Part shown: positions 1 through 64,000 of the stretch, piece after piece
How the letters are laid out: each line of letters opens with the position of its first letter
How positions within the stretch are numbered: position 1 is the stretch's first letter
IMG/VR virus record: IMGVR_UViG_3300050343_000256
Span: 1-64,000 of that record
Source: a virus
Direction: 5' to 3' (one strand)
Length of the DNA stretch: 64,000 nt
Notes under the pieces: generated by a model
Databases searched by the model: none
Told to the model about the DNA's origin: nothing
What the model saw: only the letters and a program-made list of their open reading frames with translations
Translations under genes and position numbers: made by a program

Positions 1-59
1 AACACCCCCTCACAGCTCGAATACCGGTCAAACAAAAAAAGAAGTAGGCACTAACAGCA

Positions 60-392
60 ACCGCAGCCGCGACCGCGTTCTCGCTACGCGAGTGAACGCA
101 GTGTCGCTGTGATGCATGTGATAACCGAGGAGTACACGAGTAAGCGACGCGATGAGCGACGCGGTTACCGCGACTGTGTTCGCGCAATTCGCTGCCGCGA
201 TTCCGCTCTCACTCGTGTCGCTGGTTACCTAAGTAAGCGACGCGATCCGCGCAAGCGACGCGTTCATTCGTACAACGATCAGTATTACTTATGCTTCGGC
301 TGCATCCACGCGCCCTCAACAGACACCCCGCACGCTCGCGAATGCGCGATCCGCGGTCCACCACCCCCGCGATGACGCGATACGCGCCCGCC
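60..392. repeat. CG-rich low-complexity repeat tract (AGCGACGCG units), likely non-coding terminal region
   Basis: (TA)AGCGACGCG(AT) near 141, 155, 234 and 253, plus many CGCG/CGCGA; overlapping ORFs are Arg-rich and look spurious. Confidence 0.6.
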
Positions 393-513
393 AAATCTCC
401 TGTTAGTCACTTGACGTTACTGTTCCGTCACGTATCCGTGCCTACCACACCCACCAAATATCATCGCGATTCACATGATTACGGGTGTACACATACAACA
501 GTGCATTCAAATC

Positions 514-699
514 ATGGACTCCGCTTTCTGGTTCGAGATCACTTGGTTCCAATCAACACAGCTCGACATTCACGGCGGACAATACGCACTACTGCTCAGC
601 AGGGATGAATGCCGAGTGGACGACTGCAAAGAGGTGCTGTCCGGTCCCGAGACAGCTCCACTCCATTACGTCTACTCCGACGGCGAAATTCCCTTCTAA
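514..699 (+). CDS. hypothetical early protein
   Basis: ATG 8 nt after box 1; ends just before a terminator hairpin. Confidence 0.6.
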   Translation: MDSAFWFEITWFQSTQLDIHGGQYALLLSRDECRVDDCKEVLSGPETAPLHYVYSDGEIPF

Positions 700-761
700 A
701 TCACACGAGCCCTGGCGAAAGCTGGGGCTTTTTTATTGACCACTTACAACAGTGCATTCAA

Positions 762-1079
762 ATGTCTACAGAGGTTTACACGCTCTTCAAGTACGACACC
801 TGTTGGGATCCAAACCAGCTCGAGTTGATCCCGGTCGGACCGCCAGGCCCTGCGCAGTCAGTGACTTTCAAAATCCTGACCGGCACAGGCGTCGACTGGA
901 ATGGCAAGTCCTTCCCTAGCTGGGACGATGCCTACATCACCTGGACTGGCGACGGCGGTCTGCCAATAGCCGACTTGGAAGATGCCAATTGCTGCGACGC
1001 AGATCGCGTTTCAGCCCGAGACATCTACCGACAGCTTGAAACTCTTGGCTACCAGCGACATCTCCTTGGATCGCACTAA
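762..1079 (+). CDS. hypothetical early protein (MSTEVY...)
   Basis: ATG after box 2; the longer ORF-track start runs through the terminator. Confidence 0.7.
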   Translation: MSTEVYTLFKYDTCWDPNQLELIPVGPPGPAQSVTFKILTGTGVDWNGKSFPSWDDAYITWTGDGGLPIADLEDANCCDADRVSARDIYRQLETLGYQRHLLGSH

Positions 1080-1155
1080 TGACGTACGCCCGCACATCCC
1101 CTCAGTGACTCCGGTTGCTGGGGGGATTTTTAGTGCCCATATTCAACTGTGCATC

Positions 1156-1383
1156 ATGAATTCATTCACCTTTATCTGCGCAACTGTAGTGGCCTCAGCC
1201 ACAGTCACCTGGGGAATCATCCCCGCTATCAATAACAGGCTTCACGCAGATACTGCCAAACAATGCATCACTCACGCATGGCCTGCTGAAAAGCATGATC
1301 TCCGCGTGGACTTCTGCAGAAGCTACGGCTTCAAGACAGAGCCCAAGCAATACATCACCACCAACGCGATCAAAGCGTTCTGA
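1156..1383 (+). CDS. small membrane-anchored protein, paralog A
   Basis: N-terminal hydrophobic helix; C-x3-AW...C-x3-G pattern. Confidence 0.7.
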   Translation: MNSFTFICATVVASATVTWGIIPAINNRLHADTAKQCITHAWPAEKHDLRVDFCRSYGFKTEPKQYITTNAIKAF

Positions 1384-1386
1384 CTA

Positions 1387-1478
1387 CCCACCAAATCCCG
1401 GCGGGGCTTCGCCCCGAACAGCCGGGCTCCGAGACGGCCTGTTTTCTATTAGCCCTGCCAAAAGGTGGGGCTTTTTTA
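1387..1478 (+). repeat. about 90-bp structured element plus terminator, copy 1
   Basis: Near-identical to 1726-1817; differs at 2 nt in the terminator loop. Confidence 0.9.
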
Positions 1479-1504
1479 GTGCCCACATTCAACTGTGCAT
1501 TCAA

Positions 1505-1699
1505 ATGAAGAATCATTGGCCATCCATCACCTTGCTTGCAATGTTTGCGTTACCGGCTGCGTTGTTTGCTTTCATCCCTCACCAAATAGCTTGGCTCGAA
1601 GAAGCCACAGCTGCCGAGTGTAAAGCCAACGCCTGGACAGAAGCCAAAGCTGCTGCCACAAAGGCGTGGTGTATTCATAACGGTTACTCCGTTGAGTGA
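1505..1699 (+). CDS. small membrane-anchored protein, paralog B
   Basis: ATAAECKANAW...WCIHNGY aligns with DTAKQCITHAW...FCRSYGF of 1156-1383. Confidence 0.7.
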   Translation: MKNHWPSITLLAMFALPAALFAFIPHQIAWLEEATAAECKANAWTEAKAAATKAWCIHNGYSVE

Positions 1700-1725
1700 T
1701 CAACCCACCCAACATTCTCTATCAA

Positions 1726-1817
1726 CCCACCAAATCCCGGCGGGGCTTCGCCCCGAACAGCCGGGCTCCGAGACGGCCTGTTTTCTATTAGCCCTGCCGC
1801 AAGGTGGGGCTTTTTTA
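1726..1817 (+). repeat. about 90-bp structured element plus terminator, copy 2
   Basis: Direct repeat of 1387-1478. Confidence 0.9.
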
Positions 1818-1841
1818 TTGACCATTTACAACGGTACATTC

Positions 1842-2273
1842 ATGGGAACTCGTCTCTATCCCAAGACCACTGACCCGAGCAAGCTCGAAAGATTGGCTTG
1901 CGTCTCATCTGGGACCGCCAAGCTAGTTCCTTTTAAAGAGGAGTTGGAAAAGTACTTCTTGAAGATGCGCGAAGGCGCCACCTCTACCGATGAAGACGGT
2001 ATTGAATGGCCGGTCGACACTGAATACGAGTTTTTCAAGCTGTTCTCCGGCTCCAATGTTGATACCTACGAAGGCTTCAAACTTTTTGGCTGGGGCAAGT
2101 TCGACCTCGACCTTGTTCCAAACGACCAGGACCGATACGGCGGTGAGACCACGGACACAGATCTCATGCTCGACATGCTGCTCTCTTCCGGCTGGGATTC
2201 AATGCCTTGGAAGCCAGGGAACCCTGACGTCACCCAGGTGATCCAGCTCTCTGAAGGCTTTTACTGGGTCTAA
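1842..2273 (+). CDS. hypothetical phage protein (MGTRLYP...)
   Basis: ATG 3 nt after box 5; followed by a terminator. Confidence 0.75.
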   Translation: MGTRLYPKTTDPSKLERLACVSSGTAKLVPFKEELEKYFLKMREGATSTDEDGIEWPVDTEYEFFKLFSGSNVDTYEGFKLFGWGKFDLDLVPNDQDRYGGETTDTDLMLDMLLSSGWDSMPWKPGNPDVTQVIQLSEGFYWV

Positions 2274-2367
2274 CCCACCTATCCCCTCATTAGCTCCGGC
2301 TGGTGGGGGGATTTTTAATGCACCACTACAACGGTGCGTTTCAGTTCATTACTTCGCTTGATTACTC

Positions 2368-2859
2368 ATGACCACCAAAACTGACCTCGAAGCACAAGTC
2401 GCTCAACTTCAGGAACAACTGGCTGCTGCCCAGGCTGCAACGCCAGACTCTGCTCCTCGCCTGCCCGGTTTCGCCGGTCGTGTCTGGCTTCCTGAAAATA
2501 TTGACGAGGTTGTAACCAACCAAGATGGAACCACCTGGCAACCCGTCAAATACGGTACAACCAGGAACGGCTCCCGCTATTTCGAATGGAAGGCTCAAGT
2601 CTCTCATTTTGATAAGGAGACCAACAAGCGGATCTACTCCAAGACCCGAATTCCTTTCAAAGCCTGGAACGAACAAGCTAATCAGATCATGAACATGATC
2701 AAAGATGGCACCCGCCTTGTCGACATTACTGCCAACTACCTTCCAGAAGCTTGGTCTTACGAGGGCAAGGTTTACAGCAGGGATTTTTGGCACGTCGTCT
2801 CGGTCGATCCTTTCGTCCGTGATGAAGTAACCGAAGTCCAAGGCGAACTCAACGCTTGA
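2368..2859 (+). CDS. putative SSB-like OB-fold protein
   Basis: IPFKAWNEQANQI...DGTRLVDITA resembles the SSB pattern AW..qA..i...G..V.i. Confidence 0.45.
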   Translation: MTTKTDLEAQVAQLQEQLAAAQAATPDSAPRLPGFAGRVWLPENIDEVVTNQDGTTWQPVKYGTTRNGSRYFEWKAQVSHFDKETNKRIYSKTRIPFKAWNEQANQIMNMIKDGTRLVDITANYLPEAWSYEGKVYSRDFWHVVSVDPFVRDEVTEVQGELNA

Positions 2860-2961
2860 CACATCAGCCCTGCCCTTCACCGGGTGGGGCTTTTTTAGTG
2901 CACCAACACAACGGTGCCACAAACTATTTATCAACCTGTTCACCTTATTAACGTAAATCAA

Positions 2962-3246
2962 ATGACTATTGCCATCCCACAATTGAACATCCAAGACCAG
3001 GCTTACTCTCTCATCGACACACTCAAAGAGATCAACTATCGCAAGCACTATGAGCAAACAATTTCTACCATCTTGCTCATCGCTGCCTGGATAGTTGTCA
3101 TCGCCCAAACCATCTACAAAGGCTGGCAATTCGCCGCCCCTCACATCATCAATGGCGCTCGCCAACTAGCCAACTTCATCGAATCACTTGACGACTCGCC
3201 GCCGCCCATACCACTGATACCGGAGACAGACAAAATCCCCTTTTAG
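2962..3246 (+). CDS. hypothetical membrane protein
   Basis: One transmembrane-like segment; lies between box 7 and a terminator. Confidence 0.6.
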   Translation: MTIAIPQLNIQDQAYSLIDTLKEINYRKHYEQTISTILLIAAWIVVIAQTIYKGWQFAAPHIINGARQLANFIESLDDSPPPIPLIPETDKIPF

Positions 3247-3334
3247 ATCCCAACACTCCCTCTACCCCTGCCCTACCGGGTGGGGGTTTTTTATTGCACC
3301 ACTTCAACGGTGCATTTACTTCGCTAGTTCCTTC

Positions 3335-3523
3335 ATGGCTCTTACACACATCAGTATTCCTCTGTTCGACGCCGCAGTCCAACTCGAGGAGGTCTATACC
3401 GATCACAAGGCTCAAACCTTGACCATCGAGCAAGAAGAGATCCTTGCAGAAGATGCATATCACAAGAGGACAAGCCATGAAAGAAGCTGTGCCCACCTCA
3501 TGGGCAATCAATCAAGCTTCTGA
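3335..3523 (+). CDS. hypothetical protein
   Basis: ORF between box 8 and a terminator. Confidence 0.6.
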   Translation: MALTHISIPLFDAAVQLEEVYTDHKAQTLTIEQEEILAEDAYHKRTSHERSCAHLMGNQSSF

Positions 3524-3618
3524 ATCACGCTCTCCTTACAACGTCGTCTTCTGACGCTTACCCCTGCCGGTACTGCCGGTGGGGGTTTTTTTCGTACAAC
3601 AACTATGCATTACTAACC

Positions 3619-4140
3619 ATGGGAACACGTTCAGCTATCGGCCACGAATTACCGTCCGGCAAGATCAAAGCCGTCTACTGCCACTGGGATGGCTATCCCA
3701 AGCACCATCTGCCAATTCTGATCAAGCACTACAACACGCTCGAGAAAGCAAAGGCACTTATCAAGCCAGGCTCCATGTCCACACTTAGGACCAGAGAAAC
3801 CTGGAACTGCGGCCCTCGACTCAAATACAACGAGACCTATCTCCAGGACCCTGAAGGACTACAGATGTTTCAAGGCGACAGGGAGCCGCAACCCCTGTAC
3901 CACCACGAACGTGGAGATGGTCCCTGGAATGCAACCGACTCCGACTACGCAGATCCACCACATGTGAACGCATCACTCAAGGCTGCCCGTAAATGGTGGG
4001 CTGACTCTTGCTGCGAGCACATGTACATCTTCGAGATCAACGTCGGCTGGATTCACTACGACCTGAACGAACCTGAGCCCAAGCACAAGTTCACCAAGGT
4101 CAGTCAACTTCTATGTAACCAAATAGATCAAAGCCCATAG
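3619..4140 (+). CDS. conserved phage early protein (MGTRS.IG...YCHWDGYP family)
   Basis: Recognisable widespread phage motif of unknown function. Confidence 0.75.
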   Translation: MGTRSAIGHELPSGKIKAVYCHWDGYPKHHLPILIKHYNTLEKAKALIKPGSMSTLRTRETWNCGPRLKYNETYLQDPEGLQMFQGDREPQPLYHHERGDGPWNATDSDYADPPHVNASLKAARKWWADSCCEHMYIFEINVGWIHYDLNEPEPKHKFTKVSQLLCNQIDQSP

Positions 4141-4147
4141 ACTCACC

Positions 4148-4354
4148 TCAGGTTGGTAAGTCCAGGCAATAACCAGACATCCCGTACTCAGGCTCACTGT
4201 TCTCTGGCGCCATCTCATTAAAGTCAGAAACGAGTGACCTGGGTATCAACTTATCCCTACGGAATGCCCTACGCATTTCGTTCAAGTTGAAAGGCGACAG
4301 CCCATCACGGATATCTAATTCCAACTCCGTCCCGGCCAGTCTGAAATCATCCAT
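4148..4354 (-). CDS. hypothetical protein with N-terminal RLAG
   Basis: MDDFRLAG; overlaps the end of 4347-4550. Confidence 0.6.
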   Translation of the reverse strand: MDDFRLAGTELELDIRDGLSPFNLNEMRRAFRRDKLIPRSLVSDFNEMAPENSEPEYGMSGYCLDLPT

Positions 4355-4550
4355 CGATCAATTTCTCAAGCTTGGCCTTGCCAACAATTGTCTCTCCCTG
4401 CTGGTAGTAAAAGCTGTCGGTCTTCCCGGCAGCCTTTAATGCCTTGCAAATGCTTACCCATTTATCAGCTTCCGTATCAACCCAAAGACCCTTATGTAAT
4501 TCATCAGGACTACTCAAGAAATCATCAGTCATCAGGCTGAACAATCTCAT
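4347..4550 (-). CDS. small cyanophage hypothetical protein
   Basis: W..I..AL..AGKTDSFYY pattern. Confidence 0.6.
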   Translation of the reverse strand: MRLFSLMTDDFLSSPDELHKGLWVDTEADKWVSICKALKAAGKTDSFYYQQGETIVGKAKLEKLIDG

Positions 4551-4673
4551 GTTCTTCGCACAATCTAATGCACTCCTTCACAAGCGCATAGTACGAACTA
4601 TCAGTTTTATGACCTTCTTCCAGAGTCAATACAACCCTGGAATACAAGTCACATTCCCACTGCTGGGGAGTAG

Positions 4674-5261
4674 TCATGAAGGCAATACTTGGTCGCGCTC
4701 CTGGTCAACTGCCTGGCCCTGGCTCAGGAAATTCATCAGGTCAATCAAGCCTGCTCCACTTGCAGTTACGCCTAACGAGACACCACTAACAGCGCCAACC
4801 CTGGCGATGTCTCCTTTTGTGCCTGGATCAGCAAGAGCTCCTGCTATTTGCGCTTTTGCCTGAGAAATACCTTCCCTAGTCATAATGCCTGGGCCCTCAG
4901 CACGAGCAATGGTTTCACCCATTTGCTGAAGCTGCCCACTATTCATTTGACCCATGCGCCCTAGCAAGTCCTTGGCTGCGACTTTGGACAAGCTTTCTTG
5001 ATTCAAAGGAGGCCGACCACTGGGGATGCCCATTGACTGAAAAAGGTCACGAGTGTTGTTCGCACTATCACCTCTCCTAAATGACTCTCTACGAATAATA
5101 TCTGCAGCTGCTAAAGCGCGATCGTTCTGACTACGACCCATCGTTGCTTTAAGCCGCCCTGCTTTTTCTTTGTCAGCAACCCCACCGTGCTTTGCGGCCT
5201 CATCCGCAAAATAGTTAATCATTCTCCCTCTATTGCTAGGGATTAAATCTTGTGGTCGCAC
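4674..5261 (-). CDS. hypothetical protein, possibly virion-associated
   Basis: 195-aa ORF; TAGAAT upstream on the - strand near 5290. Confidence 0.65.
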   Translation of the reverse strand: MRPQDLIPSNRGRMINYFADEAAKHGGVADKEKAGRLKATMGRSQNDRALAAADIIRRESFRRGDSANNTRDLFQSMGIPSGRPPLNQESLSKVAAKDLLGRMGQMNSGQLQQMGETIARAEGPGIMTREGISQAKAQIAGALADPGTKGDIARVGAVSGVSLGVTASGAGLIDLMNFLSQGQAVDQERDQVLPS

Positions 5262-5308
5262 GACTTAAATGAGCATTTTCTGTGTTCATTCTAGGTCGTG
5301 TTTTTTTA

Positions 5309-5328
5309 TGCCCCTCTTCAACAGTGCG
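5309..5328 (+). promoter_or_regulatory. CAAC box copy 10
   Basis: TGCCCC-TCTT-CAAC-AGTGCG after a T-tract. Confidence 0.8.
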
Positions 5329-5359
5329 TTTTAGAGGGTTTCACTTCGCTTAATGATCC

Positions 5360-5698
5360 ATGAGCTTTAAATTGCCACGTATTTGGCGCTTTCAATGCAG
5401 GTACTACAACGATCCATCTGATTTCAACAACGTCACGTTCGCTTACGTCGACGAAGACCATCTTGAAAGCGCAATTCAAGTTGGCGTTAAATCAGATCAC
5501 ATTGTCCACCAATTCGGAGAAGACAACAAAGACGACTCGTTCATCGACGAGAAAACGGGTACTACCCACTACGGCAAGTCCCACCCACTAGGCACAGTCA
5601 GCCCTCAAAGGGTGTTTGCAATCAAGAAACGCAAAGAGCGTCAAGAAGCTGAAAAGCTTGCGCATAACGCCGACATTGCTCGGCTGACCAGCACCTAA
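5360..5698 (+). CDS. hypothetical protein
   Basis: ORF after box 10, followed by a hairpin at about 5706-5736. Confidence 0.7.
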   Translation: MSFKLPRIWRFQCRYYNDPSDFNNVTFAYVDEDHLESAIQVGVKSDHIVHQFGEDNKDDSFIDEKTGTTHYGKSHPLGTVSPQRVFAIKKRKERQEAEKLAHNADIARLTST

Positions 5699-7738
5699 CC
5701 CTCTCGGCCCCGGCAGGCGTCATGCTTGCTGGGGCTTGCGCGTCTCCTATTTTCGTGCATCATATGCATGACTGGTCACACGACATGAATGCTAATCCTG
5801 AGATTTACTGCCTTCGCTCTCTCCGCCATGCAGCGGCTGAGCTCCTGGCGCTCATCGAGGCAGAAGACCCCAGCCAAGCATCCACTGGAGACAGCGAAAA
5901 AGCACGACTCATCAGTCAATTCATCCATGACGCAGACGAACGGCTTCAACTCAAGTAACCGCTACCTTCCTCAACTCTATGGCACTGACACCACTCGACT
6001 CCAGGTCACAGACAGAAAGACTGGACTTATCTGTTTGTATAAAACCAAGGATGTCTATCAACAAATTGAGATTATCAAGCATCTCAGGGATCAAAAGCCT
6101 CTGGACTTGGTCCCGTACTGCCTTATCAATCCGCAAGGCACCATCCAATCAACGCCTCGTCGACGAGCTGATTAACCACGTAAAAGTCAGACAACCGCTG
6201 CAAATTCGGTTGCATGCTCATGACGACTACCCGCAAAGAATATCTTTTGACTGCTTCGTCGATCAAAAGATTCGGGTCGTTGAACGCATGCACAAGTTTG
6301 GTGGCAATGCTTGTAAAAAGCTTGCCGCTTTCATGTTGGCTGCCGATGACACAAACCTTGAGGCCCTTATCGACTCCAAAGTTATCTTCGAGAATCTTGT
6401 CTCTAAGTACCTAGACGGTGGGATCTTCGATCGTGGAACCTGACTTCATACTCTGCGAAACGCCTAACAAATACTATTGCTTAACTCCCTTGTCGAACTT
6501 CGGCAAGGAATTAATCAAGCAATTTGAAGGCTATCCAACCCTAGGCTCCGCTCTGCTTCTCAACCAGGAGCAGAGCTTTTTAGTCAATGGACTAATTAAA
6601 CAGCTAGGGCACTCAGTCGCACAAAGAAGTTATCACCATCAGCCGATCTCAACTGACATGCCTGCTGTCAAACCTTCAGCTGCACCAACAGTTGTAAAAG
6701 ACACGCGGTACAAGTCAAGAACGCGCCACTTCACAAGCTACAGCGACAACTTCTTCCCAAACCAAAACGGATCAACAAAATGTTTATCAGACAAAGAATT
6801 ATGTGTAATCCAATCGCTTGAAAACTACCAAGTCGCTAACCCAAGGCTGATTACAGCCTCCCTTGACTCCTTTCAACTGACACCTACGAATGATTATCCC
6901 ATCAACTGCTCACACAACACAGGCTCGCCGCACACCACCAAGATCACAAGAGAAAAGATCAACTAAAAGCAAACGACCTTGCAACAGGTCAAAATCGTAA
7001 GCGAGCCTGGGCGATCCATTAAAGACTGATGGACCGGTGACTGGTATTTCTTCCGCGTAGATCACGGTCAAAGGAATGCAAGGGCAATGGCAATTAACTG
7101 CAGGAGAGGAGCAGATATCTTGGGTTCTAGAGCCATGGAATGCAATGTGCAACTTCTGCAGAAGGTTTCACTTCAACTTCATCAAAGGCGCGGTGCAAGT
7201 TGAGAATGGCTGGGCTCCAGCGCTACGTTCTTCGACAAGGATTCTTAATCCTAGAAGAGCCCGAGCCTGAGGAAGAACCCATGACTTGGTCCCAACCGGG
7301 GCAGGAAGTTCCGGTTGTCGTGCAACCCCAAACACCTAACCAAATCGTGGCTCAGGCATCAGAGCACATGATCAACAGTTGGCTGGCAGTTCGCCAGACA
7401 TATCCAAGAGTTCGCAGGTATTACAGGACTTCGATGACATCGCATTCACGTGGGAAGTCAGTTAAGGGCGCAACTGATCTCTGTCAATCGCAACTCATGA
7501 CATCAAACATCACGCATCAATCACCATCCATCTACCCAGAAGATTATCCAGGCAATGAATGGTACGACGCTGAAATCGCTTACTTAAAAAGTAAACGACC
7601 TGATCCTGACGATCTCGAGGACTCAGACGATGGGCTGTAAGCACCTAACAGTTTGAGTGGCTCGGATCTTTAACTTCCGGGCCTTTTCCTTTTCAGCTTT
7701 AAGCCGAATCATCATGTCTAAATTAATTGCTCGCATGC

Positions 7739-7846
7739 TCAGCCCACCCACCGAGAGTACGCCACTCCTCGGTACACAAAGGTCACTTCACGCAGAACAC
7801 CAGTTCCTGACTGGCGACCAGAAGCTTGCCACTTACGTGTCGACAT
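7739..7846 (-). CDS. DUF4278-like microprotein
   Basis: FVYRGVAY motif. Confidence 0.5.
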   Translation of the reverse strand: MSTRKWQASGRQSGTGVLREVTFVYRGVAYSRWVG

Positions 7847-7943
7847 CTGAAGTCTCTCAAACAGCAACGCCCCCGTCGTATGGCGCTGATGGTTGCGGCT
7901 ATTAAGCCCGACGATTTCTACAACTCTAACAACATTAATTCCA

Positions 7944-8240
7944 ATGATTGCCAAGCTTCATCCCAGGTTCACGATGCTCACAGACGCAAGTCACAAATGG
8001 GTCAAAGTCAGGAAGTCATACCTAGAAGACTTAATTGGCAATGACTGGCGCAAGTACTTCACTTGCTCTAGCTACGAAAGAACTGACTTTGTCTACCTCG
8101 AGGAACAGAAAGACACGGTTACCTTTTTAAAGGAATGCCGCAAGAAAGACATCCACCCTGAGTTTGTCTGCGCCGAACACAAAACAGATCGACCCTCAAA
8201 GATTCGCGGCTACGAACCCTTGGCTCCCATGGATTTATGA
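7944..8240 (+). CDS. conserved phage hypothetical protein (D.sH.W.kV...YLEE.D family)
   Basis: TDASHKWVKV...VYLEEQKD. Confidence 0.7.
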   Translation: MIAKLHPRFTMLTDASHKWVKVRKSYLEDLIGNDWRKYFTCSSYERTDFVYLEEQKDTVTFLKECRKKDIHPEFVCAEHKTDRPSKIRGYEPLAPMDL

Positions 8241-8818
8241 CTTCATCACAAACAGACCAGTCGTTTGTCAAAGATCTATTTGACACATTATTTGGGACCG
8301 TCGATACAGAAATGATCGACCTGTCCGATGACGACACGGCTGGCATTGAAGCTATTGACCTCGAAAAACTAGTCGTAACTGACATGACTGCATCCACTAA
8401 AGACAAGATCTCTGACGAATCAATCAGAGCAGCTCAACGCAAATTTGCCAAGGTTTACCAAGCCTTCTTCGAACAGTGGGAAACCCAGCAAGAACGTAGT
8501 GACTACGCAGACAGCGCTGGTGGTAAAGGCTGGATCGGTTCTCATTCCTGCAGTACTGCCAATGAGCACAGTTCCGTTGTTGCTTGGAGCTCAGACAGCG
8601 ACAAGATCTACACCATGGGACCCAAGTTCTACGTCGCCTTGGCGCGGTGGAACAGAAAAGCAGAGAAAGATGGATTCACTCCAATCAGATTCTCAAACTT
8701 ACACACGACTCCTTACATGCACACAAACTCAGAACGACGCCCCCTTCCCAAGGCAAGCGACTTCTGGAGTGCATTTCACGGTATCGGCGAACCACTTAGC
8801 TTCGCAATCACGTCATGA
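8237..8818 (+). CDS. hypothetical protein
   Basis: 193-aa ORF with ATGA overlaps at both ends. Confidence 0.7.
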   Translation: MTSSQTDQSFVKDLFDTLFGTVDTEMIDLSDDDTAGIEAIDLEKLVVTDMTASTKDKISDESIRAAQRKFAKVYQAFFEQWETQQERSDYADSAGGKGWIGSHSCSTANEHSSVVAWSSDSDKIYTMGPKFYVALARWNRKAEKDGFTPIRFSNLHTTPYMHTNSERRPLPKASDFWSAFHGIGEPLSFAITS

Positions 8819-9459
8819 ACCACTTAACTAAGACAATAACAATCAAGATCAAATCAAATGAACTTGAGCGAATTGATAAGGCAGCAGTAGAGCGCGGAAT
8901 TAGCCGTAGCGCTTTTATGCGTGAATGCTGCTTTAAGACCATAGAAGGGCCTCTCGCGGATAGCAACACTATTCGTTCAATTCTTCAGCGACTTGATCAC
9001 CTTGACACCCATCTACTAGCTAATGAGCTACACCTACACCACACTCCCATCACTCAGCCTGCTGAATTCAAAGTCATCAAGCTCAAGCGCAGTGGTCCCA
9101 GCCCGGTCAATCTGTTTCTTCCTGGGAAGCAGGTAAATGCCTGGCTGACGGTGGGACAAGCAGCGCGATCTCAATCTCTACAAACTTCTATGACTAACTA
9201 CACCACACCCATCACCAGCCTCAACGGCACAAGCCGTTCTGACTTGCATGAAGAATGGCTATCTGCCAGGACACTTCTGTCCCAGGCGCTAGAAGAACTG
9301 AAAGCAGCTACTTGTCATCCAAGAGACTTTCAGTTCCAAGAAAGTGGAGCTTGGGACAAAGCACAGCAAGAGAAGTCAACAGTTCTTGCATACGCAGAAG
9401 ACGCCTTGGATCTTGCGTCCGCATGGGTCGTTGCGACTCAACCTTCTAAGGAGAACTAA
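8815..9459 (+). CDS. ribbon-helix-helix (CopG-like) N-terminus in frame with a second phage domain; internal start at 9190 likely
   Basis: ITIKIKSNELERIDKAAVERGISRSAFMR; later MTNYTTPITSLNGTS...HPRDF. Confidence 0.6.
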   Translation: MNHLTKTITIKIKSNELERIDKAAVERGISRSAFMRECCFKTIEGPLADSNTIRSILQRLDHLDTHLLANELHLHHTPITQPAEFKVIKLKRSGPSPVNLFLPGKQVNAWLTVGQAARSQSLQTSMTNYTTPITSLNGTSRSDLHEEWLSARTLLSQALEELKAATCHPRDFQFQESGAWDKAQQEKSTVLAYAEDALDLASAWVVATQPSKEN

Positions 9460-10177
9460 TGAAACACTTCAAAGTCGCTTACGAGCAACGCCTCTGGATT
9501 AACGGTCACGGCTACTCAACCAGCAGGCACTTCCAAGACATCTACGCCAAAGACATGGACCGCGCCCTGGGCAAGTGGTCTAACCAACAACTCGACAATC
9601 AATCGCTGCTCTGCATTACCGAACAATCATGAACATTCATCTCATCGTCTCCGAGGCTGAGCAAATGGCCATCGTCAATGCTCTTGCTTTCTACAACGAC
9701 ATGCACATGTCGGATACAAACCGACTACTCGCTAAAGGTCACGCATTCCCCGACCTAAATCAATGGCGCACGGTCTTCACAGAAGACAATCGCGGCAACG
9801 ACTGCGAAGGCCCGATCGATCAGCTTGCTACCAAAATCGCTAACTGCGCATGACACTACATGGACTTGTCATCATTCTGAACACACACCTTATCCAACCA
9901 ACCAATGACCCTCTCAACCAACTTCATCGTTAAACTCACAGCAACAAAAGCTTCCCACAAACGTATTGGCTACGTCAACAACTCTGGTGACATAACTGAT
10001 CATATTTTTGAAGCAAGGATTTTTACTTTTAAAGAGCAAGCGCAAGCCATTGCTACTGCCTACTCAAGCAAGTCAAGCAAAGTTTCAGCTCGAGTTATCA
10101 AAGCACCTTCAGTTGGCAAGACACTTGAAAGTTTCAGTCGACACTTAGACAAATGCATTTCCACATCCAACTAACCC

Positions 10178-10513
10178 ATGGAATTCACAGATCAAGACGC
10201 TCTTGACGCGATTGCACGTCTGATGAATGGCAATGAATGGGACTCAGAACTGGTCTCCCAAATTGCTGAAATCATTCATCACACCGGTCGCCCTCTTAAA
10301 GAGCCCGTGTATTTCCACAACACCACTCTTATCCAAGACATCGAGGGCTACCTCGCAGACAACCACACCCACCTATCCGAGCAACAGATCAAAGATGTTG
10401 CCCCCACCATTCAAGGGAAGCTTTCCTATGAAGGCATCTACACCCAGATCGATTCTCTTGTCTTGTATCTTCTGGGTAACTTAGGAGATAGCGAACAGAC
10501 TCCTCCTGAATAA
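10178..10513 (+). CDS. hypothetical phage protein
   Basis: Part of a tightly packed run of small + strand ORFs (9459-10739). Confidence 0.65.
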   Translation: MEFTDQDALDAIARLMNGNEWDSELVSQIAEIIHHTGRPLKEPVYFHNTTLIQDIEGYLADNHTHLSEQQIKDVAPTIQGKLSYEGIYTQIDSLVLYLLGNLGDSEQTPPE

Positions 10514-10735
10514 CTCTGAAGCTTGCGATGCCGCCGCAATCCCGATGTACGACTTACTCGACATCGCCTGTGCTGCAATGGCTGCACTTGAATTAGACCG
10601 TATCAGCGATAAAGAACATGCTTTTAAACATGTAATGAATCGCGTTTACGGCTACATGACTCCTGCCGCCAGGGCGGACTACCAAGAGTGGGTAGAACGC
10701 AAAGGCTGGAAAGAGAAAGAGCAAATCATCCTGCC

Positions 10736-11275
10736 TTAAACGCAGCGAAGCGTGGCCTTTAAATACCACGTTGTTTTGTTGGCGTCAGCCATCAACTCGG
10801 CGAGGTAGTTGGCCACGTCCAAGGCTTTCATTTCGATTGCCTCTGGCTCCAGCTCACAGATCATCTCGCACAAATCACAAAGATTTGCGTGATAGGTCAT
10901 CAGCATGTCCCTGCCGTCATGGCTGGTGACATTGTTGAAACACGCAGGCATCTCATCCTTCAGACCACATGCACACATCGGCATGTAAAAGTCCATCGCC
11001 CGAACAAACTCAGCGATTGTGTCGAACTGTTCCTGGTGAGCTTCATACCTCTCCTTTAGGAATCCATGCACAGCAATGAAGTTTGAACCCTCATAATTCA
11101 GGTGAATCAAGTGTGACTGAGTCTGCATCTCTTTCAAGAATGAAGCCAGTCGCACTAGATCCTGAACCAATGAGGAACAAGGGACCATAGCTTTCTCGTG
11201 AGGCACCACCATTACGCCATCTAAGGCAGTCGCTGGCATGTCAGCGTTATGCATCACAAGAGAATCTCTCAACAC
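10736..11275 (-). CDS. dps: Dps/ferritin-like protein
   Basis: HLNYEGSNFIAVHGFL..RYE....FDTIAEFVRAM ferroxidase-centre pattern; W near the C-terminus. Confidence 0.85.
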   Translation of the reverse strand: MLRDSLVMHNADMPATALDGVMVVPHEKAMVPCSSLVQDLVRLASFLKEMQTQSHLIHLNYEGSNFIAVHGFLKERYEAHQEQFDTIAEFVRAMDFYMPMCACGLKDEMPACFNNVTSHDGRDMLMTYHANLCDLCEMICELEPEAIEMKALDVANYLAELMADANKTTWYLKATLRCV

Positions 11276-11505
11276 AGTTTAGTAACTACAGCTTCAGGCA
11301 AGCACCTCAACATCGCATGAAACGGGAGTCACATTTTTGAGCTCTCTATAAATCTCTATTTTGAGCTTTTGGTCTATGGACTCAGTACGAATCAAGCGCC
11401 TGACTACGGCTTGGACGGAGCTACATTCCATCTCGTAGGAAGCTTGCATAGGCGCAGGTGCCAGCAAAAGCCCTGCAATTAGAAACACTGTCATCTGTAA
11501 ATATT

Positions 11506-11554
11506 AGCTCTGCCGAAAGGTGGAGCTTTTTTTATGCACTTTTTCAACAGTGCA
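11506..11554 (+). promoter_or_regulatory. terminator hairpin plus CAAC box copy 11
   Basis: AGCTCTGCC-GAAA-GGTGGAGCT, T-tract, then TGCACT-TTTT-CAAC-AGTGCA with perfect arms. Confidence 0.85.
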
Positions 11555-11577
11555 TTTTCAATTGATTCCTTCGTTTA

Positions 11578-12243
11578 ATGACTGATTCATCCGTGCTTGA
11601 TTTCATCCCGCAAAACTCGCCCCTCAGAACACTTAATTCTCCGAAAAGCGCATTTGGCTCAAAGCTAATACAAGTAGTCCAACCTGTCATGATCTTTTTG
11701 AGCTTTGAGAGCAGGTTCTACAAAGCCGAAAAGGTCTTCAACAAACACTCAAAAACAAGAGAGTATATCCCAAATGTTCACGGAAAAATCGAAGCAGTAA
11801 CCATAGTCAACCCAAAAAACACACAGCGGGTCAATGTTCAGGGTTCCTGCCTAAACGAAGAGACAAACGAGAAGGAACGCTGGATTCTCTCCTTTTCAAC
11901 TGTGAAGAAGCAACAAACCTACCTGTCTCTTCTGCCAAAGCTAAAAGTCGTTAACTTGCCTGAACAGTCGCTCACAATTCAGCCTCGGCTTGGAAACAGA
12001 GCAACGTTCATGGATGTATTTATCAATGGGGATCCAAGGCAAAGTGTTTACGCAAAGTCGATTGACTGCAGTGATAACGCACTCAACGAGACAGTTAACG
12101 CAATTAGGGAGCAGCTGGGTCTCCAACCGGAGTACCCAGAATGGATGAATCTAAGGACGGATCTTTCCCAGACTCAATCAGTCCCAACCAACTGCGAGAC
12201 CTACTCGGAAGAGCCGGAATCCAGCTCCCAGTCTCAGATCTGA
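11578..12243 (+). CDS. hypothetical protein
   Basis: 221-aa ORF after box 11. Confidence 0.7.
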   Translation: MTDSSVLDFIPQNSPLRTLNSPKSAFGSKLIQVVQPVMIFLSFESRFYKAEKVFNKHSKTREYIPNVHGKIEAVTIVNPKNTQRVNVQGSCLNEETNEKERWILSFSTVKKQQTYLSLLPKLKVVNLPEQSLTIQPRLGNRATFMDVFINGDPRQSVYAKSIDCSDNALNETVNAIREQLGLQPEYPEWMNLRTDLSQTQSVPTNCETYSEEPESSSQSQI

Positions 12244-12704
12244 TCCCCAGGCTGAGCTTCAAAGACAGCAAGCTCGATAGTGGCGGTATCTGCGATTTGC
12301 AGTACGTCATTATCCAGCTCATTCAAAACTCAGAGGACGGGGTTGAGTTCATTCAGCTCTTGACCCTGGCTCTCTACATGAGTGAGCTGTGTTTCACAGC
12401 CATGGAGGGCTCCATCGACGAAGCCAACGAGCTGTACGAAGGAGCAGACAAACTGAGCGTCATCAAAGAGCTTGTAAGCCTTCGGGACTCATTTAAGCGT
12501 TCATTGAGCGAACTCTCGACGATCCATCTAACCCTGATGGCATCAGCAACGTTCGATCGGATCAACCGACTACGCCCATCACTAGGCAGCGCAGCAGGAC
12601 AGAAGGACTTCCATTCCCATCTGCTTCTCAGCGATGCATTACTCGAATCACTAAAACAAACCCGCAAAGACGCGGAACCATTTCTCGACGCAAACCAACC
12701 ATGA
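12141..12704 (+). CDS. hypothetical helical protein
   Basis: 187-aa ORF with ATGA overlap to the next gene. Confidence 0.6.
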   Translation: MDESKDGSFPDSISPNQLRDLLGRAGIQLPVSDLIPRLSFKDSKLDSGGICDLQYVIIQLIQNSEDGVEFIQLLTLALYMSELCFTAMEGSIDEANELYEGADKLSVIKELVSLRDSFKRSLSELSTIHLTLMASATFDRINRLRPSLGSAAGQKDFHSHLLLSDALLESLKQTRKDAEPFLDANQP

Positions 12705-13693
12705 CGATCACCCTCGACCGCAAACTCTTCAAAGGCAACGCAGCTCTTGTTGCTCCTGGCTCAAGCACGACCGAAATCCTTGAATCGGTAGATGCCAACT
12801 TCAACGTCAACGCCGTATCCCCCGAGTTTGGAGGTCGCACCTACAACGACTACAAGCTGTGGCTTCGTTCAGATAACGGCGACTCACTCGGCCAATTCGG
12901 CAACAGAAGGCAGCCGCAAGACCCTCAGGTCATTGGGGACTTCTTCCAAAGCTTCTGCGACAACTCTGAAAAACGCATCTCCTTAGATGTTGTTGGCTCG
13001 ATCAATAAGGGCAAGACCCTTTATATGGCAAGCCGATTGGCTGGTGACACCACACAGCTAAACGATCCGACAGACCTCAGAGGTATGGCGATCAAACGCG
13101 AGGACAGCGAGCACTACATCGCTCGAGCCGATCGCACTGAACACTGGCTCATGCTTCTCGTCCACTACGGCGAAAGCCTCTCAACCAAAGCGGTTGTGTT
13201 CAGCAATGAGCTGGTCTGCACCAATGGCATGGCTCTCAAGACCGTCGACAAATCAATGGTGATTCCGCACCGGTCCTTAGCTGACGGCTTCCAAGTCGAG
13301 CAGATCCTCAACCAAGGCCTCCGCAGCAGCCAGGCCTACATGCTGATGAAAAACCGCTTTCAAAACGAACCACTTCAAATTGCTGATGGCTGCAGTCTCA
13401 TTCGAGAATTCCACGACGATCCAGAAGGCGATAGCCAGGTCGTCAAGAACCTCGAGCGCATCTACCGCTATGGATTAATCGGCGGCGATCTACCAGAACG
13501 CACCAACAACTTCTGGCGTCTTGCAAATGCACACACCCAATACACTTCGCACTCCTATGTGAGCAAGGCTGACCCAGGCAAGACTCTTCTGTCTCAACTG
13601 GAAGGCAGCAAAGCAAGAAGCAACAGGGATTGGATGCAGTTCCTTGAGTCTCAATTCACAGCTGGCGCCGACAGAACCTTAGTCCTCGCCTGA
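12701..13693 (+). CDS. DUF932-family phage/plasmid protein
   Basis: LRSDNG..LG....R.P; LVCTNGM; N.WRL.NA.TQY.SH. Confidence 0.8.
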   Translation: MTITLDRKLFKGNAALVAPGSSTTEILESVDANFNVNAVSPEFGGRTYNDYKLWLRSDNGDSLGQFGNRRQPQDPQVIGDFFQSFCDNSEKRISLDVVGSINKGKTLYMASRLAGDTTQLNDPTDLRGMAIKREDSEHYIARADRTEHWLMLLVHYGESLSTKAVVFSNELVCTNGMALKTVDKSMVIPHRSLADGFQVEQILNQGLRSSQAYMLMKNRFQNEPLQIADGCSLIREFHDDPEGDSQVVKNLERIYRYGLIGGDLPERTNNFWRLANAHTQYTSHSYVSKADPGKTLLSQLEGSKARSNRDWMQFLESQFTAGADRTLVLA

Positions 13694-13722
13694 AGCATCA
13701 GGCAAATAAAACAGAAAACACC

Positions 13723-13755
13723 GCATGAGGGGGTTGCGCACCCCCTTTTTCATGT
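13723..13755 (+). terminator. intrinsic terminator
   Basis: AGGGGGT-loop-ACCCCCT followed by a T-run. Confidence 0.6.
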
Positions 13756-13900
13756 GCAAAATGCGTGCTCAGTCTTTCGACATCATCCTTGTGCTTCCCA
13801 CCAGCCATGCAACGTATGACCAGCAGAAACAGTGAACGCCTACTTGGTGTGTCAGTCCTGATTGCCTCCCTCACAGCATTCTTTGTCAGCCCTTGGCCTA

Positions 13901-14302
13901 ATGACCGCATCATTCTTCAACAAAGAGAACGCTCAACTCAGGAGGTGTACTCAATGCGGATCGATGAAGGTGTTCGTAGTCGAATGCAGACACAGTTCGA
14001 TATACGGACTTGACGCAAAAGCGAGACGTCGTCGTCTTAAATGCCAAAAATGCGGCCATCGAAGTACGACAAAAGAAATAAGCAAGGACTTGTTAGATCA
14101 TCTAATTGGATGTCACCGAAATCTTGAAAAGATTAAGGCACTAACACTTGCGCAATCAACCAGCAAAGCGTCGCCCCCCAGGTCGTTATGCAGAAACTGC
14201 ATCTTCAATGAGAACCATAGCTGTTCATTGGAACTGCCTGAGTTCAAAACGAAGGAATCAGCGGATTGCTCCATGCATCAATACATACCAACATCATCAT
14301 GA
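13901..14302 (+). CDS. NrdR-like zinc-ribbon protein
   Basis: CTQCG...VVECR...RRRRLKCQKCGHRSTTKE plus a second Cys cluster; no ATP-cone. Confidence 0.7.
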   Translation: MTASFFNKENAQLRRCTQCGSMKVFVVECRHSSIYGLDAKARRRRLKCQKCGHRSTTKEISKDLLDHLIGCHRNLEKIKALTLAQSTSKASPPRSLCRNCIFNENHSCSLELPEFKTKESADCSMHQYIPTSS

Positions 14303-14379
14303 AAACAAAGACCACTGGTAACAAGTTTCGACCAACACGTCTTCTCGCGAGAACGTGCCATAACTGCAGGGTCAGGCTC

Positions 14380-14460
14380 ATGAAAACACGACCAAGACAA
14401 GCATCTGGAGCTACCAAGTTCTTGGTGTACAGAGGACTGAGGTACGAGTGGAAGCCATGA
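14380..14460 (+). CDS. DUF4278-like microprotein (start uncertain)
   Basis: FLVYRGLRYE. Confidence 0.45.
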   Translation: MKTRPRQASGATKFLVYRGLRYEWKP

Positions 14461-15025
14461 GAAGTCTTCACTACCACAAGAACTCAGAAACGATCATTGC
14501 CGAGGCTAAATTCAAAGCCCTTGAGGCAATACGCAAAAACGATCCGACTCAACTAACTAAACTACAACGTGCTTTTTACGATGCCAATCACCCAGACTCA
14601 AGGTCACCAGTACACGGAACGTGTCGTCAGCACACAAATCAGAGGCCTTCTATCCGCTGCCAGGGAGTACATAAACCAAAAAGATGTAAAACCAACTGAG
14701 CATATAGACCAAACCGATAGAAGCAAAGGAGGCGCACGATGAGCCACGAGACAGTAAGGCTGCAAAAACTAGAAGAGCAAATGAAGTCCTTGGCATACGA
14801 ATTCGCCAACATCAAAGAGACACACAACTACAACGTCAAAAGATATACCTGGATATCAGAGAAGTGCGACAGGATACAGAAAGAGTTTGACGAGCTCAAA
14901 AAAGGTGACAGCAACCTAGAAACCGTTTAACCGCTTTCCACTGAGATAGCTACCCCGCCGAAAGGTGGGGTTTTTAAATGCTGTATTTCATTTACTAAAA
15001 TGGATAAATCTATTCTCTCCAGGCA

Positions 15026-15613
15026 ATGACATTCAGACTAGCTGGAGAAGCTGTTAATACTCCTCGGGAAGTCTTAGTAGCCGCTACTCCAATGGAGATG
15101 AGAGGATTGCTAGATGACTTCACGAATGAAACCATTAAAGGCAATATCTCTCCCGATGCATTTACTAGTGGTTTATTGACACTAGGCGAAGCCGGACACT
15201 CGCCTAATTTTACAGCTCGCCAAATCAAGAATACATTGAAAAATCCTTTAGCAAGAATGTTAGTAGAAAGCCCTGGCATGGCCAAGCAAATGGCAGAAAG
15301 CTCGGTTGGGCTTTTGGATCAGTTTGGAATTAATAGCGACGCAGCTAAAAGCTATATCGGCCCTGGCATGAAATTGCTAACACAAGCAAAGAAAGATGGA
15401 ATCCTTAAGTCAGACGTAACTGACGAAGAGGTTGCTCGGGAGATTCAACGTCCGCTTCACTCAGCCCTCCAAAGCTGGCATAAAGATAATAAAGATAATC
15501 AACAACTACACGACTATCTAGGCTCCGAAAATCCTGGCTGGAATCCGACAGGTCAGGAAGGGCCTATCACGAGGCAAGAAGCCTTGATGATTCCCTTCCT
15601 TAAAGGATATTAA
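15026..15613 (+). CDS. hypothetical protein with N-terminal RLAG
   Basis: MTFRLAG; preceded by a terminator hairpin and TAAAAT rather than a CAAC box. Confidence 0.7.
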   Translation: MTFRLAGEAVNTPREVLVAATPMEMRGLLDDFTNETIKGNISPDAFTSGLLTLGEAGHSPNFTARQIKNTLKNPLARMLVESPGMAKQMAESSVGLLDQFGINSDAAKSYIGPGMKLLTQAKKDGILKSDVTDEEVAREIQRPLHSALQSWHKDNKDNQQLHDYLGSENPGWNPTGQEGPITRQEALMIPFLKGY

Positions 15614-15637
15614 AGGTCTTAATTAATATTTTTTTTA

Positions 15638-15682
15638 ACCCGCCGGAAGGTGGGTTTTTTTGTGCCCTCTTTCAACGGTGCA
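15638..15682 (+). promoter_or_regulatory. terminator hairpin plus CAAC box copy 12
   Basis: AACCCGCC-GGAA-GGTGGGTT, T-tract, then TGCCCT-CTTT-CAAC-GGTGCA. Confidence 0.85.
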
Positions 15683-15684
15683 TT

Positions 15685-16335
15685 TTGAATTCTCATCTCA
15701 AGCTGAACTCTGGTAATCGAAAAACCGGACCAATCGCTGTATCAACAACCAGCTGGGAAAGCTGCAATAGATCCTGTGGAGCATGGGACGATTGCTACGC
15801 ACGCAAGGGCTACTACACGAAGTTGCATGGAGACAAAGTTACCAATGGTGATAGAGGAACATCTCCAGATCACTTCATCAAACAAGTCTCCGCTATCAGA
15901 CCAGGCAATATGTTTCGCCACAACGTCGGTGGCGATTTATGGCATATCAACAATGTCATTGATAAGCCTTTGCTCAACAAATTAATAGCGGCTGTTCAGC
16001 ATTTATCCCATGCCTGGACGTACACACACCACGTACTTACCGCACAAAACCTGCTCTCTATACGGTGGGCGAACAAGTCGGGCTTCACGATCAACGTCTC
16101 TGTTGAATCAGAAGCAATAGCAGCGAAGCGGTTCAAGCAGGGTTTACCCGTGTGCTGCATCACTCAAGGGAAGCCTGAGTCATTTACTAGCCATGGCGTT
16201 CAGTTCAAACGCTGCGAGCACCAGCTTGACGGCGTTCCGAAAGACCAAAGAACACAATGCATTGGCTGCGGTAACGGAAACCCATTGTGCTCGCAAGCCG
16301 ATCGAGATTTTGTAATCGCTTTCGAACTGCACTGA
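15685..16335 (+). CDS. conserved Cys-rich phage protein (Gp88/DUF7227-like)
   Basis: SGNRKTGPIAVSTT...C..SC.....CYA; RHNVGGD; WTYTH; C..C.....C. Confidence 0.7.
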   Translation: MNSHLKLNSGNRKTGPIAVSTTSWESCNRSCGAWDDCYARKGYYTKLHGDKVTNGDRGTSPDHFIKQVSAIRPGNMFRHNVGGDLWHINNVIDKPLLNKLIAAVQHLSHAWTYTHHVLTAQNLLSIRWANKSGFTINVSVESEAIAAKRFKQGLPVCCITQGKPESFTSHGVQFKRCEHQLDGVPKDQRTQCIGCGNGNPLCSQADRDFVIAFELH

Positions 16336-17297
16336 CTAGACAACAGCCCATACCCCTCTTACACTTCGCAAGACATGTCTCTCAACTCATGCCCAAAGTC
16401 ACCATCAGCACTCCAGTCAAAGCCATCGAAGTCGAAGCAAATGCAACGACGATCGAAGACGTCTGCAGGGTCTGCAGAGCTAATGGTATCCCATTCAAGC
16501 TCAACTACAACGCAGGCAAACCAATCTACCCGTCGTTCATTTCAAGGGGGCCACGATTGGTTCGTTAGATATTACGCATGGGTAAACATGCAAACCCATC
16601 CACCTGACACGATCATCGTGATCCAAGGGATGGAGGGGGCTTTACATGAATGGCGTAAATACTTTCAACACATATACAAACTAATCAATCATCTAGAAAA
16701 ACAATCATGTCACAAGGAAAAGCTGCATACGAAGTTTTCAAGTTCGTAGGGCATTTCTGCCACGAGAGCCTGCATCATTCGGCGACACCTCAGCTACTTG
16801 AGGTGCTTCACCGAAACGACCCTGAGCAGATTCAAGTAAAAATTGAGACTGAGGACGCGGGTGAGACCTTTGACGCTGTCGTCGAAATGAAACTCATCCG
16901 CGTTGAGGAACACCGTTACCAACGCCCAGATAGCGAGCGCAACGAGCGGGATAGAAAGTACGCAAGACAAAGCAAGAAGCTCATCGCTCAACATGCTCTT
17001 AACGAATTTCATTGATATCGGTATTCTATTCCTACACATATTTGAAGGAATTGTGTACCTGAATTAAATAACTAGGCTGTACAGCCAGAGGGCAGAATTT
17101 GGATAACAGAAAAGCGATCCTTGTACGCACAGACACTCGAGAAGCACTCGACATTAAATGGCGCCCGTGCATTGCTGATGACGAGCTTGAGTATGCCAAC
17201 GCACGTCTTGAGCAATGCCGGATGCCTTACAGGTGGCGGTGGGTTGACAGGCTGACTAACTTAGCAGGAGCAATCAATATGAACGATCTTTCGCACG

Positions 17298-17927
17298 ATG
17301 CTGCAACTAAACTCCGCTCTAGTGGCAATAGCGGCTGAATTCACAGGCAAGTTTGCTCCTTACCAAGCAATAGAGATTGGACCTGCACCTGGTGGTGGAG
17401 CTTACGTCAGCTCAACAGACAAAGGAAAAATTGCGTGCCTGGCCTACGACGCCAGCGCGACAATCGACGAAACGATCAGGCTCCTACCAGCCCCGGAGCT
17501 AATCAAGTGCTGCCGTGGAATCAAAACGGCAGAAAGGCAGCTGATGATTGAGGGCAATAATGCGATCGTCACTACGTTTCGCAAGTCAACGCACGAAAAG
17601 AAAGAGATCATCATCAGTCGTTCCATTTCTGATTTCCCACCACTTGCGTCAGCCGTCAAAGCTTGTATCGATCGCTGGTCATCACAGCCAGCCGTCAGCG
17701 CTACCGCTGGCAGATATGAATCTTGGTATATCGAACGAGCCCTAAGAGGTTTGTCATCAACTGATGATTCCATAATTCTGTCTGCATTTGATGGTGGTCC
17801 ACTGCGAATTCAAACTGACGCAGGCGATGTCGTGATTCTTGTAATGCCCCAAACAGCAGAAATGATACCTTCCTTACCAGAATGGTTAAAAGAATATGCT
17901 GACGGCGTGAAAGATCTTGCACAATGA
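17298..17927 (+). CDS. beta-sliding-clamp-like protein (partial)
   Basis: STDKG..A; DFPPL; GPLRI......ILVMP. Confidence 0.5.
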   Translation: MLQLNSALVAIAAEFTGKFAPYQAIEIGPAPGGGAYVSSTDKGKIACLAYDASATIDETIRLLPAPELIKCCRGIKTAERQLMIEGNNAIVTTFRKSTHEKKEIIISRSISDFPPLASAVKACIDRWSSQPAVSATAGRYESWYIERALRGLSSTDDSIILSAFDGGPLRIQTDAGDVVILVMPQTAEMIPSLPEWLKEYADGVKDLAQ

Positions 17928-17966
17928 CTGCCACTCGGTAACTTGATTGCACAACGCAACTAAACC

Positions 17967-18626
17967 TTGGCCCATTCCGTCATTGTCGTTGCTTTGGCTG
18001 CTACTCCTACTGCTTCTGTCGCCAATGGCAGAGAAGTTTTGGAATGCTACGCGCAAACTACCGGCAAAGAACCAGTAAATCTTCTGTTAAGGGTCCGCAA
18101 TGGATCAGCTGCAGCAAGTGCTTTCGCAACCAAAGCGACCGGATCTCACCTTCTTGCATCAGGGGACTTAATCCTGAACGACCCGAGCGGGTCTTCTGTT
18201 CTATTCATGAACATGTTTTCTGATGCAATAGAGAAGCAGTACATCAACGAAACAACAGTTGTTGGAAGATTGACAGGAGAAGGTAAATCTTCTCCCACAC
18301 AGAAAAGTGCTCGTCGATCTCTAGCTGTTAATCGGTATCCCAACCGTGATGAAGAGGTAACCGACTGGTTTCAACTGCGGGGGTTTGGCTTTCTCATGGA
18401 GAAGCTCATCAAAGCTCCTAGAGGCTCGTTGGTTCAAGCACAAGGCTGCTTAGAGCAGAAGACAAACAAAGATGGCAAAAGCTATCTGGAACTGAAATGT
18501 CGCTCTCTTCGTGTCCACAACAAAGGCAAAGGACAGAGCAACCAAGCGGAAGGCACGTCCGCATCTGGCTACGACGCCGAGTCATTCAATGGCTCACCTG
18601 AAATGTCAACTGACTGGAGCAACTAA
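17967..18626 (+). CDS. ssb: single-stranded DNA-binding protein with two OB folds
   Basis: VVGRLT...LAVNR...TDWF....FG.....KAPRGSLV...G.L; acidic tail. Confidence 0.8.
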   Translation: MAHSVIVVALAATPTASVANGREVLECYAQTTGKEPVNLLLRVRNGSAAASAFATKATGSHLLASGDLILNDPSGSSVLFMNMFSDAIEKQYINETTVVGRLTGEGKSSPTQKSARRSLAVNRYPNRDEEVTDWFQLRGFGFLMEKLIKAPRGSLVQAQGCLEQKTNKDGKSYLELKCRSLRVHNKGKGQSNQAEGTSASGYDAESFNGSPEMSTDWSN

Positions 18627-19351
18627 TGGGATTTTTCCCCGACGATTACAAGCGCGAATCCGACTCCGCCCCAGGTGGCAAGAGCGAACCCAATCCAAAA
18701 TATTTTCAGTTCGACACCAAGAATCTTCAGGATGGTCAGTCGATCAGCTTCCGTCCCTGTGGTCAATTTGAAACCGGTCACGTCTGCACTGGCTTTCAAT
18801 ATTTCACGATGGACGGCAGGATCAAACGTTTTCCAAAGTACCCAAAGGAAACATCTGACATCGGTCTAACCTGGGCAGCCAAGAATGCATCAGGCAAAGA
18901 ACTTGACGATCTAGTCAAAGAGGGTAAAGACAAAGACAGACCTAAAAAATTTCTTAGCTTTGTGGCGTTCTTTCCAGATAGGAAAGATTTTGTGTGCGTC
19001 ACAATTCTGCAAAAGAAAGTCCGCGCACTGCTCGAAGACATACTTGACATGGAGGACTACGTGTTCCTCCCATCAGGTGTCGCAAATTTCACCCTGACCG
19101 CAAAACGGAAAGGCGAGAAAATTGAGACCACTTACACCTTGGCTCCAGTCCTCAAGACGCCATCGGCAGCCTTCGAAAAGAAATGGACTGATTACCAAAA
19201 CCAAGTCTGGCTTCCAGCTCTATACGAGGGTGCAGATCCATTCGACGGCAAGCCCGATAGCGGCAAAACGCAAGGGCTCCCACCCTCAAGGCAAGACGAG
19301 CTTGGCGCTGACCACGAAGTCGCAACAACCGGAATGAGCGAAGACTGGTAA
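18626..19351 (+). CDS. ssDNA-binding/recombination protein (gp32-like)
   Basis: Pattern KRKGEKIETTY.L.P...LYEGADPF; adjacent to SSB. Confidence 0.55.
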   Translation: MGFFPDDYKRESDSAPGGKSEPNPKYFQFDTKNLQDGQSISFRPCGQFETGHVCTGFQYFTMDGRIKRFPKYPKETSDIGLTWAAKNASGKELDDLVKEGKDKDRPKKFLSFVAFFPDRKDFVCVTILQKKVRALLEDILDMEDYVFLPSGVANFTLTAKRKGEKIETTYTLAPVLKTPSAAFEKKWTDYQNQVWLPALYEGADPFDGKPDSGKTQGLPPSRQDELGADHEVATTGMSEDW

Positions 19352-19377
19352 TAACTGGATAATTATCTTGCATAACG

Positions 19378-19403
19378 AAAGAGCGCCTCAGGGCGCTTTT
19401 TTG
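19378..19403 (+). terminator. intrinsic terminator
   Basis: AAAGAGCGCC-TCAG-GGCGCTTTTT. Confidence 0.7.
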
Positions 19404-19467
19404 TTGTCATGCACGACCAGGCGTACTAAGTTGCAGGACACACAACCACACAACCACACAACCACAC

Positions 19468-19851
19468 ATGAAAAAGGTACAAGTATCCATGTCAGAACAC
19501 GACCATGCAGTCCTCAAGGACTACGCGAACGCCTTCGGCATGACGATGTCTGAAGTGCTTTACGAGGCCAGCAGGCACCACATTCATAAGCACTCAAGAA
19601 GCTGTGGATTTATCTCCGCTCTCTTCGAATTCAAGAAGGTCGTCCGAGACAAAAGACTCGCAAAGGACTGCTATGGCTTCCCTTGCTTCGCTTGCAATCA
19701 CTCCACTGCCTGCCGGACTGGGTTCTACAAAGGCGGCTGGGAGATGGATCCGCAAGTTCAGCAGTACATAGACATGCACCAACCTCAAAACAAAGTCAAC
19801 GCAGAAATCCCGTTACGCCCGGAAGACGCAGAAGCGCTAGCCGCTGTCTGA
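19468..19851 (+). CDS. RHH plus Cys-rich putative regulator, paralog 1
   Basis: RHH-like N-terminus; CYGFPCFACNHSTACRTGFYKG. Confidence 0.65.
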   Translation: MKKVQVSMSEHDHAVLKDYANAFGMTMSEVLYEASRHHIHKHSRSCGFISALFEFKKVVRDKRLAKDCYGFPCFACNHSTACRTGFYKGGWEMDPQVQQYIDMHQPQNKVNAEIPLRPEDAEALAAV

Positions 19852-19985
19852 CAAGTTGCAAGCGAATGAAATAATTCGCATGTGGCTGGACACCTCTACC
19901 TATAAACACTCTTGATCAGGTTTACCCCATGACCCAAGCGCCAAAAGCCTTGGCACAATTGCAAGACGAGGTCGCAAGCTGAGCT

Positions 19986-20396
19986 ATGCACGACGATGAC
20001 ATTGTCAGGGTGACAGTCACCATGACGCGCAAACAACACAAGGCGCTTAAGCAGTACGCCAGCTTCTTCGGGCAAACTCAATCAGAGATTGTGATGGATT
20101 GCCTTGGATATTTCTGGAATAAGCACTATATATTTTGCACACTGACTCAGCAGATTTTCCACAATCTGAAGCTAGCGCCGGACAGAAGACGGCAAAAACC
20201 CTGCTATGGCCATCATTGCCATCAATGCACTAAAAGCGTTGAGTGCCGGACTGGCCTGTATCAGGGAGTTGTTCACGTAGACGAAAGCTGCCGTCCACTA
20301 ATGACAGACGACGGCAAACGCAGTCTTATCAAATTTCAGGTATCACATCATCAGACCCCTCAGTGGACAGAGGACGTGAACGGTAATGTTTCTTAG
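19986..20396 (+). CDS. RHH plus Cys-rich putative regulator, paralog 2
   Basis: CYGHHCHQCTKSVECRTGLYQG. Confidence 0.65.
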   Translation: MHDDDIVRVTVTMTRKQHKALKQYASFFGQTQSEIVMDCLGYFWNKHYIFCTLTQQIFHNLKLAPDRRRQKPCYGHHCHQCTKSVECRTGLYQGVVHVDESCRPLMTDDGKRSLIKFQVSHHQTPQWTEDVNGNVS

Positions 20397-20482
20397 TCAT
20401 ATAAACGAGCGAGATTCCTCCAAACATCGTATCAATACTGGGCTTTTCGCCTATTATTGACCCATCAACAGGAGGTCTCGCC

Positions 20483-20761
20483 TTAATCGAAAGATCTATC
20501 AGTCAAAGTCTGCCTAATTTGCTTGGCTTCTTGACTCCAGTCTTTCAAACCTCCACCGCTTAGGTTCCTGGCAGCTTCATGAGCCAGGTATCTAATTACT
20601 GAAGGATGAGTTACCAAGGCCTGCTTTGCCAGCATCTGGGTAATCTCCAAAAGCTCTAGTCGATCGAGCTTTTCAATCTTTTTGTTGAATTCAGCCAGTC
20701 TTAATTGCTCGCCTACGGTCGGCTCGATGACATTTTCGGTCACGGCCTCAGGATGATGCAT
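20483..20761 (-). CDS. NblA-like protein (divergent)
   Basis: TVGEQLRLAEFNKKIEKLDRLELLE resembles the NblA pattern LslEQqF....f...v..lsre. Confidence 0.4.
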   Translation of the reverse strand: MHHPEAVTENVIEPTVGEQLRLAEFNKKIEKLDRLELLEITQMLAKQALVTHPSVIRYLAHEAARNLSGGGLKDWSQEAKQIRQTLTDRSFD

Positions 20762-21164
20762 CTTATTTTTTTTACATTTCTTTAATCAAACTAGCGACGA
20801 TGACCCCAAGCATTCACCAAGGGAAGTTTCGGCGTGCCTTGAAAGGCAACCCCTTCCTAAAGACAGCAACGAGTAACTTCTACTTGGTGCAAGTAACTGA
20901 GTCATCAACCAGTGAAGACGATATCGAAGCACTGCATCAATTAGTAGCGGATCAGACGATCAGCTTTTTTGAGTACATTGAAGAATCTAAAGTCATCGTC
21001 ATTGAGACCGAGTCAAGAACTGCTTCTCGCGGCACTGAAACGTGCATCAACCAAAGAAGACGTTCGAAACCTGTTGGACACATATGGCCACGAACCAGTG
21101 TCTTCTGCATGGAATCATCTTGATTCGATTGACAAGGCTGCGTTGTCTCTAGTCAGAGTTTTCA

Positions 21165-21611
21165 ATGGATTCCTTCTCCATGACACTGGATCAGAACCTG
21201 ACCCTGTTCGAGACCAACAAACAAATCCTCAGTGAACTAAAGAACACCAATATCCAACTGCGTCAGGTAGTTATCTACCAACAGCAGACCTGCGAGCAGC
21301 TACATGCGCTCAATCAATTGATGCAGGGGTTTACTAATAACGGTGCCTCCTTAAACGGTTACATCCCTGATGCTTTCGTTTCGGCCTATGTTTCTGTCCT
21401 TGGGCCTGTACTTGCAAAGCGCCTAGATAAAGACGACATTGGTCTAGAGGAACTAATGAAAGGAGCAACGCTTTTAGCAAGGCGATTGCTCGAAGAACTC
21501 AACGCTTACAGGAGTGAGCAAGAAGGTCGAGACGTACTGGCTGATGTGTTGGCAAACTCCAACGATCCTTGGGAGCGACCAGACAACGCACCATCCGAGC
21601 TTGAGTCGTAA
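21165..21611 (+). CDS. hypothetical protein
   Basis: 148-aa helical ORF. Confidence 0.65.
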   Translation: MDSFSMTLDQNLTLFETNKQILSELKNTNIQLRQVVIYQQQTCEQLHALNQLMQGFTNNGASLNGYIPDAFVSAYVSVLGPVLAKRLDKDDIGLEELMKGATLLARRLLEELNAYRSEQEGRDVLADVLANSNDPWERPDNAPSELES

Positions 21612-21614
21612 GTC

Positions 21615-21643
21615 TTGCACTCTGCAAGACAAGCTGCTAATCT
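21615..21643 (+). promoter_or_regulatory. sigma70-type promoter
   Basis: TTGCAC-17 nt-TAATCT; overlaps the GTCTTGCA/TGCAAGAC dyad. Confidence 0.6.
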
Positions 21644-21644
21644 T

Positions 21645-22030
21645 AGGGCCATCGCTACGTATATAGCGGTGACCTAGGCATCAAGGTGTCTGACAATCAC
21701 TGTGATGATCCATGCGCAGTGATTGGGGTTTGGAGTGTCTCACTCTCTTCAAGCCTTGCGAGGATTCAAGGGGCTCGCTCAGACACACGTAGTAGCTTGT
21801 GTAAGTCCTTAAGAATCAACTGCGCGTTGAAGCCATAAGTAGATAGAGGTGGTCAGTCCTCAGCCTTTATCTGCTTTGCTCAAGTAAGTCGCAAACCTTT
21901 TCATAAGTCACCAGCGTTTAGATGACTTACTTAAATAAGCAGACATACTGACAGCGAGAGCCACGCAACCGGCGACAGCAAGGAAACCCATGAGTTTTAA
22001 TGCGGGTAATCAAGGGAATATTCCCTGAAT
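21645..22030 (+). ncRNA. candidate large structured ncRNA (about 380 nt)
   Basis: No ORF of 60 aa or more; at least 8 hand-identified helices including nested ones; upstream promoter. Confidence 0.65.
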
Positions 22031-22077
22031 AATCTAGTGCAACAAAATCGTTACATTCATTAAAAGCTTCGGCGTTA

Positions 22078-22845
22078 ATGGATGAACCAACAAGGTTCGA
22101 AATAGATGGTGCCAGGCACTACCGAACTGATAAGCCTGGAAAAATTTACCCAAGTGTGACGACTATCCTCGGCAAAACTGCGAGCGAACATTCCAAGAAA
22201 ATTCTGGCCAACTGGGGCAAGAAGAACCCCGGCGGAATGGAGAAGGCAGCGGCCAGAGGCACTGCAATACATAAAGCCTGCGAGGATTACATTCGTGGCT
22301 TTCCTGTTGACGTACCAGATGACTACCTGCCGTTCTGGCGAGGCATCAGCAAACACTTGGATAAATACGATTACTTTGTATGGTCTGAGAAACCGCTAAA
22401 GCCAGAGTGGAATTACTGCGTTGGGCATGACGGAATTGCCAGGGTCTGGAGCCACGAATACGGCTTCGTCGGTTGCCCAGATATCGTAGGAGTGAGAAGT
22501 GGGGTTGTTATCCTGGGAGATTTTAAAACCTCAAACCAACCTTATTGCCGGTACTACGGTAAGGAGAATCCAGTATGGAAAGCCAACTTTACTGGCTGGA
22601 GCAAATTAAACAAATGCGGTCTGCAGCTCGGTGCTTACGCCCTTGCGGTCGAGGAGACTTTGGGACTCAAAGTGGACTGTGCGCAAATAATTGTTTCCAC
22701 GCCAGAGATCGATCAGTCGTTCATGTTCCAAGGCGACGAGCTATCTAGGTTTCAAACGAAATGGCTTCAACGAGTCAGGCGCTACAAAGAGCTCAAGGAG
22801 ATCGAGCACCAGGAGGAAATTGAGCGGCAAGCTAATGAAAGCTAG
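22078..22845 (+). CDS. PD-(D/E)XK exonuclease
   Basis: YPSVTTIL; RGTAIH; G.PD; DFKTS; QLGAY. Confidence 0.9.
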   Translation: MDEPTRFEIDGARHYRTDKPGKIYPSVTTILGKTASEHSKKILANWGKKNPGGMEKAAARGTAIHKACEDYIRGFPVDVPDDYLPFWRGISKHLDKYDYFVWSEKPLKPEWNYCVGHDGIARVWSHEYGFVGCPDIVGVRSGVVILGDFKTSNQPYCRYYGKENPVWKANFTGWSKLNKCGLQLGAYALAVEETLGLKVDCAQIIVSTPEIDQSFMFQGDELSRFQTKWLQRVRRYKELKEIEHQEEIERQANES

Positions 22846-22879
22846 ACGAATTTAGAATAATGGATATTACTAACTGATA

Positions 22880-23626
22880 GTGTCTAATAACTTTCTCCCA
22901 ACTCTCTACGACGCACGCAACAATCGACTATTTGGTGCTCGCCCTGATGGCACATATGCTTACGTAGATCCCAACCCCACGACAAGGAATAGTCAGAACC
23001 CTGACTACATTTACGTTTCAGATACAGAAAATATAATCGAATTCGAAGTCCCAACAGGGAAGCATTACGTTGTTTACCTACCTGATGGGACCCTCGATAA
23101 TTACATCAATAACTCTTACCCAACTAACAGCGAAATCCAAGTCGTCAACATCGGACAGGGCTCGCTCGAGGTCATTTTCTTTGGTTATACCTACGAACCC
23201 AAGTCTGTAAACGGCACTCAGCTCACCGGCCAATGGGCGGAAGCAAAGCTGCGATGCCGTGGCGAAAACGACTGGATCGTCAATGGTCAAGTCGGACCAT
23301 CAAACGCCAAGAATTACTCAGTAGTCAACAGTGGTTCTGGCGCCTACGCTTTTACCGGCGAGGGCCTCACAAGCGAGTCAAATCCAAGCTTGACACTCAT
23401 GGTGAACCAGGAACTTATCCTTACCGTGGACGCCACTGGACATCCACTATGGATAAAAGATGTCGGAGAGACTGGCGAAGGGACTGCAAGTATTGATGGT
23501 GCGGGACCTGTCGATAACAACGGCGCACAAACAGCGGTTATCAGGTTCCGTGCGTTCACTGCTGGCACTTACTATTACAACTGCCAGTACCACGCTGGAA
23601 TGAGGGGAACAATTACGGTCAGCTAA
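22880..23626 (+). CDS. probable virion protein with C-terminal cupredoxin-like domain
   Basis: GHPLWI...YYYNCQYHAGMRGTITV. Confidence 0.65.
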   Translation: MSNNFLPTLYDARNNRLFGARPDGTYAYVDPNPTTRNSQNPDYIYVSDTENIIEFEVPTGKHYVVYLPDGTLDNYINNSYPTNSEIQVVNIGQGSLEVIFFGYTYEPKSVNGTQLTGQWAEAKLRCRGENDWIVNGQVGPSNAKNYSVVNSGSGAYAFTGEGLTSESNPSLTLMVNQELILTVDATGHPLWIKDVGETGEGTASIDGAGPVDNNGAQTAVIRFRAFTAGTYYYNCQYHAGMRGTITVS

Positions 23627-24253
23627 TTAACCCAGAGCAGCTTTCGCACTAAAGGCTGCAGTGATGTCCTCGGCAGTCTCGTCAAGAATCCAGGCGAAAC
23701 TCTCGACGCAATCATTGTCAAACTTTCCGTGCGACAGATCTTCCAAAACTTCACCTGTCAACCCAAGTTTCGTGAGAATTTTCTGGCTGACATTCTTAGC
23801 TTTTAGCTGCTCAGCTGGCCATGTATAAAGAGGGTCTTCATGAACGACCTCAACGTTTTCAGCAAAGGGGAGACTGTAAGCATCACTCGCACTGGCCGCT
23901 GCGAGGATCTTTGGCATATCAGCTTGCACGCTTTCCTTGCGTATCCAAGACGTTACATCCTCAATGGTTACCTGTGATACATATTCTCCTGTCTTGTAGT
24001 AAGCACTCAATGCAGTCAGGCTGACCCCTAAGGTCTTTGCAAGGTTCTCCTGAATCTCCAAACCGACCTTGAAAGGCGATATAGAACCCCTCAAATACTT
24101 TGTCAGTGTTCCAATCGTGATCGATATTTCAGCACACAACTCTCGCTGCGACAGCCTGTTGGTGATCATGCTTTGCTTTAACGCATTAACAAAGCGTTGA
24201 TTGACCTCAGAGCAACTGTCGTGTGTTAGGTGTCGTTCGATTTGCGCGTTCAT
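23627..24253 (-). CDS. XRE-family HTH regulator (repressor candidate)
   Basis: LSQRELCAEISITIGTLTKYLRG...LAKTLGVS. Confidence 0.75.
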   Translation of the reverse strand: MNAQIERHLTHDSCSEVNQRFVNALKQSMITNRLSQRELCAEISITIGTLTKYLRGSISPFKVGLEIQENLAKTLGVSLTALSAYYKTGEYVSQVTIEDVTSWIRKESVQADMPKILAAASASDAYSLPFAENVEVVHEDPLYTWPAEQLKAKNVSQKILTKLGLTGEVLEDLSHGKFDNDCVESFAWILDETAEDITAAFSAKAALG

Positions 24254-24475
24254 GAAAAGAAGTTTACGACCAACCGCAATAGGCGTGAATGCCTAGCAGC
24301 CTCACTTTGTACATCACTTTTTATAGCTGAATGCGAAGGGTAGTAGTACAAGGCTTTATACGTTTTTTGCATTTCCGTCAGAAACACGCACTATCGGGAT
24401 CAAAGCTCGTCTTACGCATTGATTGCCAAGAGCAAATAACTCGCCATAATCGAGGTGACATGTCACTCATTTTGT

Positions 24476-26973
24476 ATGCCAGACCAAAGTTGTATCGTCG
24501 AATACAGTATTCATAGCACCTGCTACCAGAAACGTCATAAGAAAAGTGATTTTTCGGACTCTTGGTCCCGTGATTGGCAACCAAAGGAAACCCCTTTAGA
24601 GGAACTCAGGGACTGGGTTGGATCTGGTATGGCTTTCATTGGTGCTCGAATGTCCTCACACCATAGGTCCAGCAGTGCGTTTGAGTGCAGCGATCTTGCA
24701 GTTGTTGATATCGACCACGGCTTGTCGATCAAAGAGTTTCTCGAACACCCACTAGCTGCAAGTGCGGCCTGGTCATATACACGAGCTCTCGCCATGGCCA
24801 AATGCCGGAAGATCGATTTCGAGTCGTGTTCAGACTGCCGCAGCGAATCCACGATCCTGAAATCTATAAGGGTGTCGTCACCCTTTTGATCAGGTCACTC
24901 GGCAGTGATAAGAGCTGTTCTGACCCCTGCCGCATCTTCTATGGCAGCGATCCAACAGAGCATATTTTGTGGCAGCCAGAGGCTCAACTACCTGATTCAA
25001 TTCTTGACGCTGCGGAAGATCATGCTCGGAAAATGGCAGCGCGAGCAGCTGTCTCTACAAACACGATTGATCAGCAATCAATCGACCAAGCCGTCTTCGT
25101 TCTCGAGCAAGTCCTCGAGCCGACTGTTGATGGAGACCGAGACAGATTCCGATGCATCACCGCATCAGCAGCAACTGCTGGCTCAGCACTGTTTCCGGCC
25201 TGGAGCGACTGGGCGAGCAGAGGGCATCACGGCAAAGGAAAGAATGCAAAACAATCAACTGAGAAATTCTTCAGAGGATTCCGTGGTTCAGGCCTCGGAA
25301 CTCTGTTTTTCTGGGCATCAAAAGAGGACCCTGACTGGAGATCCAGGCTCCCTGCAGAGCTTCGACGATCCAGTGAAAGCTCTTCCCAATGCTTTGGGTC
25401 GGCACTTGGTTATGACCACAGCGATTTCATTGGAGATCCTGATGATGATTTCTTCTATGAGGGACCAACTCCCAACACCGGAACCACTCAAGGTCTCTTT
25501 GACGCCGAGCGCCCATGGACCCAAGTGGCAGTCATTGAAAGACCGCCGGTAGAAGCACCGCCTATCAACACGAGTGATTCAGATGACGACGATGGAGGCG
25601 ATGGTTTCGGGGGTGATAACGAACCGCCTACAGAAGAAGGAGTTCCTCGAGTTCGAGCTGGTCGGGGCAGACCTCGCGGAGATGGTGAGGTTCAAGTTGT
25701 CGTCGATATCAAAACGAGACTGCAGCGCCTCTATCCAGGCTTGCGAATGAACTCCATGTCTCAAGACTTGGAATATGGATCAGTCGAGAAACCAATCAAA
25801 GTTGACGACGCATCAACCGCTTATGTCCGCATCAGCAATGGGGCGGGGCAAGTATTCCCAAAGACGCTTACTTATGACACCGCTTTAATTGTCGGCAGAG
25901 AAAATGCCTATCACCCAGTTACCGCCTACCTAGAGAAGTGTGCCCTTAAAGGAGAGACCTGCGGCTATTTCGATCGGATCGCATCGGAGCTACTCGGACT
26001 CAGGGGCGACGAGCTCACTAATCCAACGATGCCCTGCGGGAATCTGCTCGCCGATGTGATCATGAAACGCTTTCTGGTGGGAGCCGTTGCTCGAGTCTTG
26101 GAACCAGGCTGCACTCATGACTGGATGCCGATTCTCATTGGCTCTCAGAACTCAGGCAAGACAACATTTTTCCAATACCTCACTCCTCCTGCTCCTGACT
26201 CACCGGGTTCCCACCCTTGGGTAAGCACTGTGCAGCAAGGGATCAATCTCCTGAAGGACCGGCCTCACATCCTCCACGCAGGCTGGTTGGTTGTTATGGA
26301 TGAATGCGAGCGCTATTTCCGGCGTCAGTACACCGAGGAGCTCAAAAACATCGTCTCAATCGGAGTCGATCGCAGCGCAAGAAAATACGAGAACGAACGC
26401 AACTTCCTCCGCTCCTTTGTCCTAGCTGGTGCAACGAACTCAACCGATTTCCTGGTCGATCCAACCGGTAATCGCAGGTTCATGCCAATCGTCGTTGACG
26501 GCAAAGTTCCCAGCAAGGAAAACCCCAACATCCGCATCATTGACCTGGACCGTCTCAAAGAAGACCGGGACAAGATCTGGACGTCTGCGTATCAGGCCTA
26601 TTTAGATAAACCGGTCCATACCTTCAGCAGCTATGAGCTGTCGTTCATGAAGGAGTATATGGAAACGTTCCAGTCAGATAGTCCTCTGGAGTACCAGCTT
26701 GACCTAGTTATGACGACCAAGCACTCGGGTGAGCATGGCTCCGACCAAAGGAAGCAGCGGTACTGGCTGATGGCTGATCTCTTTGAATGGCTCGAGATCC
26801 CTCTCAAAGAGGAACGGTCCATGGCTCGACACATCTCAGACGCCTTGAAGAAGAAGGGATTCACAAAGCGCCGTGTCAAGGTGCGGGGCAAGGTTCTCAA
26901 TATGTGGCTGACAAGCGATCCGCTTTACAACGAGAGCCTTGGATCCGCTGCTCCGATGTCTCGAAACTGGTAA
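24476..26973 (+). CDS. primase (AEP-like plus PriCT-2) / VirE helicase, split by a -1 frameshift near 24780
   Basis: VDID...YT|TSSRH..DRFRVV across the frame change; Walker A GSQNSGKT; MDECE; DPTGNRRF. Confidence 0.85.
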
Positions 26974-26974
26974 T

Positions 26975-27375
26975 ATGAGACTGTTGTGAGACGGGACTCA
27001 TCTGAGACTCATGCCATTCCCTTGCTGGGAGTGGCTTTTTTATTTAGGGGCTGATCCAATCACCTGCTGGTTTGCTATCAAGACACCGCTTAATCGCTGT
27101 TCACGATATGAGTCTCATCAGGTGACACTAGGTGCCATGCTCCTACAACCTTTCTCCAGGAAAATAAATTCAAATCACCCTTCTTTTCTTGCTGTCTTCC
27201 CTCTAGCGAATAGCTTTCATTTCGCTAGACTCATCACACGATTGGAAGCGGTTTCTTGGTTGTCCGTATAAACCAAGAGGGAAAGGAATTACCTGGAGAA
27301 AGGTGGGAGGCACGCGACACCGCATGTCACCTGAAAGGAACCCAGTCATATCAACGGATCTGCGGTGACATGCCA
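26975..27375. other. candidate replication origin
   Basis: TGAGAC/GACTCA iteron-like repeats and a GCATGTCACC/GGTGACATGC inverted repeat directly after the helicase. Confidence 0.45.
27013..27044 (+). terminator. intrinsic terminator
   Basis: GCCATTCCC-loop-GGGAGTGGC-TTTTT. Confidence 0.7.
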
Positions 27376-27528
27376 AACGGGCAGGTTACAAGATCTGCAA
27401 AGGAGGGCAAACGCATTGCAGCGCAACGAGTTACGGCGAACTGCATTTGACAAAATGACAACTAAAACCAAAACAGCTTGCAAAACGCCTGACATCTTTT
27501 ACTATTCCGGCACCAGCGAAGAGCATCC

Positions 27529-27822
27529 ATGGCAAATCTGACAATCAATCACCCCCTGTACGCAACTGATCGAGAGATAGTGGATGGGCTCCTCGCTCAA
27601 TCGCAGCCAGACACGCTCGCACTCAGTCATGCAGGGCGGCTTTTCATCCGGTATGAAGGATTCCCTGGCGCATACGATATTAAAGAAGACTTGGCCAAAT
27701 GCCTAAACAATTGGGGCATGGATCGGGATCAAATGAATGCATCCTGCATCAAGCTTTGGGGCGAAGGGTTTCGACCTGGCGATGCCTCAAATGAACTTTC
27801 TATAGGCTCTGGCGCAAGCTAA
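27529..27822 (+). CDS. DUF3288 family protein
   Basis: HPLYATDREIVD...RLFIRYEGFPGAYDI..DL...L..WG. Confidence 0.85.
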   Translation: MANLTINHPLYATDREIVDGLLAQSQPDTLALSHAGRLFIRYEGFPGAYDIKEDLAKCLNNWGMDRDQMNASCIKLWGEGFRPGDASNELSIGSGAS

Positions 27823-27824
27823 CG

Positions 27825-28082
27825 ATGAACGGATCATTCGAGATAAAAGCCATGCTGCGTAGCACTGAGCCTTCCTGTCATGTGCTTCTCGAATGTCAAA
27901 GGGCATTAGAAGCCAGCAAAGACATTAAGCTCCACCGACTTATCGGCCAAGCATTGGATCGCTGGGGAATTTCGAAGGATGAACTGAGGATACGGAATCG
28001 CCTATGTGAGCTGGACTTTAATGCTTCTCCAGTTTCCGAAGCCTGCTCTCGTGATCTTGCAATCGAGTATCAAGGGCATTAA
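27825..28082 (+). CDS. degenerate DUF3288-like paralog
   Basis: ALDRWGISKDEL resembles CLNNWGMDRDQM of the preceding gene. Confidence 0.4.
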   Translation: MNGSFEIKAMLRSTEPSCHVLLECQRALEASKDIKLHRLIGQALDRWGISKDELRIRNRLCELDFNASPVSEACSRDLAIEYQGH

Positions 28083-28224
28083 TATCCTGGCCAATATCAA
28101 TACGAAGCAATTGGACTTCTTTTAATATTGCTTCCATACCGCGCTGCATTTTGCCTTGCTCGAACGCCATGCGCCACAGAGCTCCAACAGCAGCAACACC
28201 AATAAGAGCACCAACTTCAAGCAT
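28018..28224 (-). CDS. small transmembrane plus coiled-coil protein
   Basis: Hydrophobic N-terminus; RLQDHESRLRKLE. Confidence 0.6.
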   Translation of the reverse strand: MLEVGALIGVAAVGALWRMAFEQGKMQRGMEAILKEVQLLRIDIGQDINALDTRLQDHESRLRKLEKH

Positions 28225-28264
28225 TTTATTTGCTTGTATTTTCTCCTTCTATTCTAAGAAGAAC

Positions 28265-28771
28265 ATGGACAATCTTCGTGCTCCAAAAGCTCCAACTCAT
28301 TGGGATCAAAGATTTCTCGTCATCGCTTCTCACTTTGCTGGCTGGTCGAAAGATCCATCCACAAAAGTAGGCGCAGTAGCGGTACGCAATAGAAGAATTC
28401 TTGCGCAAGGGTACAACGGACTACCCGCTGGAGTTTCTGATACAGAGGCGAGACTTATGGACCGGACGACAAGACTTGCGATGACTGTGCATGCAGAAAC
28501 CAATTGCATCTGTCATGCCGCACAGAACGGAGTGTCGTTGATTGCAGCCACCATGTATGTATGGCCTTTGATGACATGCAGTAACTGCGCATCAATGCTG
28601 ATCCAGTCAGGAATTATCAAGGTAGTGGTTCCAAACTTTGTAGAGCCGCAGCGCTGGCAGGATTCATTTGACCTAGCTCGAACGATGTTCCTAGAAGCTG
28701 GAGTTTCGGTTGACCGAATCCCAATGTCAGGCCCAATCAATCCAATGGAAGAAGATGATTCAGCGCTCTGA
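28265..28771 (+). CDS. dCMP deaminase
   Basis: SKDPSTKVGA; GYNG; HAE.N; C..C. Confidence 0.9.
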   Translation: MDNLRAPKAPTHWDQRFLVIASHFAGWSKDPSTKVGAVAVRNRRILAQGYNGLPAGVSDTEARLMDRTTRLAMTVHAETNCICHAAQNGVSLIAATMYVWPLMTCSNCASMLIQSGIIKVVVPNFVEPQRWQDSFDLARTMFLEAGVSVDRIPMSGPINPMEEDDSAL

Positions 28772-29396
28772 AATAGCAAGCAACGAAAAATGACTAACCT
28801 ATCTTGCAGAGCGCAAGACTTCTGATTAATGTTGGCTTTACAGGTTGGACATCGAATCCTGCATAAGGTCACCGGCCAGGCAGGGTTTGTGACGTCCGCT
28901 TCTTCAGCCACTGGCTGGAATAAAGGATTAGTCACCGTCACACTTGAAGGTTCAACGCGATCGGAAGATTGGCCTCTAAGCCAAGTCCGCCTTCGCCAAA
29001 GCTCTGAGCAGCTGGCAATTCATGGCGGCGAGTTCATTCCACCAAAGGGTTTTCCCCTAAATACAAAATGAGCACAAAAGAGTCAAGACGACAGGCGCCG
29101 CGCTTTGGTATTGGCGACCGTGTCGTCGAGGTAAAAAACTTTGGCGACCACTGTATTCGGCCAAGTCATCCTGACTTTGAGAAAATTACACGGATGATTC
29201 ACCACCGCCGGCAAGGCTGCGTTGTCGGATTTAAGACAGCGAAGAACACTCGTGGCCATGCCATTAATTATGCGCTTGTGATTTGGGATCAATTCAAAAC
29301 ACCAACTCAACACTGTGTGTCGAGATTGCGCCGAATGGAAGCACCCGAAACTGTCAACGCATGAAATCGATACATTCTCAGCATTAGGAATCACAT

Positions 29397-30086
29397 ATGG
29401 CACAGTGGCCGCTACCACCTGATCTGCATTCAAGAACAGAGGCTGGTCCGCTGTGCCCTTTCAGCGACCACTCCCTTGGGAGTAGAGACGGACGAATCGC
29501 GAGATATGACGACAGCCATGCTTGCGTGAGATGCGTCTCAGCACTAACAGAGGGAAGGCTGACTCTGGATGTTCACAAGATTCACCGCAATCATCGTCGT
29601 CGTTTTCTCGAGTTCTGGTCGTTCGTAGAAATAAATGAACCAGATGAATGCTGGCCATGGCGAGGCAAGCAGCATTCAAAGACTCACTCTACATATTTCT
29701 CTATCCCACGATTCTGGGGAAGCGCACGTCAATACTCCGCTCAGCGTGCTGCTTTCTGGTACAGCTGGGGTGACGTTGGGAGACTTCCCATTAAGGCAGT
29801 TTGCGGAAATAATCAGTGCTGCAATCCGTTACATCTGAAAGCAAAGGGAGTTCCCCACTTTCATCACAACAGACATATGAGCAAAATTGACTTGGAGTAC
29901 AACTCAAACAAACTCGAGCACGATACGCTTTTATTCTTAGAAGCAACCAAGGAGAAAGACTCAAGACGCTTTGAAAAGATTCAAAAAACCAACAAGCTCT
30001 GGATTGATTTCCGGATGTCATCAGACAAGCCAGTCCAAATTGAAGACCTGATAAAGGCTGCGATGACAGAAGAAGACAGTCCTTAG
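29397..30086 (+). CDS. HNH/His-Cys-type endonuclease-like protein
   Basis: DECWPWRG...VCGNNQCCNPLHL. Confidence 0.65.
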   Translation: MAQWPLPPDLHSRTEAGPLCPFSDHSLGSRDGRIARYDDSHACVRCVSALTEGRLTLDVHKIHRNHRRRFLEFWSFVEINEPDECWPWRGKQHSKTHSTYFSIPRFWGSARQYSAQRAAFWYSWGDVGRLPIKAVCGNNQCCNPLHLKAKGVPHFHHNRHMSKIDLEYNSNKLEHDTLLFLEATKEKDSRRFEKIQKTNKLWIDFRMSSDKPVQIEDLIKAAMTEEDSP

Positions 30087-30130
30087 AATTAGTCAATTAG
30101 AAAAGAAACTTACACAGTACGTTTAGAGCT

Positions 30131-30829
30131 ATGGGATCAAGCGCAAACTACGACACCAGAACAGGCAATTCAAACAACTACGATGCAGGGCATTGGGGAA
30201 AAGGCAACTTTGATATCAAGGAATTAGCCGAGCGCTATGGCCTTGACACCAGTAATCCAGGCAGAACAGAGCATGACATCTACGGGAAAGATGCAGATGG
30301 CAATGAGGTCTACATTGGGCGATCCAATATGGGCATGGCGTCCAACAAGGATCTAATCAGAGCACACTCAAATCAAGCGCATCCAGATGAGGGCGATCAT
30401 TTCGCTGAAGGCTCAAACCTAAGCAGCAGTGGAGATATTCGAGGTGCAATTCTCAATCAATGGAATAGAGGTGCAGCTGCTAAAGCAGAGCCAGAGCCAG
30501 AGCCAGAACCCGACCTTGTCCTTGAAGAGTCGACTCAAAAGTACAAAGACACTCGACTAGATCTACCTGAAAACGCGCAACCAGAATTCGGTTACTCAGA
30601 CGACGTTTACAAGGACGCCATCAGCCACGGAGACGATTTAAACAAGCACTATGCACGAAAATTTCTTCCAAGTCTTGAAGCAGAAGCGAAGCTGACTGCT
30701 CACGAGATAGGAAGAAGCGGCCTAAAGCACATGCAAAATATGAAGGGCACAGTCGGAGGGCAACTAGGTGACGGAAAAGATTTGTTTGAGTATTACGCCA
30801 ACTATTTAAATGACGCCTACGACGCGTAA
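30131..30829 (+). CDS. hypothetical protein with EP-repeat linker
   Basis: 232-aa ORF; TAGAAT upstream. Confidence 0.65.
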   Translation: MGSSANYDTRTGNSNNYDAGHWGKGNFDIKELAERYGLDTSNPGRTEHDIYGKDADGNEVYIGRSNMGMASNKDLIRAHSNQAHPDEGDHFAEGSNLSSSGDIRGAILNQWNRGAAAKAEPEPEPEPDLVLEESTQKYKDTRLDLPENAQPEFGYSDDVYKDAISHGDDLNKHYARKFLPSLEAEAKLTAHEIGRSGLKHMQNMKGTVGGQLGDGKDLFEYYANYLNDAYDA

Positions 30830-30900
30830 CAATTCTTTGCACGACTGAGCAAGCATTTTGCACGACAACCCGGTAACTTCTGCTCAGTTGCATTTCCGAC

Positions 30901-31626
30901 TTGGAAGCCCCGGCATTCGAACCGTTCAAAGCCACTTTTGTTGATGGCAATCAGTTCCCCCAGCGATTGGCCTATACGGCTTTGCATGCTGATTACTCAG
31001 AGAACTTTTCTGATAGCAGCGAGCTCCCTGAAGACAAAGCTGGACGAATCGTTGTTGATCGATTACTGAAGGGCGGCAAAGGCCACTGGGGGCCTCTCGA
31101 GCACCCGTCCATGAGCCTGATGCTTAGGGCAGATCACAACACCATGATGCAGCTGCGAACTCACCGCGTGGGCTGCACGTTCGATTATCAGTCAATGCGG
31201 TATAGCGGTGAGCGCATTCGTAAATGTGCCCAACGAAAAATCAGGCCTGAAGAAGTCTTTTACGTGCGGCCACCTGGCACTTATTGGGACCGCCAGGGCG
31301 ATAAATATATCTGGACAAATAGTCAAGCCGAAGAGACATTGGCGATGTGTCTTTCGTCTGCAATTGATTACGACCGTCTACGACAATCAGGAGCCTCAGA
31401 AGAACACTCGCGGTCAGTGCTGGCAACTGGATACCTTCAGCATGGGCTAGTAACTGGAACGCTCAGGTTCTGGCTTCATCTTCTAGATGTACGAGCGAAA
31501 GCCGATGCTCAAATGGAAATTCGAGACTTAATGAACTTAATCGAGTTACAAGTTCAGCGCTGGGTCCCCGAAATATGGGGATGGTATCAACAACACCGCC
31601 ACCACAAAGCACTACTCGCTCCGTAA
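30901..31626 (+). CDS. thyX: flavin-dependent thymidylate synthase
   Basis: GHWGPLEH; QLRTHR...QSMRY; AQMEIR. Confidence 0.92.
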   Translation: MEAPAFEPFKATFVDGNQFPQRLAYTALHADYSENFSDSSELPEDKAGRIVVDRLLKGGKGHWGPLEHPSMSLMLRADHNTMMQLRTHRVGCTFDYQSMRYSGERIRKCAQRKIRPEEVFYVRPPGTYWDRQGDKYIWTNSQAEETLAMCLSSAIDYDRLRQSGASEEHSRSVLATGYLQHGLVTGTLRFWLHLLDVRAKADAQMEIRDLMNLIELQVQRWVPEIWGWYQQHRHHKALLAP

Positions 31627-31879
31627 ATGCCATTGAACGCCACTCGCAATTCCATTGTTATGGATCAAATAAAAAAAGCTGAACTCTATGGTCCCGTAAA
31701 AACTGACGAGACCGAACAGCAGATCATGCTGATATCCGCTTACGGAGAGTTGCAGGCTTTCTGCCAAGCGACACAAGACAATCCGTGGCAACGCGAACTA
31801 CGAGGTACTGCACAAGCTGCGCTGTTAATCGTGGACAACCTTCTCGACACTTTTGAATCTTTAAGGGATCTTAGAAAAA

Positions 31880-32323
31880 ATGATTAGACCAGAACCAATT
31901 GAAATGCTTGCAAGCTTGTTCCCAGAGCTGCTTAAGGCGAAATCAAAATCTGAACGCGAATCTACAGTCAAGTACAGCCTTCTGGCTTCTGAGGTTGTAT
32001 GCCTGGACCTAATCCGACTATTCGACCAGGGCCTGCAGCGCTATGGCCGTGGCGTCTTGGTGATGCGTCTAAACAAGGGAGCAAGGGACTCAACCTATCT
32101 CACTAATAACGACTTAAGCCAGGACTATGAAATAGCTAAAGCTGATGGCGACAAGAAGACGGCTGAGGCCTTGAAGCAGGTAATCAAATTGATCGACAGC
32201 ACAAATCCTGAGAAGTGGGCAATTCTGATGCGTGTCGACAATTCAGGTATCTCTGCGATGCGAATCAACCGAGAAAATCCGACTGAAAACCTCGAAGCAA
32301 AATTGGAGCAAATCGCAGAATGA
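31880..32323 (+). CDS. hypothetical protein
   Basis: 147-aa ORF in operon. Confidence 0.65.
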   Translation: MIRPEPIEMLASLFPELLKAKSKSERESTVKYSLLASEVVCLDLIRLFDQGLQRYGRGVLVMRLNKGARDSTYLTNNDLSQDYEIAKADGDKKTAEALKQVIKLIDSTNPEKWAILMRVDNSGISAMRINRENPTENLEAKLEQIAE

Positions 32324-32416
32324 GTGACTCCAGTCTTGGCTATTTCACAGTTGGCATATTACTGGGCCTGGTAATTGCCATCACAGCCGATCTTGCACTC
32401 ACACCCTTAATGGCAT

Positions 32417-33049
32417 ATGGGGGTTGAACATCGGATCGAGCTTGGCCCTCCAAAGAATTTAGTGGAAGCCGCTAAAGCAGTGATGGGGGCAATCGACTTT
32501 GACCCCTTCTCTACAAAAGACATTAATCGTCTTGTTCAAGCGGCAAGGTTCTTAGACAGAGACCGTGACGCTGAGCCAGAGATTGCGCTTGAAAACGTAT
32601 TAGCTCCTGACTGGGATCTACCTGGAGAGAAACGAGCCTTTATCGCACCAGCTCATGGGGCTCAGTGGAGTCGCAAACTGATTAATAAAACTCTGCGGGA
32701 ATACCAAAGAGGCAGAGTTGATCAGGCTGTTATCTGGATAAGCAATAACGAAACGCTTACCAAAGTCCCCTGGATCTGGAATTTTCCAGTCTGCATACCA
32801 TTCAAGCGATTACGTGCAACATGGTATGACGACGAATTGGAAAAATTTAAGAACACAGTCCCTGCAAGTTGGTCATCGGTTGTTTATCTGCCGCCTTCAG
32901 ATCCACAACGCTTTCATTCCAAGGTCTCGCTTTTTCATGCCTCATTTTTCACGATGGGCGCGATCATCTTCAACGAGATGAGCGGGCACACTGACTGGGA
33001 AAAAGCTTACGAGCTAGGCATGAAAAAGAAATACAACTATTACACCTAA
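32417..33049 (+). CDS. phage adenine-methyltransferase-like protein with atypical catalytic motif
   Basis: AKAVMGAIDFDPFS; FIAPAH where NPPY is expected. Confidence 0.6.
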   Translation: MGVEHRIELGPPKNLVEAAKAVMGAIDFDPFSTKDINRLVQAARFLDRDRDAEPEIALENVLAPDWDLPGEKRAFIAPAHGAQWSRKLINKTLREYQRGRVDQAVIWISNNETLTKVPWIWNFPVCIPFKRLRATWYDDELEKFKNTVPASWSSVVYLPPSDPQRFHSKVSLFHASFFTMGAIIFNEMSGHTDWEKAYELGMKKKYNYYT

Positions 33050-33477
33050 TGCTCTTACCATTTTCACATTCGGAATTAGATGAGTTCTGCATGCCGGACG
33101 GGGAAATTTTCTACGTCTTGCGCTCTATCGTGTACGACTCATGGCTTACATGGCAAGACGCACTGCCTGAGCCAATAGAACAGAGAACGCTGCTTAACGA
33201 AGACGTAGTTTCTAATGTCGTCAAGTTGGCATCTTCTCTTCATTCGTTTCATCAAAGCCTTCCCGACTATCGACCTCTTACAAAAACACCTTTTAAGGTG
33301 ACTCGATGGTGGGACCCAGACGATAGAGATGAACGCTGGAATAGCGGATCCGCTTGTTTATTTTCAATGACAGACTATTCTGCCACTGATTTAGTACGGC
33401 TGATTCAGAAGAAGACAGAGCTAGCAGTAACACCAGTATCTAAGCGCTACGTTGAGGCATACCTTCCTGACTCGTAA
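33049..33477 (+). CDS. hypothetical protein with weak peptidase-M15-like pattern
   Basis: NVVKLA..L...PFKVTRWW; no metal-binding His seen. Confidence 0.4.
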   Translation: MLLPFSHSELDEFCMPDGEIFYVLRSIVYDSWLTWQDALPEPIEQRTLLNEDVVSNVVKLASSLHSFHQSLPDYRPLTKTPFKVTRWWDPDDRDERWNSGSACLFSMTDYSATDLVRLIQKKTELAVTPVSKRYVEAYLPDS

Positions 33478-33658
33478 AAGGTTTGTACGTAATACTGAAC
33501 TTTGTAAGCTCATTCTTTACGACCGTTGTCCTGTCCTGCGCAGATCCAGTCAACTGGGACAACTGCTATCCGCCTGACAAGTGGCTTGTCCCTTGGATAC
33601 ACGATGTGGTCCACTTGCATAAAGATGGCGCTTATCACGAAGAGAAATGTGCGCTAAA

Positions 33659-34132
33659 TCAATAAGCGGAATAAGTACCACCACTTAGACCACTCAACCC
33701 AGTCGAGTCCAGACCAGTTGAGTCGGCCTTGGGCTCGTCATCAAAATCGTCTCGATCTTTGCTGAACTGTCTATCGATCATTGCTTTGCGCTGCTCAGGA
33801 TCGAATTGCTTGCCAATCCATGACTCCTTGCGAGCACCGAAGCGGCCAGTTCCTTGCTGATCAAAGATCTTACGGTTATCGGCTTGCTTGGCTTGGCGCT
33901 GCTGGATAACACGAGTACCGGTTCTTCTGCCTTCTAGAGATTTTCTTCCTCCTGTACTGCCACCATAATTTTCGGCCTTACGTGCCGTAGCTTTGATATT
34001 GCTCATGTAACGACCAAGCAAAGCTTCACGTTGATCTACGGTTTTATTAGAAGCTTTGACTCCGTTATAGAAGCGCATCCCTGAATATCTTCTATCCATG
34101 ACCAGTCTTTTTATCTGAGGTATCCACGACAT
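33659..34132 (-). CDS. hypothetical basic protein
   Basis: 157-aa ORF. Confidence 0.55.
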   Translation of the reverse strand: MSWIPQIKRLVMDRRYSGMRFYNGVKASNKTVDQREALLGRYMSNIKATARKAENYGGSTGGRKSLEGRRTGTRVIQQRQAKQADNRKIFDQQGTGRFGARKESWIGKQFDPEQRKAMIDRQFSKDRDDFDDEPKADSTGLDSTGLSGLSGGTYSAY

Positions 34133-34170
34133 ATCACATACGTCTCATCTATCCTAGTTCTAATAGCAGA

Positions 34171-34515
34171 ATGTTCTTGACGGTGAAGACGCGATACGAC
34201 CTTATCCCCTTCAAATCCATAGGAGAAATCGCAGACGTTCTCGCCTATGGAGCTGATAAATACACAGCCAACAACTGGTGTCGAGGCACAAACTGGGGCC
34301 GGTATTTCGCTGCTCTGTGCAGGCACATCTTTGCCTGGTGGGCTGGAGAAGACAAAGACCCAGAGACTGGCTTCTCCCATCTCGCTCATGCAGGGTGCTG
34401 CTTGATCTTCCTAATGGAATATCAACGCAATCAGTGGGGAGAAGACGATCGCTTCTCCGGTCCCGATGGGAAACACTTCACTAAATACGACGGTATCGAT
34501 TTAGATCTCAGCTAG
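34171..34515 (+). CDS. dATP/dGTP diphosphohydrolase (DUF5664)
   Basis: RYDLIP...GADKY..NNW..G...RH......ED.DPETG.SHLAHA. Confidence 0.88.
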   Translation: MFLTVKTRYDLIPFKSIGEIADVLAYGADKYTANNWCRGTNWGRYFAALCRHIFAWWAGEDKDPETGFSHLAHAGCCLIFLMEYQRNQWGEDDRFSGPDGKHFTKYDGIDLDLS

Positions 34516-35128
34516 TATGAATCGCTCTTGCGTTGAAGGCAATAGACCACCGCTCACCCTCACCTTTGAACGGACCTACCGAATGCTGCTGTAAAGCAGG
34601 GAACACATAGAAGTCTCGCTCAACAGGTGTAAACGTAGTTTTCATTCCCATTTGGAACTTGTCTGGGTTGAAGCTTTCTGGCCCATGGAATTCAATACAG
34701 CCTCCTTGTTGTTCCAAGATTTGCTCCGGTACTTTTAGATACAAAACACCAGAAAATTCTTGACTATGAACATGGGGAGGGTTGTAATCACCAGCCTCCT
34801 GCACATTCAGCCACATATCATTTACTTGGATTGAATATGTACCTGCAGTCCAATACATTTGCCCCATAAGCGGCCAGTCTTTCTTGGATTCTTCAATCCA
34901 ATCGACGCATGACTTGCTAAAGAGAATGTCTAGCTCATTCCACGTGAAATGATTGGTTGGTATTGCAAGCTGCTGCTTAAGGCTCCCTGCAAGATCGTTC
35001 GATTTGTCAATGGCATCCGGGCTATCTATGAGCTCTTCACAGAGGACAACTAGATCCTCATGCAGCACTTCGCTGATCACACCTTTCCCGACGTTCCTCG
35101 GGAACAAGTGAAACATTTTCGCAAGCAT
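34508..35128 (-). CDS. 2OG-Fe(II) oxygenase
   Basis: WLN....DYNPPHVH...SGVLYL; FP....H.V; RWSIAFN. Confidence 0.9.
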   Translation of the reverse strand: MLAKMFHLFPRNVGKGVISEVLHEDLVVLCEELIDSPDAIDKSNDLAGSLKQQLAIPTNHFTWNELDILFSKSCVDWIEESKKDWPLMGQMYWTAGTYSIQVNDMWLNVQEAGDYNPPHVHSQEFSGVLYLKVPEQILEQQGGCIEFHGPESFNPDKFQMGMKTTFTPVERDFYVFPALQQHSVGPFKGEGERWSIAFNARAIHTS

Positions 35129-35481
35129 TACTCTGGAGCGAACTGACTATTTAGTTGGTTCATCCGCTCACCAAGAGCAGCAAGCTGTTCATTGATCTTC
35201 TTATTCATTGCAGCAGGTGTCTGTTCGTTCCCACCGAAAACTGCTGATTGCCTAGCAATCTGCTGTTGCTGCTGTTGCTGTTGTGCCATTCGTTGGGCCT
35301 CGATCTGAGCTACTTGCTGAAATGCGCTCTGCACTTCGTTTCGGGTAATCAGCTCAGGAACAGATTCTTCGAGCAATGCAAGTCGCTTACTAAGTTGACC
35401 GCTACGAAACACGGCGCTCATTCCTTGCCCGGAAAGAACGCCGATCAGCGCAGCTAGCGCTCCAATTGCAACTGAGCCCAT
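35128..35481 (-). CDS. membrane protein next to the endolysin (lysis accessory candidate)
   Basis: N-terminal transmembrane segment, coiled coil, poly-Q. Confidence 0.55.
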   Translation of the reverse strand: MGSVAIGALAALIGVLSGQGMSAVFRSGQLSKRLALLEESVPELITRNEVQSAFQQVAQIEAQRMAQQQQQQQQIARQSAVFGGNEQTPAAMNKKINEQLAALGERMNQLNSQFAPE

Positions 35482-35513
35482 GAATAAATATGATTCTCAG
35501 CTGAATGTAACAA

Positions 35514-36152
35514 CTAAAGACCTACGATCTCCCTGACACGATTCAAGACATTACCTATAGCCCCAAAGCGTTGTACCTCTTCGGGAGGGATATTTTTCAT
35601 TTTATCCATTGCCATTCTGTTCTTTCCCGCAGGTGATGAAGGCAAGTTGAGAGAAGCCCCTCCCATGTTCTGATACTGACCTCCATACACTGCTTGCAGC
35701 TCGTTAAGAGACTTGCCCCCTTGGCCGTAATACGAGGTGCCTGTTGCTGCTGTGGGGAATGATGCCCATTCCGGAGCTAAGGCATCAGCTACCCTCTCGC
35801 TCATCCCGTCACTTGTAATTACATCCAAGCCTCCCAACCCTTGTAGCCGGCGATCCGCTAACGCCAACGCAGCAATATCTTGATTGATCGGAGAGAAATC
35901 GTTGAGGCCTAGGCTTTTCGCCAAGGGCTCATATGTCGTGCTTAGGAATTGGTACGCTCCTGCCGCATCGCTAGAAAGGCCATTACCAGATTGAATAAGC
36001 CGTGGGTGCCTACTTAAATCATTAAACTTGGCACCTGTGAACATGGTGTTATAACCATCCTCCCCCGCTGTCCCTTCAGCGAACCGTATCGTTTGCAGAA
36101 GCTTTTGCCCCGCAGGAGTATTTCTAAATTGTTCGTAGTAACCCCTACTCAT
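35514..36152 (-). CDS. lambda-R-like lysozyme/transglycosylase (endolysin or virion lysin)
   Basis: TIRFAEGT; SDAAGAYQFL..T; FSP.NQD; EWASFP. Confidence 0.9.
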   Translation of the reverse strand: MSRGYYEQFRNTPAGQKLLQTIRFAEGTAGEDGYNTMFTGAKFNDLSRHPRLIQSGNGLSSDAAGAYQFLSTTYEPLAKSLGLNDFSPINQDIAALALADRRLQGLGGLDVITSDGMSERVADALAPEWASFPTAATGTSYYGQGGKSLNELQAVYGGQYQNMGGASLNLPSSPAGKNRMAMDKMKNIPPEEVQRFGAIGNVLNRVREIVGL

Positions 36153-36486
36153 TGTCTACGCCTAAAACAATTTCGTCCATGTCCAACTCCATTGTGGCAG
36201 ATTCATAGACATCCTTTATGTAATTAACAGCTTCTTCTTCTGTAGGTTCGTAGCCAAATATTGATTCCAGATCTTCCATGCTGTCAGGGGAGAAAGGATC
36301 CCTTTGCTCATCAACCCGGAAAACTATTCCAGCCCCTCTACTGAATTCCATGAAGCTCTGCTTCAGCTGAAACCTCACCTCCCAACAACCCAGCAAGGCT
36401 TCGACGAGTTCCTCCCTGTTGAGATCTTTCGCTTCTAGCTCGACCCGTTTTAGGATGAACTTCTGTTCTTGCGTTAGTTCGTACAT
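36145..36486 (-). CDS. nblA: NblA-like phycobilisome degradation protein with acidic extension
   Basis: ELTQEQKF.L..VE......NREEL...L. Confidence 0.6.
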   Translation of the reverse strand: MYELTQEQKFILKRVELEAKDLNREELVEALLGCWEVRFQLKQSFMEFSRGAGIVFRVDEQRDPFSPDSMEDLESIFGYEPTEEEAVNYIKDVYESATMELDMDEIVLGVDNE

Positions 36487-36859
36487 TTAAAGCCTCGCCG
36501 ATTGTCCAATGCGTCGAGATGGGCGCGACCCACGCGGACACCTTGTCGGCTCGCTTTTGACAAAACCAAGACGTCGACCTCCACCAATCTAAGTAATTCG
36601 GACTAGACCCTTTGGCCCGATTGCAGCGAACGCAGCATGGAACGATGTTGGTTCGAGCCCATCGGTCACCGCCCCACCTTCTGGGTAGAACGTGATCCAA
36701 TGTCATTTCCAATGTAGTGCCTTCAGAATCTTGGGATCGACCGCAGTAAGCGCATCCGTCCCAGGCATCTTTTATTGCTTGCCTATATCTTCTGATCGCT
36801 GCCCTTGGTTGCAAATCTTGCAGAGTGATTATGTACCACTCGGGATGTTCAGGCGTCAT
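36338..36859 (-). CDS. HNH endonuclease
   Basis: CAYCG; TLDHVLPR..GG; NIVPCCVRCNRAKG. Confidence 0.9.
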   Translation of the reverse strand: MTPEHPEWYIITLQDLQPRAAIRRYRQAIKDAWDGCAYCGRSQDSEGTTLEMTLDHVLPRRWGGDRWARTNIVPCCVRCNRAKGSSPNYLDWWRSTSWFCQKRADKVSAWVAPISTHWTIGEALNVRTNARTEVHPKTGRARSERSQQGGTRRSLAGLLGGEVSAEAELHGIQ

Positions 36860-36924
36860 AAGCTAGCAATAGCTATATGGCAACCCTAAATATATTTTTT
36901 AGTGAACAAAATACATCAACACCC

Positions 36925-37050
36925 AAGCTCGATTAGCCTGGGCATTCGACTTAATTCTTCCAGGTGCGGCTAAGGCCCCATCAAAACCTTGAAGTCCTTA
37001 CGGATACTTCACACCTGGAGGCTCAGAGGCTTCGCCACCCCACCGAGCTC
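36925..37050 (-). ncRNA. candidate structured ncRNA (about 125 nt)
   Basis: 9-bp closing stem and nested helices with a GNRA loop; promoter immediately upstream. Confidence 0.65.
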
Positions 37051-37054
37051 CCAA

Positions 37055-37083
37055 AGCATAGCGAGTAAGCATGCATAGTGCAA
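37055..37083 (-). promoter_or_regulatory. sigma70-type promoter
   Basis: TTGCAC-17 nt-TATGCT. Confidence 0.65.
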
Positions 37084-37096
37084 GAGCTTTCTCGCA

Positions 37097-37133
37097 TAAA
37101 AAAGCCCCTCTGGTGGCGGCCAGAAGGGCTTTC
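37097..37133 (-). terminator. intrinsic terminator, possibly bidirectional
   Basis: A6-GCCC...GGGC-TTT hairpin after the OMP-like gene. Confidence 0.7.
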
Positions 37134-37146
37134 GTTTTGAATGCTA

Positions 37147-37506
37147 CTAGAACGAGTACTTGGCTCCGAGCTTAGTGCCGTAGGAATTAAGCTCGTCTCC
37201 GGTCAAAAATGCTGCTTCCCAATAGGCAGAAAGCTTTTCGGTGACGCCAATACTGCCGCCCACCTTGCCGCTGAGTTCTACCTCCCCGTCAGCTCCTGCA
37301 GGAGTCACGTAGGCCGGTCCAGCCTGGGCGTAGACAGCCATTGCGCCGAGCTGGCCTTCAGCACCAATGGCCAGCTCAGTGATCGCACCGGAGTGGTCTT
37401 GTCCAACGAATCCGTCGTTGCGTTCGCCGTTCACGTAGAAGCCACCGGCTTGGGCGGGAATAGCCAGGGCGAAAGCACCGGCCAAAGCGAAAATAGATTT
37501 AAACAC
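37147..37506 (-). CDS. small outer-membrane beta-barrel-like protein
   Basis: Signal peptide ending AQA; amphipathic strands; C-terminal KYSF. Confidence 0.75.
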   Translation of the reverse strand: MFKSIFALAGAFALAIPAQAGGFYVNGERNDGFVGQDHSGAITELAIGAEGQLGAMAVYAQAGPAYVTPAGADGEVELSGKVGGSIGVTEKLSAYWEAAFLTGDELNSYGTKLGAKYSF

Positions 37507-37615
37507 TGCGTAGGTAAAAATACGTCAATACAATTTTAGTAATAATCTTGCGTTATGAAATCCTTGTCATGCGGACAAGCAATCGCTACGCTGCACGACA
37601 AGTCACACACGGCGC

Positions 37616-37891
37616 ATGACCGATAACGCCACAGCTGCTCGGCTCCGTCGAGAGTTTTACCTTGCCAAGGCGCAAAAGGTCCGCGACCGCCCTGGGCTCA
37701 AGTACTCATTTACTGAGAACGGCAAGATACGCTTCGGCTTCGCTTCAGGCAGCTGCAAGCGCCAGATTCGTGATGCTGTGCTGAAGGCTCACCCCGACGC
37801 CACTTTTATTCCGTCAGGGTCACACCTTCCTCGGTCGTCACAGTCGTTAAAGAGTGACCGCCCTCTGCAAGCAGCTCATAAGCGGCACTGA
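37616..37891 (+). CDS. small basic protein convergent with the integrase
   Basis: Own promoter-like TTGTCA-17-TACGCT at about 37564. Confidence 0.5.
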   Translation: MTDNATAARLRREFYLAKAQKVRDRPGLKYSFTENGKIRFGFASGSCKRQIRDAVLKAHPDATFIPSGSHLPRSSQSLKSDRPLQAAHKRH

Positions 37892-39581
37892 AGTCGATTG
37901 GCTGCCAGTCGATCTCCCCCTCGCCAATCGAAAGGCCAAGAAGCAATGCTTCGCTGTCGACATGAATGCCAATGCCGAGTTGCTTTAAAGCTGCATTGGC
38001 TTGATGACGTTGCTCCTGAGAGCTAGTTCCGTTAATTAGATCAAACTTCAGGGGTTCAATAATTGTCTCCACAGCTTCGAGAGCTAATGGATTTTCGTTC
38101 CTCGACAGCTTGGCCCGTATATCAGCCAGCCGTATGTCGACACTTCGCTCTTCCTGATCTTTGTCTGCGATCCGATGCTGCAGAGTGCTGAAAATACTGT
38201 CGAAAGCTGGACCTCCAATTTCAGCGGCACGGCCAATGCTTTCCTGAATGTTTAAACGTTCGGTGTTGACCTGTTCTTTCTTAAGTAAAAGTCGATCTAC
38301 TTGAGATCGCAGGTTCACAGCTTCTCCTTCTACGTTTCCACTGCCGCTTAATTGCAGCAAGGAATTTAGGTTTATCCGGGACAAGACAATTGCCAATACG
38401 TCACGCATCGGCAAGTAGGGACGTCGACATTCTTCGCTGTTCATTCGTGAGCGACATGCGATATATCTGATCAATGCATTCGGTGGATGGCCTCCGACAC
38501 ACGTGGACATCGAGCCGCCGCATGCACAACGAGTCAGGCCGCGCCCAATCCAATGCATCTTGGTGTTTGGGCCTGGACGATTTTTTGTTCTATTCCGAGC
38601 GGCGATGATCGAGATCACTTCTTCGACTTCTCGCTTTGGAAGAACAGGAGGAAATACGCCCTCAACGATTTCTTTTGGCTCTTGCGCAGCTCCACGAACA
38701 ACGCCTTGCTGAGCGCGTGGGTCGTAGTAATTACCACTGCCATCCTTCAGCTCTCCATTTGGACCCCGCTTAAGAGGCTTCCACGCCCCTTTCGGCTTGA
38801 TCGCTACAGCTCCATAAATCTGGTGTGACGCACGGATCATTGAAGAGAGATTGCTAGCCGTCCACATAGATGCCTTCATCGGCTTGTGGCCCTCTTCGTT
38901 GAGAACTTTTGCCGTCTGCGAGTACCCGTAATTCTTAAGCAGTTCCATCGCCTTGGCGATAGCAACCGCCTTTTCGTTCAGCTCCCAACGCTGACGCTTC
39001 TCATCCCAGCTCACCCAACAAGGAGCGTTTTGCTTCTTCCTGCTTACAACACCACTGGCTAATTGTTTACGAACCTCTTCCCAGTTGTATTCCTGTCGAC
39101 GCGCAAGCCGCAGCGAATACTCATGAGCAGCTTGACATTTCAGGACCAGCATTATGAGTGCTGCGCCATCCCCATCGATTTTCTCTTTGTTGTAAAAATT
39201 ATTGTCTTCTATCGTCACGATCGTGACGTCTGCGTTGATGAGCCTTAGGAAGACTCCTTCCAGCGCCTTGCGACTCTTCATCCGAGATACCCGATCGACA
39301 GCTTCGATAAGAAGTACCGGGTTAGTACCAAGCAAGCGCCGATCAGCCATCTCTAGAAAGCGGTCCAGGGGGCTTCCTTTCCGCATGTGCTTGGCGTGAT
39401 ATGCCGATTTACCTGGATCGCTTAGCGCTCGATCGTCAGCCAGTTCGAGCCCATGCCGATCGCACCAGTTGAGAGCGTCGGATCCCTGCCGGGCAAGGCC
39501 AGAACCTTTGGTCTGAATGATATGAGAGACCCTCTCGAAAGACCAGATCGTGCCTGCCTTGAAGCCCAGATCTCTGTCCAC
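37806..39581 (-). CDS. large serine recombinase (integrase)
   Basis: FERVS catalytic Ser; DRVSR; recombinase domain; C.CG...C Zn ribbon; coiled coil. Confidence 0.92.
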   Translation of the reverse strand: MDRDLGFKAGTIWSFERVSHIIQTKGSGLARQGSDALNWCDRHGLELADDRALSDPGKSAYHAKHMRKGSPLDRFLEMADRRLLGTNPVLLIEAVDRVSRMKSRKALEGVFLRLINADVTIVTIEDNNFYNKEKIDGDGAALIMLVLKCQAAHEYSLRLARRQEYNWEEVRKQLASGVVSRKKQNAPCWVSWDEKRQRWELNEKAVAIAKAMELLKNYGYSQTAKVLNEEGHKPMKASMWTASNLSSMIRASHQIYGAVAIKPKGAWKPLKRGPNGELKDGSGNYYDPRAQQGVVRGAAQEPKEIVEGVFPPVLPKREVEEVISIIAARNRTKNRPGPNTKMHWIGRGLTRCACGGSMSTCVGGHPPNALIRYIACRSRMNSEECRRPYLPMRDVLAIVLSRINLNSLLQLSGSGNVEGEAVNLRSQVDRLLLKKEQVNTERLNIQESIGRAAEIGGPAFDSIFSTLQHRIADKDQEERSVDIRLADIRAKLSRNENPLALEAVETIIEPLKFDLINGTSSQEQRHQANAALKQLGIGIHVDSEALLLGLSIGEGEIDWQPIDFSAAYELLAEGGHSLTTVTTEEGVTLTE

Positions 39582-39595
39582 GTCCCAAACCGGTA

Positions 39596-39643
39596 ATGTA
39601 CTTCGATCACCGTAGTGAGGACACTGCCACCGGTCAAGTACAT
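39596..39643. other. candidate attP site
   Basis: 48-bp dyad: ATGTACTT/AAGTACAT outer arms, AGTG/CACT inner arms, central GG. Confidence 0.6.
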
Positions 39644-40142
39644 CGCTTAAGTGCCTGGTATCACTACATCCAGGGCCAACTAATTACTACATCTCCCTTC
39701 CAGAGCTCGGGGTCGATGGGAGTCTTCTTGACATAATTTCTAAATGCCTGCTGAAATTCAGCCAGCGGCATCCCGACATTTTTCGCCGCATGGGCGACAT
39801 TTGTTTGGCCTCTGTAGCAATCGTGCAGGGCTTCCTCCAGAGAGGTAATCATCAAGAAAAATCCGTAGAAAGAACGCTAACGATTTCGCTAAGGCCTACT
39901 CGGCACTGCCCCTGGATTTAGCACTCCATATTTTCAAGGTTGTAATCCAGTAGACATCGGTAAACCTGATCCTTTTTCTTAACGAGAAATGCTTGCTCAG
40001 CTGGGTCCCCTCCAGGCCAGAGCTCAAGCGCCTTGCATGTCGTTCTGTACTCAAGCCTGAGGCTGTTAATGCAGTAAGAGAAACTAGCGACTGGCTGAGA
40101 GTCCATTACTAATAACAATTAGTTGAGTTCATCACAGTTATT

Positions 40143-41015
40143 TTATGGAATCCTAATGTCAATGTCATACGGCTTGGGCTTGAACGGTGACAAATACAAG
40201 GCTGCACGCGCTGCTCGAGTCAGCGGAGATGCGGTTGAGTCTTTACCAGCGGCGTGCATTTTTTGCTTGTAGTTGCGACTGTCCGCAGGAGGACGCATCA
40301 TCATTCTCTCTGGCGTGTTTTGCTCTTCTGAAATCAAGTTATTAAGTCGAACCTTGGCTTCAGGGTCGTAGATGCTTTGGACCTGCAGCAAGGCCTTGTC
40401 GGGGCGGAAGGAGCCTGAAACAAGATCGGGATCCTCTGCCTCATTGACCATGTCGTAGGTATCTTTAATTCGAACAGAACCGTCATCACCGACGTCAGCC
40501 ATGAAACGACCCAGCGTCTGCGTAACAGCTTTGTCGCTTGTCAATCCGTAAGGATTAACAGGGCCAGACGTCGGCACACCAGGCCCCGCTTTCATAGTGA
40601 TTTTCTGAACGGGTTCTTTACTAAGGCCTCCAGGGAACAGTGAGTCAAAGTCCCCGCTTCGCGCTGCTTGGCTCTTTCGCAGCCTTTCAGCAAGCGATTG
40701 GTCCAAGGGGGTGACTTCGGGAAGCCCTAGCTGTTTGTTTTCCAGCTTGCGTGCATCGGTTTTTGCTTCATCAACCATGGCTGCAAAACGAGATTCCTCT
40801 TCTGGGCTCATCAGGAACAAATCTCGAGCGACTTCTTTGGTGTCGACATATTCGACAGTCTGATCAGGCTGTTCCGTAGCCGCCCTGAGCGAACGGATTG
40901 TTGAGTCATCAAGCTCCAAGCTTTCATTGCCGACACCAGACACGTACCTAAGGAACAGGTTCATGCGGTCGGGAAGAATATTTAGAGCATGACCTGCCAA
41001 ACGCTTTAAGGGCAT
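40143..41015 (-). CDS. hypothetical protein with N-terminal RLAG
   Basis: MPLKRLAG; TLGRF......V...DTYD. Confidence 0.7.
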   Translation of the reverse strand: MPLKRLAGHALNILPDRMNLFLRYVSGVGNESLELDDSTIRSLRAATEQPDQTVEYVDTKEVARDLFLMSPEEESRFAAMVDEAKTDARKLENKQLGLPEVTPLDQSLAERLRKSQAARSGDFDSLFPGGLSKEPVQKITMKAGPGVPTSGPVNPYGLTSDKAVTQTLGRFMADVGDDGSVRIKDTYDMVNEAEDPDLVSGSFRPDKALLQVQSIYDPEAKVRLNNLISEEQNTPERMMMRPPADSRNYKQKMHAAGKDSTASPLTRAARAALYLSPFKPKPYDIDIRIP

Positions 41016-41021
41016 CTTTAC

Positions 41022-41309
41022 TTACCAGGAGTAATTACAGGACCAATAGCCAGGCGTCGTCTTATCTTTTTTCTCTGAACAATTGTGGCGACTGCGAAAG
41101 TTTTTTCTCCGATCAGCATCACCATGACCGGAGCCTTTTTTTCCGCCCTCGGAATGATGCTCCATATTTGGATCACCAAAGCGGACGATTTTATCTTTAC
41201 CGTTCTTGTCTTTGACTAAGACTGCAAACTTCTTATTTTCGCCAGGAGTTTTTTTGGGCTTGTTGTAGCCACTAAATACTTCTCCTGCATAGCGAATTTT
41301 CTTGCTCAT
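41022..41309 (-). CDS. conserved basic phage protein
   Basis: KIVRFGDPNM...RRKNFRSRHNC...GYWSC..W. Confidence 0.8.
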   Translation of the reverse strand: MSKKIRYAGEVFSGYNKPKKTPGENKKFAVLVKDKNGKDKIVRFGDPNMEHHSEGGKKGSGHGDADRRKNFRSRHNCSEKKDKTTPGYWSCNYSW

Positions 41310-41512
41310 GATTTACTCCGGTACGCAGTGGCACGCCGACGAGCCTCCGCTGCTGCCTTTGTGTTCTTGACCTGATGATTCACTGGCTTGCCTTTCGACG
41401 CACGCTTCTTCTTGTCGTCAGTCGCTTTGCGCTCCTCTTTCGTCATCGAGGCCCAGGCTGCCTTGGGGAGGTAACGCTCTGTACGACCTTTCTCGCGTGC
41501 TTTATCAGTCAT
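41306..41512 (-). CDS. DUF5872-like C-terminal half
   Basis: RYLPKAAW..MT..E.KAT..KK. Confidence 0.65.
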   Translation of the reverse strand: MTDKAREKGRTERYLPKAAWASMTKEERKATDDKKKRASKGKPVNHQVKNTKAAAEARRRATAYRSKS

Positions 41513-41874
41513 TAAAAGGGCATGTCCGAATCATTGGGTACAAGGTTTTTTGATTGCAGGTAACTTGCAATGCGGACAATTTGCTCAGCCGCTGCTCGCT
41601 TCGTCTCAGGCGTTTTTAGGTATTCCGGTCCTTGGCCACTAGGGTCTACATATCGATAATCTGGATTAGCGCTAAGGGCCTCTAGGATCTGACGAAGTTC
41701 CAACTCATGGTCTGCAATCTCCTGGATCGATGGTGATTCGACCATGCCGTATTGGTCGTAACCAAGATCTTCGTCCGATAAATACATCGGTCGACCCTTT
41801 GCATCTCGACCACCCTTATCTTCAGCCAAAAGCCGAAGGACATCAACATTGCCAGCCAGACGTTGAGCAATCAT
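41512..41874 (-). CDS. hypothetical protein with N-terminal RLAG
   Basis: MIAQRLAG; stop/start overlaps on both sides. Confidence 0.7.
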   Translation of the reverse strand: MIAQRLAGNVDVLRLLAEDKGGRDAKGRPMYLSDEDLGYDQYGMVESPSIQEIADHELELRQILEALSANPDYRYVDPSGQGPEYLKTPETKRAAAEQIVRIASYLQSKNLVPNDSDMPF

Positions 41875-42101
41875 TATTTCTTCCCCTCGTACTCCTCTTT
41901 AGTCTGCCAATCTTCTTTGGACCACTTACTTAATTTATTGCTAGAAGATTTCTTCCCTTCATACTGACCACCTTCCTGTTTGTAATATTTAGTGGCAAGT
42001 TGCATCGCACGAGCAGAATGCCCACCCATTTTTTTCTGGGCTTTAGCTTTTGCTTTTGCCCAAAGCTCGGGGTTCTTTTTCTTAGCAGTACCGTCTGACA
42101 T
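41874..42101 (-). CDS. DUF5872-like N-terminal half
   Basis: HSARAMQLA...YK..GG.Y.G...L.KW..EDW.TK. Confidence 0.65.
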   Translation of the reverse strand: MSDGTAKKKNPELWAKAKAKAQKKMGGHSARAMQLATKYYKQEGGQYEGKKSSSNKLSKWSKEDWQTKEEYEGKK

Positions 42102-43072
42102 CAGGAAAAACGCTGGTTGTAATAATCACGAGTCGAATTTGTCAGCCCACGAGTTAATTCGCCCCTGTTCCGCTTGAGCTGACCAGGGACGTAATTCTTA
42201 GCGGAACCTGTACTGCCGCTGATAGGTTTCACCACGCTTGAGGATTCAGCATCGCCAGGTGTCGGACCAGCTGAAGTTACGTCCTGAACAGATACCGATG
42301 TTTTAGGCCCAGAGGAGATTTGATCGCCACCAGTATCAAAAGTTCCAGTAATATTTTCTGGCACATCTCTAGGAGACCCGTCTTCATTAAATGTACTAAT
42401 TCTCCCTGAGGCTGAAATGGGAACCGTATTAGGCATGCCCCCACCTTCGGCAACAACCTCGTTGAACTTGTCTTGATATTGCTGCGGAGCGTTGCTTGCC
42501 GCCTTAGCCCGAATGGACTCGACGTATCCAGCAGGGGCCTGGTCGCCAGGCTTCAATGAACGTAGTGGATGGGTGCTTTCCTTTGCAGCCCTGTCGTCTT
42601 TAATCTTTTTAATCGTTTTTTCGTAAGAGCTTAGTTGTGGTCCAGCTTCGACATCAGCTTGCACTTGCGAATAGTAAGCATTGTCCCGATACTTGGGGGC
42701 AACGTACTTTGAAGGCCCGACACTGGAACGCTTGGGACTCGCTACTGCCTCCTCAATGGATTCACCAACATAACCAGCTTTCCTGATCTGGTTATCATCC
42801 ATCCCCCTGTATTTAGCTTGCAAGTAAGCCGCTTTGCTCGTGGCTCTCGCTCCTCGGAATGGATTGTGATACTGCTGAAAACTGGCATGATTTCCGCCCG
42901 GTGTTTGGGCGTACATGTCTTGTTTCGCCGCATGAATCTCTGCATTATGTTCTTTATGCGCTTTTGCAAAGTTGGCCATCCTGGCCCAACCGTCAACCGC
43001 ACCTTTATTAAGTTGTGCTTGACGCGCCTTAACCTTGGCCATGGCGGCGTCATAGCGGGAATAGTTAATCAC
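42101..43072 (-). CDS. low-complexity putative internal virion protein
   Basis: 323 aa; ends YYNQRFS. Confidence 0.65.
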   Translation of the reverse strand: MINYSRYDAAMAKVKARQAQLNKGAVDGWARMANFAKAHKEHNAEIHAAKQDMYAQTPGGNHASFQQYHNPFRGARATSKAAYLQAKYRGMDDNQIRKAGYVGESIEEAVASPKRSSVGPSKYVAPKYRDNAYYSQVQADVEAGPQLSSYEKTIKKIKDDRAAKESTHPLRSLKPGDQAPAGYVESIRAKAASNAPQQYQDKFNEVVAEGGGMPNTVPISASGRISTFNEDGSPRDVPENITGTFDTGGDQISSGPKTSVSVQDVTSAGPTPGDAESSSVVKPISGSTGSAKNYVPGQLKRNRGELTRGLTNSTRDYYNQRFS

Positions 43073-43110
43073 TTAATTTGCCCTCGGCTTGTTTATCTTG
43101 AGTTGCCATA

Positions 43111-43440
43111 TCAGACTCCTTTTAAAAATCCAGGAAGCGCTGTCTTGCCTCTAATTTGCCTGTGCTTTTCTTCTGCTAAACCACTATTAGGAAGCTCCTC
43201 AAGGGCTTGTTTAGTCATGTATTCCAATCCACCCCGGCGTGGATTGATTTGACCGTAGTCTCCACCACGGAAACCACCTGCGACTAGCTCACCGGAGAGG
43301 GCATCAAGAAAACCTTCTGCAATAGCCTCCTCCATAGCAGCATCTTGCGGCCTAGCGCCCTGGGCAGCTTCACCCATATAGACAACAACGTCAGGACTCA
43401 GTCCTAACCCTGCTCCTGCCAATCGCGAAACAGAGTTCAA
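43111..43440 (-). CDS. hypothetical protein with N-terminal RLAG
   Basis: MNSVSRLAG; TAGAAT upstream. Confidence 0.65.
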   Translation of the reverse strand: MNSVSRLAGAGLGLSPDVVVYMGEAAQGARPQDAAMEEAIAEGFLDALSGELVAGGFRGGDYGQINPRRGGLEYMTKQALEELPNSGLAEEKHRQIRGKTALPGFLKGV

Positions 43441-43472
43441 AATACAACGGTCTAAGTATTGACACTATTCTA

Positions 43473-43688
43473 TTATTTTTTAACACCCAAACCTTTTTCC
43501 AGCACTGGCCTTAGCTCAGATGCAATGGGAAAATGCCGAAGCAAAGCTCTGGCTTCCCGGCGTATTTCGCCAGGAACGCGAGGACTTTCCTTGGTATCTG
43601 TAAGTCTCAGGAGAAAATCCCTAGTCGCAACCACAGCACTGACCTGCTGCATTGGATTGGAAATGAAACGACGAACTCTTTCAAGCAT
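43473..43688 (-). CDS. BPSL0761-family protein
   Basis: TRDFLLRL....PRVP.EIRREAR.LLRHFP. Confidence 0.75.
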   Translation of the reverse strand: MLERVRRFISNPMQQVSAVVATRDFLLRLTDTKESPRVPGEIRREARALLRHFPIASELRPVLEKGLGVKK

Positions 43689-44182
43689 CTTTCAAATGCC
43701 AGTTACGAACTTCTTGATCAGCAGCTTCTTCACCAATGAGAAGGCAGTGAGCTTTATACAGACCCGTATATGTACTGCGAAGGCCTAGAGGCGCTTTTTC
43801 TCTGTTGTACAGGTTGTAAAGATACTGGATATGTGCGGCCCTATTTCTTTGCAGCTGTACGTCCGACATCAGAGATAAATGCTTTTCGAAAGCCTAGGCA
43901 CTCACGAGCCGTGTCAGGCAATCAAATCGAAAGACTATTGCCATAATGTGGTGAAAATCCACGGTCCCATGACGAAGCCGACGCCAATCGAGATCGATGA
44001 CTTCTACAAAACATGGTGGCTTGAAAATTACATGACGCCATTAAACAGGACCCCCATGGGGCTTGTTGAATTCGCTGAGGCTTTTCATGACAAGTATTGC
44101 AGCACTCAGGAATCAAGCGACTGCATAAAGCCAGGATTGACGGATTAAAAGTTTCTAGACTTGGCACAGCAAGTTACACGTC

Positions 44183-44326
44183 ATGTCTAGCGAACACCTC
44201 GCTCTGATTGCCATCATCGTGGCAGCAGCAAGCGAAATCATCGGGATGAACAAAAAGCTCAACAGCAACAGCGTTGTTCAGCTTGTCTTGTCTGGCTTGA
44301 AGTCAGCTTTCCCGAAAAAGAAGTAG
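44183..44326 (+). CDS. holin-like microprotein (not in the ORF track)
   Basis: MSSEHLALIAIIVAAASEIIGMNKKLNSNSVVQLVLSGLKSAFPKKK. Confidence 0.55.
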   Translation: MSSEHLALIAIIVAAASEIIGMNKKLNSNSVVQLVLSGLKSAFPKKK

Positions 44327-44409
44327 ACATGCGGTGACGAAAAACTGCTTGGGACTCATCATTCCAAGCGGCTTCGTGGCGTAGCTTGTCGCCTCTTCGC
44401 CGTCTCAAA

Positions 44410-44697
44410 ATGTCCATCGAACAAACGGTTAAACCCAAACCAAAGACAAAAGAAAATAAATTTGAATGGGCCGACGAGGGCGTATCTGTTCTTGTACGAG
44501 TCGTCATCCTGGGCTGGTCAGCAGCAATTCTGACCCTCAACTATGTAACTGTCCCAGGGATCCCACAAAAGAATATAGATCCGACTTTTATTGCCAGCGT
44601 CTTCACAACGACCTTGACGACATTCGGCGTCATGGCAGCTAAGAAAAAAGAAGAGAAGCAACCCGAACCCCAAAAAACTGAAGGCCTTACCAAATGA
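44410..44697 (+). CDS. two-TM cyanophage membrane protein
   Basis: ILGWSAAILTLNYV...IDPTFIASVF. Confidence 0.7.
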   Translation: MSIEQTVKPKPKTKENKFEWADEGVSVLVRVVILGWSAAILTLNYVTVPGIPQKNIDPTFIASVFTTTLTTFGVMAAKKKEEKQPEPQKTEGLTK

Positions 44698-45209
44698 AAA
44701 AGCATCTCATTGTCTTAGCAGTGATTGGAATGGCATCGGCAATTCCAGCTCATGCTGATATCACTCATCGAATCCAGACATCGGTCCAGATGTCAGTTGA
44801 CGCTGCTGCCTCTGCGGCGACCAGAATCGGTAGCACCTATTCAGTCAGTGGTTCAAACTTGACCACGACAGATGGAACGACTGCAGGCAACATCGGAAGA
44901 CTGGGAACACTTTCATCTGGTAGCGGTGTTGGCTTTACTGGTACAACCGCCTCGGTGAAAGATGCAGGAGAAAGCTTTAACTTTGCCGAGACGTATATCG
45001 AAGGCGATGCGCATCATGCCGGTAGCTCTGTTTCATCAGGTGTTGTCGGAACTCTTCCCGTCTACGGCGTGACGGTTACTCAAGCTGGCGGTGTGGCAGG
45101 GAATCTAGCCGGGACCATCGGTACAGACGGGGCTATGACCTTGACTCCAGGGGGAGCAGGCACTTCTATCACTGGGCAGCACGTGAGCGAAATCTCTATT
45201 TTTAATTAG
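44694..45209 (+). CDS. exported Gly/Ser/Thr-rich protein
   Basis: Signal peptide AHA-DITH. Confidence 0.7.
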   Translation: MKKHLIVLAVIGMASAIPAHADITHRIQTSVQMSVDAAASAATRIGSTYSVSGSNLTTTDGTTAGNIGRLGTLSSGSGVGFTGTTASVKDAGESFNFAETYIEGDAHHAGSSVSSGVVGTLPVYGVTVTQAGGVAGNLAGTIGTDGAMTLTPGGAGTSITGQHVSEISIFN

Positions 45210-45214
45210 TCATA

Positions 45215-45646
45215 ATGCTGATCTTTTTCTTGGCACTGTTTGCAATAACCGCAAACGAAGCGAAAGCTGTCCCAGTAGTGCCCTCATTTACACAAGGAAG
45301 CATGAATTCCCATACGGAAACGAGCACTAAAATAACCGAGCTCATTAAGTCTGTAGATTACAACACAGGTTATACGTACTCAGTCAGCGGAGAGAATGTT
45401 GCACCAAGCTCTGGGCGAATAAGTCCAAACGCTGCCGCAACAAACATCCAAGTTGACGCGGAGACGCAAGCAACGTGGACACAAGCAGATTTAGCCAGCA
45501 AGCCGGATTGGAAGATCGTCAGCCCTGGCGGCAGCTTTCAATTCGTCGAACATTACACAGCACCGGGACTGGCAAACGTAACCCTGATCGATCGAACAAT
45601 CGAGACGCAAAGCGTAACCGATACCGTAAGTATCTTTCAGCGCTGA
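45215..45646 (+). CDS. exported protein
   Basis: Signal peptide AKA-VPVVP.F.QG. Confidence 0.7.
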   Translation: MLIFFLALFAITANEAKAVPVVPSFTQGSMNSHTETSTKITELIKSVDYNTGYTYSVSGENVAPSSGRISPNAAATNIQVDAETQATWTQADLASKPDWKIVSPGGSFQFVEHYTAPGLANVTLIDRTIETQSVTDTVSIFQR

Positions 45647-46404
45647 TTGCAATCTGTGTGACACCAACTTCCGCCTTCGCCAACAACGTAGGCGGAGTTA
45701 GTGCAACAGCTAACCCTATTGCCCAGTCATCTTCTTCAGTACAGAACCAGGCCATTCAGGTACTGCAGGGGCCGTACATCAACTCTGCGGTCACAGCGGG
45801 AGTTCAGTGCCAAGGCCCGACACTAAATATCACCCCGTTTGTGACGCATTCGCATTCGTATCAGATGCCATTCGAGGGGGTATACCAAGAGCCGGTGTAC
45901 AACACAATTGATATTGTCGGCGCTTTCGATGAAGACGGGAATGCAATACCTGACGGAATACCAGACAACGGCTGGGGCAGTGTTGCTTACTACAAGCCAG
46001 TGAGAACCGGGCAAAAGGCAAGCAACAACCTGAACCTAGGTCTGTCAGCAACGGTTTCATTCCCTCTTGATGGTGGGATTCAAGAGCGTTGCAAAGCTGC
46101 AATGAGTACTCAAAACAAGATTCAAGAGCAGATCCTTGCTAACAAAGCACTTGATTACACCTTGGCTCGATTACGTCATTGCGGTGAACTCAGCCAAAAG
46201 GGCATTCAGTTTGCAGCCAACTCACCGTTTTATACGGTCTGCTCTGACGTGATTGCCAACCCGAAGAGAGTCAGCATTGCGCCTCATAAGCATGAGGTCA
46301 CAATTACCCCATCAGATCTCGGGCTTGACGAATCAACTGATTCCTTGAACGCTGGGCAAGGGTCCTCTCCCGAAGCGATCGAGGTTTCACCTGTTTCCCC
46401 ATAG
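45475..46404 (+). CDS. exported Cys-containing protein (true start probably later)
   Basis: AFA-NNVGG..ATANP; CQGPTL. Confidence 0.7.
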   Translation: MDTSRFSQQAGLEDRQPWRQLSIRRTLHSTGTGKRNPDRSNNRDAKRNRYRKYLSALIAICVTPTSAFANNVGGVSATANPIAQSSSSVQNQAIQVLQGPYINSAVTAGVQCQGPTLNITPFVTHSHSYQMPFEGVYQEPVYNTIDIVGAFDEDGNAIPDGIPDNGWGSVAYYKPVRTGQKASNNLNLGLSATVSFPLDGGIQERCKAAMSTQNKIQEQILANKALDYTLARLRHCGELSQKGIQFAANSPFYTVCSDVIANPKRVSIAPHKHEVTITPSDLGLDESTDSLNAGQGSSPEAIEVSPVSP

Positions 46405-47059
46405 CTTTTTTAATCTTGGCAATGATCTTTTTGATCATTGGCTTAATTAGTTTTAGCAAAAAATTAGATATTGGCTTAGCTAATAGTGCAGATACCGTTG
46501 CAATAATTGCAATCGTCGCAGTAGTCGTTGCAGCCTCGAGTGGCGGCAAATATTGCGTTACTGTCTCAATAGCTTTATTTTCTGGTTTCGCAACTGTAAT
46601 ACATTTGCCTTTCACTAGTATCTCTTTGTCTTTGCAACGAGGCTTTGAACTACTACTATTTTCAGTATTAGCAGTATTAATCGAATGCTTAGGCGTTGTC
46701 ATTGCAGGGGGTATAGCTGGTGCTTCGGGCTTGTCCGCCTCTGCATTGCCGCCAACTTTCGGAACTTCAGTCTTTGGATGAATTACGCTTAGCTCTGGCG
46801 TGTAATTCATTGAATTAAACGTTGGCATTCCTGCGTCACAGAAAATTGCAACTCGAGACGGATCGTTCTCAGTTAACGCTGGTGACAACTCCGAATCAAT
46901 ATGAGCCTCAACGCATCCAGGCATTTGAATGATTGGCAGCTGCATGCTGACACCATCTGGCAGGGACGGAATGGCTTCCGTGTAGAAGCTGATCGGAATA
47001 TCCTTTATATCTACGTCTTTAACGGTATTAGCATTTATGCCAATATCCGGTATGGACAT
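46304..47059 (-). CDS. membrane protein with basic C-terminus
   Basis: PIIQMPGCVEAH; transmembrane segment near the C-terminus. Confidence 0.7.
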   Translation of the reverse strand: MSIPDIGINANTVKDVDIKDIPISFYTEAIPSLPDGVSMQLPIIQMPGCVEAHIDSELSPALTENDPSRVAIFCDAGMPTFNSMNYTPELSVIHPKTEVPKVGGNAEADKPEAPAIPPAMTTPKHSINTANTENSSSSKPRCKDKEILVKGKCITVAKPENKAIETVTQYLPPLEAATTTATIAIIATVSALLAKPISNFLLKLIKPMIKKIIAKIKKAMGKQVKPRSLRERTLAQRSRNQLIRQARDLMG

Positions 47060-47318
47060 TATTTAAACACTGGTAGTCCAGTCATAACCTTGCCACCTTT
47101 CGGCATAAGTTTTTCTTGAGACTTAAGCAAGTCAGTTTTCATGGCTTCCATATCTTTCGTGATATAACCAAACTCTTCCGTCAATCTTTCTTCGACTTGA
47201 AGAGCAACATCAGCCTGAAACAGCATAAGCTTCGCCAGTACAGTTTTATAAGCCCCATAAAAAACCAAGTTCAATGCGACTAAATTTGCAGTAACTAACA
47301 ACTTAAATATTAGATTCA

Positions 47319-48437
47319 TTATTCTGATCCGTCAACAATTATTCTGGCGTATTGAACAATTACCAAGCCATCGCCACCGGCAGGAACTCCAGTCATTTTG
47401 TAATACCCAGTACCACCACCACCACCGGCATTACCGCCTGATCCGGGCTGAGCGTAGCCAGGAGAACCACCACCACCACCAAGCATCCCTCCATTTCCAG
47501 AATTTGGTGGATACTCAGTGGTGGTATATTTTCCACCACCGCCACCACCAGCTCCAGGCCCACCGTCAGTGCCAGGAACTTGCTGTCTGTAACTGCTTTT
47601 TACGGTGTACATACCTGATGTTCCACCACCACCGCCTAAAAAAATTAAATTTGCATCGATAATCGAATTACCTTTACCTGATTCGCCTCTTGATTGGCAG
47701 CCATCTCCATAAGTGGTGTAATTCATAGAAATGCATCCAGAGCTGCCGCCGGCTCCTGAAAGTCCACCACCTGCCGGGTCGGGATGGTAGGAAGTCGAAG
47801 GAGACGCATTCTTCGGACATGTACTCATTGAGCCGCCACCTGAGCCCCCTGTGTAGTTTCCATTACTACCTACTCCTCCAATTCCGCCACCACCGCCACC
47901 TGCATATGTACTGCCTGAACCACCGGCAAAACCATCGCTAACTCCATAAGGAGCAGGGGCCGAACCGCCTCCGCCTCCACCTGCATTGTTAGAAGCAGCG
48001 TAATAACCACTTCCTCCAGATCCACCTCTTTTATTTACATCTCCACCGACACCTAGTCCGCCAACTCCATAACCACTAGAGCCTTGATTGGCCGTATTAA
48101 ATGAACCTCCATTTCCACCAGTCGCAGAGCAGTGACTGCCAAAACTTGAAGATCCTGCAACTGCATTGGCATTATTTGTGCCGCTGCCAATCGTTACCGC
48201 TTCGGTACTACCAAGTGCGCTTACGTCAATCAATTTGACCGCAAGTCCACCACCACCTCCGCCATACGCAGTAGTGGGAGAAAAACTGTAGTAGTCGTCT
48301 CCCATACCTCCAGCTCCCCAGACATGGACCAAGACTGGCTTTGTTTCGTCTATGTCAGAAGGCTTTGTCCATGTGAATGAACCTCTGCGAGTATAGATTC
48401 TGTATTCGTTGTATAAGTAAGAATTAAAATTCGCCAT
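47319..48437 (-). CDS. glycine-rich tail/fiber protein, type B copy 2
   Basis: MANFNSYLY; VHVWGAGG; GGDGLVIVQY. Confidence 0.75.
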   Translation of the reverse strand: MANFNSYLYNEYRIYTRRGSFTWTKPSDIDETKPVLVHVWGAGGMGDDYYSFSPTTAYGGGGGGLAVKLIDVSALGSTEAVTIGSGTNNANAVAGSSSFGSHCSATGGNGGSFNTANQGSSGYGVGGLGVGGDVNKRGGSGGSGYYAASNNAGGGGGGSAPAPYGVSDGFAGGSGSTYAGGGGGGIGGVGSNGNYTGGSGGGSMSTCPKNASPSTSYHPDPAGGGLSGAGGSSGCISMNYTTYGDGCQSRGESGKGNSIIDANLIFLGGGGGTSGMYTVKSSYRQQVPGTDGGPGAGGGGGGKYTTTEYPPNSGNGGMLGGGGGSPGYAQPGSGGNAGGGGGTGYYKMTGVPAGGDGLVIVQYARIIVDGSE

Positions 48438-48438
48438 C

Positions 48439-49563
48439 TCAGGCCACCTTGTACTGAATAATAATTAGGCCATGTCCGCCAAATCCGGGATAGCTGGTAG
48501 CACCACCACCACCGCCAGCGCTACCTCCATATCCTGCAGAGTTTTGTCCAGCAGCTCCACCACCACCGCCAAGGATTCCACCACCGCCGGCAACTAGGTA
48601 GGGATTGACTTCGCCATGGGTGCCGCATCCACCACCACCACCACCAGGGCCCCCTGGTGCGCCTGATGAATAAGCAGTTCCACTGCTGACCAACTTGGAA
48701 GTTCCGCCACCTCCACCACCGCCGCCAAACAAGATCTGGTTAGGAGTAAGTTTTACGCCTCCATCTCCTGATTTTGCGGGTGTCCCGTTACCGCCGCCGT
48801 AAGTGACATAGCCGTAATAGAGGCAACCTCCTGATCCACCGCCTCCTAATAAGCCTGGACCTCCATTACCGCAAGCGGCATACGAGCTGTTATCTGCGTA
48901 TTGTCCTGCCCCAGCGGATCCACCGCCTCCGCCTCCTGTGTAAGACCCGTATCCACCAGGCCCTCCGATTCCGCCTCCGCCGCCAGCGCCATACGAGCTA
49001 GTACCGCCACCGGGGAAGCCATCAGAATCGCCATAAGGAGCAGGGGCTGAACCACCACCACCACCGCCACAGTTAGTACCTGTGGAGTAATACGCACTGC
49101 CACCTGTTCCACCACGCTTATTAATATCTCCGCCGATACCTAGTCCGCCAACACCCCAATTAGCCCCAGAACCTTGATTGGCAGTGGAATTACTACCACC
49201 ATTTCCGCCAGTCGCAGAACAATGAGACCCGAAAGATGAAGATCCGCCTGTACCACTTGTCGACTGGTTTCCTGTGCCAATTGCTAAAGATTCAGAAGAA
49301 CCTAAGGCGCTTGCATTTATGTATTTAACGGCGAGTCCGCCACCGCCTCCCCCATAGAGACTACTACTACTACCTCCAGAGCCTCCAGCTCCCCAAACAT
49401 GAACAAGAATTCTCGATCCATCAACTAAACCAGCTGGCTTTTCCCAGGTTATAGAACCTGGATGCCAAAACATTTCAAATTTATTAAATTCTCCTGGGAG
49501 TCCGCCACCGCCGCCGCCGCCGCCTCCGCCTGATCCACCTGTGCCCGGAAATCTTCTGCCCAT
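48439..49563 (-). CDS. glycine-rich tail/fiber protein, type A copy 2
   Basis: MGRRFPG; GGHGLIIIQYKV. Confidence 0.75.
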   Translation of the reverse strand: MGRRFPGTGGSGGGGGGGGGGLPGEFNKFEMFWHPGSITWEKPAGLVDGSRILVHVWGAGGSGGSSSSLYGGGGGGLAVKYINASALGSSESLAIGTGNQSTSGTGGSSSFGSHCSATGGNGGSNSTANQGSGANWGVGGLGIGGDINKRGGTGGSAYYSTGTNCGGGGGGSAPAPYGDSDGFPGGGTSSYGAGGGGGIGGPGGYGSYTGGGGGGSAGAGQYADNSSYAACGNGGPGLLGGGGSGGCLYYGYVTYGGGNGTPAKSGDGGVKLTPNQILFGGGGGGGGTSKLVSSGTAYSSGAPGGPGGGGGGCGTHGEVNPYLVAGGGGILGGGGGAAGQNSAGYGGSAGGGGGATSYPGFGGHGLIIIQYKVA

Positions 49564-49628
49564 TTAATTAATTAACGCGCAACAATTGAGCGTCGGCTCT
49601 TGACTAAGTTTAGCGGTTACAGGAATTA

Positions 49629-50741
49629 CTAAGATTCGTGCAATCGTGCGTACTGGATGATAACAAGACCATCTCCGCCTTTTGGCGCTCGATATGACGA
49701 ATAGCCGTTCCCGCCTGATCCACCAGCATTGCCGCCGTCAGCAGAGGTGTAGCCACTGCCAGAGGCACCACCGCCGCCACCAAGAACTCCGCCGCTGCCG
49801 GGGCTTTGGAAAACGTAGTTTGCTGCATCGCTATGGCCTGTCCCCCCACCTCCAGCACCGGGGCCTCCACATGTGCCATGTGCGTGAGCATTGCCGTTAC
49901 TTGTGAAATTCATGCCGCCAGTGCCACCTCCGCCCCCGAAAAAGATTTGATTGGGGGTAAGGATCATTCCGCCTTTTGCATTTTCTGGCTCTTGCGCTAC
50001 GCCGCCGCCGTAAGTTGTGTAGTGATGCCTGGGGGCGCCACCACTGCTCCCAGCCCCGAAAAGCCCACAACCACCTGGAACTTGGTTGTAAGAACTGCTA
50101 GGAGATGCTGAAGACGCAGGTGCAGACATCGAGCCGCCGCCAGAACCAGCGACATAACTCCCATTAGTACCTGATCCCCCTATACCTGCTCCACCGCCAC
50201 CTGCATATGTACTGGCTGAACCACCGGTGAAACCATTACTAGTTCCGTAAGGAGCAGGGGCCGAACCGCCTCCGCCTCCCCCGGAATTTGAGTTGGTTGA
50301 GAAATAACCACTGCCACCTGTTCCACCACGCTTATTAATATCTCCGCCAACGCCCATCCCGCCGACAGCGTAATCAGCCGAAGAACCTTCATTAGCAGCG
50401 GAATATGCGCCGCCATTTCCGCCAGTCGCAGAACAATGAGACCCGAAAGATGAAGATCCGCCACGGGCATTGGAATTATTACTACCTAAGCCGCAGACAA
50501 CAGTTTCGGTAGAGCCAAGTGCGCCCACATTAACCAATTTGACAGCAAGGCCACCGCCACCACCACCATTGCGAGTTTTGGTTGATTGATGATAATTTGC
50601 GCAACCTCCCCCACCAGCTCCCCAAACATGCACCAAGATTGGCTTTGATGCATCTATATCAGATGGCTTTGTCCAGACATGAGCGCCTTCAAACGAGAAA
50701 ATCTCAATAGCTGTATAAAGATAGGAGTGAAAGTTAGCCAT
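49629..50741 (-). CDS. glycine-rich tail/fiber protein, type B copy 1
   Basis: MANFHSYLY; GGDGLVIIQY. Confidence 0.75.
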   Translation of the reverse strand: MANFHSYLYTAIEIFSFEGAHVWTKPSDIDASKPILVHVWGAGGGGCANYHQSTKTRNGGGGGGLAVKLVNVGALGSTETVVCGLGSNNSNARGGSSSFGSHCSATGGNGGAYSAANEGSSADYAVGGMGVGGDINKRGGTGGSGYFSTNSNSGGGGGGSAPAPYGTSNGFTGGSASTYAGGGGAGIGGSGTNGSYVAGSGGGSMSAPASSASPSSSYNQVPGGCGLFGAGSSGGAPRHHYTTYGGGVAQEPENAKGGMILTPNQIFFGGGGGTGGMNFTSNGNAHAHGTCGGPGAGGGGTGHSDAANYVFQSPGSGGVLGGGGGASGSGYTSADGGNAGGSGGNGYSSYRAPKGGDGLVIIQYARLHES

Positions 50742-51890
50742 TTACGCGATTACTTTGTACTGGATGATGATGAGGCCGTGACCACCTCTTCCAATCGTTA
50801 CTGAGCTAGGTGAATACCCGGCGCCGCCACCGCCGCCGCCGTTACCGCCAGCACCTGCATACTGATTTTCACTGGCGCCTCCACCACCGCCAAGCATTCC
50901 TCCGTTCCCTGCGTAGTACCTGAAGGCATGCCCATTAGTGGAACCCATGCCACCACCACCACCGCCAGGGCCTCCATCAGCTGCGTTAGCTCCTACGTGA
51001 TATGTAGAGCGAACAGCAGTTGTAGAACCGCCGCCACCTCCACCGCCAAACCATATGAAGTTTGGCTCGATCAAGGCACCACCTGACCCAGTGGTCGCAT
51101 TAATACCAGCACCACCGCCGTAGCTGTAATAGAGATAATCAGTAGACGCGCCTACTCCTCCAGAACCATCCCAACCGGGCCCGCCTTGAGCGCCGCCACA
51201 ATAATTTTGGAAAGCATCACCACCGCGACCGCACGATCCACCGCCGCCACCACCTGCGTGATTAATAGATGTTCCGCCTTCTCCACCTATGCCCGCACCT
51301 CCTCCCGCTGCCGAGGTCGAAGTTCCGCCCCCTCCGCCGTAGCCATTTCGCAACCCGTCAGGATGTGGAGCTGATCCGCCACCTCCGCCTCCTGCATTAG
51401 TCGATCCTCCGTTATAACCAACGCCTCCAGTACCACCTCTTTTATTTACATCTCCACCGACACCTATTCCGCCAATTCCATAACCAGTAGAGCCTTGATT
51501 GGTAGTGTTATAGCATCCACCATTTCCGCCAGTCGCGGAACAATGAGAACCGAAAGATGAAGATCCGCCTAAAGTACCTGGATTTGAATTGCCAAGCCCA
51601 ATAACCAAAGACTCAGTAGCTCCAAGGCTTCCTACGTCGATGTACTTAATAGCTAACCCACCGCCGCCTCCTCCATGTCCAATTGGAGTGCCTTGGTTTC
51701 CTCCACTGCCTCCAGCGCCCCAGACATAAACACGAATACGATTACCACCTAAATTAGATGGCTTCGTCCATGTGAAACTACCAGCGTGACTGTAAGAGCG
51801 AACCATATTAAATTCGCCGAGGCCGGCTCCGCCGTCCCCGCCGGCATTACCGCCACCGCCACCGCCGCTGCCAGGAAATCTGCGTCCCAT
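50742..51890 (-). CDS. glycine-rich tail/fiber protein, type A copy 1
   Basis: MGRRFPG; GGHGLIIIQYKV. Confidence 0.75.
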   Translation of the reverse strand: MGRRFPGSGGGGGGNAGGDGGAGLGEFNMVRSYSHAGSFTWTKPSNLGGNRIRVYVWGAGGSGGNQGTPIGHGGGGGGLAIKYIDVGSLGATESLVIGLGNSNPGTLGGSSSFGSHCSATGGNGGCYNTTNQGSTGYGIGGIGVGGDVNKRGGTGGVGYNGGSTNAGGGGGGSAPHPDGLRNGYGGGGGTSTSAAGGGAGIGGEGGTSINHAGGGGGGSCGRGGDAFQNYCGGAQGGPGWDGSGGVGASTDYLYYSYGGGAGINATTGSGGALIEPNFIWFGGGGGGGSTTAVRSTYHVGANAADGGPGGGGGGMGSTNGHAFRYYAGNGGMLGGGGGASENQYAGAGGNGGGGGGAGYSPSSVTIGRGGHGLIIIQYKVIA

Positions 51891-51893
51891 CCT

Positions 51894-52319
51894 TTAATCC
51901 AATACTGAATTAAGCTTGTCTACGGACGATTGAGAAATAGTTTTTGCTGCAAGCAGATCGGCGATCAAATCCTTATTATCTGCATCATCGTATTGGTAGT
52001 GATTTGTGTCTTGCATGAACTCAAGAAGTTCAACCACGTCTTCATCTGTGCTGGCTTTAAGAGCTTTACGCTCAATCCGAGTGAAACACTCTAAAAATTG
52101 CTGTCGAGTGATCCTCCGGTCAGTTTCTTTGACGATTGGAGGAGGCTCGGGAGCTACGTACTTAGTTACCTTCCCATCAGCGACAGTGTCGCCAGGCTCG
52201 GACCCATCAGGCAGGTCGACAAACTGTTTCGCAAGATCTGGGTGGAAGCTGGTAGCTACATCTCCAGAACACGTTTCAAGAACAATTCCGTCTTCTGCAA
52301 GACGACCTTTAATAGACAT
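51894..52319 (-). CDS. tail-fiber-associated protein
   Basis: FHPDL; ITRQQFL..FT..ER chaperone-like pattern. Confidence 0.55.
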   Translation of the reverse strand: MSIKGRLAEDGIVLETCSGDVATSFHPDLAKQFVDLPDGSEPGDTVADGKVTKYVAPEPPPIVKETDRRITRQQFLECFTRIERKALKASTDEDVVELLEFMQDTNHYQYDDADNKDLIADLLAAKTISQSSVDKLNSVLD

Positions 52320-52320
52320 A

Positions 52321-52656
52321 TCAGGACTCCAAGCCGTAAGCAACGAATGAAAGACTTCCAGCGCCAGAACCGACAATCAATCGGGCGCCAGATTCAAGAG
52401 TTACGCCAGTTCTCTCCATTGCAGCATTAGCGCCCAAAGAGAAGTCAAACTCAATGTAATATTGCGTAGCGATTGCGCCAGAGCTGGCAGATTCTGAAGC
52501 AGGAACAACCGCAACCCGTACAGTGTCAGCCGCTGCAGACTGATTGCAAACTGACAAGATCAATGTTGTCGTCGCAGTCGCAGTAACTAAAGCCGTTGAT
52601 GCATAGGTTGGAGCGCCACCGCCGGGTTTCGAGGTCCCCTTAATACCTGAAGCCAT
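52321..52656 (-). CDS. small virion structural protein
   Basis: VCNQ...VRVAV...YIEFD......ERTG. Confidence 0.65.
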   Translation of the reverse strand: MASGIKGTSKPGGGAPTYASTALVTATATTTLILSVCNQSAAADTVRVAVVPASESASSGAIATQYYIEFDFSLGANAAMERTGVTLESGARLIVGSGAGSLSFVAYGLES

Positions 52657-52872
52657 GTAATAAAAGCGATCAGTCGGGCAGATTCACTGCCTCTTCTCCT
52701 AAGTATAAAGTTTATTAGCTCTGCTCGTTTTCCGCTTGGACATGTGAGCGTAATTGCTGCCTGGAAATGATACGCTCTCCAGGTGATTGCCTGTTCACAG
52801 CGTTTACTCTTTTCTTGCGAGCAGTAAGCGCCCGTTGCTGCTTAGCCTTTTGTGCAGCAGCTCGTTTAAACA

Positions 52873-53601
52873 TTAGCCGGAAAGACCCATGAAGAACGAA
52901 TACTGCTTATCAGCAACAGAGGACGTGTACTCACCAGCAATTAGTCGTGTCCACTCGGAAGACTCAGGAGCTGTGCCAGGGTCGGCAGTGCTGTTCGAAG
53001 TGTGATCTGTCAGGCAAATGAAGTGATCGAGGTTAGGCGCAGTACCTGTCTGAACTAGATCACCTTTGAAGTAATCAGTACTAGTGGCATAAACAGTACG
53101 ATTTTCAGTGCCCTGTGCATACCGTTCCCAGTTACTGCCTGACAAGTCTGCTAGGAAAGTCCCAGCTGACGTGTGATTGGTAAGGGCTCTGTAGCTCTGC
53201 CCTAAATAGACAACTGAATCGTCTTTTTTATAGGCAGTAGCGGTAACCCAAGTGCCTCGGAAGTTGTAACCACCTACGAGAACTTCCCAGAAAGAAGCAT
53301 TGGGCGGGATTTCATTGGTACTCGCGGCAATTGCTCTATAGCTCGAACCGCCTTGGATTACGACATCATTGACTTGATATGCAGTCGCTGAGCTCCAAGC
53401 ACCCTTGGCCGCTAGGCCTGATACCATCAGCGACCAATACGTGGTATCGCTTGGCGCATTCCCTACAGTTGCCGAAACATTGATGTAGCAGTAAACATTG
53501 CCACCATACTTGACAACATCGTTGTACTCGTACTGAGTAGTTGCAACGTAATCTCCTCGGTACTGAAAACGAAGCTTGCCGAGATCAATAATAGTACTCA
53601 T
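52873..53601 (-). CDS. tail fiber protein with carbohydrate-binding-like repeats
   Basis: Four G.W...T.Y..D.V...G..Y repeats. Confidence 0.75.
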   Translation of the reverse strand: MSTIIDLGKLRFQYRGDYVATTQYEYNDVVKYGGNVYCYINVSATVGNAPSDTTYWSLMVSGLAAKGAWSSATAYQVNDVVIQGGSSYRAIAASTNEIPPNASFWEVLVGGYNFRGTWVTATAYKKDDSVVYLGQSYRALTNHTSAGTFLADLSGSNWERYAQGTENRTVYATSTDYFKGDLVQTGTAPNLDHFICLTDHTSNSTADPGTAPESSEWTRLIAGEYTSSVADKQYSFFMGLSG

Positions 53602-53863
53602 ACGATCTCACAGTTCAGGTGTCCGAGGTTTGCTGTTGACCAGCTAAAATTCAAAAGCTTGTCAGACCACACAGTTGCCTTGTAGTCCTCAATATTGATT
53701 ATAGAAAGGTCAGGCTGCTTGAACTCTGAACCTCCTGGGTTTCTAACGATCTGAAGATTGCCCGTAGCGACATTCAGATTAAAACTGTATGAGTTCTTAC
53801 CAGCCGGGGGAGCGAACTCATGAATTTGAGGGCTTACGACCTCTTTAATTAACTGGATAGACA

Positions 53864-54211
53864 TTAGACGTCTTCGTAAACAGAGAGCCAAACGACGAAC
53901 GTGTCAACGGAATTGCCATCAACGGTGGGGGCGTCAGACTTGACAATGTCCTCCGCACCGAGAACCATCTTCTCCATGCCAGTCAGTCGCTTTTGTTCGC
54001 CTGGGCCAACACGCAGATTCTTTGCCAAGTAATAATCGTCAGATCCGATAGTTACAAGTAAGCTGATAGGCAGCTCGAAATCAGAGACATTCGAAACAGT
54101 CAAACCAGTGACGACAGATGTCATCGAGCTGGGAACGGTGTAAACCGTCGTCGCTGAAGGTGCAGACGTTGGACTACCGACAGATGCCTGAAATCTTTTA
54201 AAAGTTGCCAT
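53864..54211 (-). CDS. small virion structural protein
   Basis: TVYTVP....VV.GL.VSN; K.VL...D. Confidence 0.6.
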   Translation of the reverse strand: MATFKRFQASVGSPTSAPSATTVYTVPSSMTSVVTGLTVSNVSDFELPISLLVTIGSDDYYLAKNLRVGPGEQKRLTGMEKMVLGAEDIVKSDAPTVDGNSVDTFVVWLSVYEDV

Positions 54212-54708
54212 CAACCAAAAGCAAGAATATCTGTCACAGAAAGCTGTGAACCCATCACAACCCAACTATTCGTTGAGCCTGCTATGTACATGCTAAAGGT
54301 CCCAAGCAAAGGCGAATACCAGATATCGCCTTGCATCATTCCCGAAGACGGGGCAGCATCCTGAACGAAAAATGTCATCTGACACGGCACCCATTCCACC
54401 GTGCTCGCTAAGTAGACCTGTAGAAATCCATTTGTAGTGTCATACCAAAGACTTCCATTCGCTGGGGTGGTAGGAGCCGTGGGAGACACAACGACTGATC
54501 CACCTCCACCACCACCGCCGACTGACGTCCAACTAGCACCGTCGTAAACCTTTAGCAGATTATTGGCAGTGTCAAACCAAAGATCACCGGTAACTGCAGA
54601 GCCAGGAGCGGTCCCTTGACTAGGAACATTTCCCCCTCCTTCGACTCGATCTGTTGCAGATATCTCTTGAGGATATCCATTGACAAGAACTAAGGGATAA
54701 CGATTCAT
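54211..54708 (-). CDS. tail fiber-like protein
   Basis: Three AP....G.LW.DT repeats. Confidence 0.7.
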   Translation of the reverse strand: MNRYPLVLVNGYPQEISATDRVEGGGNVPSQGTAPGSAVTGDLWFDTANNLLKVYDGASWTSVGGGGGGGSVVVSPTAPTTPANGSLWYDTTNGFLQVYLASTVEWVPCQMTFFVQDAAPSSGMMQGDIWYSPLLGTFSMYIAGSTNSWVVMGSQLSVTDILAFG

Positions 54709-55280
54709 CAGGTAGTGAGCATTGGGGGCAAAGGCTGGACGTCCATAACGGTGTCTGTGATGGCTTGCCCAACCAAGACTGAATAGATGCCACCACCCCC
54801 TGGGGCAGTGGTTGTTTTACCACCGTCGACATCTAAAAAATAATCAGAACCAACTTCAAGCCCCGTATAACCATCAAAAGGACCTCTGGCTACGATCGTT
54901 ACCGGCAGGCCTGCCTCGGCGGCTGAATTTTTAGCGACTCCAACAATGTTGGCTTGTTCTCTGCTGAAAATATTAGTTGCTTTATACGCTCGTCCATCAG
55001 AAGCTTTGACATAGATCGCATCACCAGACGCGAATGTTTCACCAGATGTAGAAGGGACAAGCGTGGCTACTGACTGAGAGCCAGATCCACCACCGCTGAT
55101 GGCAAGCTGTAGGTCAATTAACGCCTGAATAATGCCAGCGGTATTAGCGGGATATGCCTTCAATGAACCTCCAGCGGCTTGGATGCAAGTTGTAATTGCT
55201 GCAATAATGCCTGACGTGTTTTCAGCAAATCGCCCCTGGAATAATGGGGTTACTGAAGGATTAAGAGGCTCTGTTGTCAC
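54708..55280 (-). CDS. virion structural protein
   Basis: GE....GD..Y....G.A.KA; GL..G..YFL. Confidence 0.6.
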   Translation of the reverse strand: MTTEPLNPSVTPLFQGRFAENTSGIIAAITTCIQAAGGSLKAYPANTAGIIQALIDLQLAISGGGSGSQSVATLVPSTSGETFASGDAIYVKASDGRAYKATNIFSREQANIVGVAKNSAAEAGLPVTIVARGPFDGYTGLEVGSDYFLDVDGGKTTTAPGGGGIYSVLVGQAITDTVMDVQPLPPMLTT

Positions 55281-55316
55281 GGCTTAAAAAATGCCTCCTC
55301 ATGTATTCTATTAAAA

Positions 55317-56747
55317 TCACGGAACAATTACTGGACTGCCTGGATCGCCTGGGTCAAGAAAACTAATGACAGGGTATTCGACTCCACCTTTCGAAACTGT
55401 CTTACTGAACGAATTGGTTGATTGATTAAAAGATTGCAGGCTTTGGGTTCCACGTTCCATCCACCAATCATTATTTCTGCACCAGCTTGAAAGAGGTTCA
55501 GCTTTATCGTTCCACAGCATTGGCGCAACATTCGGTCTGATATTGTCACGAACGTCACCACCTGGGAAAATAACGAGCCCCGATGATTCCGCAAGAGTAA
55601 GAATAAACCTGTCCCAACTAAGTTGACGATTACGAAAATACGACATGAACTCGTCGGGTTTCATCGACCTCTCTGATTCAGACAGAAACTCAAGAAAGTC
55701 TCTATCGGTCTGAGTGGGGTAATCATCTGGCTCGAGCCAAGGACAACCGCAGGCCCACCTTTGAGCATGAATATGCTTGCACTCACGTCGATCGTCGCGC
55801 CTGTTTCCAAGCGATCTCCACTGCCTGTAATAACCAACACCTTCTTTTTCCCAAGCCGAAAAGACGCTCCTGTTGGCATTTGGCAATGGAAATGTTTCGA
55901 GCGTTGCCTTTGGCTCAGGCGAATCTAAGTTCGCTAAAGCGCCCCCCAGGTGATCAGGGCAGCAACAGAAGAACGAGAAAGAAGAACACAAGTGCCGACT
56001 GCCATCCGTTCTCCATGTCGGAGGCTCTTCGGGGTCGTACTTCTCTTTCGACCAATACATGGTCTTATTACGCTCGACACGTCTATACGGCCTGGACAAG
56101 TCGAAAGTCAGTGTCATGCTGCCTAAGCTGACGCCGATCAAAGTAAAACCCAGACTGCCTACATCCTTGCGGACGAGGTCATCAGGGAAATTAGGGCCAC
56201 TAGCAGAGTCTTCGAAAACATCGCCAATAACCGAGTAAAAAATAGCAAGCTGATCCGTGTTGTACTGGGAGGAGACGTTGTAAGTAAAGGTATGTTTTGT
56301 CGGGTCAGGGTCGGCATTGTTAATCGTAATATCAGATGACTGGATAGCGCCAGGGAACATAAAACTACCCCTAACTCTGGTAGCCACGTACCATGTATTT
56401 TCTGGGCTTACATCACTAGGGAAAAGGGTTACAACTTCTTTACTTCCTTGAGAGTTGATCTCATCAGTAAGAGAAGCATTGGCGTTATGAAAACGTGCAA
56501 GGATGTTGAGTTGCAAGTCGCCCCAAGTCCTCCCTTCACCGAAATAGTATTCCTGGCCAAGTTTCCAGCGCTTGTAATCAGACTGACGGTTGTATTGTTC
56601 AATGATCGTAGGAAACTGAATTGATCCATACTGACCAAGACCAGTTTCTGCGTTTGGATATAACCCCTTTGCCCTGCGCTTGACACTTTTCTTGAATGGG
56701 CGGAGGGCAAAGCTATTGCCCATGTCGGAGCCAAGGCCTTTAGCCAT
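55317..56747 (-). CDS. 476-aa protein with SWIM-like Zn finger
   Basis: CCCPDH...ECKHIHA. Confidence 0.65.
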   Translation of the reverse strand: MAKGLGSDMGNSFALRPFKKSVKRRAKGLYPNAETGLGQYGSIQFPTIIEQYNRQSDYKRWKLGQEYYFGEGRTWGDLQLNILARFHNANASLTDEINSQGSKEVVTLFPSDVSPENTWYVATRVRGSFMFPGAIQSSDITINNADPDPTKHTFTYNVSSQYNTDQLAIFYSVIGDVFEDSASGPNFPDDLVRKDVGSLGFTLIGVSLGSMTLTFDLSRPYRRVERNKTMYWSKEKYDPEEPPTWRTDGSRHLCSSFSFFCCCPDHLGGALANLDSPEPKATLETFPLPNANRSVFSAWEKEGVGYYRQWRSLGNRRDDRRECKHIHAQRWACGCPWLEPDDYPTQTDRDFLEFLSESERSMKPDEFMSYFRNRQLSWDRFILTLAESSGLVIFPGGDVRDNIRPNVAPMLWNDKAEPLSSWCRNNDWWMERGTQSLQSFNQSTNSFSKTVSKGGVEYPVISFLDPGDPGSPVIVP

Positions 56748-56749
56748 TC

Positions 56750-57481
56750 CTATCTGAATCGAGACTGGTAATACCCGCTGGTAGAACCAGATGAAAGGCC
56801 TTGACTAGGTGCTTGCGTAGGCCCTCGCTGCCTTTGTGTATTAGTCTGCATTCGCTCAACAACAGGGCCTTTTCTGTTTAAAACGCTGTCAGTTAAACCA
56901 CCTTCTGCCTTAACTCTCTCGGTCAATGATTCATTGTCCCCTGCCTGGAATCTTGGACCTCCCGCCGCAAGTCCTCCAGCTCCTCCGCCTGTCGTCGCGT
57001 TCGAGCTTGTAGTGCTCGCGCCGCTTCGCAATGACTGCAGCTGCCTACCAACCGCCTCATTGCGATAACGCTCTGCTTCGTCGTTAGCCTTGTCGTAGTC
57101 AGCAGACTTTGTTTTAAATTGATCTTGCCAGTCATCTGATTGCTTCTTGTATTCAGCCGACTGAGCTAATGCACCTTGATATTGATTGGTGAGATTGTTG
57201 ACTTGTGATTGATAGTTTGAAAGCTGACTTTTGTATCCAGATATTTGACTTTCATACTGATTGCGTACACTCGCCGCTTGCTGCTGGGCTTGCCGCTGAG
57301 CTGCGGCTCCCGCATTGACTGCGTTAGCAGCATCCCTAAGCCTCCAGCCAACACTAAGACCTGAGCCACCAACGGCAGCTGCGATTTGCTGCGGAGAGTA
57401 ACCATCATCGATGGCTCGATCCCAGGAGCCCATTCCGGTTCCGCCGCCAGGCCCTTTGTACCTTGTAAACCAATTAGCCAT
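56750..57481 (-). CDS. coiled-coil putative internal virion protein
   Basis: C-terminal half paralogous to 58671-59450; ends YYQSRFR. Confidence 0.7.
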   Translation of the reverse strand: MANWFTRYKGPGGGTGMGSWDRAIDDGYSPQQIAAAVGGSGLSVGWRLRDAANAVNAGAAAQRQAQQQAASVRNQYESQISGYKSQLSNYQSQVNNLTNQYQGALAQSAEYKKQSDDWQDQFKTKSADYDKANDEAERYRNEAVGRQLQSLRSGASTTSSNATTGGGAGGLAAGGPRFQAGDNESLTERVKAEGGLTDSVLNRKGPVVERMQTNTQRQRGPTQAPSQGLSSGSTSGYYQSRFR

Positions 57482-57483
57482 GA

Positions 57484-58668
57484 CTAACCAAACCGAGACG
57501 AGTAGTAATTACGAATACGGCCAGAAGTTAATTTGCCAACATTGCTATCAAGCTGCTTAATCTCGTTCCTGGCTTCAGCTTGTACCTTAATCGGCTCGAC
57601 GACGGCATTATTATCTGCATCGCCAGGAGCCGGTGCCTCGGAGGTGGGTTCTTCAGCAACTGCTTTTACCGCCGAACCCACAGTGCCGACCGGAGCTTGA
57701 GTGGGAGTACCACCACCACTTTCGACAGCTTTATTAAATGTGTCCTTATACCTTAATTCTGGTGGAGTGTTATCAGTCCCTGCAATGGCGTTGCCTCTTG
57801 CGTCGACGCTGGGGAAAGCGCTGTTGTAACCGTTCTCACCTGTAAAGCTTTTCCACTCAGGCTCCGAATAAGAGCCATACTCCGCTTGGCTAGGCACCGA
57901 TCCATAGTTGGACATAGTCTCGCCGTCGCTCTCACCACCAGCCACGAACAAATAGTTGCTCGAAAAAGGCTTGTCGATTAGACGGTTATAGGCGTCTTTA
58001 GGAAGTAAGACAGGCCTAGATCTTCTATCGCCAGCTTGACCAGAGTATGAATACTCTGTGTTATCAGGGCGCTGCTTTCCTTGGGGTCCTGTGTAATAAG
58101 TCTTGCCGGCCATTACACCCAGCTGATCAGCAGCTTTGCCGCCAATTGTGACACCTGACGCAGCCAATGTTGAGCGAATTTGAGCATCGGTATACCCCGA
58201 ACCTCTAGCCCGCGCTAAAGCCGAGGCCCCAAAGCCTCCATTCCCCATCGAATCATTGGTAGCACTGGAAAAATTGGTCGGGTCAAAGAATCTTCCGGTT
58301 TGCGGAAGGCCCCGATTGGCAGAATAATCAGCACCGCGATTAGCAGCATTGCTAAACATCGCCTGCGCTTTAGCGCCAACTGTGTAGCCCTTCTGCGCTG
58401 CTTCGTTTTGAATCTGCTGCAAGCTTTTGCCTGCATCCATCTGCTGCTGGACGTAAGTGGCGCCAATGCCAGTCCTTTGGGCTGGGGCTGGAGCGGGGGC
58501 AGGGGCGCCTCCGCCTCCACCACCACCGCCGCCAGACGAAAACATCGCTGCAGCTGCTGGGCCAATTTGATATCCATTAGCAGCAGCTTCGTTTTGAATA
58601 GAAGCCATTGACCGACCTGCGGCCATTTGCCTTTGGACGTAGCTTGCGCCGATGCCTGTTCTTGCCAT
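57484..58668 (-). CDS. repeat-containing putative virion protein
   Basis: RTGIGA.YVQ.QM repeat twice; ends YYSSRFG. Confidence 0.7.
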   Translation of the reverse strand: MARTGIGASYVQRQMAAGRSMASIQNEAAANGYQIGPAAAAMFSSGGGGGGGGGAPAPAPAPAQRTGIGATYVQQQMDAGKSLQQIQNEAAQKGYTVGAKAQAMFSNAANRGADYSANRGLPQTGRFFDPTNFSSATNDSMGNGGFGASALARARGSGYTDAQIRSTLAASGVTIGGKAADQLGVMAGKTYYTGPQGKQRPDNTEYSYSGQAGDRRSRPVLLPKDAYNRLIDKPFSSNYLFVAGGESDGETMSNYGSVPSQAEYGSYSEPEWKSFTGENGYNSAFPSVDARGNAIAGTDNTPPELRYKDTFNKAVESGGGTPTQAPVGTVGSAVKAVAEEPTSEAPAPGDADNNAVVEPIKVQAEARNEIKQLDSNVGKLTSGRIRNYYSSRFG

Positions 58669-58670
58669 GA

Positions 58671-59450
58671 TTAACCGAAGCGGGAAGCGTAATAACCGTT
58701 TGTGGAGCCGGAAGCTAACCCTTGGTTTGGATTACCTTGAGGTGCGGTCTGGCGGCGTTTAGCGGTAGACATCTTCGCCACAACTGCCCCCTTAGATGAC
58801 AGTGCACCACTCTCTGCAGTTATATTTTTCTCAACATCAATGCCATCATCACGTGAAGTTTGATACTGAGATCTACCACTAGCTAATCCACCTTGCTGGG
58901 CTGTTGAATTAGAGCCACCAGAGGTAGCTCCAGACTTCATCGCACGAAGCTGTTGCCCAACCGCTTCATTCCTATATCGCTCGGCCTCATCACGAGCAGT
59001 CTCGTACTCTTGTGATTTAGTAGTGAACTGATCCTCCCAGTCACGCGCTGAAGTCTCAAATTCACCAGCTTTAGTTTGCCAAGTTTGGACTTGCCCCAAG
59101 GCATCATTGTATTGATTCTGTAACCCACTAACTTGATTCCGATAGTCACCAATCTGACTTTCAAATCCTGCGATCTGGCTTTGGTAACCACCAAGCTGTG
59201 CCTGTAAGGCAGCATTTGCAGCTTGCGCACTCGAAAGCTGGCCGGCTTGTGCTTGAGCTTGCCGCTGAGCGTTTTGGGCCTGCGTAGAGCGTCTGTTACG
59301 GGCTTCAGATGAATTCTGAATATCAGCGGCTACTTCATAGATATTATGCCCTGAATTCAGGCGATTCATGTAGTGGTCGTAGCCGCCTTGATCAGGAGCA
59401 CGCCCTAAATAGTTTTGATACCATTCTCTAATATTGGCGTCGTAACTCAT
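58671..59450 (-). CDS. DUF4214-like domain plus coiled coil
   Basis: YQNYLGRAPD.GG...Y; NSSEA; ends YYASRFG. Confidence 0.7.
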   Translation of the reverse strand: MSYDANIREWYQNYLGRAPDQGGYDHYMNRLNSGHNIYEVAADIQNSSEARNRRSTQAQNAQRQAQAQAGQLSSAQAANAALQAQLGGYQSQIAGFESQIGDYRNQVSGLQNQYNDALGQVQTWQTKAGEFETSARDWEDQFTTKSQEYETARDEAERYRNEAVGQQLRAMKSGATSGGSNSTAQQGGLASGRSQYQTSRDDGIDVEKNITAESGALSSKGAVVAKMSTAKRRQTAPQGNPNQGLASGSTNGYYASRFG

Positions 59451-59986
59451 TAAAAGAATCCTCCTTGTGCGAAGACATGAACTCGAGTAGAGGAGCTGGG
59501 TGCGGTTAGCGCAGCACTTACTCCTACGTATAAAACTGCACCAGATGGGACATATAAACCGGTATTCTTCTTGTCTGTCTCTGAAGCGAACGTCGTCGTC
59601 GTTGCAGCGGGTCCTGCCAAGTTAGGGACAGGAACGCTTAGTGGCGGGAGTGAAATATTAGTACGCTCGCCAGCAGCACTTGAGCTAATTGCATTACTGG
59701 CGACTACGACTGTATTGGCAGAAGTAATAGATGACGCTGAACCCGCAATACTTAGAAAAACAAGAACATGAGCTGCTGTAGTACTAGCCTCATTGGACAT
59801 AATTGACAAACTGTCAACTACTGCACCATCATTGCTCAAACAATCAACAAGTAAGACACAGCCGCCTCCGTTTGGAGTGTTGTAGTCCGTAGCTGTGGTC
59901 AGTGCTGCCGCGCCGCCGAGCGTTGCGAACGAATGCAGCGGTCTGTCAACCAGCAGCGGCATCTTATTAGAACTACTGGTTGCCAA
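59450..59986 (-). CDS. virion structural protein
   Basis: beta-rich; ends VFAQGGFF. Confidence 0.65.
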   Translation of the reverse strand: MATSSSNKMPLLVDRPLHSFATLGGAAALTTATDYNTPNGGGCVLLVDCLSNDGAVVDSLSIMSNEASTTAAHVLVFLSIAGSASSITSANTVVVASNAISSSAAGERTNISLPPLSVPVPNLAGPAATTTTFASETDKKNTGLYVPSGAVLYVGVSAALTAPSSSTRVHVFAQGGFF

Positions 59987-60038
59987 GGCATCTCCTCTTC
60001 TTTAACTATGTTACTTAATTGATTCGATCGATATTTAA

Positions 60039-60545
60039 TCAAGCAGGTCGTTTCTTGCCGCCTCTTGGTTCATTACGTCGTGCACCTGTACCGAATGCTG
60101 ACATTCCAGTATTCATTCCACGAGGCGGATCCATAGACCTAGGAGTGCTCATCTCAGAGCCAGGACCTGGTGTCTGAAGAAAGTTTGGTTTGTCAACATC
60201 TTTTGCTATTTTTGATCCATAGCCGTAACCGCCCCACTGGGTAGGACGCTTATAAGTGGGACCTTGGGCTCGCTCTATCCGCTCAGCATCACCGTAAGGA
60301 TTGCGACTGAATACAACGTCAGCATCGGACTCACTATTAGGAGCGAACCGAGAAGCAACAGGAGTGAATGTCTGATAGTTGGTGGGATTATTAGGAACAC
60401 CATCTTTAGTTGCTGAGAAAAAATCCTGAGCCTCCTTATGGCCTTTTGCATCCATGTACCACTCATTTATCCGAGCTTGGCGCTTAGGCCCTTCACGGTT
60501 CTTGAAGAAGTCGGTGCTTGAATAATTTCGCTTTGAATTAGCCAT
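60039..60545 (-). CDS. hypothetical late protein
   Basis: In the late operon. Confidence 0.6.
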   Translation of the reverse strand: MANSKRNYSSTDFFKNREGPKRQARINEWYMDAKGHKEAQDFFSATKDGVPNNPTNYQTFTPVASRFAPNSESDADVVFSRNPYGDAERIERAQGPTYKRPTQWGGYGYGSKIAKDVDKPNFLQTPGPGSEMSTPRSMDPPRGMNTGMSAFGTGARRNEPRGGKKRPA

Positions 60546-60548
60546 GAT

Positions 60549-61370
60549 TTAAAAAAGACGTTCAGCTTCTGCTGCGTTCTGAAAATGCTTTCTCATTGTT
60601 TCTCGAAGCGTATTCATTCCATTGAGCCCAGGAATGCTTTGAGCTTCTGGGTTTTGCAGCTCACTAGTCTTTTGATTATTGCTCTCGGTAATCCGCCCCG
60701 TGCCGCCCATGATCGCTGCGGCATTCTTTATTGCTGCTGCCTGGTCTGCGCCTGCGGTCATGCCGTTTGCAAGAACGCTATTGGCATCACCTGAACCCTC
60801 ACCTTCGTATGAGTTGCCGAACTTCTTGTTGTATTCACGCATCGCCAAAGCTGGATTGGCCTTAGCCCAAGTCTCCATGGGGCTGCCCTTTTCGTAGCCA
60901 AGGGCCTCGATGATTTCGGGATTAGCGCCAATACCAGCTTGACGTTGCTGAGTATTGAACTGGGCTAGTCCAGCGGCATCACCGCCGTAGCTGTTGGTCC
61001 TGGCAGCTTCGAGGATTGCCTTACCTTCATCAGTACTCCAGATGTCAGCACCTGGGGCGTACTGCTGCCTCATTGAGGTCAGCGCAGAATCACTGGAGTT
61101 GGCATCGTCACTGCGAACTGGAGGTTTTAAATCATTAGGAGGTGCTGGCTTGTCAAATTCAGCAGCTAGACGCTTAATCGCATCCATGTCCAGGTCAGCG
61201 CCCTGGTCGTCACGGCCCGAAGAGTCGAGTACCGCCTCTGTCGGAGAAACCGGCTTAACAGGTTTTTGCCTGTTAGTGCGTGAGTACCCGTCAGGGTTGC
61301 GATTATTTATGCCGCCGCTAATGGCGTCAAAAATTTCACCAAGTAATGTGCGGCTATACCGTTCTGCCAT
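60549..61370 (-). CDS. hypothetical late protein
   Basis: In the late operon. Confidence 0.65.
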   Translation of the reverse strand: MAERYSRTLLGEIFDAISGGINNRNPDGYSRTNRQKPVKPVSPTEAVLDSSGRDDQGADLDMDAIKRLAAEFDKPAPPNDLKPPVRSDDANSSDSALTSMRQQYAPGADIWSTDEGKAILEAARTNSYGGDAAGLAQFNTQQRQAGIGANPEIIEALGYEKGSPMETWAKANPALAMREYNKKFGNSYEGEGSGDANSVLANGMTAGADQAAAIKNAAAIMGGTGRITESNNQKTSELQNPEAQSIPGLNGMNTLRETMRKHFQNAAEAERLF

Positions 61371-61373
61371 GAG

Positions 61374-61859
61374 TTACCTCCAGTTCATTGATCCTTGGGC
61401 TTGCATCACTCGAGTGCCCACGGCAGTGTCTGCGGGGCCTGGTACGGACATGATGAATTCCGAACCAGCTCTGTCGTAGGCGTAGCGCCTAACTTCATCG
61501 CGGCGATAATTAGCCACGTACAAGACTTCGGCGAGACGATCACACTCACGTGTGTAAATCTCCCAGTAATCTTTGTCCGCTTTTAACGGCTCGGACTGGA
61601 AGATTGCACGATCCGTGTCACCCGTAATGCGCTCGACACGACTGGGCTGTGGCTGATCTTCAACGCGAAAAACCTGCGAAACCTTAAAAGATTTATCGCA
61701 GCGATCCATGTGTTCCAGGATGCGCGAATAGAAATAACTATCCGGCACTCTGGCCATCGCCTCTTCCAGACGGGCAATATCACCCGCCGGGAGGTTAGCT
61801 CCGACGTTGTATCCCAAATGGAAGCGACAACGGCTTTTGTCGTAGTCGTTGAGCTCCAA
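61374..61859 (-). CDS. putative head-completion/adaptor protein
   Basis: DKSR.RFHLGY pattern; position downstream of the capsid genes. Confidence 0.5.
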   Translation of the reverse strand: MELNDYDKSRCRFHLGYNVGANLPAGDIARLEEAMARVPDSYFYSRILEHMDRCDKSFKVSQVFRVEDQPQPSRVERITGDTDRAIFQSEPLKADKDYWEIYTRECDRLAEVLYVANYRRDEVRRYAYDRAGSEFIMSVPGPADTAVGTRVMQAQGSMNWR

Positions 61860-61894
61860 TGTTATTCAGCGACCTTTCAGTAATTCTATGCGAA

Positions 61895-62326
61895 TCAGTC
61901 GATGTAAATTAAGTCAGCTCCGATCACCTCGTCCCAGTCGACACGACCGATCTTTTTAAGCTGCTCAAGATTCTTGAATCGTTCGCCAGGAAGAGACAAC
62001 CTCAGCTCAACAATCTTCTTAGCCGTTGCGTAGCCGATGCCTTTGACATGCTTGGCGATACCTTCAGCAGTACCGAGATTGAGATTCAATCTCGTGTCGG
62101 AAGGAATGATTGTTTCGGGAAGCTTGTCTTCGTCTACTTCGACCTCTGCACTCTGAGGTTCGATTGAGACTCCAGTTCTACCTTTCCCCGCCTCGTAGCC
62201 GACTAAGTCAGCAAGAGCTACATAAGCAACTGCCCCGCTGGAGTTCTTCACCATTGCCCACTCTTTGTCGTGGTGTGAAATGAACTCGACCAACTGGCCA
62301 GTCTTGGTGTTTTGAAACAGCGCCAT
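61895..62326 (-). CDS. helix-hairpin-helix DNA-binding protein
   Basis: LNLN.GTAE.I...KGIG...AKKIV..R....F..LEQL. Confidence 0.8.
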   Translation of the reverse strand: MALFQNTKTGQLVEFISHHDKEWAMVKNSSGAVAYVALADLVGYEAGKGRTGVSIEPQSAEVEVDEDKLPETIIPSDTRLNLNLGTAEGIAKHVKGIGYATAKKIVELRLSLPGERFKNLEQLKKIGRVDWDEVIGADLIYID

Positions 62327-62335
62327 ACATGCAAT

Positions 62336-62367
62336 AAAAGAGGGCGGCTGGTGGCCCAGACGCCCTC
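62336..62367 (-). terminator. intrinsic terminator after the capsid operon
   Basis: GAGGGCG...CGCCCTC-TTTT on the - strand. Confidence 0.65.
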
Positions 62368-62390
62368 ATACTAGAGAAAAGATTTGAGAA

Positions 62391-63038
62391 TCAGCTCTCA
62401 GTCAAGTAAGGCAGCATCGTGTTATCGGCGCTGGCTACTTCGTCATCGAGATAGTACGAGACTTCACAGATGATTGGAGTGCCGCCAGATGCAGTAGAGC
62501 TCAGAGTGTTAGAGCTGGCTACGTTGCCTGCGGATGTGCAGAGGAACACTTTCAGCGTCAGATCGCTGGAAAGAGTTGCACCTGCAGCGCTGCTTGCTCG
62601 GCCAGTGCCAGGAGCAATAGTTGTACTTGCAACGGTCAATGAAGCGGCCACAGTACCGAGAGCGGTAGCGGCGATTTGACCAGTTGCAGTTGCAGTTGCA
62701 GCTGAAGCAAGCTTCAAGGTCTCGGTGTTAGTGCCAACGAGACCAGAAGTTGCAGTGCCTACGCCTTTTTCTTTGCGAGTGTCAGACACACGCAGTCCAA
62801 GGGAATAAACAGTTGCGCCCTGAGGCACAGTCAGTCCAGTGATGTCAGGGCGAACCTTGTCATCAGCACGCATGTCGGGGCTAGGGATGACAACGTCGAA
62901 TGACGCTGCACCAGTAGAACCAACGAGCGCATAACCAACCTTGTGGTAGTACACACGGCCAGGAACGGCTACAACAGGCTGACCCTGGTAGCTACTCAGA
63001 TCGGTAACCCAGTTACCGGGGAAAATTTTCTTTGCCAT
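62391..63038 (-). CDS. putative capsid decoration/minor capsid protein
   Basis: Ala/Thr-rich; directly after the major capsid gene, with AGGAG RBS. Confidence 0.6.
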   Translation of the reverse strand: MAKKIFPGNWVTDLSSYQGQPVVAVPGRVYYHKVGYALVGSTGAASFDVVIPSPDMRADDKVRPDITGLTVPQGATVYSLGLRVSDTRKEKGVGTATSGLVGTNTETLKLASAATATATGQIAATALGTVAASLTVASTTIAPGTGRASSAAGATLSSDLTLKVFLCTSAGNVASSNTLSSTASGGTPIICEVSYYLDDEVASADNTMLPYLTES

Positions 63039-63054
63039 TGTTTAGTTACTCCTA

Positions 63055-63501
63055 TCAATAAACGAAGGAATAAGCAATGGTGATGAAGTCGCGGTTAAGC
63101 ACTTCAAAACCAGCAAACAGCGACCAGATCATGATGATGAATCGTGAGAAATCATCATTGTTGTTCAACAAGATCTGAGCGTTGTTACCACCAATGCCAA
63201 CGCCGACTGCCTGAGGACCGAAGAAAATCATCGGAGCAGCAGTGGTCACCGTGTTGGTGATCGATGCGTCGTTAACAGTTACTTGCAGAGATTTCTCAGC
63301 AAGGTTGGTGGATTCAAACCAGCGAACTCCCTCAAATAGGAATCCCGTAGGCATGATTGGCTGTCCAGCCACGAAACCAGCCTGTCCGTAAGCGGGACCC
63401 ATGCCATAGAAGAAGTTGGCATTAGGAGCCTGCTCAGGTTGCAGGGGGTTGACCATGCCATTACCCGCGTAGCGAGCAATTTCACGGAAGGCGTCATTCT
63501 G
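63055..63501 (-). CDS. major capsid protein, 3' exon
   Basis: 149 codons, QNDAFREIARY...FEGVRWFESTN...FFGPQAVG...DDFSR...W. Confidence 0.85.
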   Translation of the reverse strand, partial: QNDAFREIARYAGNGMVNPLQPEQAPNANFFYGMGPAYGQAGFVAGQPIMPTGFLFEGVRWFESTNLAEKSLQVTVNDASITNTVTTAAPMIFFGPQAVGVGIGGNNAQILLNNNDDFSRFIIMIWSLFAGFEVLNRDFITIAYSFVY

Positions 63502-63757
63502 CAGTGTTGTTATCCCAGAAGCTCTTTATCTCCTGGTTCTCAATCTTTGTCATCGATTGAGCTCAGACTATATCTTCATCCCTGTGGGATGGAGGGCACT
63601 CGTGGATCCATTACTGAGTTTCCTCTCGGGATCTAGTCGTTGAACCTTCCAGATTGTGATCTGGCTTGGCTGCTGATTCCCCGAATGTGTGAAGGGGTCC
63701 CAGCAATTCACCCTCTGTTCACCCGGCTGTTACCAACCGAGGGCGCAAGAATCGTTT
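63502..63757 (-). ncRNA. group I self-splicing intron (256 nt, no homing endonuclease)
   Basis: P AATTGCTGGGA, Q AATCAGCAG, R TCAACGACTA, S AAGATATAGTC; exon ends in U, intron ends in G; removal restores the frame. Confidence 0.93.
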
Positions 63758-64000
63758 ACGCAGGTGCATCATTGCAGTTGGATCTGCAATGCAACGGTAA
63801 TAACCATCAGCAAAGGTTGGGACGTTGCGCTTCCGCATGTCCTTAACAACCTGCAGCAAGTCTGTCTTTACGTCAAACTTGGCTGATTCACCGGCTGCGT
63901 AGTTAAGGAACGGAGCGGCGGATGCCTTGGTTTTGCCGAGTGGGTAGTAATAACCACCAGCATTATCGCTAGCAGGACCAGCAGCTTCTGCTTTGAAAAG
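63758..64000 (-). CDS. major capsid protein, upstream exon (continues beyond the window)
   Basis: 81 open codons ...DMRKRNVPTFADGYYRCIADPTAMMHLR. Confidence 0.85.

Follow-up and report, generated by a model that had tools for sequence, protein, structure and literature searches.

The left end of an 84,978-bp phage genome carries 12 co-oriented copies of a short box, all on the plus strand and confined to the leftmost 15.7 kb, and this box is probably a promoter private to the lineage, with its start site in or just after its 3′ end, the terminator and box together forming a module that insulates genes and drives cassette exchange. The window is the whole stretch of DNA that was analyzed, namely the 64,000 nt at positions 1 to 64,000 of IMG/VR record IMGVR_UViG_3300050343_000256. 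We infer that the box functions as a promoter, where its transcripts start, that its timing is “early” and that it is read by a factor or enzyme specified by the phage. Among the functions offered by an earlier sequence-only reading of this DNA, the promoter is the best fit. The boxes and the features around them are as follows.

486..507, plus strand: box 1, first of the array, with no terminator before it; ATG at 514 (gene 514–699, 61 aa).
707..758, plus strand: predicted terminator (707–730), T tract and box 2 (737–758); ATG at 762 (gene 762–1079).
1096..1155, plus strand: predicted terminator (1096–1127) and box 3 (1134–1155); ATG at 1156.
1451..1501, plus strand: predicted terminator (1451–1472) and box 4 (1480–1501); ATG at 1505.
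1790..1840, plus strand: predicted terminator (1790–1811) and box 5 (1819–1840); ATG at 1842.
2281..2340, plus strand: predicted terminator (2281–2312) and box 6 (2319–2340); 29-nt leader with CTTCGCT; ATG at 2368.
2866..2920, plus strand: predicted terminator (2866–2891) and box 7 (2899–2920); ATG at 2962.
3264..3316, plus strand: predicted terminator (3264–3287) and box 8 (3295–3316), a perfect 6-bp dyad; ATG at 3335.
3560..3611, plus strand: predicted terminator (3560–3586) and degenerate box 9 (3590–3611, 16.8 bits); ATG at 3619 (phrog_1987 gene).
4148..5261, minus strand: four small genes in a block that breaks up the array and has no box.
5309..5330, plus strand: box 10, after the minus-strand block; heads an operon from 5360 to about 10739.
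11506..11556, plus strand: predicted terminator (11506–11527) and box 11 (11535–11556); heads an operon starting at 11578.
15637..15684, plus strand: predicted terminator (15637–15656) and box 12 (15663–15684); TTG at 15685 (DUF7227 gene).

The claim of 12 boxes in a single orientation was borne out by both a consensus scan and a weight matrix. With up to 3 mismatches allowed, the consensus TGCACCNNNNCAACGGTGCA gave 10 matches, comprising nine plus-strand boxes and a minus-strand palindromic self-match of the box at 3295, against 0.67 expected from shuffles, and 10 matches were reached in 0 of 100 shuffles. A 26-nt weight matrix scored the 12 sites at 16.8–35.7 bits, values which are circular for those sites as the matrix was trained on them, and no other site of at least 10 bits was found on either strand of the whole 84,978-bp genome. 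The box at 3590 is the weakest copy and is without the TG at the 5′ end. No boxes occur within tightly packed operons or in the other 69 kb of the genome. A 125-nt repeat in the window (1379–1503 against 1718–1842, 90% identity) contains the module of the box at 1480. A megablast search of positions 1–16000 against GenBank phages gave no match, and no Rfam family matched at the boxes. The motif TCTTGCA was considered as a middle-promoter motif and set aside as unenriched (18 against 15.3).

A predicted hairpin and T tract lie directly before 10 of the 12 boxes, the same number as had been claimed, with the box at 486 having no terminator and that at 5309 being preceded by a T tract only. In all 12 copies the start codon follows the end of the box by 2–43 nt (2–45 nt had been claimed), with ORF starts called by a simple first-ATG rule; the gene after box 12 has a TTG start. 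Nine genes between 514 and 4140 have one box apiece, in agreement with the statement that every gene from 0.5 to 3.6 kb has its own, and eight of these nine are without a PHROG or Pfam match. Since an intrinsic terminator immediately precedes most boxes, every small ORFan of the left end would be an insulated one-gene unit, and the proposal of a modular expression system is upheld by this placing of terminator and box before small genes. Three further boxes stand at the head of long operons. The boxes at 5309 and 11535, the latter following minus-strand genes 10736–11494, are positioned at the very points at which plus-strand transcription, interrupted by minus-strand blocks, has to begin anew. 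A minus-strand TAGAAT resembling a −10 element, at about 5293–5298, was seen by eye, rather than by scanning, in all six relatives described below.

Transcription is expected to start inside or just past the 3′ end of the box, which would leave leaders of 0–8 nt in about one third of copies and of 12–57 nt in the others. The gene at 762–1079 is without an internal Met, and in r595 its homologue shows conservation starting at Met1, 5–6 nt past GTGCAT, while in one relative (L103:6118) an ATG comes immediately after GTGCT; both cases argue against a start site far downstream. The TTG 2 nt past box 12 would be a poor near-leaderless start, which hints at a start site further upstream with the box partly transcribed. 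No Shine-Dalgarno motif was found in any of the 12 leaders, and the longer leaders carry a second common motif, CTTCG(C/T)T. Metatranscriptome run X21 yielded three contigs (3664–3695, 5738–5929 and 5900–6438), none at a box, and their ends are uninformative on starts since the DNA contigs break at the same places.

The box does not resemble a standard host promoter. The absence of a σ70-like −35/−10 pair between box and start, as had been claimed, was confirmed by a scan at every box; such pairs are depleted in positions 1–17000 (4 against 14.0 ± 3.9 in shuffles), none being at a box, and the six bases in the place of a −10 element would read T(T/A)CA(A/G)C. The box was also compared by eye with the consensus sequences of σ54, ECF and extended −10 promoters and of CRP/NtcA-type sites, all of which were rejected since their geometry misfits the short leaders. 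In a sample of 201 host-family (picocyanobacterial) genomes the full box pattern gave 46 matches in 43 genomes, compared with 4 for a reversed control and with 12 boxes in 16 kb of the phage. Twelve of these loci were inspected; all were without a T tract or terminator and recurred in the same apparently coding contexts. A host sigma-factor regulon from which the phage might have copied the box was thus not found in this sample.

The conserved pattern is asymmetric and reads TG-N2-C-N3-TTCA(A/G)C-n-GTGCATT. Its anatomy over about 22 bp is T1, G2, two variable positions and C5, followed by a spacer poor in G and by T9, T10, C11, A12, (A/G)13 and C14, one variable position, and G16-T17-G18-C19-A20-T21-T22. 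This conserved part is contiguous, and upstream conservation is absent in the copies that have no terminator. The dyad with 6-bp arms (TGCACC-N4-CAAC-GGTGCA) given in the sequence-only reading is not supported as the functional core, as the arms are neither conserved nor covarying and most copies have no fold. Folding exceeded that of shuffles in only three of the 12 boxes (2319, 3295 and 11535; z −3.7 to −4.3), the remaining nine having z between −1.5 and +0.8, and no stem predicted in a 24-nt window exceeds 8 pairs. The innermost pair, 6:15, is formed in 7 of 11 of the phage's own boxes, a count equalled in 6.3% of shuffles. Among 57 distinct boxes, 39% can form pair 4:17 and 46% pair 6:15, neither share being above that in shuffles, and no covariation of arm pairs was detected. 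The dyad is thus not under selection. The consensus does retain the complementary pairs 1:20, 2:19 and 5:16, with a C at position 3 in 27 of the 57 that can pair with G18, and the best-conserved block, T9-T10-C11-A12-n-C14, is without a counterpart in mirror position. An enclosing stem around the core was rejected as a general feature, since it beats shuffles (p ≤ 0.05) in just 5 of 66 boxes. In a subset of boxes the flanks do pair around the core, with arm sequences that differ between orthologous copies; those of box 10, CCCTCT and AGAGGG, are able to do so. At the RNA level such flank pairing would be relevant only with a start site upstream of the box.

The phage is one of a group of marine, uncultured phages related to Synechococcus phage S-EIV1. 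The same box, in the same architecture, was found in six relatives, giving 67 boxes over seven genomes after nine regular-expression matches in the relatives had been discarded by eye for a poor core and no T tract. All 67 are co-directional with the following gene and are set between terminator and start codon. The gene at 3619–4140 was useless for finding close relatives as it is a promiscuous phage gene (best identity 43%, no members of the lineage). In S-EIV1 itself the box core is unenriched (5 matches against 5 in the control), and the regions upstream of its small genes carry other repeats, not the box. Uncultured marine cyanophages near S-EIV1 and BAC21E04, with S-EIV1 as the closest isolate, are described by Flores-Uribe et al. 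(bioRxiv 10.1101/325100) as having terminally redundant genomes of about 80–85 kb with a recombinase gene; likened by description, the present phage is probably in the same or a sister lineage. The word “promoter” has 0 occurrences in that preprint and the box system is not described there, nor was a paper describing it found in the literature searched, within which the system can be called undescribed, as had been claimed.

The proposal that gene content changes at the modules is supported by the related genomes and by environmental contigs. Cassette families are mosaic across the seven genomes. In keeping with a promoter role, the gene families behind the boxes at 5309, 11535 and 2319 are each kept in 5–6 of 7 genomes (6 of 7 for 2319); that behind 15663 has a match in one relative only. 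Between two close relatives, G001 and G002, a cassette of about 250 bp is present in the former and absent from the latter; this one-cassette indel is clean, and a 79-bp direct repeat of terminator and box flanks the cassette. Contigs of environmental DNA show the joints 504→691, 758→2270 and 2370→2857, each of which brings a box end or ATG up against a stop codon, and environmental contigs also skip 1385→1776, the region of the 125-nt module repeat. The module of about 80 bp would act as portable homology, and recombination between modules would gain, delete and replace cassettes.

This scheme resembles the PeSLs of the T4-type phages RB49 and phi1, promoter-early stem-loop cassettes in which recombination between modules accounts for the indels and replacements that set close relatives apart and forms mini-circles, as set out by Arbiol et al. 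(2010; PMC2839356). The analogy, drawn already in the sequence-only reading, stands for the architecture, in which a repeated terminator stem-loop and promoter module precedes small ORFans in a plastic region, and for the modules lying at the indel and replacement boundaries of related genomes. It fails for the promoter: PeSL promoters, by the same account, have the σ70 consensus and end in a Shine-Dalgarno sequence, neither of which the box has, and their stem-loop overlaps or lies within the promoter, whereas here the full hairpin and T-tract terminator is entirely upstream. A second likeness is to Thermus phage P23-45, where, according to Chaban et al. (2024; PMC10770324), two two-barrel RNA polymerases with DxDxD read private non-σ70 motifs; these are repeated before the first genes at one end of the genome, which also has terminators of a dedicated kind. 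In the present phage termination relies on ordinary intrinsic signals, and the DxDxD polymerase expected with promoters of the two-barrel type (P23-45, crAss-like, YonO) was not found. In size and contiguity the box would suit a T7-like RNA polymerase promoter, which is contiguous over about 20–23 bp including the start site, if its predicted start site does lie within it; the polymerase gene of such systems was not found by PHROGs or Pfam among the 114 ORFs scanned.

It is rather unlikely that the box acts in RNA instead, as a site for 5′-UTR or inter-cistronic processing, antitermination or a translational regulator on transcripts that leak through the terminators. The leaders without Shine-Dalgarno motifs, their shared CTTCG(C/T)T, the TTG 2 nt past box 12 and the core-containing hairpins that three of the phage's own boxes and some of the relatives' can form would suit such a role, but an upstream transcript would have to cross 0.8–1.1 kb of antisense sequence before the boxes at 5309 and 11535, which the antitermination or processing option offered earlier cannot explain. 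Moreover, no promoter was predicted in the 485 nt before the first box, ten strong terminators would need read-through, the distance of 0–57 nt to the start codon is unlike a translation signal, and nine of the 12 copies fold no better than shuffles, with no arm covariation or Rfam match. The early RNase III sites of T7, cited earlier as an analogue, have a double-stranded RNA stem of about 20 bp; no long stem is present here, the box stems being of at most 8 pairs and mostly no stabler than shuffles. A quite unlikely reading makes the box mainly an operator, TGC.C...G.GCA, for a dimeric regulator, with the true promoter elsewhere. The phage does encode an HTH protein (23627–24253) and an RHH protein (8815–9459), and the retained pairs 1:20, 2:19 and 5:16, with the C at position 3, are what such a dimer could use. 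The best-conserved block is the very one without a mirror partner, however, position 4 is unpaired with T17 in 61% of boxes, every copy has a single orientation relative to its gene and no other promoter element was found; the half-site centers are 15 bp apart, which for HTH dimers would fall on opposite faces of the helix. An operator role may exist in addition to promoter function.

The early promoters of coliphage N4 are DNA hairpins, with a conserved stem of 5–7 bp and a 3-nt loop upstream of the start, read by a virion RNA polymerase of about 3,500 aa. A similar hairpin promoter, extruded here from supercoiled DNA and read by an injected polymerase, is very unlikely, even with a non-σ70 signal and dyad element before early genes at a gene-poor, early-looking genome end with terminal repeats, and with variable stems around a constant core in some copies. 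The possible stem has an 8-nt loop and lacks conservation, enclosing stems beat shuffles in so few boxes (5 of 66), and the inner dyad is unselected. With a largest ORF of 741 codons a giant virion polymerase is absent, and a T7-like polymerase was not named by PHROGs or Pfam in any ORF scanned. It is extremely improbable that the box is an attC-like site for site-specific recombination through which cassettes leave and enter as circles. A one-way array of small cassettes gained and lost between relatives does resemble an integron; nevertheless, the IntI-type tyrosine integrase that accompanies an integron array, with attI and Pc, was not named by PHROGs or Pfam among the ORFs scanned, about 45 of which are in 1–24 kb, and the sole recombinase is a large serine recombinase (37806–39581), 22 kb away on the opposite strand. 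The arms are unconserved, with no conserved inverted repeats folding as single strands, and the cassettes have their own terminators. The crossover option of the sequence-only reading was dropped for want of an integrase and because the G001/G002 junction is an ordinary direct repeat of 79 bp, as homologous recombination leaves.

For the promoter reading, a candidate reader of the box was sought. PHROGs and Pfam (E ≤ 5) named no RNA polymerase or sigma factor among 114 ORFs. Six-frame searches with PF04542 and PF00623 were empty although their controls gave matches; the search with PF00940 was empty too, but its control likewise matched nowhere. In ORFs of 100 codons or more there are seven D.D.D strings, all outside polymerase-like contexts, and D[hydrophobic]D[small]D is absent from all frames of at least 40 codons. 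A 675-aa orphan protein has only weak, tail-protein-like Atlas neighbors (0.76), and six relatives, all unannotated, were found for the 182-aa protein encoded in the conserved minus-strand block. As neither an RNA polymerase nor a sigma factor is recognizable in the phage, it could carry a promoter-specificity factor or polymerase of a new kind, and this reader would be either injected or made from the few host-type promoters. Tentatively, then, a lineage of widespread marine cyanophages might express its first genes from a promoter class outside the known host sigma factors, by means of a new specificity factor or polymerase, with the module shuffling its host-takeover genes.

Should the box be a promoter beyond the reach of standard host RNA polymerase, the lineage would have a hidden way to redirect or replace host transcription. 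The module also indicates that cassettes can be shuffled in the PeSL style without σ70 promoters. The 22-bp signal and its 67 natural variants give a handle for finding the reader by pull-down, reporters or covariation with phage proteins. The module would also flag individually expressed, swappable early ORFans as likely candidates for host takeover or anti-defense. The hosts are probably Synechococcus or Prochlorococcus. Parts of this stretch were found in seawater metagenomes of 17 studies, and relatives of the 741-aa virion protein are encoded on 125 viral contigs.

The 22-bp box that the sequence-only reading described as TGCACC-N4-CAAC-GGTGCA was recovered as a genuine array (starts at 486, 737, 1134, 1480, 1819, 2319, 2899, 3295, 3590, 5309, 11535 and 15663, by which the copies are named here). 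A search with this consensus allowing up to three mismatches returned nine plus-strand boxes and the self-match of the perfect palindrome 3295, with 0.67 matches expected from shuffles. A weight matrix built from the 12 listed sites scored these at 16.8–35.7 bits and the rest of the genome, on both strands, below 10 bits throughout; the matrix is circular for its source sites, with the empty rest of the genome still being informative. The terminators reported before the boxes were also found, with ten boxes having a predicted intrinsic terminator and T tract directly upstream, box 5309 having a T tract only and box 486 having no predicted terminator. A repeat search regained the family as 39-nt modules consisting of the terminator 3′ arm, T tract and box, along with a 125-nt repeat (1379–1503 and 1718–1842, 90% identical). 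As had been claimed, every box lies close to a start codon (gap 2–43 nt in all 12) and none has a sigma70 pair, positions 1–17000 having been scanned. Sigma70-like pairs were depleted across this region (4 vs 14.0 ± 3.9), and a Shine-Dalgarno-like motif was found before none of the 12 box-led genes compared with 14 of 43 late genes.

One of these four pairs, TTTAAA-17-TAAAAT, takes the place of a box after a terminator at 14952–15025; it precedes the non-conserved gene 15026–15613, making up a cassette whose signals are of host type and whose insertion point is immediately ahead of box 15663. A second pyrimidine-rich motif, (A/C)CTTCG(C/T)T, was observed in the longer leaders (2349–2370, 3316–3337, 5343–5350 and 11568–11574), 9 nt before the ATG in three of these copies, and many leaders of relatives (L109, L110, L111, L106 and r595) also carry a CTTCG motif (gcttcgttt, ccttcgctc).

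The comparison covered the array in five complete relatives (G001–G005, matching the 741-aa virion protein at approximately 69–73% identity) and in a closer one, the contig r595 (IMGVR_UViG_3300020453_000595, 83% identity to the same protein). In all six the box recurs with an unchanged arrangement, and each copy faces its gene. A regex over the genomes gave 76 matches, nine of which were removed by eye (poor core, no T tract), leaving 67 boxes with 57 distinct 21-mers. Conserved positions were T1, G2, C11, A12, C14, G16, T17, G18, C19 and A20, although the filter admitted only boxes with T1, G2, C11, A12 and C14, and the regex (two mismatches allowed) gave preference to G16, T17 and C19. Further conservation was seen at C5 (49/57), T9 (38/57), T10 (34/57), T21 (52/57) and T22 (44/57), and positions 3–10 are almost free of G. 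Position 13 differs by genome: this phage, r595 and G003 have A, and G001, G002, G004 and G005 have G. A T tract lies upstream of 58 of 66 boxes. Of 60 boxes, 21 have their nearest ATG no more than 8 nt from position 21, and the others have it at a distance of 12–57 nt. In Synechococcus phage S-EIV1 itself the core was not enriched, and no such box occurred in the inspected upstream regions of small genes. The box is a real, conserved and lineage-private promoter-like signal fused to terminators.

The dyad did not hold up as the functional core. Folding more stable than that of shuffles was seen for boxes 2319, 3295 and 11535 alone, with z of −3.7, −4.3 and −3.7, respectively; for the remaining nine z ranged from −1.5 to +0.8. 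Of 11 boxes in this phage, 7 form the innermost pair 6:15, a level reached by 6.3% of shuffles. Among the 57 distinct boxes of the seven genomes this pair forms in 46% against 42% in shuffles (p 0.20) and pair 4:17 in 39%; the left arm in G003 is unrelated to GTGCA. This poor pairing and the unrelated arm indicate that selection keeps an asymmetric block and not the dyad. Flanks that pair around a constant core were noted at the box (5311–5340) from which the conserved operon beyond the minus-strand block starts, as well as at its orthologues in G001 (L109, reverse complement, 12981), G002 (L110, 9962) and G004 (L106, 4015), with similar stems at other boxes in G005 (L111, 4107) and r595 (6862, 7136 and 10389). 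Their arms differ by genome (CCCTCT/AGAGGG, GGCCTCTTA/TAAGGGGCC, GACCTC/GAGGTC and GCGCCCC/GGGGCGC), and, with shuffles surpassed in only 5 of 66 boxes, these stems are a feature of a subset.

Among the functions suggested for the box, that of a phage promoter is favoured by its orientation and position, by the sites of restart, by its absence inside packed operons and by the limits on where transcription can begin, and it is probably a promoter. The contigs of one RNA run, whose ends cannot mark starts, showed no transcript ends. Upstream of boxes 5309 and 11535 lie gene blocks on the minus strand, so that transcription of the plus strand has to begin anew at these two boxes. The gene families led by these two and by box 2319 are each retained in five to six of the seven genomes, and the family led by 15663 has a match in one relative. 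No internal Met occurs in gene 762–1079, and conservation with its homologue in r595 begins at Met1, 5–6 nt past GTGCAT, with the few bases before Met1 differing in length; in G003 one ATG immediately follows GTGCT. Judged from these alignments, the start of transcription must lie at or before the 3′ end of the box. A start at about position 21 would make the −12 to −7 hexamer T(T/A)CA(A/G)C, unlike TAnnnT, and nothing sigma70-like was found upstream of this hexamer.

A role of the box at the RNA level instead would sit poorly with the places where boxes 5309 and 11535 restart transcription, the ten strong terminators, the variable distance from box to start codon and the lack of structure in the boxes. 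An operator role of the weak palindrome may lie on top of the promoter, but such a role cannot be the core. The N4-type hairpin promoter, attC and RNase III site readings each fail a defining feature. The attC-like crossover site suggested earlier is not supported: the junctions are ordinary direct repeats, and PHROGs and Pfam scans named no IntI-type tyrosine integrase, the only recombinase being of the serine type and 22 kb away. It was also considered whether the box copies a host signal. The core occurs 0–7 times per genome in 61 host-family genomes, and the full pattern gave 46 matches in 43 of 201 such genomes against 4 for the reversed control. At all 12 inspected host loci both T tract and terminator are missing, and the same contexts, apparently coding ones, come up repeatedly, so no host regulon was found among the genomes searched.

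With regard to what might read the box, no RNA polymerase or sigma factor was named by PHROGs (114 ORFs), Pfam (95 ORFs) or Pfam at E ≤ 5 (38 early and orphan ORFs). Neither Sigma70_r2 nor the beta-prime domain was found in any of the six frames, with working controls; a six-frame search for the T7-type polymerase family was also empty, but its control was detected nowhere. The two-barrel DxDxD signature, a lead taken from Chaban et al. (2024; PMC10770324), is absent from the phage. By eye, a TAGAAT hexamer was noted on the minus strand at approximately 5290–5300, at a distance of 10–20 nt from the box and in front of the conserved minus-strand block 4148–5261; all six relatives retain it, and GGAG precedes the first gene of the block. 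This site resembles a promoter of host type set among private ones, and the two motifs suggest that the block may rely on unmodified host polymerase for its expression. Candidate readers are the products of the block and the conserved 64-aa gene 10545–10739, together with the HTH gene 23627–24253 and the RHH gene 8815–9459.

The suggestion that gene content changes at the modules was borne out. The first ORF after each box was clustered by blastp across the seven genomes. Besides three anchor families (own genes at 2319, 5309 and 11535; 5–6 genomes each), the cassette families occur in two to four genomes in differing order; own gene 1134, third here, is first in G001 and G002 and later in G004. 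G003 shares no family by this clustering, its sole family being two overlapping ORF calls of its own. G001 and G002 are 93–97% identical over the array, with one extra cassette of approximately 250 bp (55-codon ORF) in G001; a 79-bp terminator and box module present once in G002 lies on both sides of it. At the nucleotide level, the modules account for most matches of this phage with r595; one long match, 723–1154, also covers gene 762–1079. Joints, which are either replacements or deletions, were also found in environmental DNA contigs of three runs at 90% likeness.

Joints in environmental contigs (window positions)
504 to 691: end of box 1 to a point shortly ahead of the gene 1 stop
758 to 2270: end of box 2 to the stop of gene 5
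1385 to 1776: gene 4 cassette lost within the 125-nt repeat
2370 to 2857: ATG to stop of gene 6

Given the direct-repeat junctions, the lack of a named IntI-type integrase and the distant serine recombinase, homologous recombination between modules would be the economical mechanism of cassette exchange, as shown for the PeSLs, the promoter-early stem-loop cassettes of T4-type phages (Arbiol et al., 2010; PMC2839356). The module would work like a PeSL, differing in that the box would be a new promoter type.

The window spans bases 1–64000 of an IMG/VR record. Its genome (84,978 bp, direct terminal repeat of 391 bp) encodes a large terminase with 50.7% identity to that of S-EIV1, all other GenBank phages being far more distant. 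A relative of the 741-aa virion protein was found on at least 125 viral contigs, including several complete genomes of approximately 85 kb, and seawater metagenomes of 17 studies hold parts of the window. Gene 27529–27822 encodes a DUF3288 protein with its best cellular relatives in Prochlorococcus and Synechococcus. This profile agrees with the uncultured lineage of marine cyanophages related to S-EIV1 that Flores-Uribe et al. described (bioRxiv 10.1101/325100). That paper does not use the word "promoter" and gave no description of such a box, nor was one found in an abstract-level search of the full-text literature, which did not cover the original S-EIV1 paper. The large serine recombinase (37806–39581, minus strand; Recombinase and Zn_ribbon_recom domains, phrog_95) agrees with the lysogenic potential proposed for the lineage.

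Approximately 1.1 kb across the terminal repeat is without genes (window 1–485 and genome 84376–84978), with AGTAAGCGACGCGAT repeated at 139–158 and 232–251, and contig depth in the first bin is 2–3 times that of neighbouring bins in three DNA runs; this region may be a control region, origin or packaging region. The major capsid gene lies in pieces (PHROG matches 63055–63456 and 63719–64378, within 63055 to approximately 65455 of the genome) beside a LAGLIDADG ORF (64748–65455). Four tandem paralogous genes on the minus strand (47319–51890; 370–382 aa, Gly-rich stretches) all match phrog_863 (tail fibre assembly). A Glutamine-II riboswitch match (7864–7916, minus strand, antisense to plus-strand ORFs) was below threshold (27.4 bits vs a gathering score of 33, E 0.003). 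It should also be noted that a short CACAAC/CACACAAC repeat (19440–19467) immediately precedes the ATG of gene 19468–19851.

Follow-up and report, generated by a model that had tools for sequence, protein, structure and literature searches.

An N-terminal R-x-A-G element on unrelated proteins of an S-EIV1-like cyanophage, a candidate tag for the phage head

We found that a four-residue peptide, R-x-A-G, recurs at the N-termini of unrelated proteins in a marine cyanophage related to Synechococcus phage S-EIV1, and that it is a real, translated element under peptide-level selection. The phage is podophage-like and has a T7-type terminase, and the window analyzed here is the first 64 kb of its 84,978-bp (~85 kb) genome. 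Since the tag is kept in relatives and is present on head-module proteins, it probably serves virus assembly as a shared signal for docking or processing. We propose, with a probability of roughly 45%, that R-x-A-G is a portable tag by which proteins are recruited to the head as it assembles. From the genomes compared, this short linear motif appears to be portable and to belong to the S-EIV1-like cyanophage lineage. No description of an R-x-A-G or RLAG tag was found in a survey-level look at the phage literature.

Tagged proteins and N-terminal enrichment

A sequence-only reading of the window had pointed to RLAG within the first nine residues of five ORFs (proteins A to E) and to RYAG at the start of a sixth (protein G), and all six were found as described (Table 1). 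Together with F, H, and I, these make a set of nine tagged proteins in the genome. RLAG holds for A to E, but the motif proper is wider: its core is R-x-A-G, in which x is usually L, M, F, or Y, and it lies 1 to ~10 residues after the start. The codons do differ, as had been noted (AGA, CGT, or CGA for R; CTG, CTA, TTG, or CTT for L; GCC, GCT, or GCA for A; and GGG, GGA, GGT, or GGC for G), and because of this variation at all four positions we rejected an RNA-level motif. The proteins are otherwise unrelated, with a best alignment of E = 0.075 in an all-against-all BLAST of seven of them. A and E nonetheless have a loose AG-x-x-L-x-L continuation in common. For the claim that the tagged genes sit in units preceded by TAGAAT or TAAAAT, a partial check found TAGAAT ahead of the A operon and of E, and TAAAAT ahead of B; C, D, and G lie within the E unit without separate boxes.

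Table 1. Tagged proteins and associated features (positions in the window unless marked as genome positions)
Feature	Position	Strand	Description
Protein A, 68 aa	4148..4354	-	MDDF-RLAG; tag codons 4331-4342
A unit	start 5261	-	four genes, A the last
TAGAAT box	5288..5293	-	-10-like, 32 nt upstream of the first gene of the A unit; consensus match only
TAAAAT box	14996..15001	+	30 nt upstream of B start; consensus match only
Protein B, 195 aa	15026..15613	+	MTF-RLAG; tag codons 15035-15046
Protein C, 290 aa	40143..41015	-	MPLK-RLAG; tag codons 40992-41003
Protein G, 95 aa	41022..41309	-	very basic; MSKKI-RYAG; tag codons 41283-41294
Protein D, 120 aa	41512..41874	-	MIAQ-RLAG; tag codons 41851-41862
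Protein E, 109 aa	43111..43440	-	TTG start; NSVS-RLAG; tag codons 43414-43425
E unit	43440-37806	-	E the first gene
TAGAAT box	43467..43472	-	32 nt upstream of the TTG start of E
Protein F	genome 70537-70806	-	beyond the window; GTG-RLAG (M-RLAG)
Proteins H, I			Gly/Ala-rich; tag variants; gene block upstream of terminase

Of the nine tagged genes, all but B are on the strand that carries the structural and lysis genes; B is on the plus strand, with replication-type genes (SSB-like, exonuclease, DUF932) as its neighbors. No recognizable structural domains were found in A to E with PHROGs, Pfam, or NCBIfam, and G was assigned to PHROG 7595 with a weak DUF5754 match. A DNA search of the 39.5–44 kb region against GenBank phages gave no match, and no relatives of the 323-aa product of a neighboring gene were found in IMG/VR.

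RLAG is strongly enriched at N-termini. Six-frame translation of the window contains seven RLAG, five at the named ORF starts and two elsewhere, and the whole genome contains 11, six of them at ORF starts, the sixth being F. When we counted 4-mers in the first 12 residues of a greedy set of 155 ORFs (25,995 aa), RLAG was the commonest (5 ORFs, with two further occurrences in all the rest of the set), every other 4-mer occurring in at most 2 ORFs; about 0.1 would be expected (Poisson P ~1e-7, by arithmetic from the 155-ORF counts). Across 12 related genomes and contigs, R[LMFY]AG was seen 25 times behind a nearby start codon, compared with once in reversed sequences. In addition, a tag matrix built without protein I gave scores of 8.8–16.4 for eight N-termini and 2.7 for the next N-terminus, while the highest of 2,075 internal G-centered windows reached 8.2. 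It counts against a tag system that the genomes of more distant relatives have only 0–3 tagged starts each when the strict pattern is applied.

Conservation of the tag in protein families

Two objections that the sequence-only reading had raised against itself are removed by the comparison with relatives: the homologs keep the motif, and the true starts do not lie downstream of it. Conservation is most complete in F, where M-R-L-A-G is invariant in all 30 aligned orthologs and is kept in their more distant half although the rest of the protein drops to 21–39% identity; the F tag is written in 22 different codon strings among 48 loci. BLAST homologs of F in 10 related genomes and contigs have RLAG (8), RLAA (1), or RFAS (1). 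In B, 16 of 19 homologs have R-x-A-G within the first 10 residues, two have x-F-A-G, and one has neither, and the spacer between the tag and a conserved LIAATPEEMRG block varies in both length and sequence. In orthologs of A, D, E, and G, the motif persists although the residues around it change. Specifically, the six A orthologs from related genomes have RLAG, RFAG, QMAG, MLAG, or VPAG at the same place, two D orthologs have RRMAG, and E orthologs have GRMAG, TRRAG, and QAFAG.

R-x-A-G is also common in the C and G families, where it is tied more closely to the rest of the protein. Among the matches listed for G, about 86 of 120 homologs (hand count) have [IV]-R-[YVKLI]-A-G-E-V-F, the tag being contiguous with a conserved AGEVFxGYNKP; the S-EIV1 homolog and remoter ones are without the motif. 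In the C family, the alignment places A-G at an A-[AG]-G that runs through the whole family ahead of N-x-L-P-D-R, and remoter homologs have an additional, separate N-terminal phi-A-G-K/R before the domain. Because the tag of C and G is continuous with a conserved domain, it is not everywhere a detachable leader, and in these two families it may in part belong to the protein's own structure. A and E have AG-x-G-L-G-L-x-P-D in common, and these two proteins may be distant relatives, which would reduce the number of independent tagged families.

Head-module context, known systems, and rival explanations

F lies two genes after the portal gene, between the portal and capsid genes, and H and I are head-module proteins. 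In S-EIV1 itself, a 205-aa structural-module protein starts with GTG-RLAG, and the protein encoded immediately before the capsid gene carries MGLLAGKY. In S-EIV1-type contigs, a variant, L-A-G-K/R, is found on genes between the terminase, portal, and capsid genes, and the terminase and portal genes have tagged C-like and D-like genes between them. The C homolog there starts with MDLAGR, MPLFNIAGKY, or MAPFNLAGR, with an MKLAGKY protein beside it and the terminase upstream; the portal ORF follows, with at most two small ORFs between, in five of the six printed loci, the sixth locus ending first. The positional counterpart of D in S-EIV1 starts with MKLAGKY and is flanked by homologs of both neighbor genes. 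Judged from sequence, the tag's link to the head is circumstantial. Counted against a tag system, as far as gene positions indicate, are the place of B among replication-type genes and the distance of the C/D/E/G block from the portal gene, ~30 kb in this genome and likewise far for its S-EIV1 counterparts.

We infer docking and encapsidation of the tagged proteins. The exposed N-terminal peptide would dock on one conserved procapsid component (capsid protein, portal, or scaffold), unrelated proteins would co-assemble into the head through the docked tag, and they would then remain in the head or travel out with the DNA. Internal ejection proteins are known from podophages (PMC8954989, PMC12002296).

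A close analogy, to which the sequence-only reading had also referred, is the capsid-targeting sequence (CTS) of T4, whose cleavage motif is different and ends in Glu. One account describes the CTS as a short N-terminal peptide that is the sole common part of diverse, fast-changing proteins, that encapsidates them into the scaffolding core, and that can carry foreign proteins (PMC3012670). In both cases one N-terminal peptide is found on many unrelated small proteins, some very basic, of a phage with an HK97-fold head. Unlike the T4 case, the tag belongs to a podophage-like phage with a T7-type terminase, is also found on the conserved head-module protein F, and reads R-x-A-G rather than the Glu-ended motif. 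The tag thus resembles the CTS in logic, by analogy, and not in sequence or family. A protease family was not detected among 132 ORFs searched with PHROGs, 129 with Pfam, and 39 with NCBIfam, a search that a very divergent one could escape, and the lysin's cell-wall M15 domain is the sole peptidase domain. Tag removal is therefore not implied, unlike in T4. The original interpretation is supported in part: a selected peptide element on unrelated proteins stands, and for its protease-site half no protease was detected in these ORF sets.

A reading as a processing site, with no addressing role, we consider unlikely. R-x-A-G would then be the P4–P1 site of a host or unrecognized phage protease that trims 5–10 N-terminal residues, and its profile does look like that of protease subsites: a fixed basic residue is followed by small A and G (rarely A or S for G), the residue after the tag is free (T, E, H, N, A, S, D, Q, or K), and the distance to the N-terminus is variable. 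We know of no host protein with an R-x-A-G leader. In phage 80alpha, as set out in PMC5744158, the capsid and scaffolding proteins have an N-terminal motif as in host ribosomal protein L27, which the host protease Prp cuts, and other phages place the L27-type motif on non-homologous proteins. Both cases would combine one N-terminal motif, non-homologous morphogenetic proteins, and a phage with no detected head protease of its own. The 80alpha motif, however, copies a host ribosomal-protein leader and is on the capsid protein, whereas here the capsid N-terminus is not tag-like by the matrix and far more proteins are tagged. Besides the lack of a detected protease, it speaks against a processing site that a cut after G in C and G would fall inside or at the edge of a conserved N-terminal segment that is predicted to be confidently folded.

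Alternatively, the tag might bind a partner outside the virion (a chaperone, degradation adaptor, or membrane or replication component) and so govern how a regulon of accessory proteins folds, or its timing or location. The position of B in a replication-type block on the opposite strand and the lack of recognizable structural domains in A to E would fit, and the N-terminal peptide of the 80alpha scaffold is needed for assembly even when uncleaved, a shared chaperone being considered by the authors (PMC5744158). The best-conserved carrier, F, together with H and I, is nevertheless encoded by head-module genes, and in S-EIV1-type contigs the tagged genes cluster among the terminase, portal, and capsid genes, so that a non-virion partner seems to us improbable. 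Least probable of all is that the tags have no common function, the system being over-counted from an intrinsic helix start or cap, remote ancestry, or convergence in a few families. The A-[AG]-G before N-x-L-P-D-R in the C family, the fusion of the G tag to AGEVF, and the AG-x-G-L-G-L-x-P-D common to A and E point that way, but the enrichment stands against both internal windows and reversed controls, the B family retains R-x-A-G before a variable spacer, remoter C homologs have a separate extra phi-A-G-K/R, and F retains M-RLAG at 21–39% identity elsewhere.

A more specific form of the head-tag reading draws on encapsulins, in which a short terminal peptide docks unrelated cargo inside an HK97-fold shell with no proteolysis. 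The absence of a protease would favor docking of this type. By its predicted structure, the shell protein here has the HK97 fold as well, whereas peptide sequence and terminus differ and the phage is tailed, with a portal and DNA. It is conceivable, if doubtful, that S-EIV1-like cyanophages load head proteins without a protease, the tag docking directly on a procapsid component in an encapsulin-like manner, with F using the same peptide and with a cargo of nine proteins in the window's sublineage. The S-EIV1 branch would then dock through L-A-G-K/R instead of R-x-A-G, and the widened cargo set would take in the very basic, DNA-associated-looking G and the widely conserved C. If so, cargo loading in a tailed phage seemingly without a head protease would be mechanistically nearer encapsulins than T4, and the tag would mark the injected protein set in metagenomes and offer a handle for placing foreign proteins in cyanophage capsids. 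More generally, if the tag addresses the head, a four-residue pattern would flag virion-internal, probably injected proteins straight from sequence in a lineage of widespread (marine and freshwater), abundant, and almost unstudied cyanophages. Even with another partner, the tag picks out nine proteins as a set that is regulated or handled together.

Capsid protein and structural models

The capsid protein has an HK97 fold in an AlphaFold2 model (pLDDT 77) that is closest to the podophage capsids of P-SCSP1u, Pan3, GP4, and N4 (Foldseek E 1e-13 to 1e-10) and has the encapsulin shell 8t6r among its structural matches. Its N-terminus is MWIDNDFPKLLGAEL, and that of all relatives is MWIDNDFPKLLGAELYRPHP; some A orthologs start with MDNDFPMLAGARL or MGDNDFPVQMAG. 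The idea that the tag is a copy of this capsid arm failed as a general explanation, the capsid window scoring -7.0 on the tag matrix and ranking 483rd (483 of 2,075 background windows equal or higher). When genomes were scanned with the capsid-arm peptide, an A ortholog was second-best only in one (G002; score 48, background ~30) and fifth in another (G005), and it was outside the top five in the remaining scanned genomes, including this one. The resemblance to the capsid arm thus appears to remain local to family A.

F is a small helical protein whose size and place in the module would suit a small scaffold. A profile search with F against PDB sequences returned designed helical hairpins only, and when the capsid protein (alignment A5) and F (alignment A4) were co-folded, without controls, the score was 0.00, which counts neither for nor against docking. 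C is a member of a large viral family, and its AlphaFold2 model (pLDDT 92.9) places the tag within a helix of residues 2–11 that runs into the conserved domain. Searches with C gave no match in the PDB by Foldseek (best E 0.57), generic helical-hairpin matches only by VIA-align (Z ≤6.0, residues 55–132), unnamed viral proteins only in BFVD and the ESM Atlas, and no match in GenBank phages by tblastn.

Near its C-terminal end, F has the sequence R-F-A-x-I-Y-G-D, which we considered as a second tag and rejected. The R, F, and A are under peptide-level selection (6, 2, and 4 codons, respectively, in 31 sequences). G takes the fourth place in only 14 of these 31, however, and in 22 of them the lysin gene, which overlaps F, has its ATG within the I-Y-G codons.

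The shared N-terminus in this genome

The phage is a single 84,978-bp contig with a 391-bp exact terminal repeat, of which the window forms the first 64 kb; structural and lysis genes occupy the minus strand and replication-type genes the plus strand. Five proteins (A-E) had been read from the sequence as starting with RLAG and a sixth, the basic protein G, with RYAG, and all six N-termini were recovered as described, with TTG as the start codon of E. RLAG occurs 11 times in a six-frame translation of the whole genome, 6 of them at ORF starts, the sixth of these being that of protein F. This gene lies two genes past the portal, immediately ahead of the lysozyme + M15 lysin, and is missing from the greedy gene list because it overlaps the lysin. 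The positional enrichment was also confirmed, as RLAG outnumbers every other N-terminal 4-mer in a set of 155 ORFs (5 ORFs versus 2 occurrences elsewhere). The tag codons vary at all four positions, in line with the claim of different codon use, and the proteins are otherwise as dissimilar as proposed (no other significant similarity among seven proteins, best E 0.075).

Across 12 related genomes or contigs, we counted 25 tagged starts of the form R[LMFY]AG versus 1 in reversed-sequence controls. A motif matrix in which each family counts equally gives scores of 8.8-16.4 to eight of the genome's N-termini (next best 2.7), seven of them being themselves in the matrix and protein I alone being independent of its construction; the maximum for internal G-centred windows is 8.2 (n=2,075), below all eight. 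Including F, the genome has nine carriers (A-G and the Gly/Ala-rich proteins H and I), 8 of which are on the structural strand and three of which (F, H, and I) belong to the head module. TAGAAT is found 32 nt upstream of E, which opens the unit 43440-37806, and at the same distance upstream of the gene opening the A unit (5261-4148); TAAAAT lies 30 nt upstream of B.

Coordinates of the tagged proteins and of other features
Feature	Position	Strand	Description
A	window 4148-4354	-	RLAG start
B	window 15026-15613	+	RLAG start
C	window 40143-41015	-	RLAG start
D	window 41512-41874	-	RLAG start
E	window 43111-43440	-	RLAG start
F	genome 70537-70806	-	89 aa, GTG-RLAG start
G	window 41022-41309	-	MSKKI-RYAG start
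H	genome 80928-81452		LRKAG; orthologs RFAG, QFAG, RKAG, RLAA
I	genome 78812-79195		RRRNAGELF
Basic protein	window 41874-42101	-	small, among tagged genes
Recombinase-like gene	window 37806-39581	-	591 aa, last gene of E unit
Tail-fibre-like genes	window 47319-51890	-	four tandem paralogs, about 370-380 aa
Major capsid gene	window 63055-64000 + genome 64001-64663	-	three pieces
Capsid exon 1	start 64663	-	MWIDND only
Capsid exon 2	near 64437	-	opens FPKLLGAEL
Capsid last exon	63055-63456	-	
LAGLIDADG ORF	genome 64748-65455	+	by capsid gene
Lysin/F overlap	genome 70537-70607 (L001:7537-7607)		outside window, at end of F
GGGGCTTTTTTA (five copies)	window 724, 1467, 1806, 2886	+	
	window 37108	-	

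Conservation by family and in relatives

Synechococcus phage S-EIV1 is the only GenBank phage matching the portal (46% identity); the matching stretches in IMG/VR number 125, and 80 loci were retained from them (portal identity 65-94%). The terminase is of the T7 type, and the model of the capsid protein shows an HK97 fold, nearest to the podophage capsids of P-SCSP1u, Pan3, GP4, and N4.

The expectation that homologs keep the motif held, since R-x-A-G variants are retained across the A-G families, to differing extents. M1 R2 L3 A4 G5 is invariant in 30/30 aligned F orthologs, while overall identity drops to 21-39% for the more divergent half, and the five codons are spelled 22 ways in 48 loci, where the ORFs were chosen via the motif itself. 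Motif-independent BLAST in 10 related genomes or contigs gave RLAG in 8, RLAA in 1, and RFAS in 1; of the 80 portal loci, 44 gave a BLAST match to F. The A family has RLAG (3, including this genome), RFAG, QMAG, MLAG, and VPAG, two D orthologs have RRMAG, and E orthologs have GRMAG, TRRAG, and QAFAG. Among 19 database homologs of B, 16 carry R-x-A-G (x = L, P, R, I, K, F), two x-F-A-G, and one neither, with a variable spacer between tag and conserved block. For C, 34 of the 120 homologs listed have R-phi-A-G (phi, hydrophobic) and 19 a [RKQ]-x-A-G variant; the remaining 67 in many cases begin M-D-[LF]-A-G-[KR], an added segment preceding the family-wide A-[AG]-G. By hand count, about 86 of the 120 G homologs listed have [IV]-R-[YVKLI]-A-G-E-V-F, which is absent from the S-EIV1 homolog and remote members.

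In the six loci shown of the S-EIV1 branch, the tag takes the form phi-A-G-K/R. It is carried there by the homologs of H (MAIAGRLL, VIKLAGRLL, RPLAGRLL) and C, by a small MKLAGKY protein, and, in one locus, by the protein preceding the capsid gene (MMKLAGRYA). The C homolog follows the terminase (53% identity to that of this genome) and stands shortly ahead of the portal (44% identity) in five loci, the sixth ending earlier. In S-EIV1, a 205-aa protein of the structural module starts GTG-RLAG, the gene in the position of D starts MKLAGKY, and the protein preceding the capsid gene starts MGLLAGKY. The N-terminal motif is real, conserved, and lineage-wide; its form is R-x-A-G, and it is selected as a peptide.

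C is one member of an extensive marine viral protein family, with 211 matches at E <= 0.001. Its very confident AlphaFold2 model (pLDDT 92.9) nevertheless had no match in the PDB or among named viral folds, and a profile search against PDB sequences assigned no fold to F.

A candidate docking peptide

The sequence-only reading proposed a virion-loading address tag or a protease site, citing T4 internal proteins. A portable docking peptide at the N-terminus, serving head assembly, fits the data, and we give this inferred function slightly less than even odds (about 45%). The exposed peptide would bind one conserved procapsid component, and the carriers would become enclosed as a result. Counting against a role in the head are the location of B in a replication-type block, the large distance that separates the C/D/E/G block from the head genes of this phage, and the continuation of the motif in C and G into a folded, conserved N-terminal segment.

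The T4 capsid targeting sequence, as described in PMC3012670, follows the same logic. R-x-A-G is a different peptide. Because of this difference, and because no prohead protease was found (132 ORFs searched with PHROGs, 129 with Pfam, 39 with NCBIfam), the motif does not belong to the T4 type. Cleavage of R-x-A-G N-termini might instead fall to a host protease, a reading kept alive by phage 80alpha, for which the relevant passages of PMC5744158 describe a shared N-terminal motif cleaved by a host protease, the scaffold's peptide being essential for assembly. R-x-A-G is a new form of an already known idea, that of shared N-terminal assembly tags. Mimicry of the capsid N-arm by the tag failed both a peptide scan and the tag-matrix test.

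Other features of the genome

The lysin overlaps F in 42/42 related loci with both genes, always in the +1 frame, and its ATG lies within the conserved I-Y-G codons of F in 22/31 distinct sequences. This is most simply read as translational coupling; a frameshift fusion placing the tag on the lysin may also occur. A 'second tag' in F was rejected, being partly dual-coding with the lysin start.

At their C-termini, B and E share FLKG followed by a single aromatic or aliphatic residue (PFLKGY, GFLKGV), and close B homologs retain a C-terminal PFL/PFF-x-G-aromatic. The small, very basic protein at 41874-42101 and the likewise small and basic G have weak matches to the viral DUF5872 and DUF5754, respectively, and their homologs adjoin the terminase-portal interval in S-EIV1-type contigs. 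The large-serine-recombinase-like protein (PHROG 95 at 1.5e-31; Recombinase and Zn-ribbon Pfam matches weak) is unexpected given the otherwise lytic-podophage-like organisation. The capsid gene is unsplit in relatives and in S-EIV1. Two of the tail-fibre-like paralogs, in alternation, have Gly-run N-termini (MGRRFPG-SGGGGGG), and these paralogs are the source of the genome's commonest 11-mers (GGTGGTGGTGG). The GGGGCTTTTTTA copies look like terminator tails of short repeated units in the first 3 kb.

What the first reader, a model, noticed from the sequence alone, without database searches (positions are those of the whole stretch)
21615..22030. Large unannotated structured RNA candidate upstream of the exonuclease
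Seen: a 460-bp gap without a 60-aa ORF in a dense genome, starting with TTGCAC-17-TAATCT. Hand-found helices: CATCGCTA/TAGCGGTG; GTGTCTGA/TCAGACAC enclosing CAATCACTGTG/CGCAGTGATTG, GGGGTTTG/CAAGCCTT (with GAGTG/CACTC inside) and GCGAG/CTCGC; TCAAC/GTTGA; AGTAGATAGAGG/CCTTTATCTGCT; AAGTAAGTC/GACTTACTT; and a possible pseudoknot between loop GTCAGT (21852) and ACTGAC (21948). Many G-U pairs favour a + strand RNA. I see no tRNA, tmRNA, RNase P or group I/II hallmarks. Inference: a new phage ncRNA class; a functional link to the downstream nuclease is speculative.
Basis: partly seen in the sequence, partly recalled or inferred. Interest (0 to 1): 0.8.

Follow-up and report, generated by a model that had tools for sequence, protein, structure and literature searches.

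The report
Folded RNA gene in phage hotspot
A marine phage carries, in a fast-changing gap in front of its exonuclease gene, a roughly 200-base RNA with a conserved fold that resembles an uncatalogued RNA family of related phages; what it does is unknown.

Summary
The 466-bp gap (21612-22077) is real and has no ORF of 60 aa or more. Only its left part (about 21637-21815, + strand) behaves as a structured RNA. It folds far better than shuffles (z -6.0). A 92.7%-identical relative keeps all 64 pairs of my curated structure. A diverged relative (L047) keeps the fold with 11 pairs changed on both sides. The right 220 bp is not structurally conserved. It holds a terminator-like hairpin and a possible 27-aa minus-strand ORF.

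No Rfam family matches. The gap is a hypervariable slot between a conserved 148-aa gene and the exonuclease. In near-identical relatives the slot is empty, holds this RNA, a shorter version of it, or a protein gene. In more distant relatives the slot holds a 200-260-nt RNA family with strong covariation (21 of 27 pairs). This scan had already noted that family on other DNA (e1-5846337, e1-6084836).

The window's RNA shares that family's position, strand, closing-helix motif and topology. The family models do not detect it, so I call it a divergent sister class.

The proposed promoter and the link to the nuclease are not supported. Function is inferred only: an accessory, co-transcribed RNA module.

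The parts
21165..21611 (+). Upstream flank: conserved 148-aa gene ('p148'). No Pfam or PHROG family.
   Evidence: Homologs stand upstream of the slot in 24 IMG/VR loci and 9 metagenome loci.
21612..21630 (+). Post-ORF hairpin GTCTTGCA-CTC-TGCAAGAC. It belongs to the backbone, not to the RNA.
   Evidence: It is also present in relatives whose slot holds a protein gene or is empty (L044/45, L046). The motif TCTTGC-N5-GCAAGA has 5 copies against 0.38 expected, 4 of them 2-31 nt after a + strand stop codon.
21637..21815 (+). Structured RNA core. First hairpin: 21642-47/21673-78 plus 21650-57/21664-71. Stem 21682-85/21796-99 stacked on 21686-93/21779-86. This closes a three-way junction of hairpins 21694-21704/21715-25, 21726-35/21747-56 and 21758-62/21774-78. 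Variable linker 21787-95. Conserved tail GTGTAAGTCCTTAAG 21799-21813. TAGGGC (21644-49) can instead pair with the tail to form a family-like closing helix.
   Evidence: z -6.01 on + against -3.55 on -. 64 of 64 pairs are kept in L040. 0 of 14 differences fall in the core helices. Model R2 finds L047 at 38.3 bits, E 1.6e-9. 96.1% of cells are paired, 11 pairs change on both sides, 0 of 500 shuffles reach this. 6 G-U pairs. Frames are broken by a stop in L040 and by 1-2-nt indels in other variants.
21838..21875 (.). 12-bp hairpin AGTAGATAGAGG/CCTTTATCTGCT followed by TTTGCTC. Possible shared end of the + strand RNA and of the minus-strand ORF. Not a consensus terminator.
   Evidence: not called as a terminator; one G-U to A-U change, end pair broken. 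An RNA-library contig ends at 21884.
21908..21991 (-). Possible small gene: 27-aa hydrophobic peptide MGFLAVAGCVALAVSMSAYLSKSSKRW. No Shine-Dalgarno sequence and no homologs.
   Evidence: The frame, start and stop are kept in L040/L043. Over all variants there are 4 synonymous and 3 conservative changes (my reading). There are no other copies in any locus held and no Pfam or PHROG family.
22036..22077 (+). Exonuclease-proximal conserved leader with the box TCGTTACATT (22048-22057). It is shared by all slot variants, including empty ones.
22078..22845 (+). Downstream flank: exonuclease gene.
   Evidence: phrog_298, E 2.6e-35. Best cultured relative: Synechococcus phage S-EIVl, 42% identity.

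Best explanation
About 21637-21815 encodes a single-copy, + strand, structured non-coding RNA of roughly 180 nt, or about 240 nt if it runs to the hairpin at 21838-21875. It is accessory cargo in a hypervariable slot between the conserved 148-aa gene and the exonuclease gene of an uncultivated marine phage, which is distantly related to Synechococcus phage S-EIVl.

Shown: the fold is real, strand-specific and conserved, and the sequence is non-coding.

Shown: more distant relatives carry in the same slot an uncatalogued RNA family of 200-260 nt. It has helices P1, P2, P2a, P3, D, E and P7 and strong covariation.

Inferred: the window's RNA is a divergent sister of that family. It has the same slot, the same strand, the same terminal motif (TAGGGC ... 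GTAAGTCC) and the same topology of a closing stack around three branches.

Inferred mechanism: the RNA has no convincing promoter of its own. It is made rightward as part of the p148-to-exonuclease transcript and folds into a closed multi-branch module. That module either persists as a discrete stable RNA or insulates the two cistrons. The conserved loops and the sequence-conserved closing helix would be contact sites for a protein or RNA partner. Because the RNA is dispensable and interchangeable, I expect an accessory role in the early or replication phase, not a core one.
For: Fold of the 5' domain: MFE -85.8 kcal/mol, z -6.01, centroid equal to the MFE; the minus strand gives z -3.55.

L040 is 92.7% identical over 463 nt. 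It has 14 differences in the 5' domain. None falls in the 120 core-helix positions. My arithmetic from the counts gives about 4e-6 if differences were spread evenly. 64 of 64 curated pairs are kept.

L047: R2 scores 38.3 bits, E 1.6e-9, over the full length. Eleven pairs change on both sides, 96.1% of cells are paired, controls slid by 1-3 columns give 30-41%, and 0 of 500 shuffles reach this.

Non-coding: the 50-aa frame is cut to 27 aa in L040, and variants in DNA and RNA libraries carry 1-2-nt indels.

The sequence is not an assembly artefact: DNA contigs of runs X5 (705 nt) and X9 (844 nt) bridge the whole gap. All 24 listed runs hold at least part of the stretch (23 DNA, 1 RNA; 21 studies); 8 of them hold half of its sampled words or more.

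A 160-nt contig from a metatranscriptome library lies on 21721-21884. This is a weak hint only.

Slot family: 27 pairs, 21 changed on both sides, 95.7% of cells paired, 0 of 500 shuffles. G-U pairs that almost never change to another pair type (10 of 12, 8 of 13 and 12 of 13 distinct sequences) fix the strand. P3 is supported by several pair types.

Shared ends: R1 aligns the two ends of L047 to the family's P1 (7.2 bits, E 0.0038 in 301 nt). RNAalifold on window, L040 and L047 pairs GGGC with GTCC.
Against: Family model R1 finds nothing in the gap: default filters give no hit, and with filters off the best hit is 2.2 bits. A sequence profile of the family finds nothing either. R2 finds none of the 16 family loci given to it. 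Kinship with the family therefore rests on position, short motifs and topology.

Only three window-type sequences exist, two of them near-identical, and the alignment counted was fitted to the model.

The X9 DNA variant has T>C at 21697, inside a helix, and no listed partner change; 5 differences were not shown.

Transcription, strand and ends are not shown. The RNA-library contig may be DNA carry-over, and contigs carry no strand.

No promoter or consensus terminator is called. Function is entirely inferred.
Confidence: 0.6

Rival explanations
1. Cis-regulatory leader or riboswitch for the exonuclease. The RNA senses a ligand or protein and controls read-through or translation of the downstream gene.
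For: It lies upstream of the exonuclease on the same strand in every case. In L002, L003 and L018/19 the family core is followed directly by a strong intrinsic terminator, the classic aptamer-plus-terminator layout. Size and complexity are in the range of riboswitches.
Against: Close relatives keep the exonuclease and its conserved leader without the RNA (L041, L042, L046). In L026, L028 and L029 an unrelated ORF of 83-248 aa lies between the RNA and the exonuclease. Most members have no terminator or sequestering stem. The conserved box next to the exonuclease start is independent of the slot's content.
Confidence: 0.15
2. The right half (21880-22035) is a small minus-strand protein gene for a 27-aa membrane peptide, with the hairpin at 21838-21875 as its end. 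It may be a type I toxin-like cassette, with the + strand RNA as antisense partner.
For: The ORF 21991-21908 is hydrophobic (mean hydropathy 0.84) with a basic tail. Frame, start and stop are kept in L040/L043 and in the DNA variants of X9 and X12. Changes are 4 synonymous and 3 conservative. The RNA helices predicted there are not conserved. The short allele L047 lacks this half, so it is a separable module.
Against: No ribosome-binding site and no called promoter. No homolog in any locus held and no Pfam or PHROG family. Seven substitutions are too few (my binomial estimate is p about 0.07). The substitution rate inside the ORF (6 of 81) is no lower than around it (12 of 139). No complementarity or overlap with a demonstrated RNA is shown.
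Confidence: 0.25
3. A DNA-level element: a replication origin, a recombination site or the remnant of a mobile insertion beside the replication genes.
For: It lies just upstream of the exonuclease and primase-helicase module. Close relatives differ by presence or absence. A 16-nt direct repeat (81%) stands at 21757 and 22001.
Against: The helices contain G-U pairs, and the fold is much better on the + strand. The family has near-invariant G-U pairs. There are no iterons beyond one weak two-copy repeat. The element is single copy in the genome. Compensatory changes preserve the pairing, not the sequence.
Confidence: 0.05
4. Non-functional filler left by recombination in a hotspot, which folds well by chance or by descent from a once-functional RNA.
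For: The slot turns over quickly and can be empty. The gap diverges about as fast as its flanks (7-9% against L040). The right half shows no constraint on structure.
Against: Differences avoid the core helices (0 of 14). Hairpins are kept through double changes in L047. The z-score is -6.
Confidence: 0.08

Closest known systems
Uncatalogued 200-260-nt RNA family of the p148-exonuclease slot (my model R1). Noted earlier by this scan on other genomes (e1-5846337, e1-5846354, e1-6084836, e1-6086116). I found no paper describing it.
   Same: Same slot, same strand, and a start at or near the upstream stop codon. Terminal motif TAGGGC ... GTAAGTCC able to form the GGGC/GTCC helix. A short stem directly before the tail. 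A closing stack around three branches. A CGAGGA-type motif in the third branch. Accessory distribution.
   Different: Neither R1 nor a sequence profile detects the window, and R2 does not detect the family. The window lacks the 9-nt UCGG... loop hairpin, the UGCAUGA loop hairpin, the 6-nt CAUCGA loop followed by P7, and P3. It has an extra hairpin between the closing helix and the next stem.
manA, wcaG, PhotoRC and other orphan RNA motifs of cyanophages and marine metagenomes in Rfam. These names come from the earlier notes and from my own knowledge. I saw Weinberg et al. 2010 (PMC2864571) only as a search listing.
   Same: Structured RNAs of unknown function carried by marine phages in intergenic regions.
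   Different: No Rfam 15 family matches the window gap (E<=10), L002 or six family and window-type loci (E<=1).
Candidate structured RNAs of IMG/VR viruses (Fremin et al. 2023, PMC10690425; passages read).
   Same: Same data source and the same kind of object.
   Different: Those candidates are 29-151 nt long, 67 on average, so none can be the whole RNA. Single hairpins of it might be listed in the supplements, which I could not see.
Coremin / xrRNA-C exonuclease-stalling motif (Dilweg et al. 2019, PMC6546385; abstract and passages read). Earlier notes named it as the model for 'RNA punctuation' between cyanophage genes.
   Same: A short 3-bp hairpin followed by a second helix at a cistron junction. 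The idea of shielding a message.
   Different: The paper defines the motif by a YGAD tetraloop on the first hairpin and a conserved 10-nt spacer. The family's E hairpin has a 6-nt loop and no spacer before P7. I did not test the window's version beyond this.

Membership tests
Slot RNA family (model R1) | Lies between the p148 homolog and the exonuclease, on their strand | tested here: met
Slot RNA family (model R1) | Closing helix P1: 5' (A)TAGGGC pairs with 3' GTAAGTCC (G-C, G-C, G-U, C-G) | tested here: met
   TAGGGC at 21644-49 and GTAAGTCC at 21801-08. RNAalifold pairs them. A competing local pairing, 21642-47/21673-78, is equally compatible.
Slot RNA family (model R1) | D hairpin with a 9-nt loop that begins UCGG | tested here: not met
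   The window hairpin 21650-71 has a similar stem but a 6-nt loop, CGTATA.
Slot RNA family (model R1) | E hairpin (3 bp, 6-nt loop CAUCGA) followed directly by helix P7 | tested here: not met
   Only the motif GCGAGGA is present (21758-64). There is no P7.
Slot RNA family (model R1) | Significant score with the covariance model or the sequence profile | tested here: not met
   (best 2.2 bits). L047 scores 7.2 bits on its ends only.
Any Rfam 15 family (including manA, group I/II introns, RNase P, tmRNA, 6S) | cmscan match | tested here: not met
   No tRNA or tmRNA by ARAGORN.
   Present, and both hexamers are kept in L040 and L047 while the spacer varies. But it matches only 6 of 12 consensus positions by my count and is not called by the scan. 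There are 3 matches against 3.37 expected. The -35 lies in a recurrent hairpin.
Intrinsic terminator (21838-21875) | G+C-rich stem followed by a run of T | tested here: not met
   Not called. The tail is TTTGCTC.
Type I toxin-antitoxin | Small hydrophobic peptide plus an overlapping or complementary antisense RNA, each with its own promoter | tested here: inconclusive
   The peptide is present. No promoter is called, there are no homologs, and no antisense transcript is shown.
Coremin / xrRNA-C | 3-bp hairpin with a YGAD tetraloop, a conserved 10-nt spacer, then a second hairpin (PMC6546385) | tested here: not met
   The family's E loop is 6 nt and abuts P7.

The most novel reading that the evidence does not exclude
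The slot is an arms-race hotspot whose cargo includes large, interchangeable structured RNAs. The R1 family and this sister class would be RNA-based accessory factors. They might be decoys or inhibitors of a host defence or RNA-degrading enzyme, or ligand-sensing switches that gate the recombination and replication genes. That would make them a new functional class of phage RNA rather than passive message punctuation.
Probability: 0.15. Interest if true: 0.8.

Novelty: new variant of a known kind. Interest (0 to 1): 0.55.

Why it matters
Large structured RNAs with strong covariation and no known function are rare, and they have repeatedly led to new biochemistry. Here two related but mutually undetectable RNA classes, an empty state and orphan protein genes alternate at one genomic slot in abundant marine phages. 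The natural alleles amount to a ready-made genetic comparison: same backbone, with or without the RNA. Defining the RNA would also improve annotation of a phage lineage whose early and replication region is almost entirely uncharacterised.

Tried and rejected
Known RNA families. Rfam at gathering score and at loose E-values on the window, the gap and 14 relatives' loci gave nothing in the slot. ARAGORN gave nothing.

DNA similarity. The gap has no blastn match among 50,697 phage records and none to the IMG/VR relatives' slots. tblastx gave nothing.

Exact-pattern scans of IMG/VR. A 20-mer of the core gave 0 hits. A three-block pattern shared by the window and L047 gave 0 hits. A pattern of the L002-type element gave 5 hits, of which 3 (L011, L013, L015) were chance matches inside G+C-rich coding sequence.

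Kinship with the family by models was negative in both directions.

A pseudoknot between the family's D loop and the inside of P7 was considered. It is perfect in L031 but mostly wobble or mismatch elsewhere, so I dropped it.

I first read AAGGA-type motifs as possible protein-binding sites. They turned out to be the 3' strand of helix P3.

The outermost MFE helix 21631-39/21790-98 is rejected, because 3 of its 6 changes in L040 break a pair.

A host link through genome collections failed. The 25 loci found lie in metagenome bins of many phyla, including archaeal bins, which is probably mis-binning, and none is a cyanobacterial isolate.

p148: no Pfam or PHROG family and no usable Atlas hit.

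Slot proteins of relatives: 0 of 9 have a Pfam family and 1 of 9 has a PHROG of unknown function.

RNA run X24: apart from the 160-nt contig and an unrelated 35-nt piece, nothing was laid on the flanks. By the tool's own warning this absence of cover shows nothing. Run shares below 0.2 were not used for habitat.

Papers. Search terms were 's-eiv1 + cyanophage', 'cyanophage / structured RNA / covariation / intergenic' and 'coremin + Xrn1 + pseudoknot'. In these listings and in the passages I read, I saw no description of this RNA.

Full report
WHAT IS THERE. The window is part of an 84,978-bp IMG/VR virus record with direct terminal repeats. The gap 21612-22077 separates a 148-aa ORF ('p148', 21165-21611; no Pfam or PHROG family) from an exonuclease gene (22078-22845; phrog_298, E 2.6e-35). 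A minus-strand helix-turn-helix repressor-like gene and a VapE-type primase-helicase follow. The best cultured relative of the exonuclease is Synechococcus phage S-EIVl at 42% identity, so 'cyanophage' is an inference. All 24 listed sequencing runs, from 21 studies of sea water, hold at least part of the stretch (8 hold half of its sampled words or more). DNA contigs of 705 and 844 nt bridge the whole gap, so it is not an assembly artefact.

CHECK OF THE OBSERVATION. The longest ORFs in the gap are 50 aa (+) and 35 aa (-). All listed helices are present. The gap folds at z -4.98 on the + strand and -3.34 on the - strand. Split in two, the left 204 nt give z -6.01 (+) and -3.55 (-). The right 220 nt give only -3.13 (+) and -1.41 (-). 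No Rfam family, tRNA or tmRNA matches.

THE SLOT. The order p148, gap, exonuclease is kept in 24 IMG/VR loci. The gap ranges from 52 to 1404 bp and its contents are mostly unrelated.

Nine metagenome contigs encode a p148 that is 93-98% identical. Their slots have four states:
- the window's element at 92.7% identity (L040 and L043, identical to each other in the gap);
- a 223-bp version (L047, L048);
- an empty slot of 83-87 bp (L041, L042, L046);
- a 183-aa orphan gene (L044, L045).

All states share the hairpin after the p148 stop, or a remnant of it, and the exonuclease-proximal leader with the box TCGTTACATT. The element is therefore dispensable cargo. The exonuclease does not depend on it.

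THE WINDOW'S RNA. Against L040 the left domain has 14 differences. Eight lie in unpaired positions. Six lie in the outermost MFE helix (21631-39/21790-98), three of which break a pair, so I reject that helix. None lies in the other 120 paired positions. All 64 pairs of my curated structure are kept.

A covariance model built from the window and L040 (R2) finds L047 over its full length at 38.3 bits, E 1.6e-9. On the model-fitted alignment 96.1% of cells pair and 11 pairs change on both sides: five in hairpin 21694-21725, four in hairpin 21726-21756, and one each in the base of the first hairpin and in the long stem. Zero of 500 shuffles reach this, and controls slid by 1-3 columns give 30-41%. 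The caveats are three sequences, two of them close, and a fitted alignment.

Variants seen in DNA and RNA libraries put their changes and 1-2-nt indels in the loop 21763-73 and the linker 21787-95. One change, 21697 T>C, lies in a helix without a listed partner change.

The 50-aa frame is cut by a stop in L040, so the domain is non-coding. Six G-U pairs and the gap in stability between the strands point to the + strand. The RNA is single copy in the genome.

THE RIGHT HALF. Of 18 differences from L040, 15 fall in MFE-paired positions and 11 of those break a pair. AAGTAAGTC/GACTTACTT loses 4 of 9 pairs. This half is absent from L047.

It contains a 12-bp hairpin (21838-75) and a minus-strand ORF (21991-21908) for a 27-aa hydrophobic peptide. 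Frame, start and stop are kept in all variants, with 4 synonymous and 3 conservative changes. That is suggestive but too few to decide. There are no homologs.

A 16-nt direct repeat links 21757 and 22001.

THE PROMOTER. TTGCAC-17-TAATCT is present, and both hexamers are kept in L040 and L047. Three things weaken it:
- the pattern is no more frequent than chance (3 against 3.37);
- the consensus scan does not call it;
- TTGCAC lies inside a hairpin, TCTTGC-N5-GCAAGA, that recurs after stop codons (5 copies against 0.38 expected), also in relatives without the RNA.

I therefore favour co-transcription with p148.

THE FAMILY NEXT DOOR. The slots of many more distant relatives hold an ORF-free element with shared motifs.
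- RNAalifold on nine members gives 27 pairs, 16 with compensatory changes.
- With model R1, 13 distinct sequences give 95.7% paired cells, 21 of 27 pairs changed on both sides, 0 of 500 shuffles, and slid controls of 27-46%.
- A wider search gives 19 hits, 17 of them distinct.
- A further helix, P3, is supported by several pair types.
- Near-invariant G-U pairs fix the strand.

The architecture is as follows. A closing helix GGGC/GTCC and a second stem enclose a hairpin with a UGCAUGA loop and helix P3. Inside come a hairpin with a 9-nt UCGG... loop, a variable hairpin, a 3-bp hairpin with a CAUCGA loop, and helix P7.

R1 hits 11 of the 20 loci whose exonuclease is 58-79% identical to the window's, plus one more member that I recognised by eye. 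It hits 0 of the 60 loci at 39-51%. It hits 4 of 12 metagenome-bin loci. L002, L003 and L018/19 end in intrinsic terminators. In L026, L028 and L029 an ORF follows the RNA. No Rfam family matches.

This scan had already noted the same family on the genomes of L030 and L066.

IS THE WINDOW'S RNA A MEMBER? By model tests, no: R1, a sequence profile and the reverse search with R2 are all negative.

It does share several things with the family:
- the slot and the strand;
- the terminal motif, TAGGGC at 21644-49 and GTAAGTCC at 21801-08, which RNAalifold pairs;
- in L047, a 12-nt identity with the 5' end of L058, and both ends aligned by R1 (7.2 bits);
- a short stem directly before the tail;
- a CGAGGA-type motif in the third branch;
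- a closing stack around three branches.

I rate common descent at roughly two in three and call it a divergent sister class.

HOW IT MAY WORK. Shown: a conserved, strand-specific, non-coding fold at a cistron junction, dispensable and interchangeable. Everything else is inferred.

Its complexity and, in the family, the conserved loop sequences argue for a specific partner. Its position, the lack of its own signals, and earlier unverified notes of 'RNA punctuation' in related phages argue for a co-transcribed module that is cut out of, or shields, the message. The family's small hairpin does not meet the published definition of the coremin motif.

A riboswitch reading fits the terminator-bearing members but not the empty alleles or the members followed by other ORFs. 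A DNA-level role is unlikely given the G-U pairs.

One RNA-library contig on 21721-21884 is a weak hint of expression.

NOVELTY AND LITERATURE. Three searches turned up no description of this RNA in the listings and passages I read. The IMG/VR survey of Fremin et al. 2023 reports candidates of 29-151 nt (passages). Its supplements were closed, so parts of this RNA may be listed there.

VERDICT. A real structured RNA of unknown function and a new variant beside an uncatalogued family.

Noticed in passing
window 16357-16373, 19366-19382, 21613-21629, 28802-28818, 60758-60774: A hairpin motif TCTTGC-N5-GCAAGA recurs 5 times (0.38 expected, allowing 1 mismatch). Four copies lie 2-31 nt after the stop codon of a + strand ORF. 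It may be a post-cistron processing or pausing signal.
   Followed up: partly
window 63539-63767 (-): Group I intron: Rfam RF00028, 66.8 bits, E 9e-15.
   Followed up: no
window 22048-22057; L027, L030, L031, L032, L066 just before the exonuclease start: The conserved box TCGTTACATT lies 20-35 nt before the exonuclease start in all relatives. In several it is half of an inverted repeat GTTACAT...ATGTAAC, which looks like an operator or a -10 region.
   Followed up: partly
L002:2670-2945, L003:2630-2950, L018:3110-3340: A G+C-richer branch of the slot RNA family ends in a strong intrinsic terminator (stem plus a T run), unlike the other branches.
   Followed up: partly
L004:2653-2775 and L021:648-790; L004:2780-2960: Two relatives share a small conserved ORF in the slot (about 40 aa...EDAGKTD.AFYRR.LAI...). 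L004 also has a further ORF-free stretch with short motifs in common with L047 (CTAGCTGTG, AGGATGGG, GGGCAC). Neither R1 nor R2 detects it.
   Followed up: partly
window 36920-37083 (-): A second TTGCAC-17-TATGCT site lies after a strong terminator and before a G+C-rich foldable stretch upstream of an ORF. Another first-reader note covers it (e1-6128147). I saw the sequence only.
   Followed up: no
window 21757-21772 and 22001-22016; also 21633-21649 versus 22024-22040: A 16-nt direct repeat (81%) links the third hairpin of the RNA to the right end of the gap. By eye, the two borders of the insert also resemble each other (CTGCTAATCTTAGGGC and CTGAATAATCTAGTGC). This may be a trace of duplication or of the insertion event.
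   Followed up: no
window 21957-21991: A 604-nt contig of the RNA library X24 matches only these 35 nt (4 mismatches) and continues with unrelated sequence on both sides. The coding segment for the hydrophobic N-terminus therefore also occurs in another gene context.
   Followed up: no
L130-L133: Contigs of this phage lineage (exonuclease 61-68% identical, all four with the slot RNA) are filed in metagenome bins labelled Poseidoniales and Methanobacteriota archaea. This is probably mis-binning and not a host signal.
   Followed up: no

Follow-up and report, generated by a model that had tools for sequence, protein, structure and literature searches.

A structured RNA lies on the minus strand at 37050-36905 (~146 nt), directly upstream of an HNH endonuclease gene. 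The window is the whole stretch of DNA analysed here, and its 64,000 nt are part of a full phage genome record of 84,978 bp. The predicted length of the RNA is about 130-145 nt, and the covariance-model match spans ~146 nt. The RNA occupies what would be a regulatory position, with genes for lysogeny (serine integrase) and accessory functions (OMP) on one side and a string of nuclease, phycobilisome-degradation-like (NblA-like) and endolysin genes on the other. All of the genes after the RNA are on the same strand and encode the HNH protein, the NblA-like protein, the endolysin (phrog_90, E 4.9e-31, 35514-36152), a membrane protein and a 2OG-Fe(II) oxygenase. An endolysin homolog was found downstream in six relatives, and the membrane protein is downstream in most of the longer loci. 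A serine integrase gene is present, and the phage is probably temperate. The RNA unit is confined to a single clade of uncultured marine viruses that resemble cyanophages and have records of 48-85 kb. Its features are as follows.

37097..37129, minus strand: intrinsic terminator of the upstream Phage_OMP gene, with a 10-bp GC-rich stem, a 6-nt loop and a T run.
37055..37083, minus strand: promoter-like TTGCAC-17-TATGCT, the sole exact match in the window versus 0.02 expected.
37021..37048, minus strand: P1, the 5' hairpin GCUCGG/CUGAGC of the minimum free energy (MFE) fold, with the loop GCGAAG at 37035-37030.
36960..37018, minus strand: P2 domain with the outer stem CCAGGUGU/GCACCUGG, drawn from covariation; a three-way junction in the window's clade.
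36947..36959, minus strand: linker, conserved AGAAUU and then a short variable patch (alignments A3 and A7).
36918..36946, minus strand: P3, a 12-bp hairpin made of AAUGCCCAGGCU, the loop AAUCG and AGCUUGGGUGUU, called terminator-like by the scan and covarying.
36905..36917, minus strand: U-rich tail GAUGUAUUUUGUU, either the likely 3' end region of the short RNA or a -35-like element belonging to a putative HNH promoter.
36860..36904, minus strand: proximal HNH leader with a palindrome, a TAGGGT box and a start-codon hairpin.
36338..36859, minus strand: HNH endonuclease gene of 173 aa (Pfam HNH_5 and HNH; PHROG HNH endonuclease), the constant downstream neighbour of the RNA.

An earlier note on this DNA had placed a terminator, a promoter, a closed multibranch RNA and an HNH start about 65 nt after the stem in this order on the minus strand. 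The terminator at 37129-37097 is present and belongs to the Phage_OMP gene. Its stem pairs 37129-37120 with 37113-37104 and its T run occupies 37103-37097, as read from the sequence; it is absent from the list of the terminator scan. The same type of hairpin and T run also stands ahead of the RNA in the relatives displayed. This terminator appears to insulate the RNA unit from upstream transcription. The promoter-like site is likewise present at 37083-37055, and the HNH gene starts with the ATG at 36859, about 66 nt after the stem.

The fold conserved across 22 distinct homologs is composed of three successive elements. P1 is a hairpin with an invariant GCGAAG loop, P2 is a stem with a hypervariable insert, and P3 is a hairpin followed by a U run. 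In the window the RNA starts with GAGCUCGG at 37050. The invariance of GCGAAG was seen in alignment A3, and the pairs of P1 are 97% paired on alignment A4 and 95% on A5, with five of the six pairs changed on both sides. In the P2 outer stem 37018-37011 pairs with 36967-36960. In the window's clade this stem encloses a UA-bulged GUAA hairpin (37010-36991) and a second hairpin, P2b, with AAGG..CCUU (36990-36972). Helices 1-3 of the P2 domain are 96%, 91% and 86% paired, and 3, 3 and 2 of their pairs, respectively, are changed on both sides. Other clades have the P2 domain swapped for a plain 7-bp hairpin or for two different hairpins. In the linker, AAUU and C.A are (nearly) invariant and the 5-7 nt between them vary. 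P3 is formed by 36946-36935 with 36929-36918, and its apical GGCUAA is conserved. P3 is the only helix that RNAalifold recovers on a crude alignment, and 5/7 of its pairs are compensatory.

The single-sequence fold gave a z of -2.36 with 2/200 shuffles equally stable, a modest excess over chance. The P1, P2 and P3 helices are 85-86% paired on A4/A5, and their covariation score was matched by no shuffle. An unfitted MAFFT alignment of ten sequences shows 90.9% pairing over P2, the GUAA hairpin, P2b and P3, and 12 pairs vary on both sides; the covariation score was reached by 0/500 shuffles. G-U pairs fill 32 of the 317 cells of this alignment. On the opposite strand these pairs would turn into A-C mismatches, which identifies the minus strand as the one that encodes the RNA.

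The inner helices of the multibranch proposed earlier (CCAGGUGU/GCACCUGG, the GUAA-capped hairpin and AAGG..CCUU) are present and covary in the ten sequences. Its closing stem GAGCUCGGU/AUCGAGCUU and the AGCCU/AGGCU helix are found in the window's letters, but they are 74.8% paired across the relatives and do not covary; 147-210 of 500 shuffles reach the observed values. Both helices compete with P1 and P3, which covary. Because the closing stem shows no covariation, the closed multibranch is replaced by the three successive elements. A 20-nt segment (36959-36940) had been taken as unpaired, but it is not free: its first part is the linker, and its last 7 nt belong to the 5' side of the P3 stem. 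Two further interactions were considered and rejected. Pseudoknots of the P1 loop with the P3 loop or with the U run are formed in some clades and broken in others, and no covariation was visible by eye. A long-range pairing of P1 with the HNH coding sequence appears in some MFE folds and is absent in the clades of L018, L001 and the window.

A covariance model, R1, was built from 12 relatives, all outside the window's clade. It finds 37050-36905 with 24.5 bits (E 1.4e-4), the sole match in the window and likewise in the whole genome of 84,978 bp. R1 matches 29 of the 165 sources, and every match immediately precedes HNH, with orientation and spacing unchanged. The HNH genes beside the RNA are at least 58% identical to that of the window, and identities of 61-78% were measured in RNA-bearing relatives. 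No RNA was found by R1 beside more distant HNH genes (133 loci with homologs of at most 45% identity), which keep the HNH gene and its overlapping neighbour. The records G000-G003 hold one RNA copy each. Copies unlinked to HNH were sought by a pattern scan of IMG/VR, which returned only a spurious high-GC locus (L169), and a second such scan returned only two known HNH-linked contigs and a spurious coding match (L171). A distant-mode search of the INPHARED phages with the 2 kb that surround the site was also negative. The co-occurrence with HNH raised in the earlier note was thus borne out, as all 29 matches are linked to one HNH clade. The locus encodes a conserved, folded, single-copy RNA with promoter-like and terminator-like signals that is strictly linked to this HNH clade.

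This strict adjacency is what would be expected of an RNA that partners or guides the HNH nuclease, similar to omega-RNA/HEARO. The locus L021 points the same way: an insertion there parts the OMP gene from the RNA, and the RNA still adjoins HNH. The protein itself argues against a guided nuclease. It has 173 aa and an HNH domain only, its PHROG matches are confined to HNH and endonuclease VII families, and no RuvC was found, in line with what had been noticed from the sequence. Rfam gave no match to HEARO or to any other guide-RNA family at the RNA, and the 133 loci with the HNH gene at most 45% identical lack the RNA. The only variable patch of the linker is 5-7 nt long, internal and flanked by conserved letters, and the RNA is no more complementary to the phage genome than expected by chance. 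Taking both sides together, a partner or guide role is extremely improbable. The options left by the earlier note were a small RNA, a cis-regulator or a nuclease partner; a conserved, structured and HNH-linked RNA with a promoter-like box ahead of it was supported, and the partner idea was not. A control leader or a small regulatory RNA is more likely than a nuclease guide.

The gathering scan of the whole window with Rfam found only a group I intron at 63539-63767, and ARAGORN found no tRNA or tmRNA in the window. No riboswitch family of Rfam matched at the RNA. No Rfam family reaches its threshold at the RNA. A literature search did not turn up a description of the RNA. Passages of the review PMC12197685 name as cyanophage non-coding RNAs only CfrI and the Rfam motifs wcaG, manA, glnA and abiF.

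The best Rfam match of the RNA is c4-2 (RF02944) at 37022-36954, with 33.1 bits and an E of 3.8e-5 in a 551-nt search. The gathering score of this family is 41 bits. This match raises the reading of a c4-type antisense immunity RNA, in which the loops of the three-way domain would base-pair with a downstream gene at its leader or ribosome site. The specificity of immunity among related temperate phages would then lie in the hypervariable domain. The common outline of an outer stem, a UA-bulged GNRA hairpin and a second hairpin agrees with it. The order of promoter, RNA and downstream genes resembles the immI region of P1, the phage has a serine integrase, and the central domain differs strongly between clades. 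However, c4-2 scores only 27.1 bits in L005, also below 41. L010 and L013, where the fold is shared, gave nothing with E values up to 10, nor did a 12-locus scan yield a match; c4-2 was missing in two of the four close relatives tested. Several clades carry the 7-bp hairpin instead and keep P1, the linker and P3. Because the domain is replaced in this way, the conserved function needs no c4-like domain. Neither complementary boxes, downstream or elsewhere in the phage genome, nor a downstream antirepressor-like gene was found. Membership in c4-2 was rejected on the scores below 41 and the lack of target boxes, despite the three-way fold with the bulged GNRA hairpin, and the antisense reading as a whole is very unlikely.

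The exchange of the central domain can also be read as a modular specificity device, with a constant P1-linker-P3 scaffold presenting a swappable domain that would choose an RNA, a protein or HNH as its partner. Three unrelated types of the domain have been seen so far (three-way, plain hairpin and two-hairpin). This reading is quite unlikely. If it were true, this RNA would make related temperate cyanophages differ in their immunity or in the control of the nuclease, and marine viruses would use the hetero-immunity principle of c4 on a new scaffold.

The promoter-like site was compared among the relatives. A TAnnnT -10 box ends 4-5 nt before the RNA in all of the 21 distinct relatives with upstream DNA, and a TTGC(A/G)(C/T) box is found 17 nt upstream of it in 12 of them. 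The sigma-70 consensus score of TTGCAC-17-TATGCT is only 7/12, and the site is absent from the list of the consensus promoter scan. A parallel at 21.6 kb, with the same -35 hexamer and an RNA followed by a nuclease, had also been suggested. TTGCAC-17-TAATCT is indeed present at 21615-21643 on the plus strand, and the gene that follows encodes an exonuclease (phrog_298, E 2.6e-35), but neither R1 nor Rfam finds a related RNA there. The looser pattern TTGCAY-N16-18-TANNNT occurs 3 times versus 3.4 expected.

At the other end of the RNA, a U run of at least 4 begins 3-4 nt past P3 of the model in 16 of the 22 distinct sequences. The remaining six have no U4 run within 9 nt of P3. In the window's clade the U run starts about 6 nt beyond the real end of the P3 stem, and P3 of this clade is therefore poor as an intrinsic terminator.

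Judged from these sequence signals, the unit may be a leader or a terminated small RNA that heads the HNH, NblA-like and endolysin genes. This reading is preferred tentatively, at somewhat less than an even chance. Host RNA polymerase would start at the promoter-like site a few bases ahead of P1 and continue through P1, the variable P2 domain and the conserved linker. At P3 and the U run a large share of the transcripts would probably terminate. The unit would in this way gate or insulate transcription into the HNH, NblA-like, endolysin and membrane-protein genes and also release a stable RNA of about 130-145 nt, and read-through would feed the HNH operon. The promoter-like box in 21/21 relatives, the terminator-like P3 and the separate OMP terminator support the leader reading. 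The U4 run missing in 6/22 sequences and the distance of the window's U run from the stem count against it.

Further points against the leader reading concern a switch at P3. The complete 85-kb record yields no match to the Q-type antiterminators PF06530 and PF03589 up to E 1, and no conserved alternative pairing that would switch P3 on or off was found. When P1 and P3 were swapped between loci, cognate pairs averaged -12.6 and non-cognate pairs -11.2 kcal/mol (sd 2.3), and the L002-type group alone stands out. With the closing stem, the would-be antiterminator, free of covariation and the cognate advantage of P1/P3 confined to this group, an antiterminator switch is not supported as a general feature. 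A plain attenuator leaves the conservation of P1, GCGAAG, AGAAUU and GGCUAA unexplained.

The region between P3 and the ATG offers a further point against the leader reading. In the window it contains the partly palindromic CUA...UAG (36902-36886), then TAGGGT at 36888-36883 and a hairpin adjoining the start codon, and TTGTTC-15-TAGGGT begins in the U-rich tail at 36917-36905. The arrangement TT(G/C)NNN-15/16-TA(G/A)NNT is found at a fixed place between P3 and the ATG in 18/18 distinct leaders. It could be the HNH gene's own promoter, and if it serves as such, read-through is unnecessary. In favour of the leader reading, the consensus promoter scan lists no promoter in this region.

A free-standing trans-acting small RNA gene would fit such a promoter. 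The unit would then be a moron-like cassette with its own promoter and terminator beside the phage OMP gene; its RNA would have targets in the host or the phage, or else a protein partner, and the proximal promoter would drive HNH. The promoter-like box in 21/21 relatives and the hairpin with a U run in 16/22 suit this reading as well. TTGNNN-15/16-TANNNT between P3 and the ATG in 18/18 leaders agrees with it, and by eye a TA(G/A/T)CGT box is equally distant from HNH in the RNA-less distant relatives. The RNA is found only where an OMP gene is upstream, which recalls the prophage porin and IpeX (PMC12197685). The conserved loops, the swappable domain and a possible GNRA hairpin suit protein binding or a tertiary fold. 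However, complementarity of the RNA to 431 translation-start regions was within the shuffled range, and six perfect 11-12-mer complements in the 85-kb genome compare with about 5.5 expected by our own estimate. With 15-16 nt between its boxes, the proposed HNH promoter has a short spacer, and its motif is not recurrent: TTGNTY-14/16-TAGSNT has 4 matches in the genome versus 2.0 in shuffles. A MAFFT alignment of the P3-to-ATG region with RNA-less relatives gave collinear-looking GCAAG, CTTAGG, T run, TAGCGT and CAAC.GAA blocks. Deep homology of this region is not supported by nhmmer, with a best E of about 0.9. The free-standing small RNA is doubtful when taken by itself, and it is nearly as likely as the leader reading.

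The same nested arrangement of promoter-like sites, present in 18/18 leaders, would also be needed for a translational mask of the T4 style. Long transcripts from the RNA promoter would pair an upstream strand with the HNH start and silence the nuclease, and transcripts from the nested proximal promoter, free of the masking strand, would be translated. In T4-like phages, endonuclease genes are tightly controlled by hairpins and terminators. The AUG is fully paired in the MFE fold of 6 of the 18 leaders, some with upstream partners of 6-7 bp, but the other 12 do not have it fully paired, and in most leaders its pairing probability is not above that with shuffled upstream sequence. The pairing register varies between clades, and P1 and P2 are left unexplained. 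A translational mask is unlikely.

If the preferred leader or small RNA reading holds, an uncatalogued structured RNA family joins the few cyanophage non-coding RNAs and gives a handle on the timing of nuclease and lysis genes in probably temperate marine cyanophages. RNA modularity could usefully be studied on this natural example, in which the scaffold is constant and the central domain is exchanged. A new RNA-guided nuclease is apparently not what the unit represents.

Four known systems were compared with the unit. IscB has RuvC and HNH domains in about 400-500 aa, and its omega-RNA carries a variable guide segment at one end. The HEARO/IscB pair shares with the window a structured RNA directly upstream of an HNH-domain gene. 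The window's protein differs from it with 173 aa and neither RuvC nor other domains, and its RNA has no Rfam match and no guide-like end segment. More distant HNH homologs also do without the RNA. In E. coli, IpeX adjoins the prophage porin gene nmpC (review PMC12197685). A phage outer-membrane-protein gene immediately followed by a small RNA of about 150 nt is common to both cases. By the same account IpeX is part of the porin transcript, whereas a terminator and a separate promoter stand between the OMP gene and the RNA here. When the two are separated, as in L021, the window-type RNA stays with HNH and not with OMP. No sequence or Rfam relation between IpeX and the window's RNA was found.

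The c4 RNA of phages P1 and P7 is said to have been described by Citron and Schuster in 1990. In the immI region of P1, the c4 loops are complementary to target boxes at the downstream ribosome site. The window's RNA resembles c4 as a phage-borne, promoter-proximal RNA ahead of protein genes, and it resembles c4-2 (clan CL00128) in the outer stem, the UA-bulged GNRA hairpin and the second hairpin with a 7-11-nt loop. Unlike c4-2, the window's domain is an optional insert inside a larger RNA.

The lambdoid late promoter PR' yields a short terminated '6S' RNA at tR', and StxS is reportedly the functional form in Stx phages, according to Sy, Lan and Tree. No Q-type antiterminator gene was found in the window's phage, in contrast to this system. 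The body of the window's RNA (P1, P2 and the loop letters) is conserved and covarying and its first downstream gene is HNH, whereas we know of no conserved, covarying RNA body in the lambda leader. The likeness in the promoter, the hairpin and the U run is at the level of sequence. In both cases a promoter, or for the window a promoter-like site, is followed at once by a short structured RNA with a hairpin and a U run at its known or predicted end, the RNA stands directly ahead of lysis genes in a phage that is, for the window, probably temperate, and a terminated product could itself be a stable RNA.

Sequence comparison firmly argues that the DNA ahead of the HNH gene encodes a new, conserved and structured RNA with a putative promoter of its own, a terminator-like end and a tie to one clade of HNH proteins. 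The features of the locus are listed below.

Features in and around the RNA (window coordinates)
37129-37097, - strand: GC-rich hairpin and T run, following the end of the OMP gene (37147, - strand)
37083-37055, - strand: promoter-like TTGCAC-17-TATGCT, one exact match in the window against 0.02 expected
37050-36905, - strand: the RNA, as matched by the covariance model R1
Within the RNA, P1: hairpin of 4-6 bp right at the presumed RNA start, loop with invariant GCGAAG
Within the RNA, P2: stem C(C/G)AGG.../...CCU(G/C)G around a hypervariable domain
Within the RNA, linker: conserved AGAAUU and C(A/G)A(G/A) flanking a short variable patch
Within the RNA, P3: hairpin of 8-12 bp, conserved GGCUAA at its apex, followed by U-rich sequence
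36883-36888: TA(G/A/T)CGT-type box (in loci L031-L125, some 22-27 nt ahead of the HNH start)
36859, - strand: ATG of the HNH gene
36338-36486, - strand: 149-nt overlap of the HNH and NblA-like ORFs, in different frames
63539-63767, - strand: group I intron (66.8 bits, E 9.1e-15)

The window covers the first 64 kb of one virus record. That record is 84,978 bp long, has direct terminal repeats and carries a completeness rating of 100%. The virus is assigned to the cyanophages because it carries a Phage_OMP beta-barrel gene (PF24653, E 5.4e-32), the NblA-like ORF, a large serine recombinase (integrase) and the group I intron. No close relative was found in INPHARED. The OMP gene and the integrase are on the upstream side of the RNA. 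On its 3' side, the same strand carries the HNH gene, the NblA-like ORF, an endolysin (phrog_90, E 4.9e-31), a 117-aa, apparently membrane-anchored protein and a 2OG-Fe(II) oxygenase, and this order is conserved among relatives. Therefore, the RNA is placed at the border between a lysogeny/accessory block and a string of nuclease and lysis genes. The HNH/NblA-like overlap is about 125-150 nt across the window and loci L001-L125 and L165-L168. In the tblastn table nearly all loci whose HNH is 35-78% identical have the pair, and its NblA-like member is often the more conserved of the two; the loci with shorter HNH matches (L126-L164) are without the NblA-like ORF. Contigs L165-L168, with a phage-type pair, had been assigned to MAGs with the labels Phycisphaerae, Methanobacteriota and Flavobacteriales, probably as viral sequences caught up in the binning. 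A related IMG/VR contig has a tRNA gene (60.3 bits) near its end (L002, 81-153, - strand).

Relatives were gathered through the HNH protein, which found three IMG/VR loci at 61-64% identity. Searches with their alignment (A1) gave the best 80 of 151 confirmed loci from 400 candidate stretches in metagenomes, 80 of 99 confirmed loci from 237 candidates in IMG/VR, and 4 of 37 contigs in GTDB. Every locus with upstream DNA and an HNH at least 58% identical is built alike: the OMP gene and a terminator come first, then a promoter-like box, some 105-155 nt of non-coding DNA and HNH. R1 was built from 12 distinct sequences (alignment A4), with the window's own clade left out. Its match to the RNA (24.5 bits, E 1.4e-4) was the only one in the window and in the whole genome. 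Among 165 sources it matched 29 (29/91 in one search, 0/74 in the other), and the co-occurrence that the earlier note proposed to test was borne out, all 29 matches directly preceding HNH on the same strand. The 133 loci with an HNH of at most 45% identity gave no match. Both searches omitted duplicates of covered contigs (L004, L014, L016, L085-L087), known contigs (L170, L172) and pieces of the window's genome (L173, L174); L017 has no upstream DNA. Each of three related viral records holds one credible copy. In L021, a 2,060-bp metagenome contig, some 750 nt of inserted DNA, holding a further ORF (149-900), separate the OMP gene from the RNA, which still adjoins HNH and keeps a TATTGT box; its -35 box is not clear.

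The fold predicted from this one sequence departs only modestly from chance (z = -2.36), and therefore the case rests on the relatives. The consensus of 22 distinct sequences is three elements in a row. In A4, which was not fitted to a model, 21 pairs are 85.3% paired against 30-45% in slid controls, and none of 500 shuffles reached the covariation score. The model-fitted alignment A5, which leans towards its model, is 85.7% paired with 16 pairs changed on both sides. Many G-U pairs (32 of 317 cells of the inner-helix alignment) assign the RNA to the - strand, where all sequence letters and the promoter-like site quoted in the earlier note were found. The closed multibranch fold drawn there was kept in its inner helices: P2, the GUAA hairpin, P2b (inside the P2 domain) and P3 are 90.9% paired, with 12 compensatory pairs and no shuffle among 500 reaching the score. 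Its closing stem and AGCCU/AGGCU helix, however, are 74.8% paired, and 147-210 of 500 shuffles are as good. They could form only at the cost of P1 and the upper part of P3, both of which covary. In L009 the GGCU of P3 has a G-to-A substitution, which preserves P3 and disrupts AGCCU/AGGCU. The supposed 20-nt unpaired segment extends into the 5' strand of P3. The central domain has three forms: a three-way junction with a UA-bulged GNRA hairpin (window clade and L042, reduced in L018/L021), a plain hairpin as short as 7 bp (L024), and two unrelated hairpins with the P2 stem absent (L001 and L028 groups).

The RNA matches no catalogue entry: no Rfam family reached threshold, and no description was found in the literature searched. 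The best sub-threshold match was c4-2, which covered the central domain of the window's RNA (33.1 bits, E 3.8e-5 with 551 nt searched); L005 scored 27.1 bits, and L010 and L013, with the window's fold, gave nothing at E up to 10. This domain is dispensable in other clades. Therefore, the likeness is one of shape and c4-2 membership was rejected. A c4-type antisense function is very unlikely: the strongest pairings predicted between three exposed segments and 431 genome start regions were within the shuffled-segment range, and perfect 11-12-nt complements in the phage genome numbered six against about 5.5 expected by our own estimate. Least probable of all is that the RNA is the partner of the nuclease, as the earlier note had offered. 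The protein has 173 aa and an HNH domain only, distant HNH homologs and their overlapping NblA-like ORF persist where the RNA is missing, and the variable linker patch is 5-7 nt. A T4-style mask is improbable, because the AUG is fully paired in 6 of 18 leaders, not above shuffles. As a test for a switch, P1 regions and P3 tops of different sequences were paired with each other, and cognate combinations had no general advantage (-12.6 vs -11.2 kcal/mol, sd 2.3); the L002-type group alone stood out (-16 to -18 kcal/mol).

A TAnnnT box ends 4-5 nt before the RNA in all 21 relatives, with TTGC(A/G)(C/T) 17 nt upstream in 12. P3 was listed as terminator-like by a sequence scan. In 16 of 22 sequences a U4 run begins 3-4 nt beyond P3 as drawn by the model, and in 6 there is none; the window's real P3 stem ends earlier, leaving a gap of about 6 nt to the U run. 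Between P3 and the ATG, all 18 leaders have TT(G/C)NNN-15/16-TA(G/A)NNT at a fixed place. This is a possible second promoter, of short spacing and with a motif that does not recur in the genome. Immediately ahead of the HNH start, TA(G/A/T)CGT and then GTTGG..CAAC(T/C)GAA occur even in distant RNA-less relatives, several with a hairpin and T run before the box by eye; nhmmer on this HNH-proximal region of theirs gave no significance. It is possible, though less likely than not, that HNH is served by this proximal box and that the RNA is a free-standing small RNA. In the early region (440-15700, + strand), a terminator hairpin, T run and TGCAC...CAAC(A/G)GTGCAT box recur just before the next start codon, in all 12 copies listed in the earlier note. 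Its parallel at 21.6 kb (21615-22077, + strand) held in part, TTGCAC-17-TAATCT being followed by an ORF-free stretch of about 430 nt and an exonuclease gene (phrog_298), but the stretch is unrelated to the RNA: neither R1 nor Rfam matched there.

Tentatively, we put first a leader-terminator unit, close to the free-standing small RNA; the five readings are not all mutually exclusive. The conserved loop letters and the exchangeable central domain are explained by neither of these two, and hint at a folded, possibly protein-bound RNA. No Q-family antiterminator was found. The leader-terminator unit would gate transcription reading through into the HNH and lysis genes and would release a short stable RNA, a pattern that follows lambda PR'/tR' and StxS.
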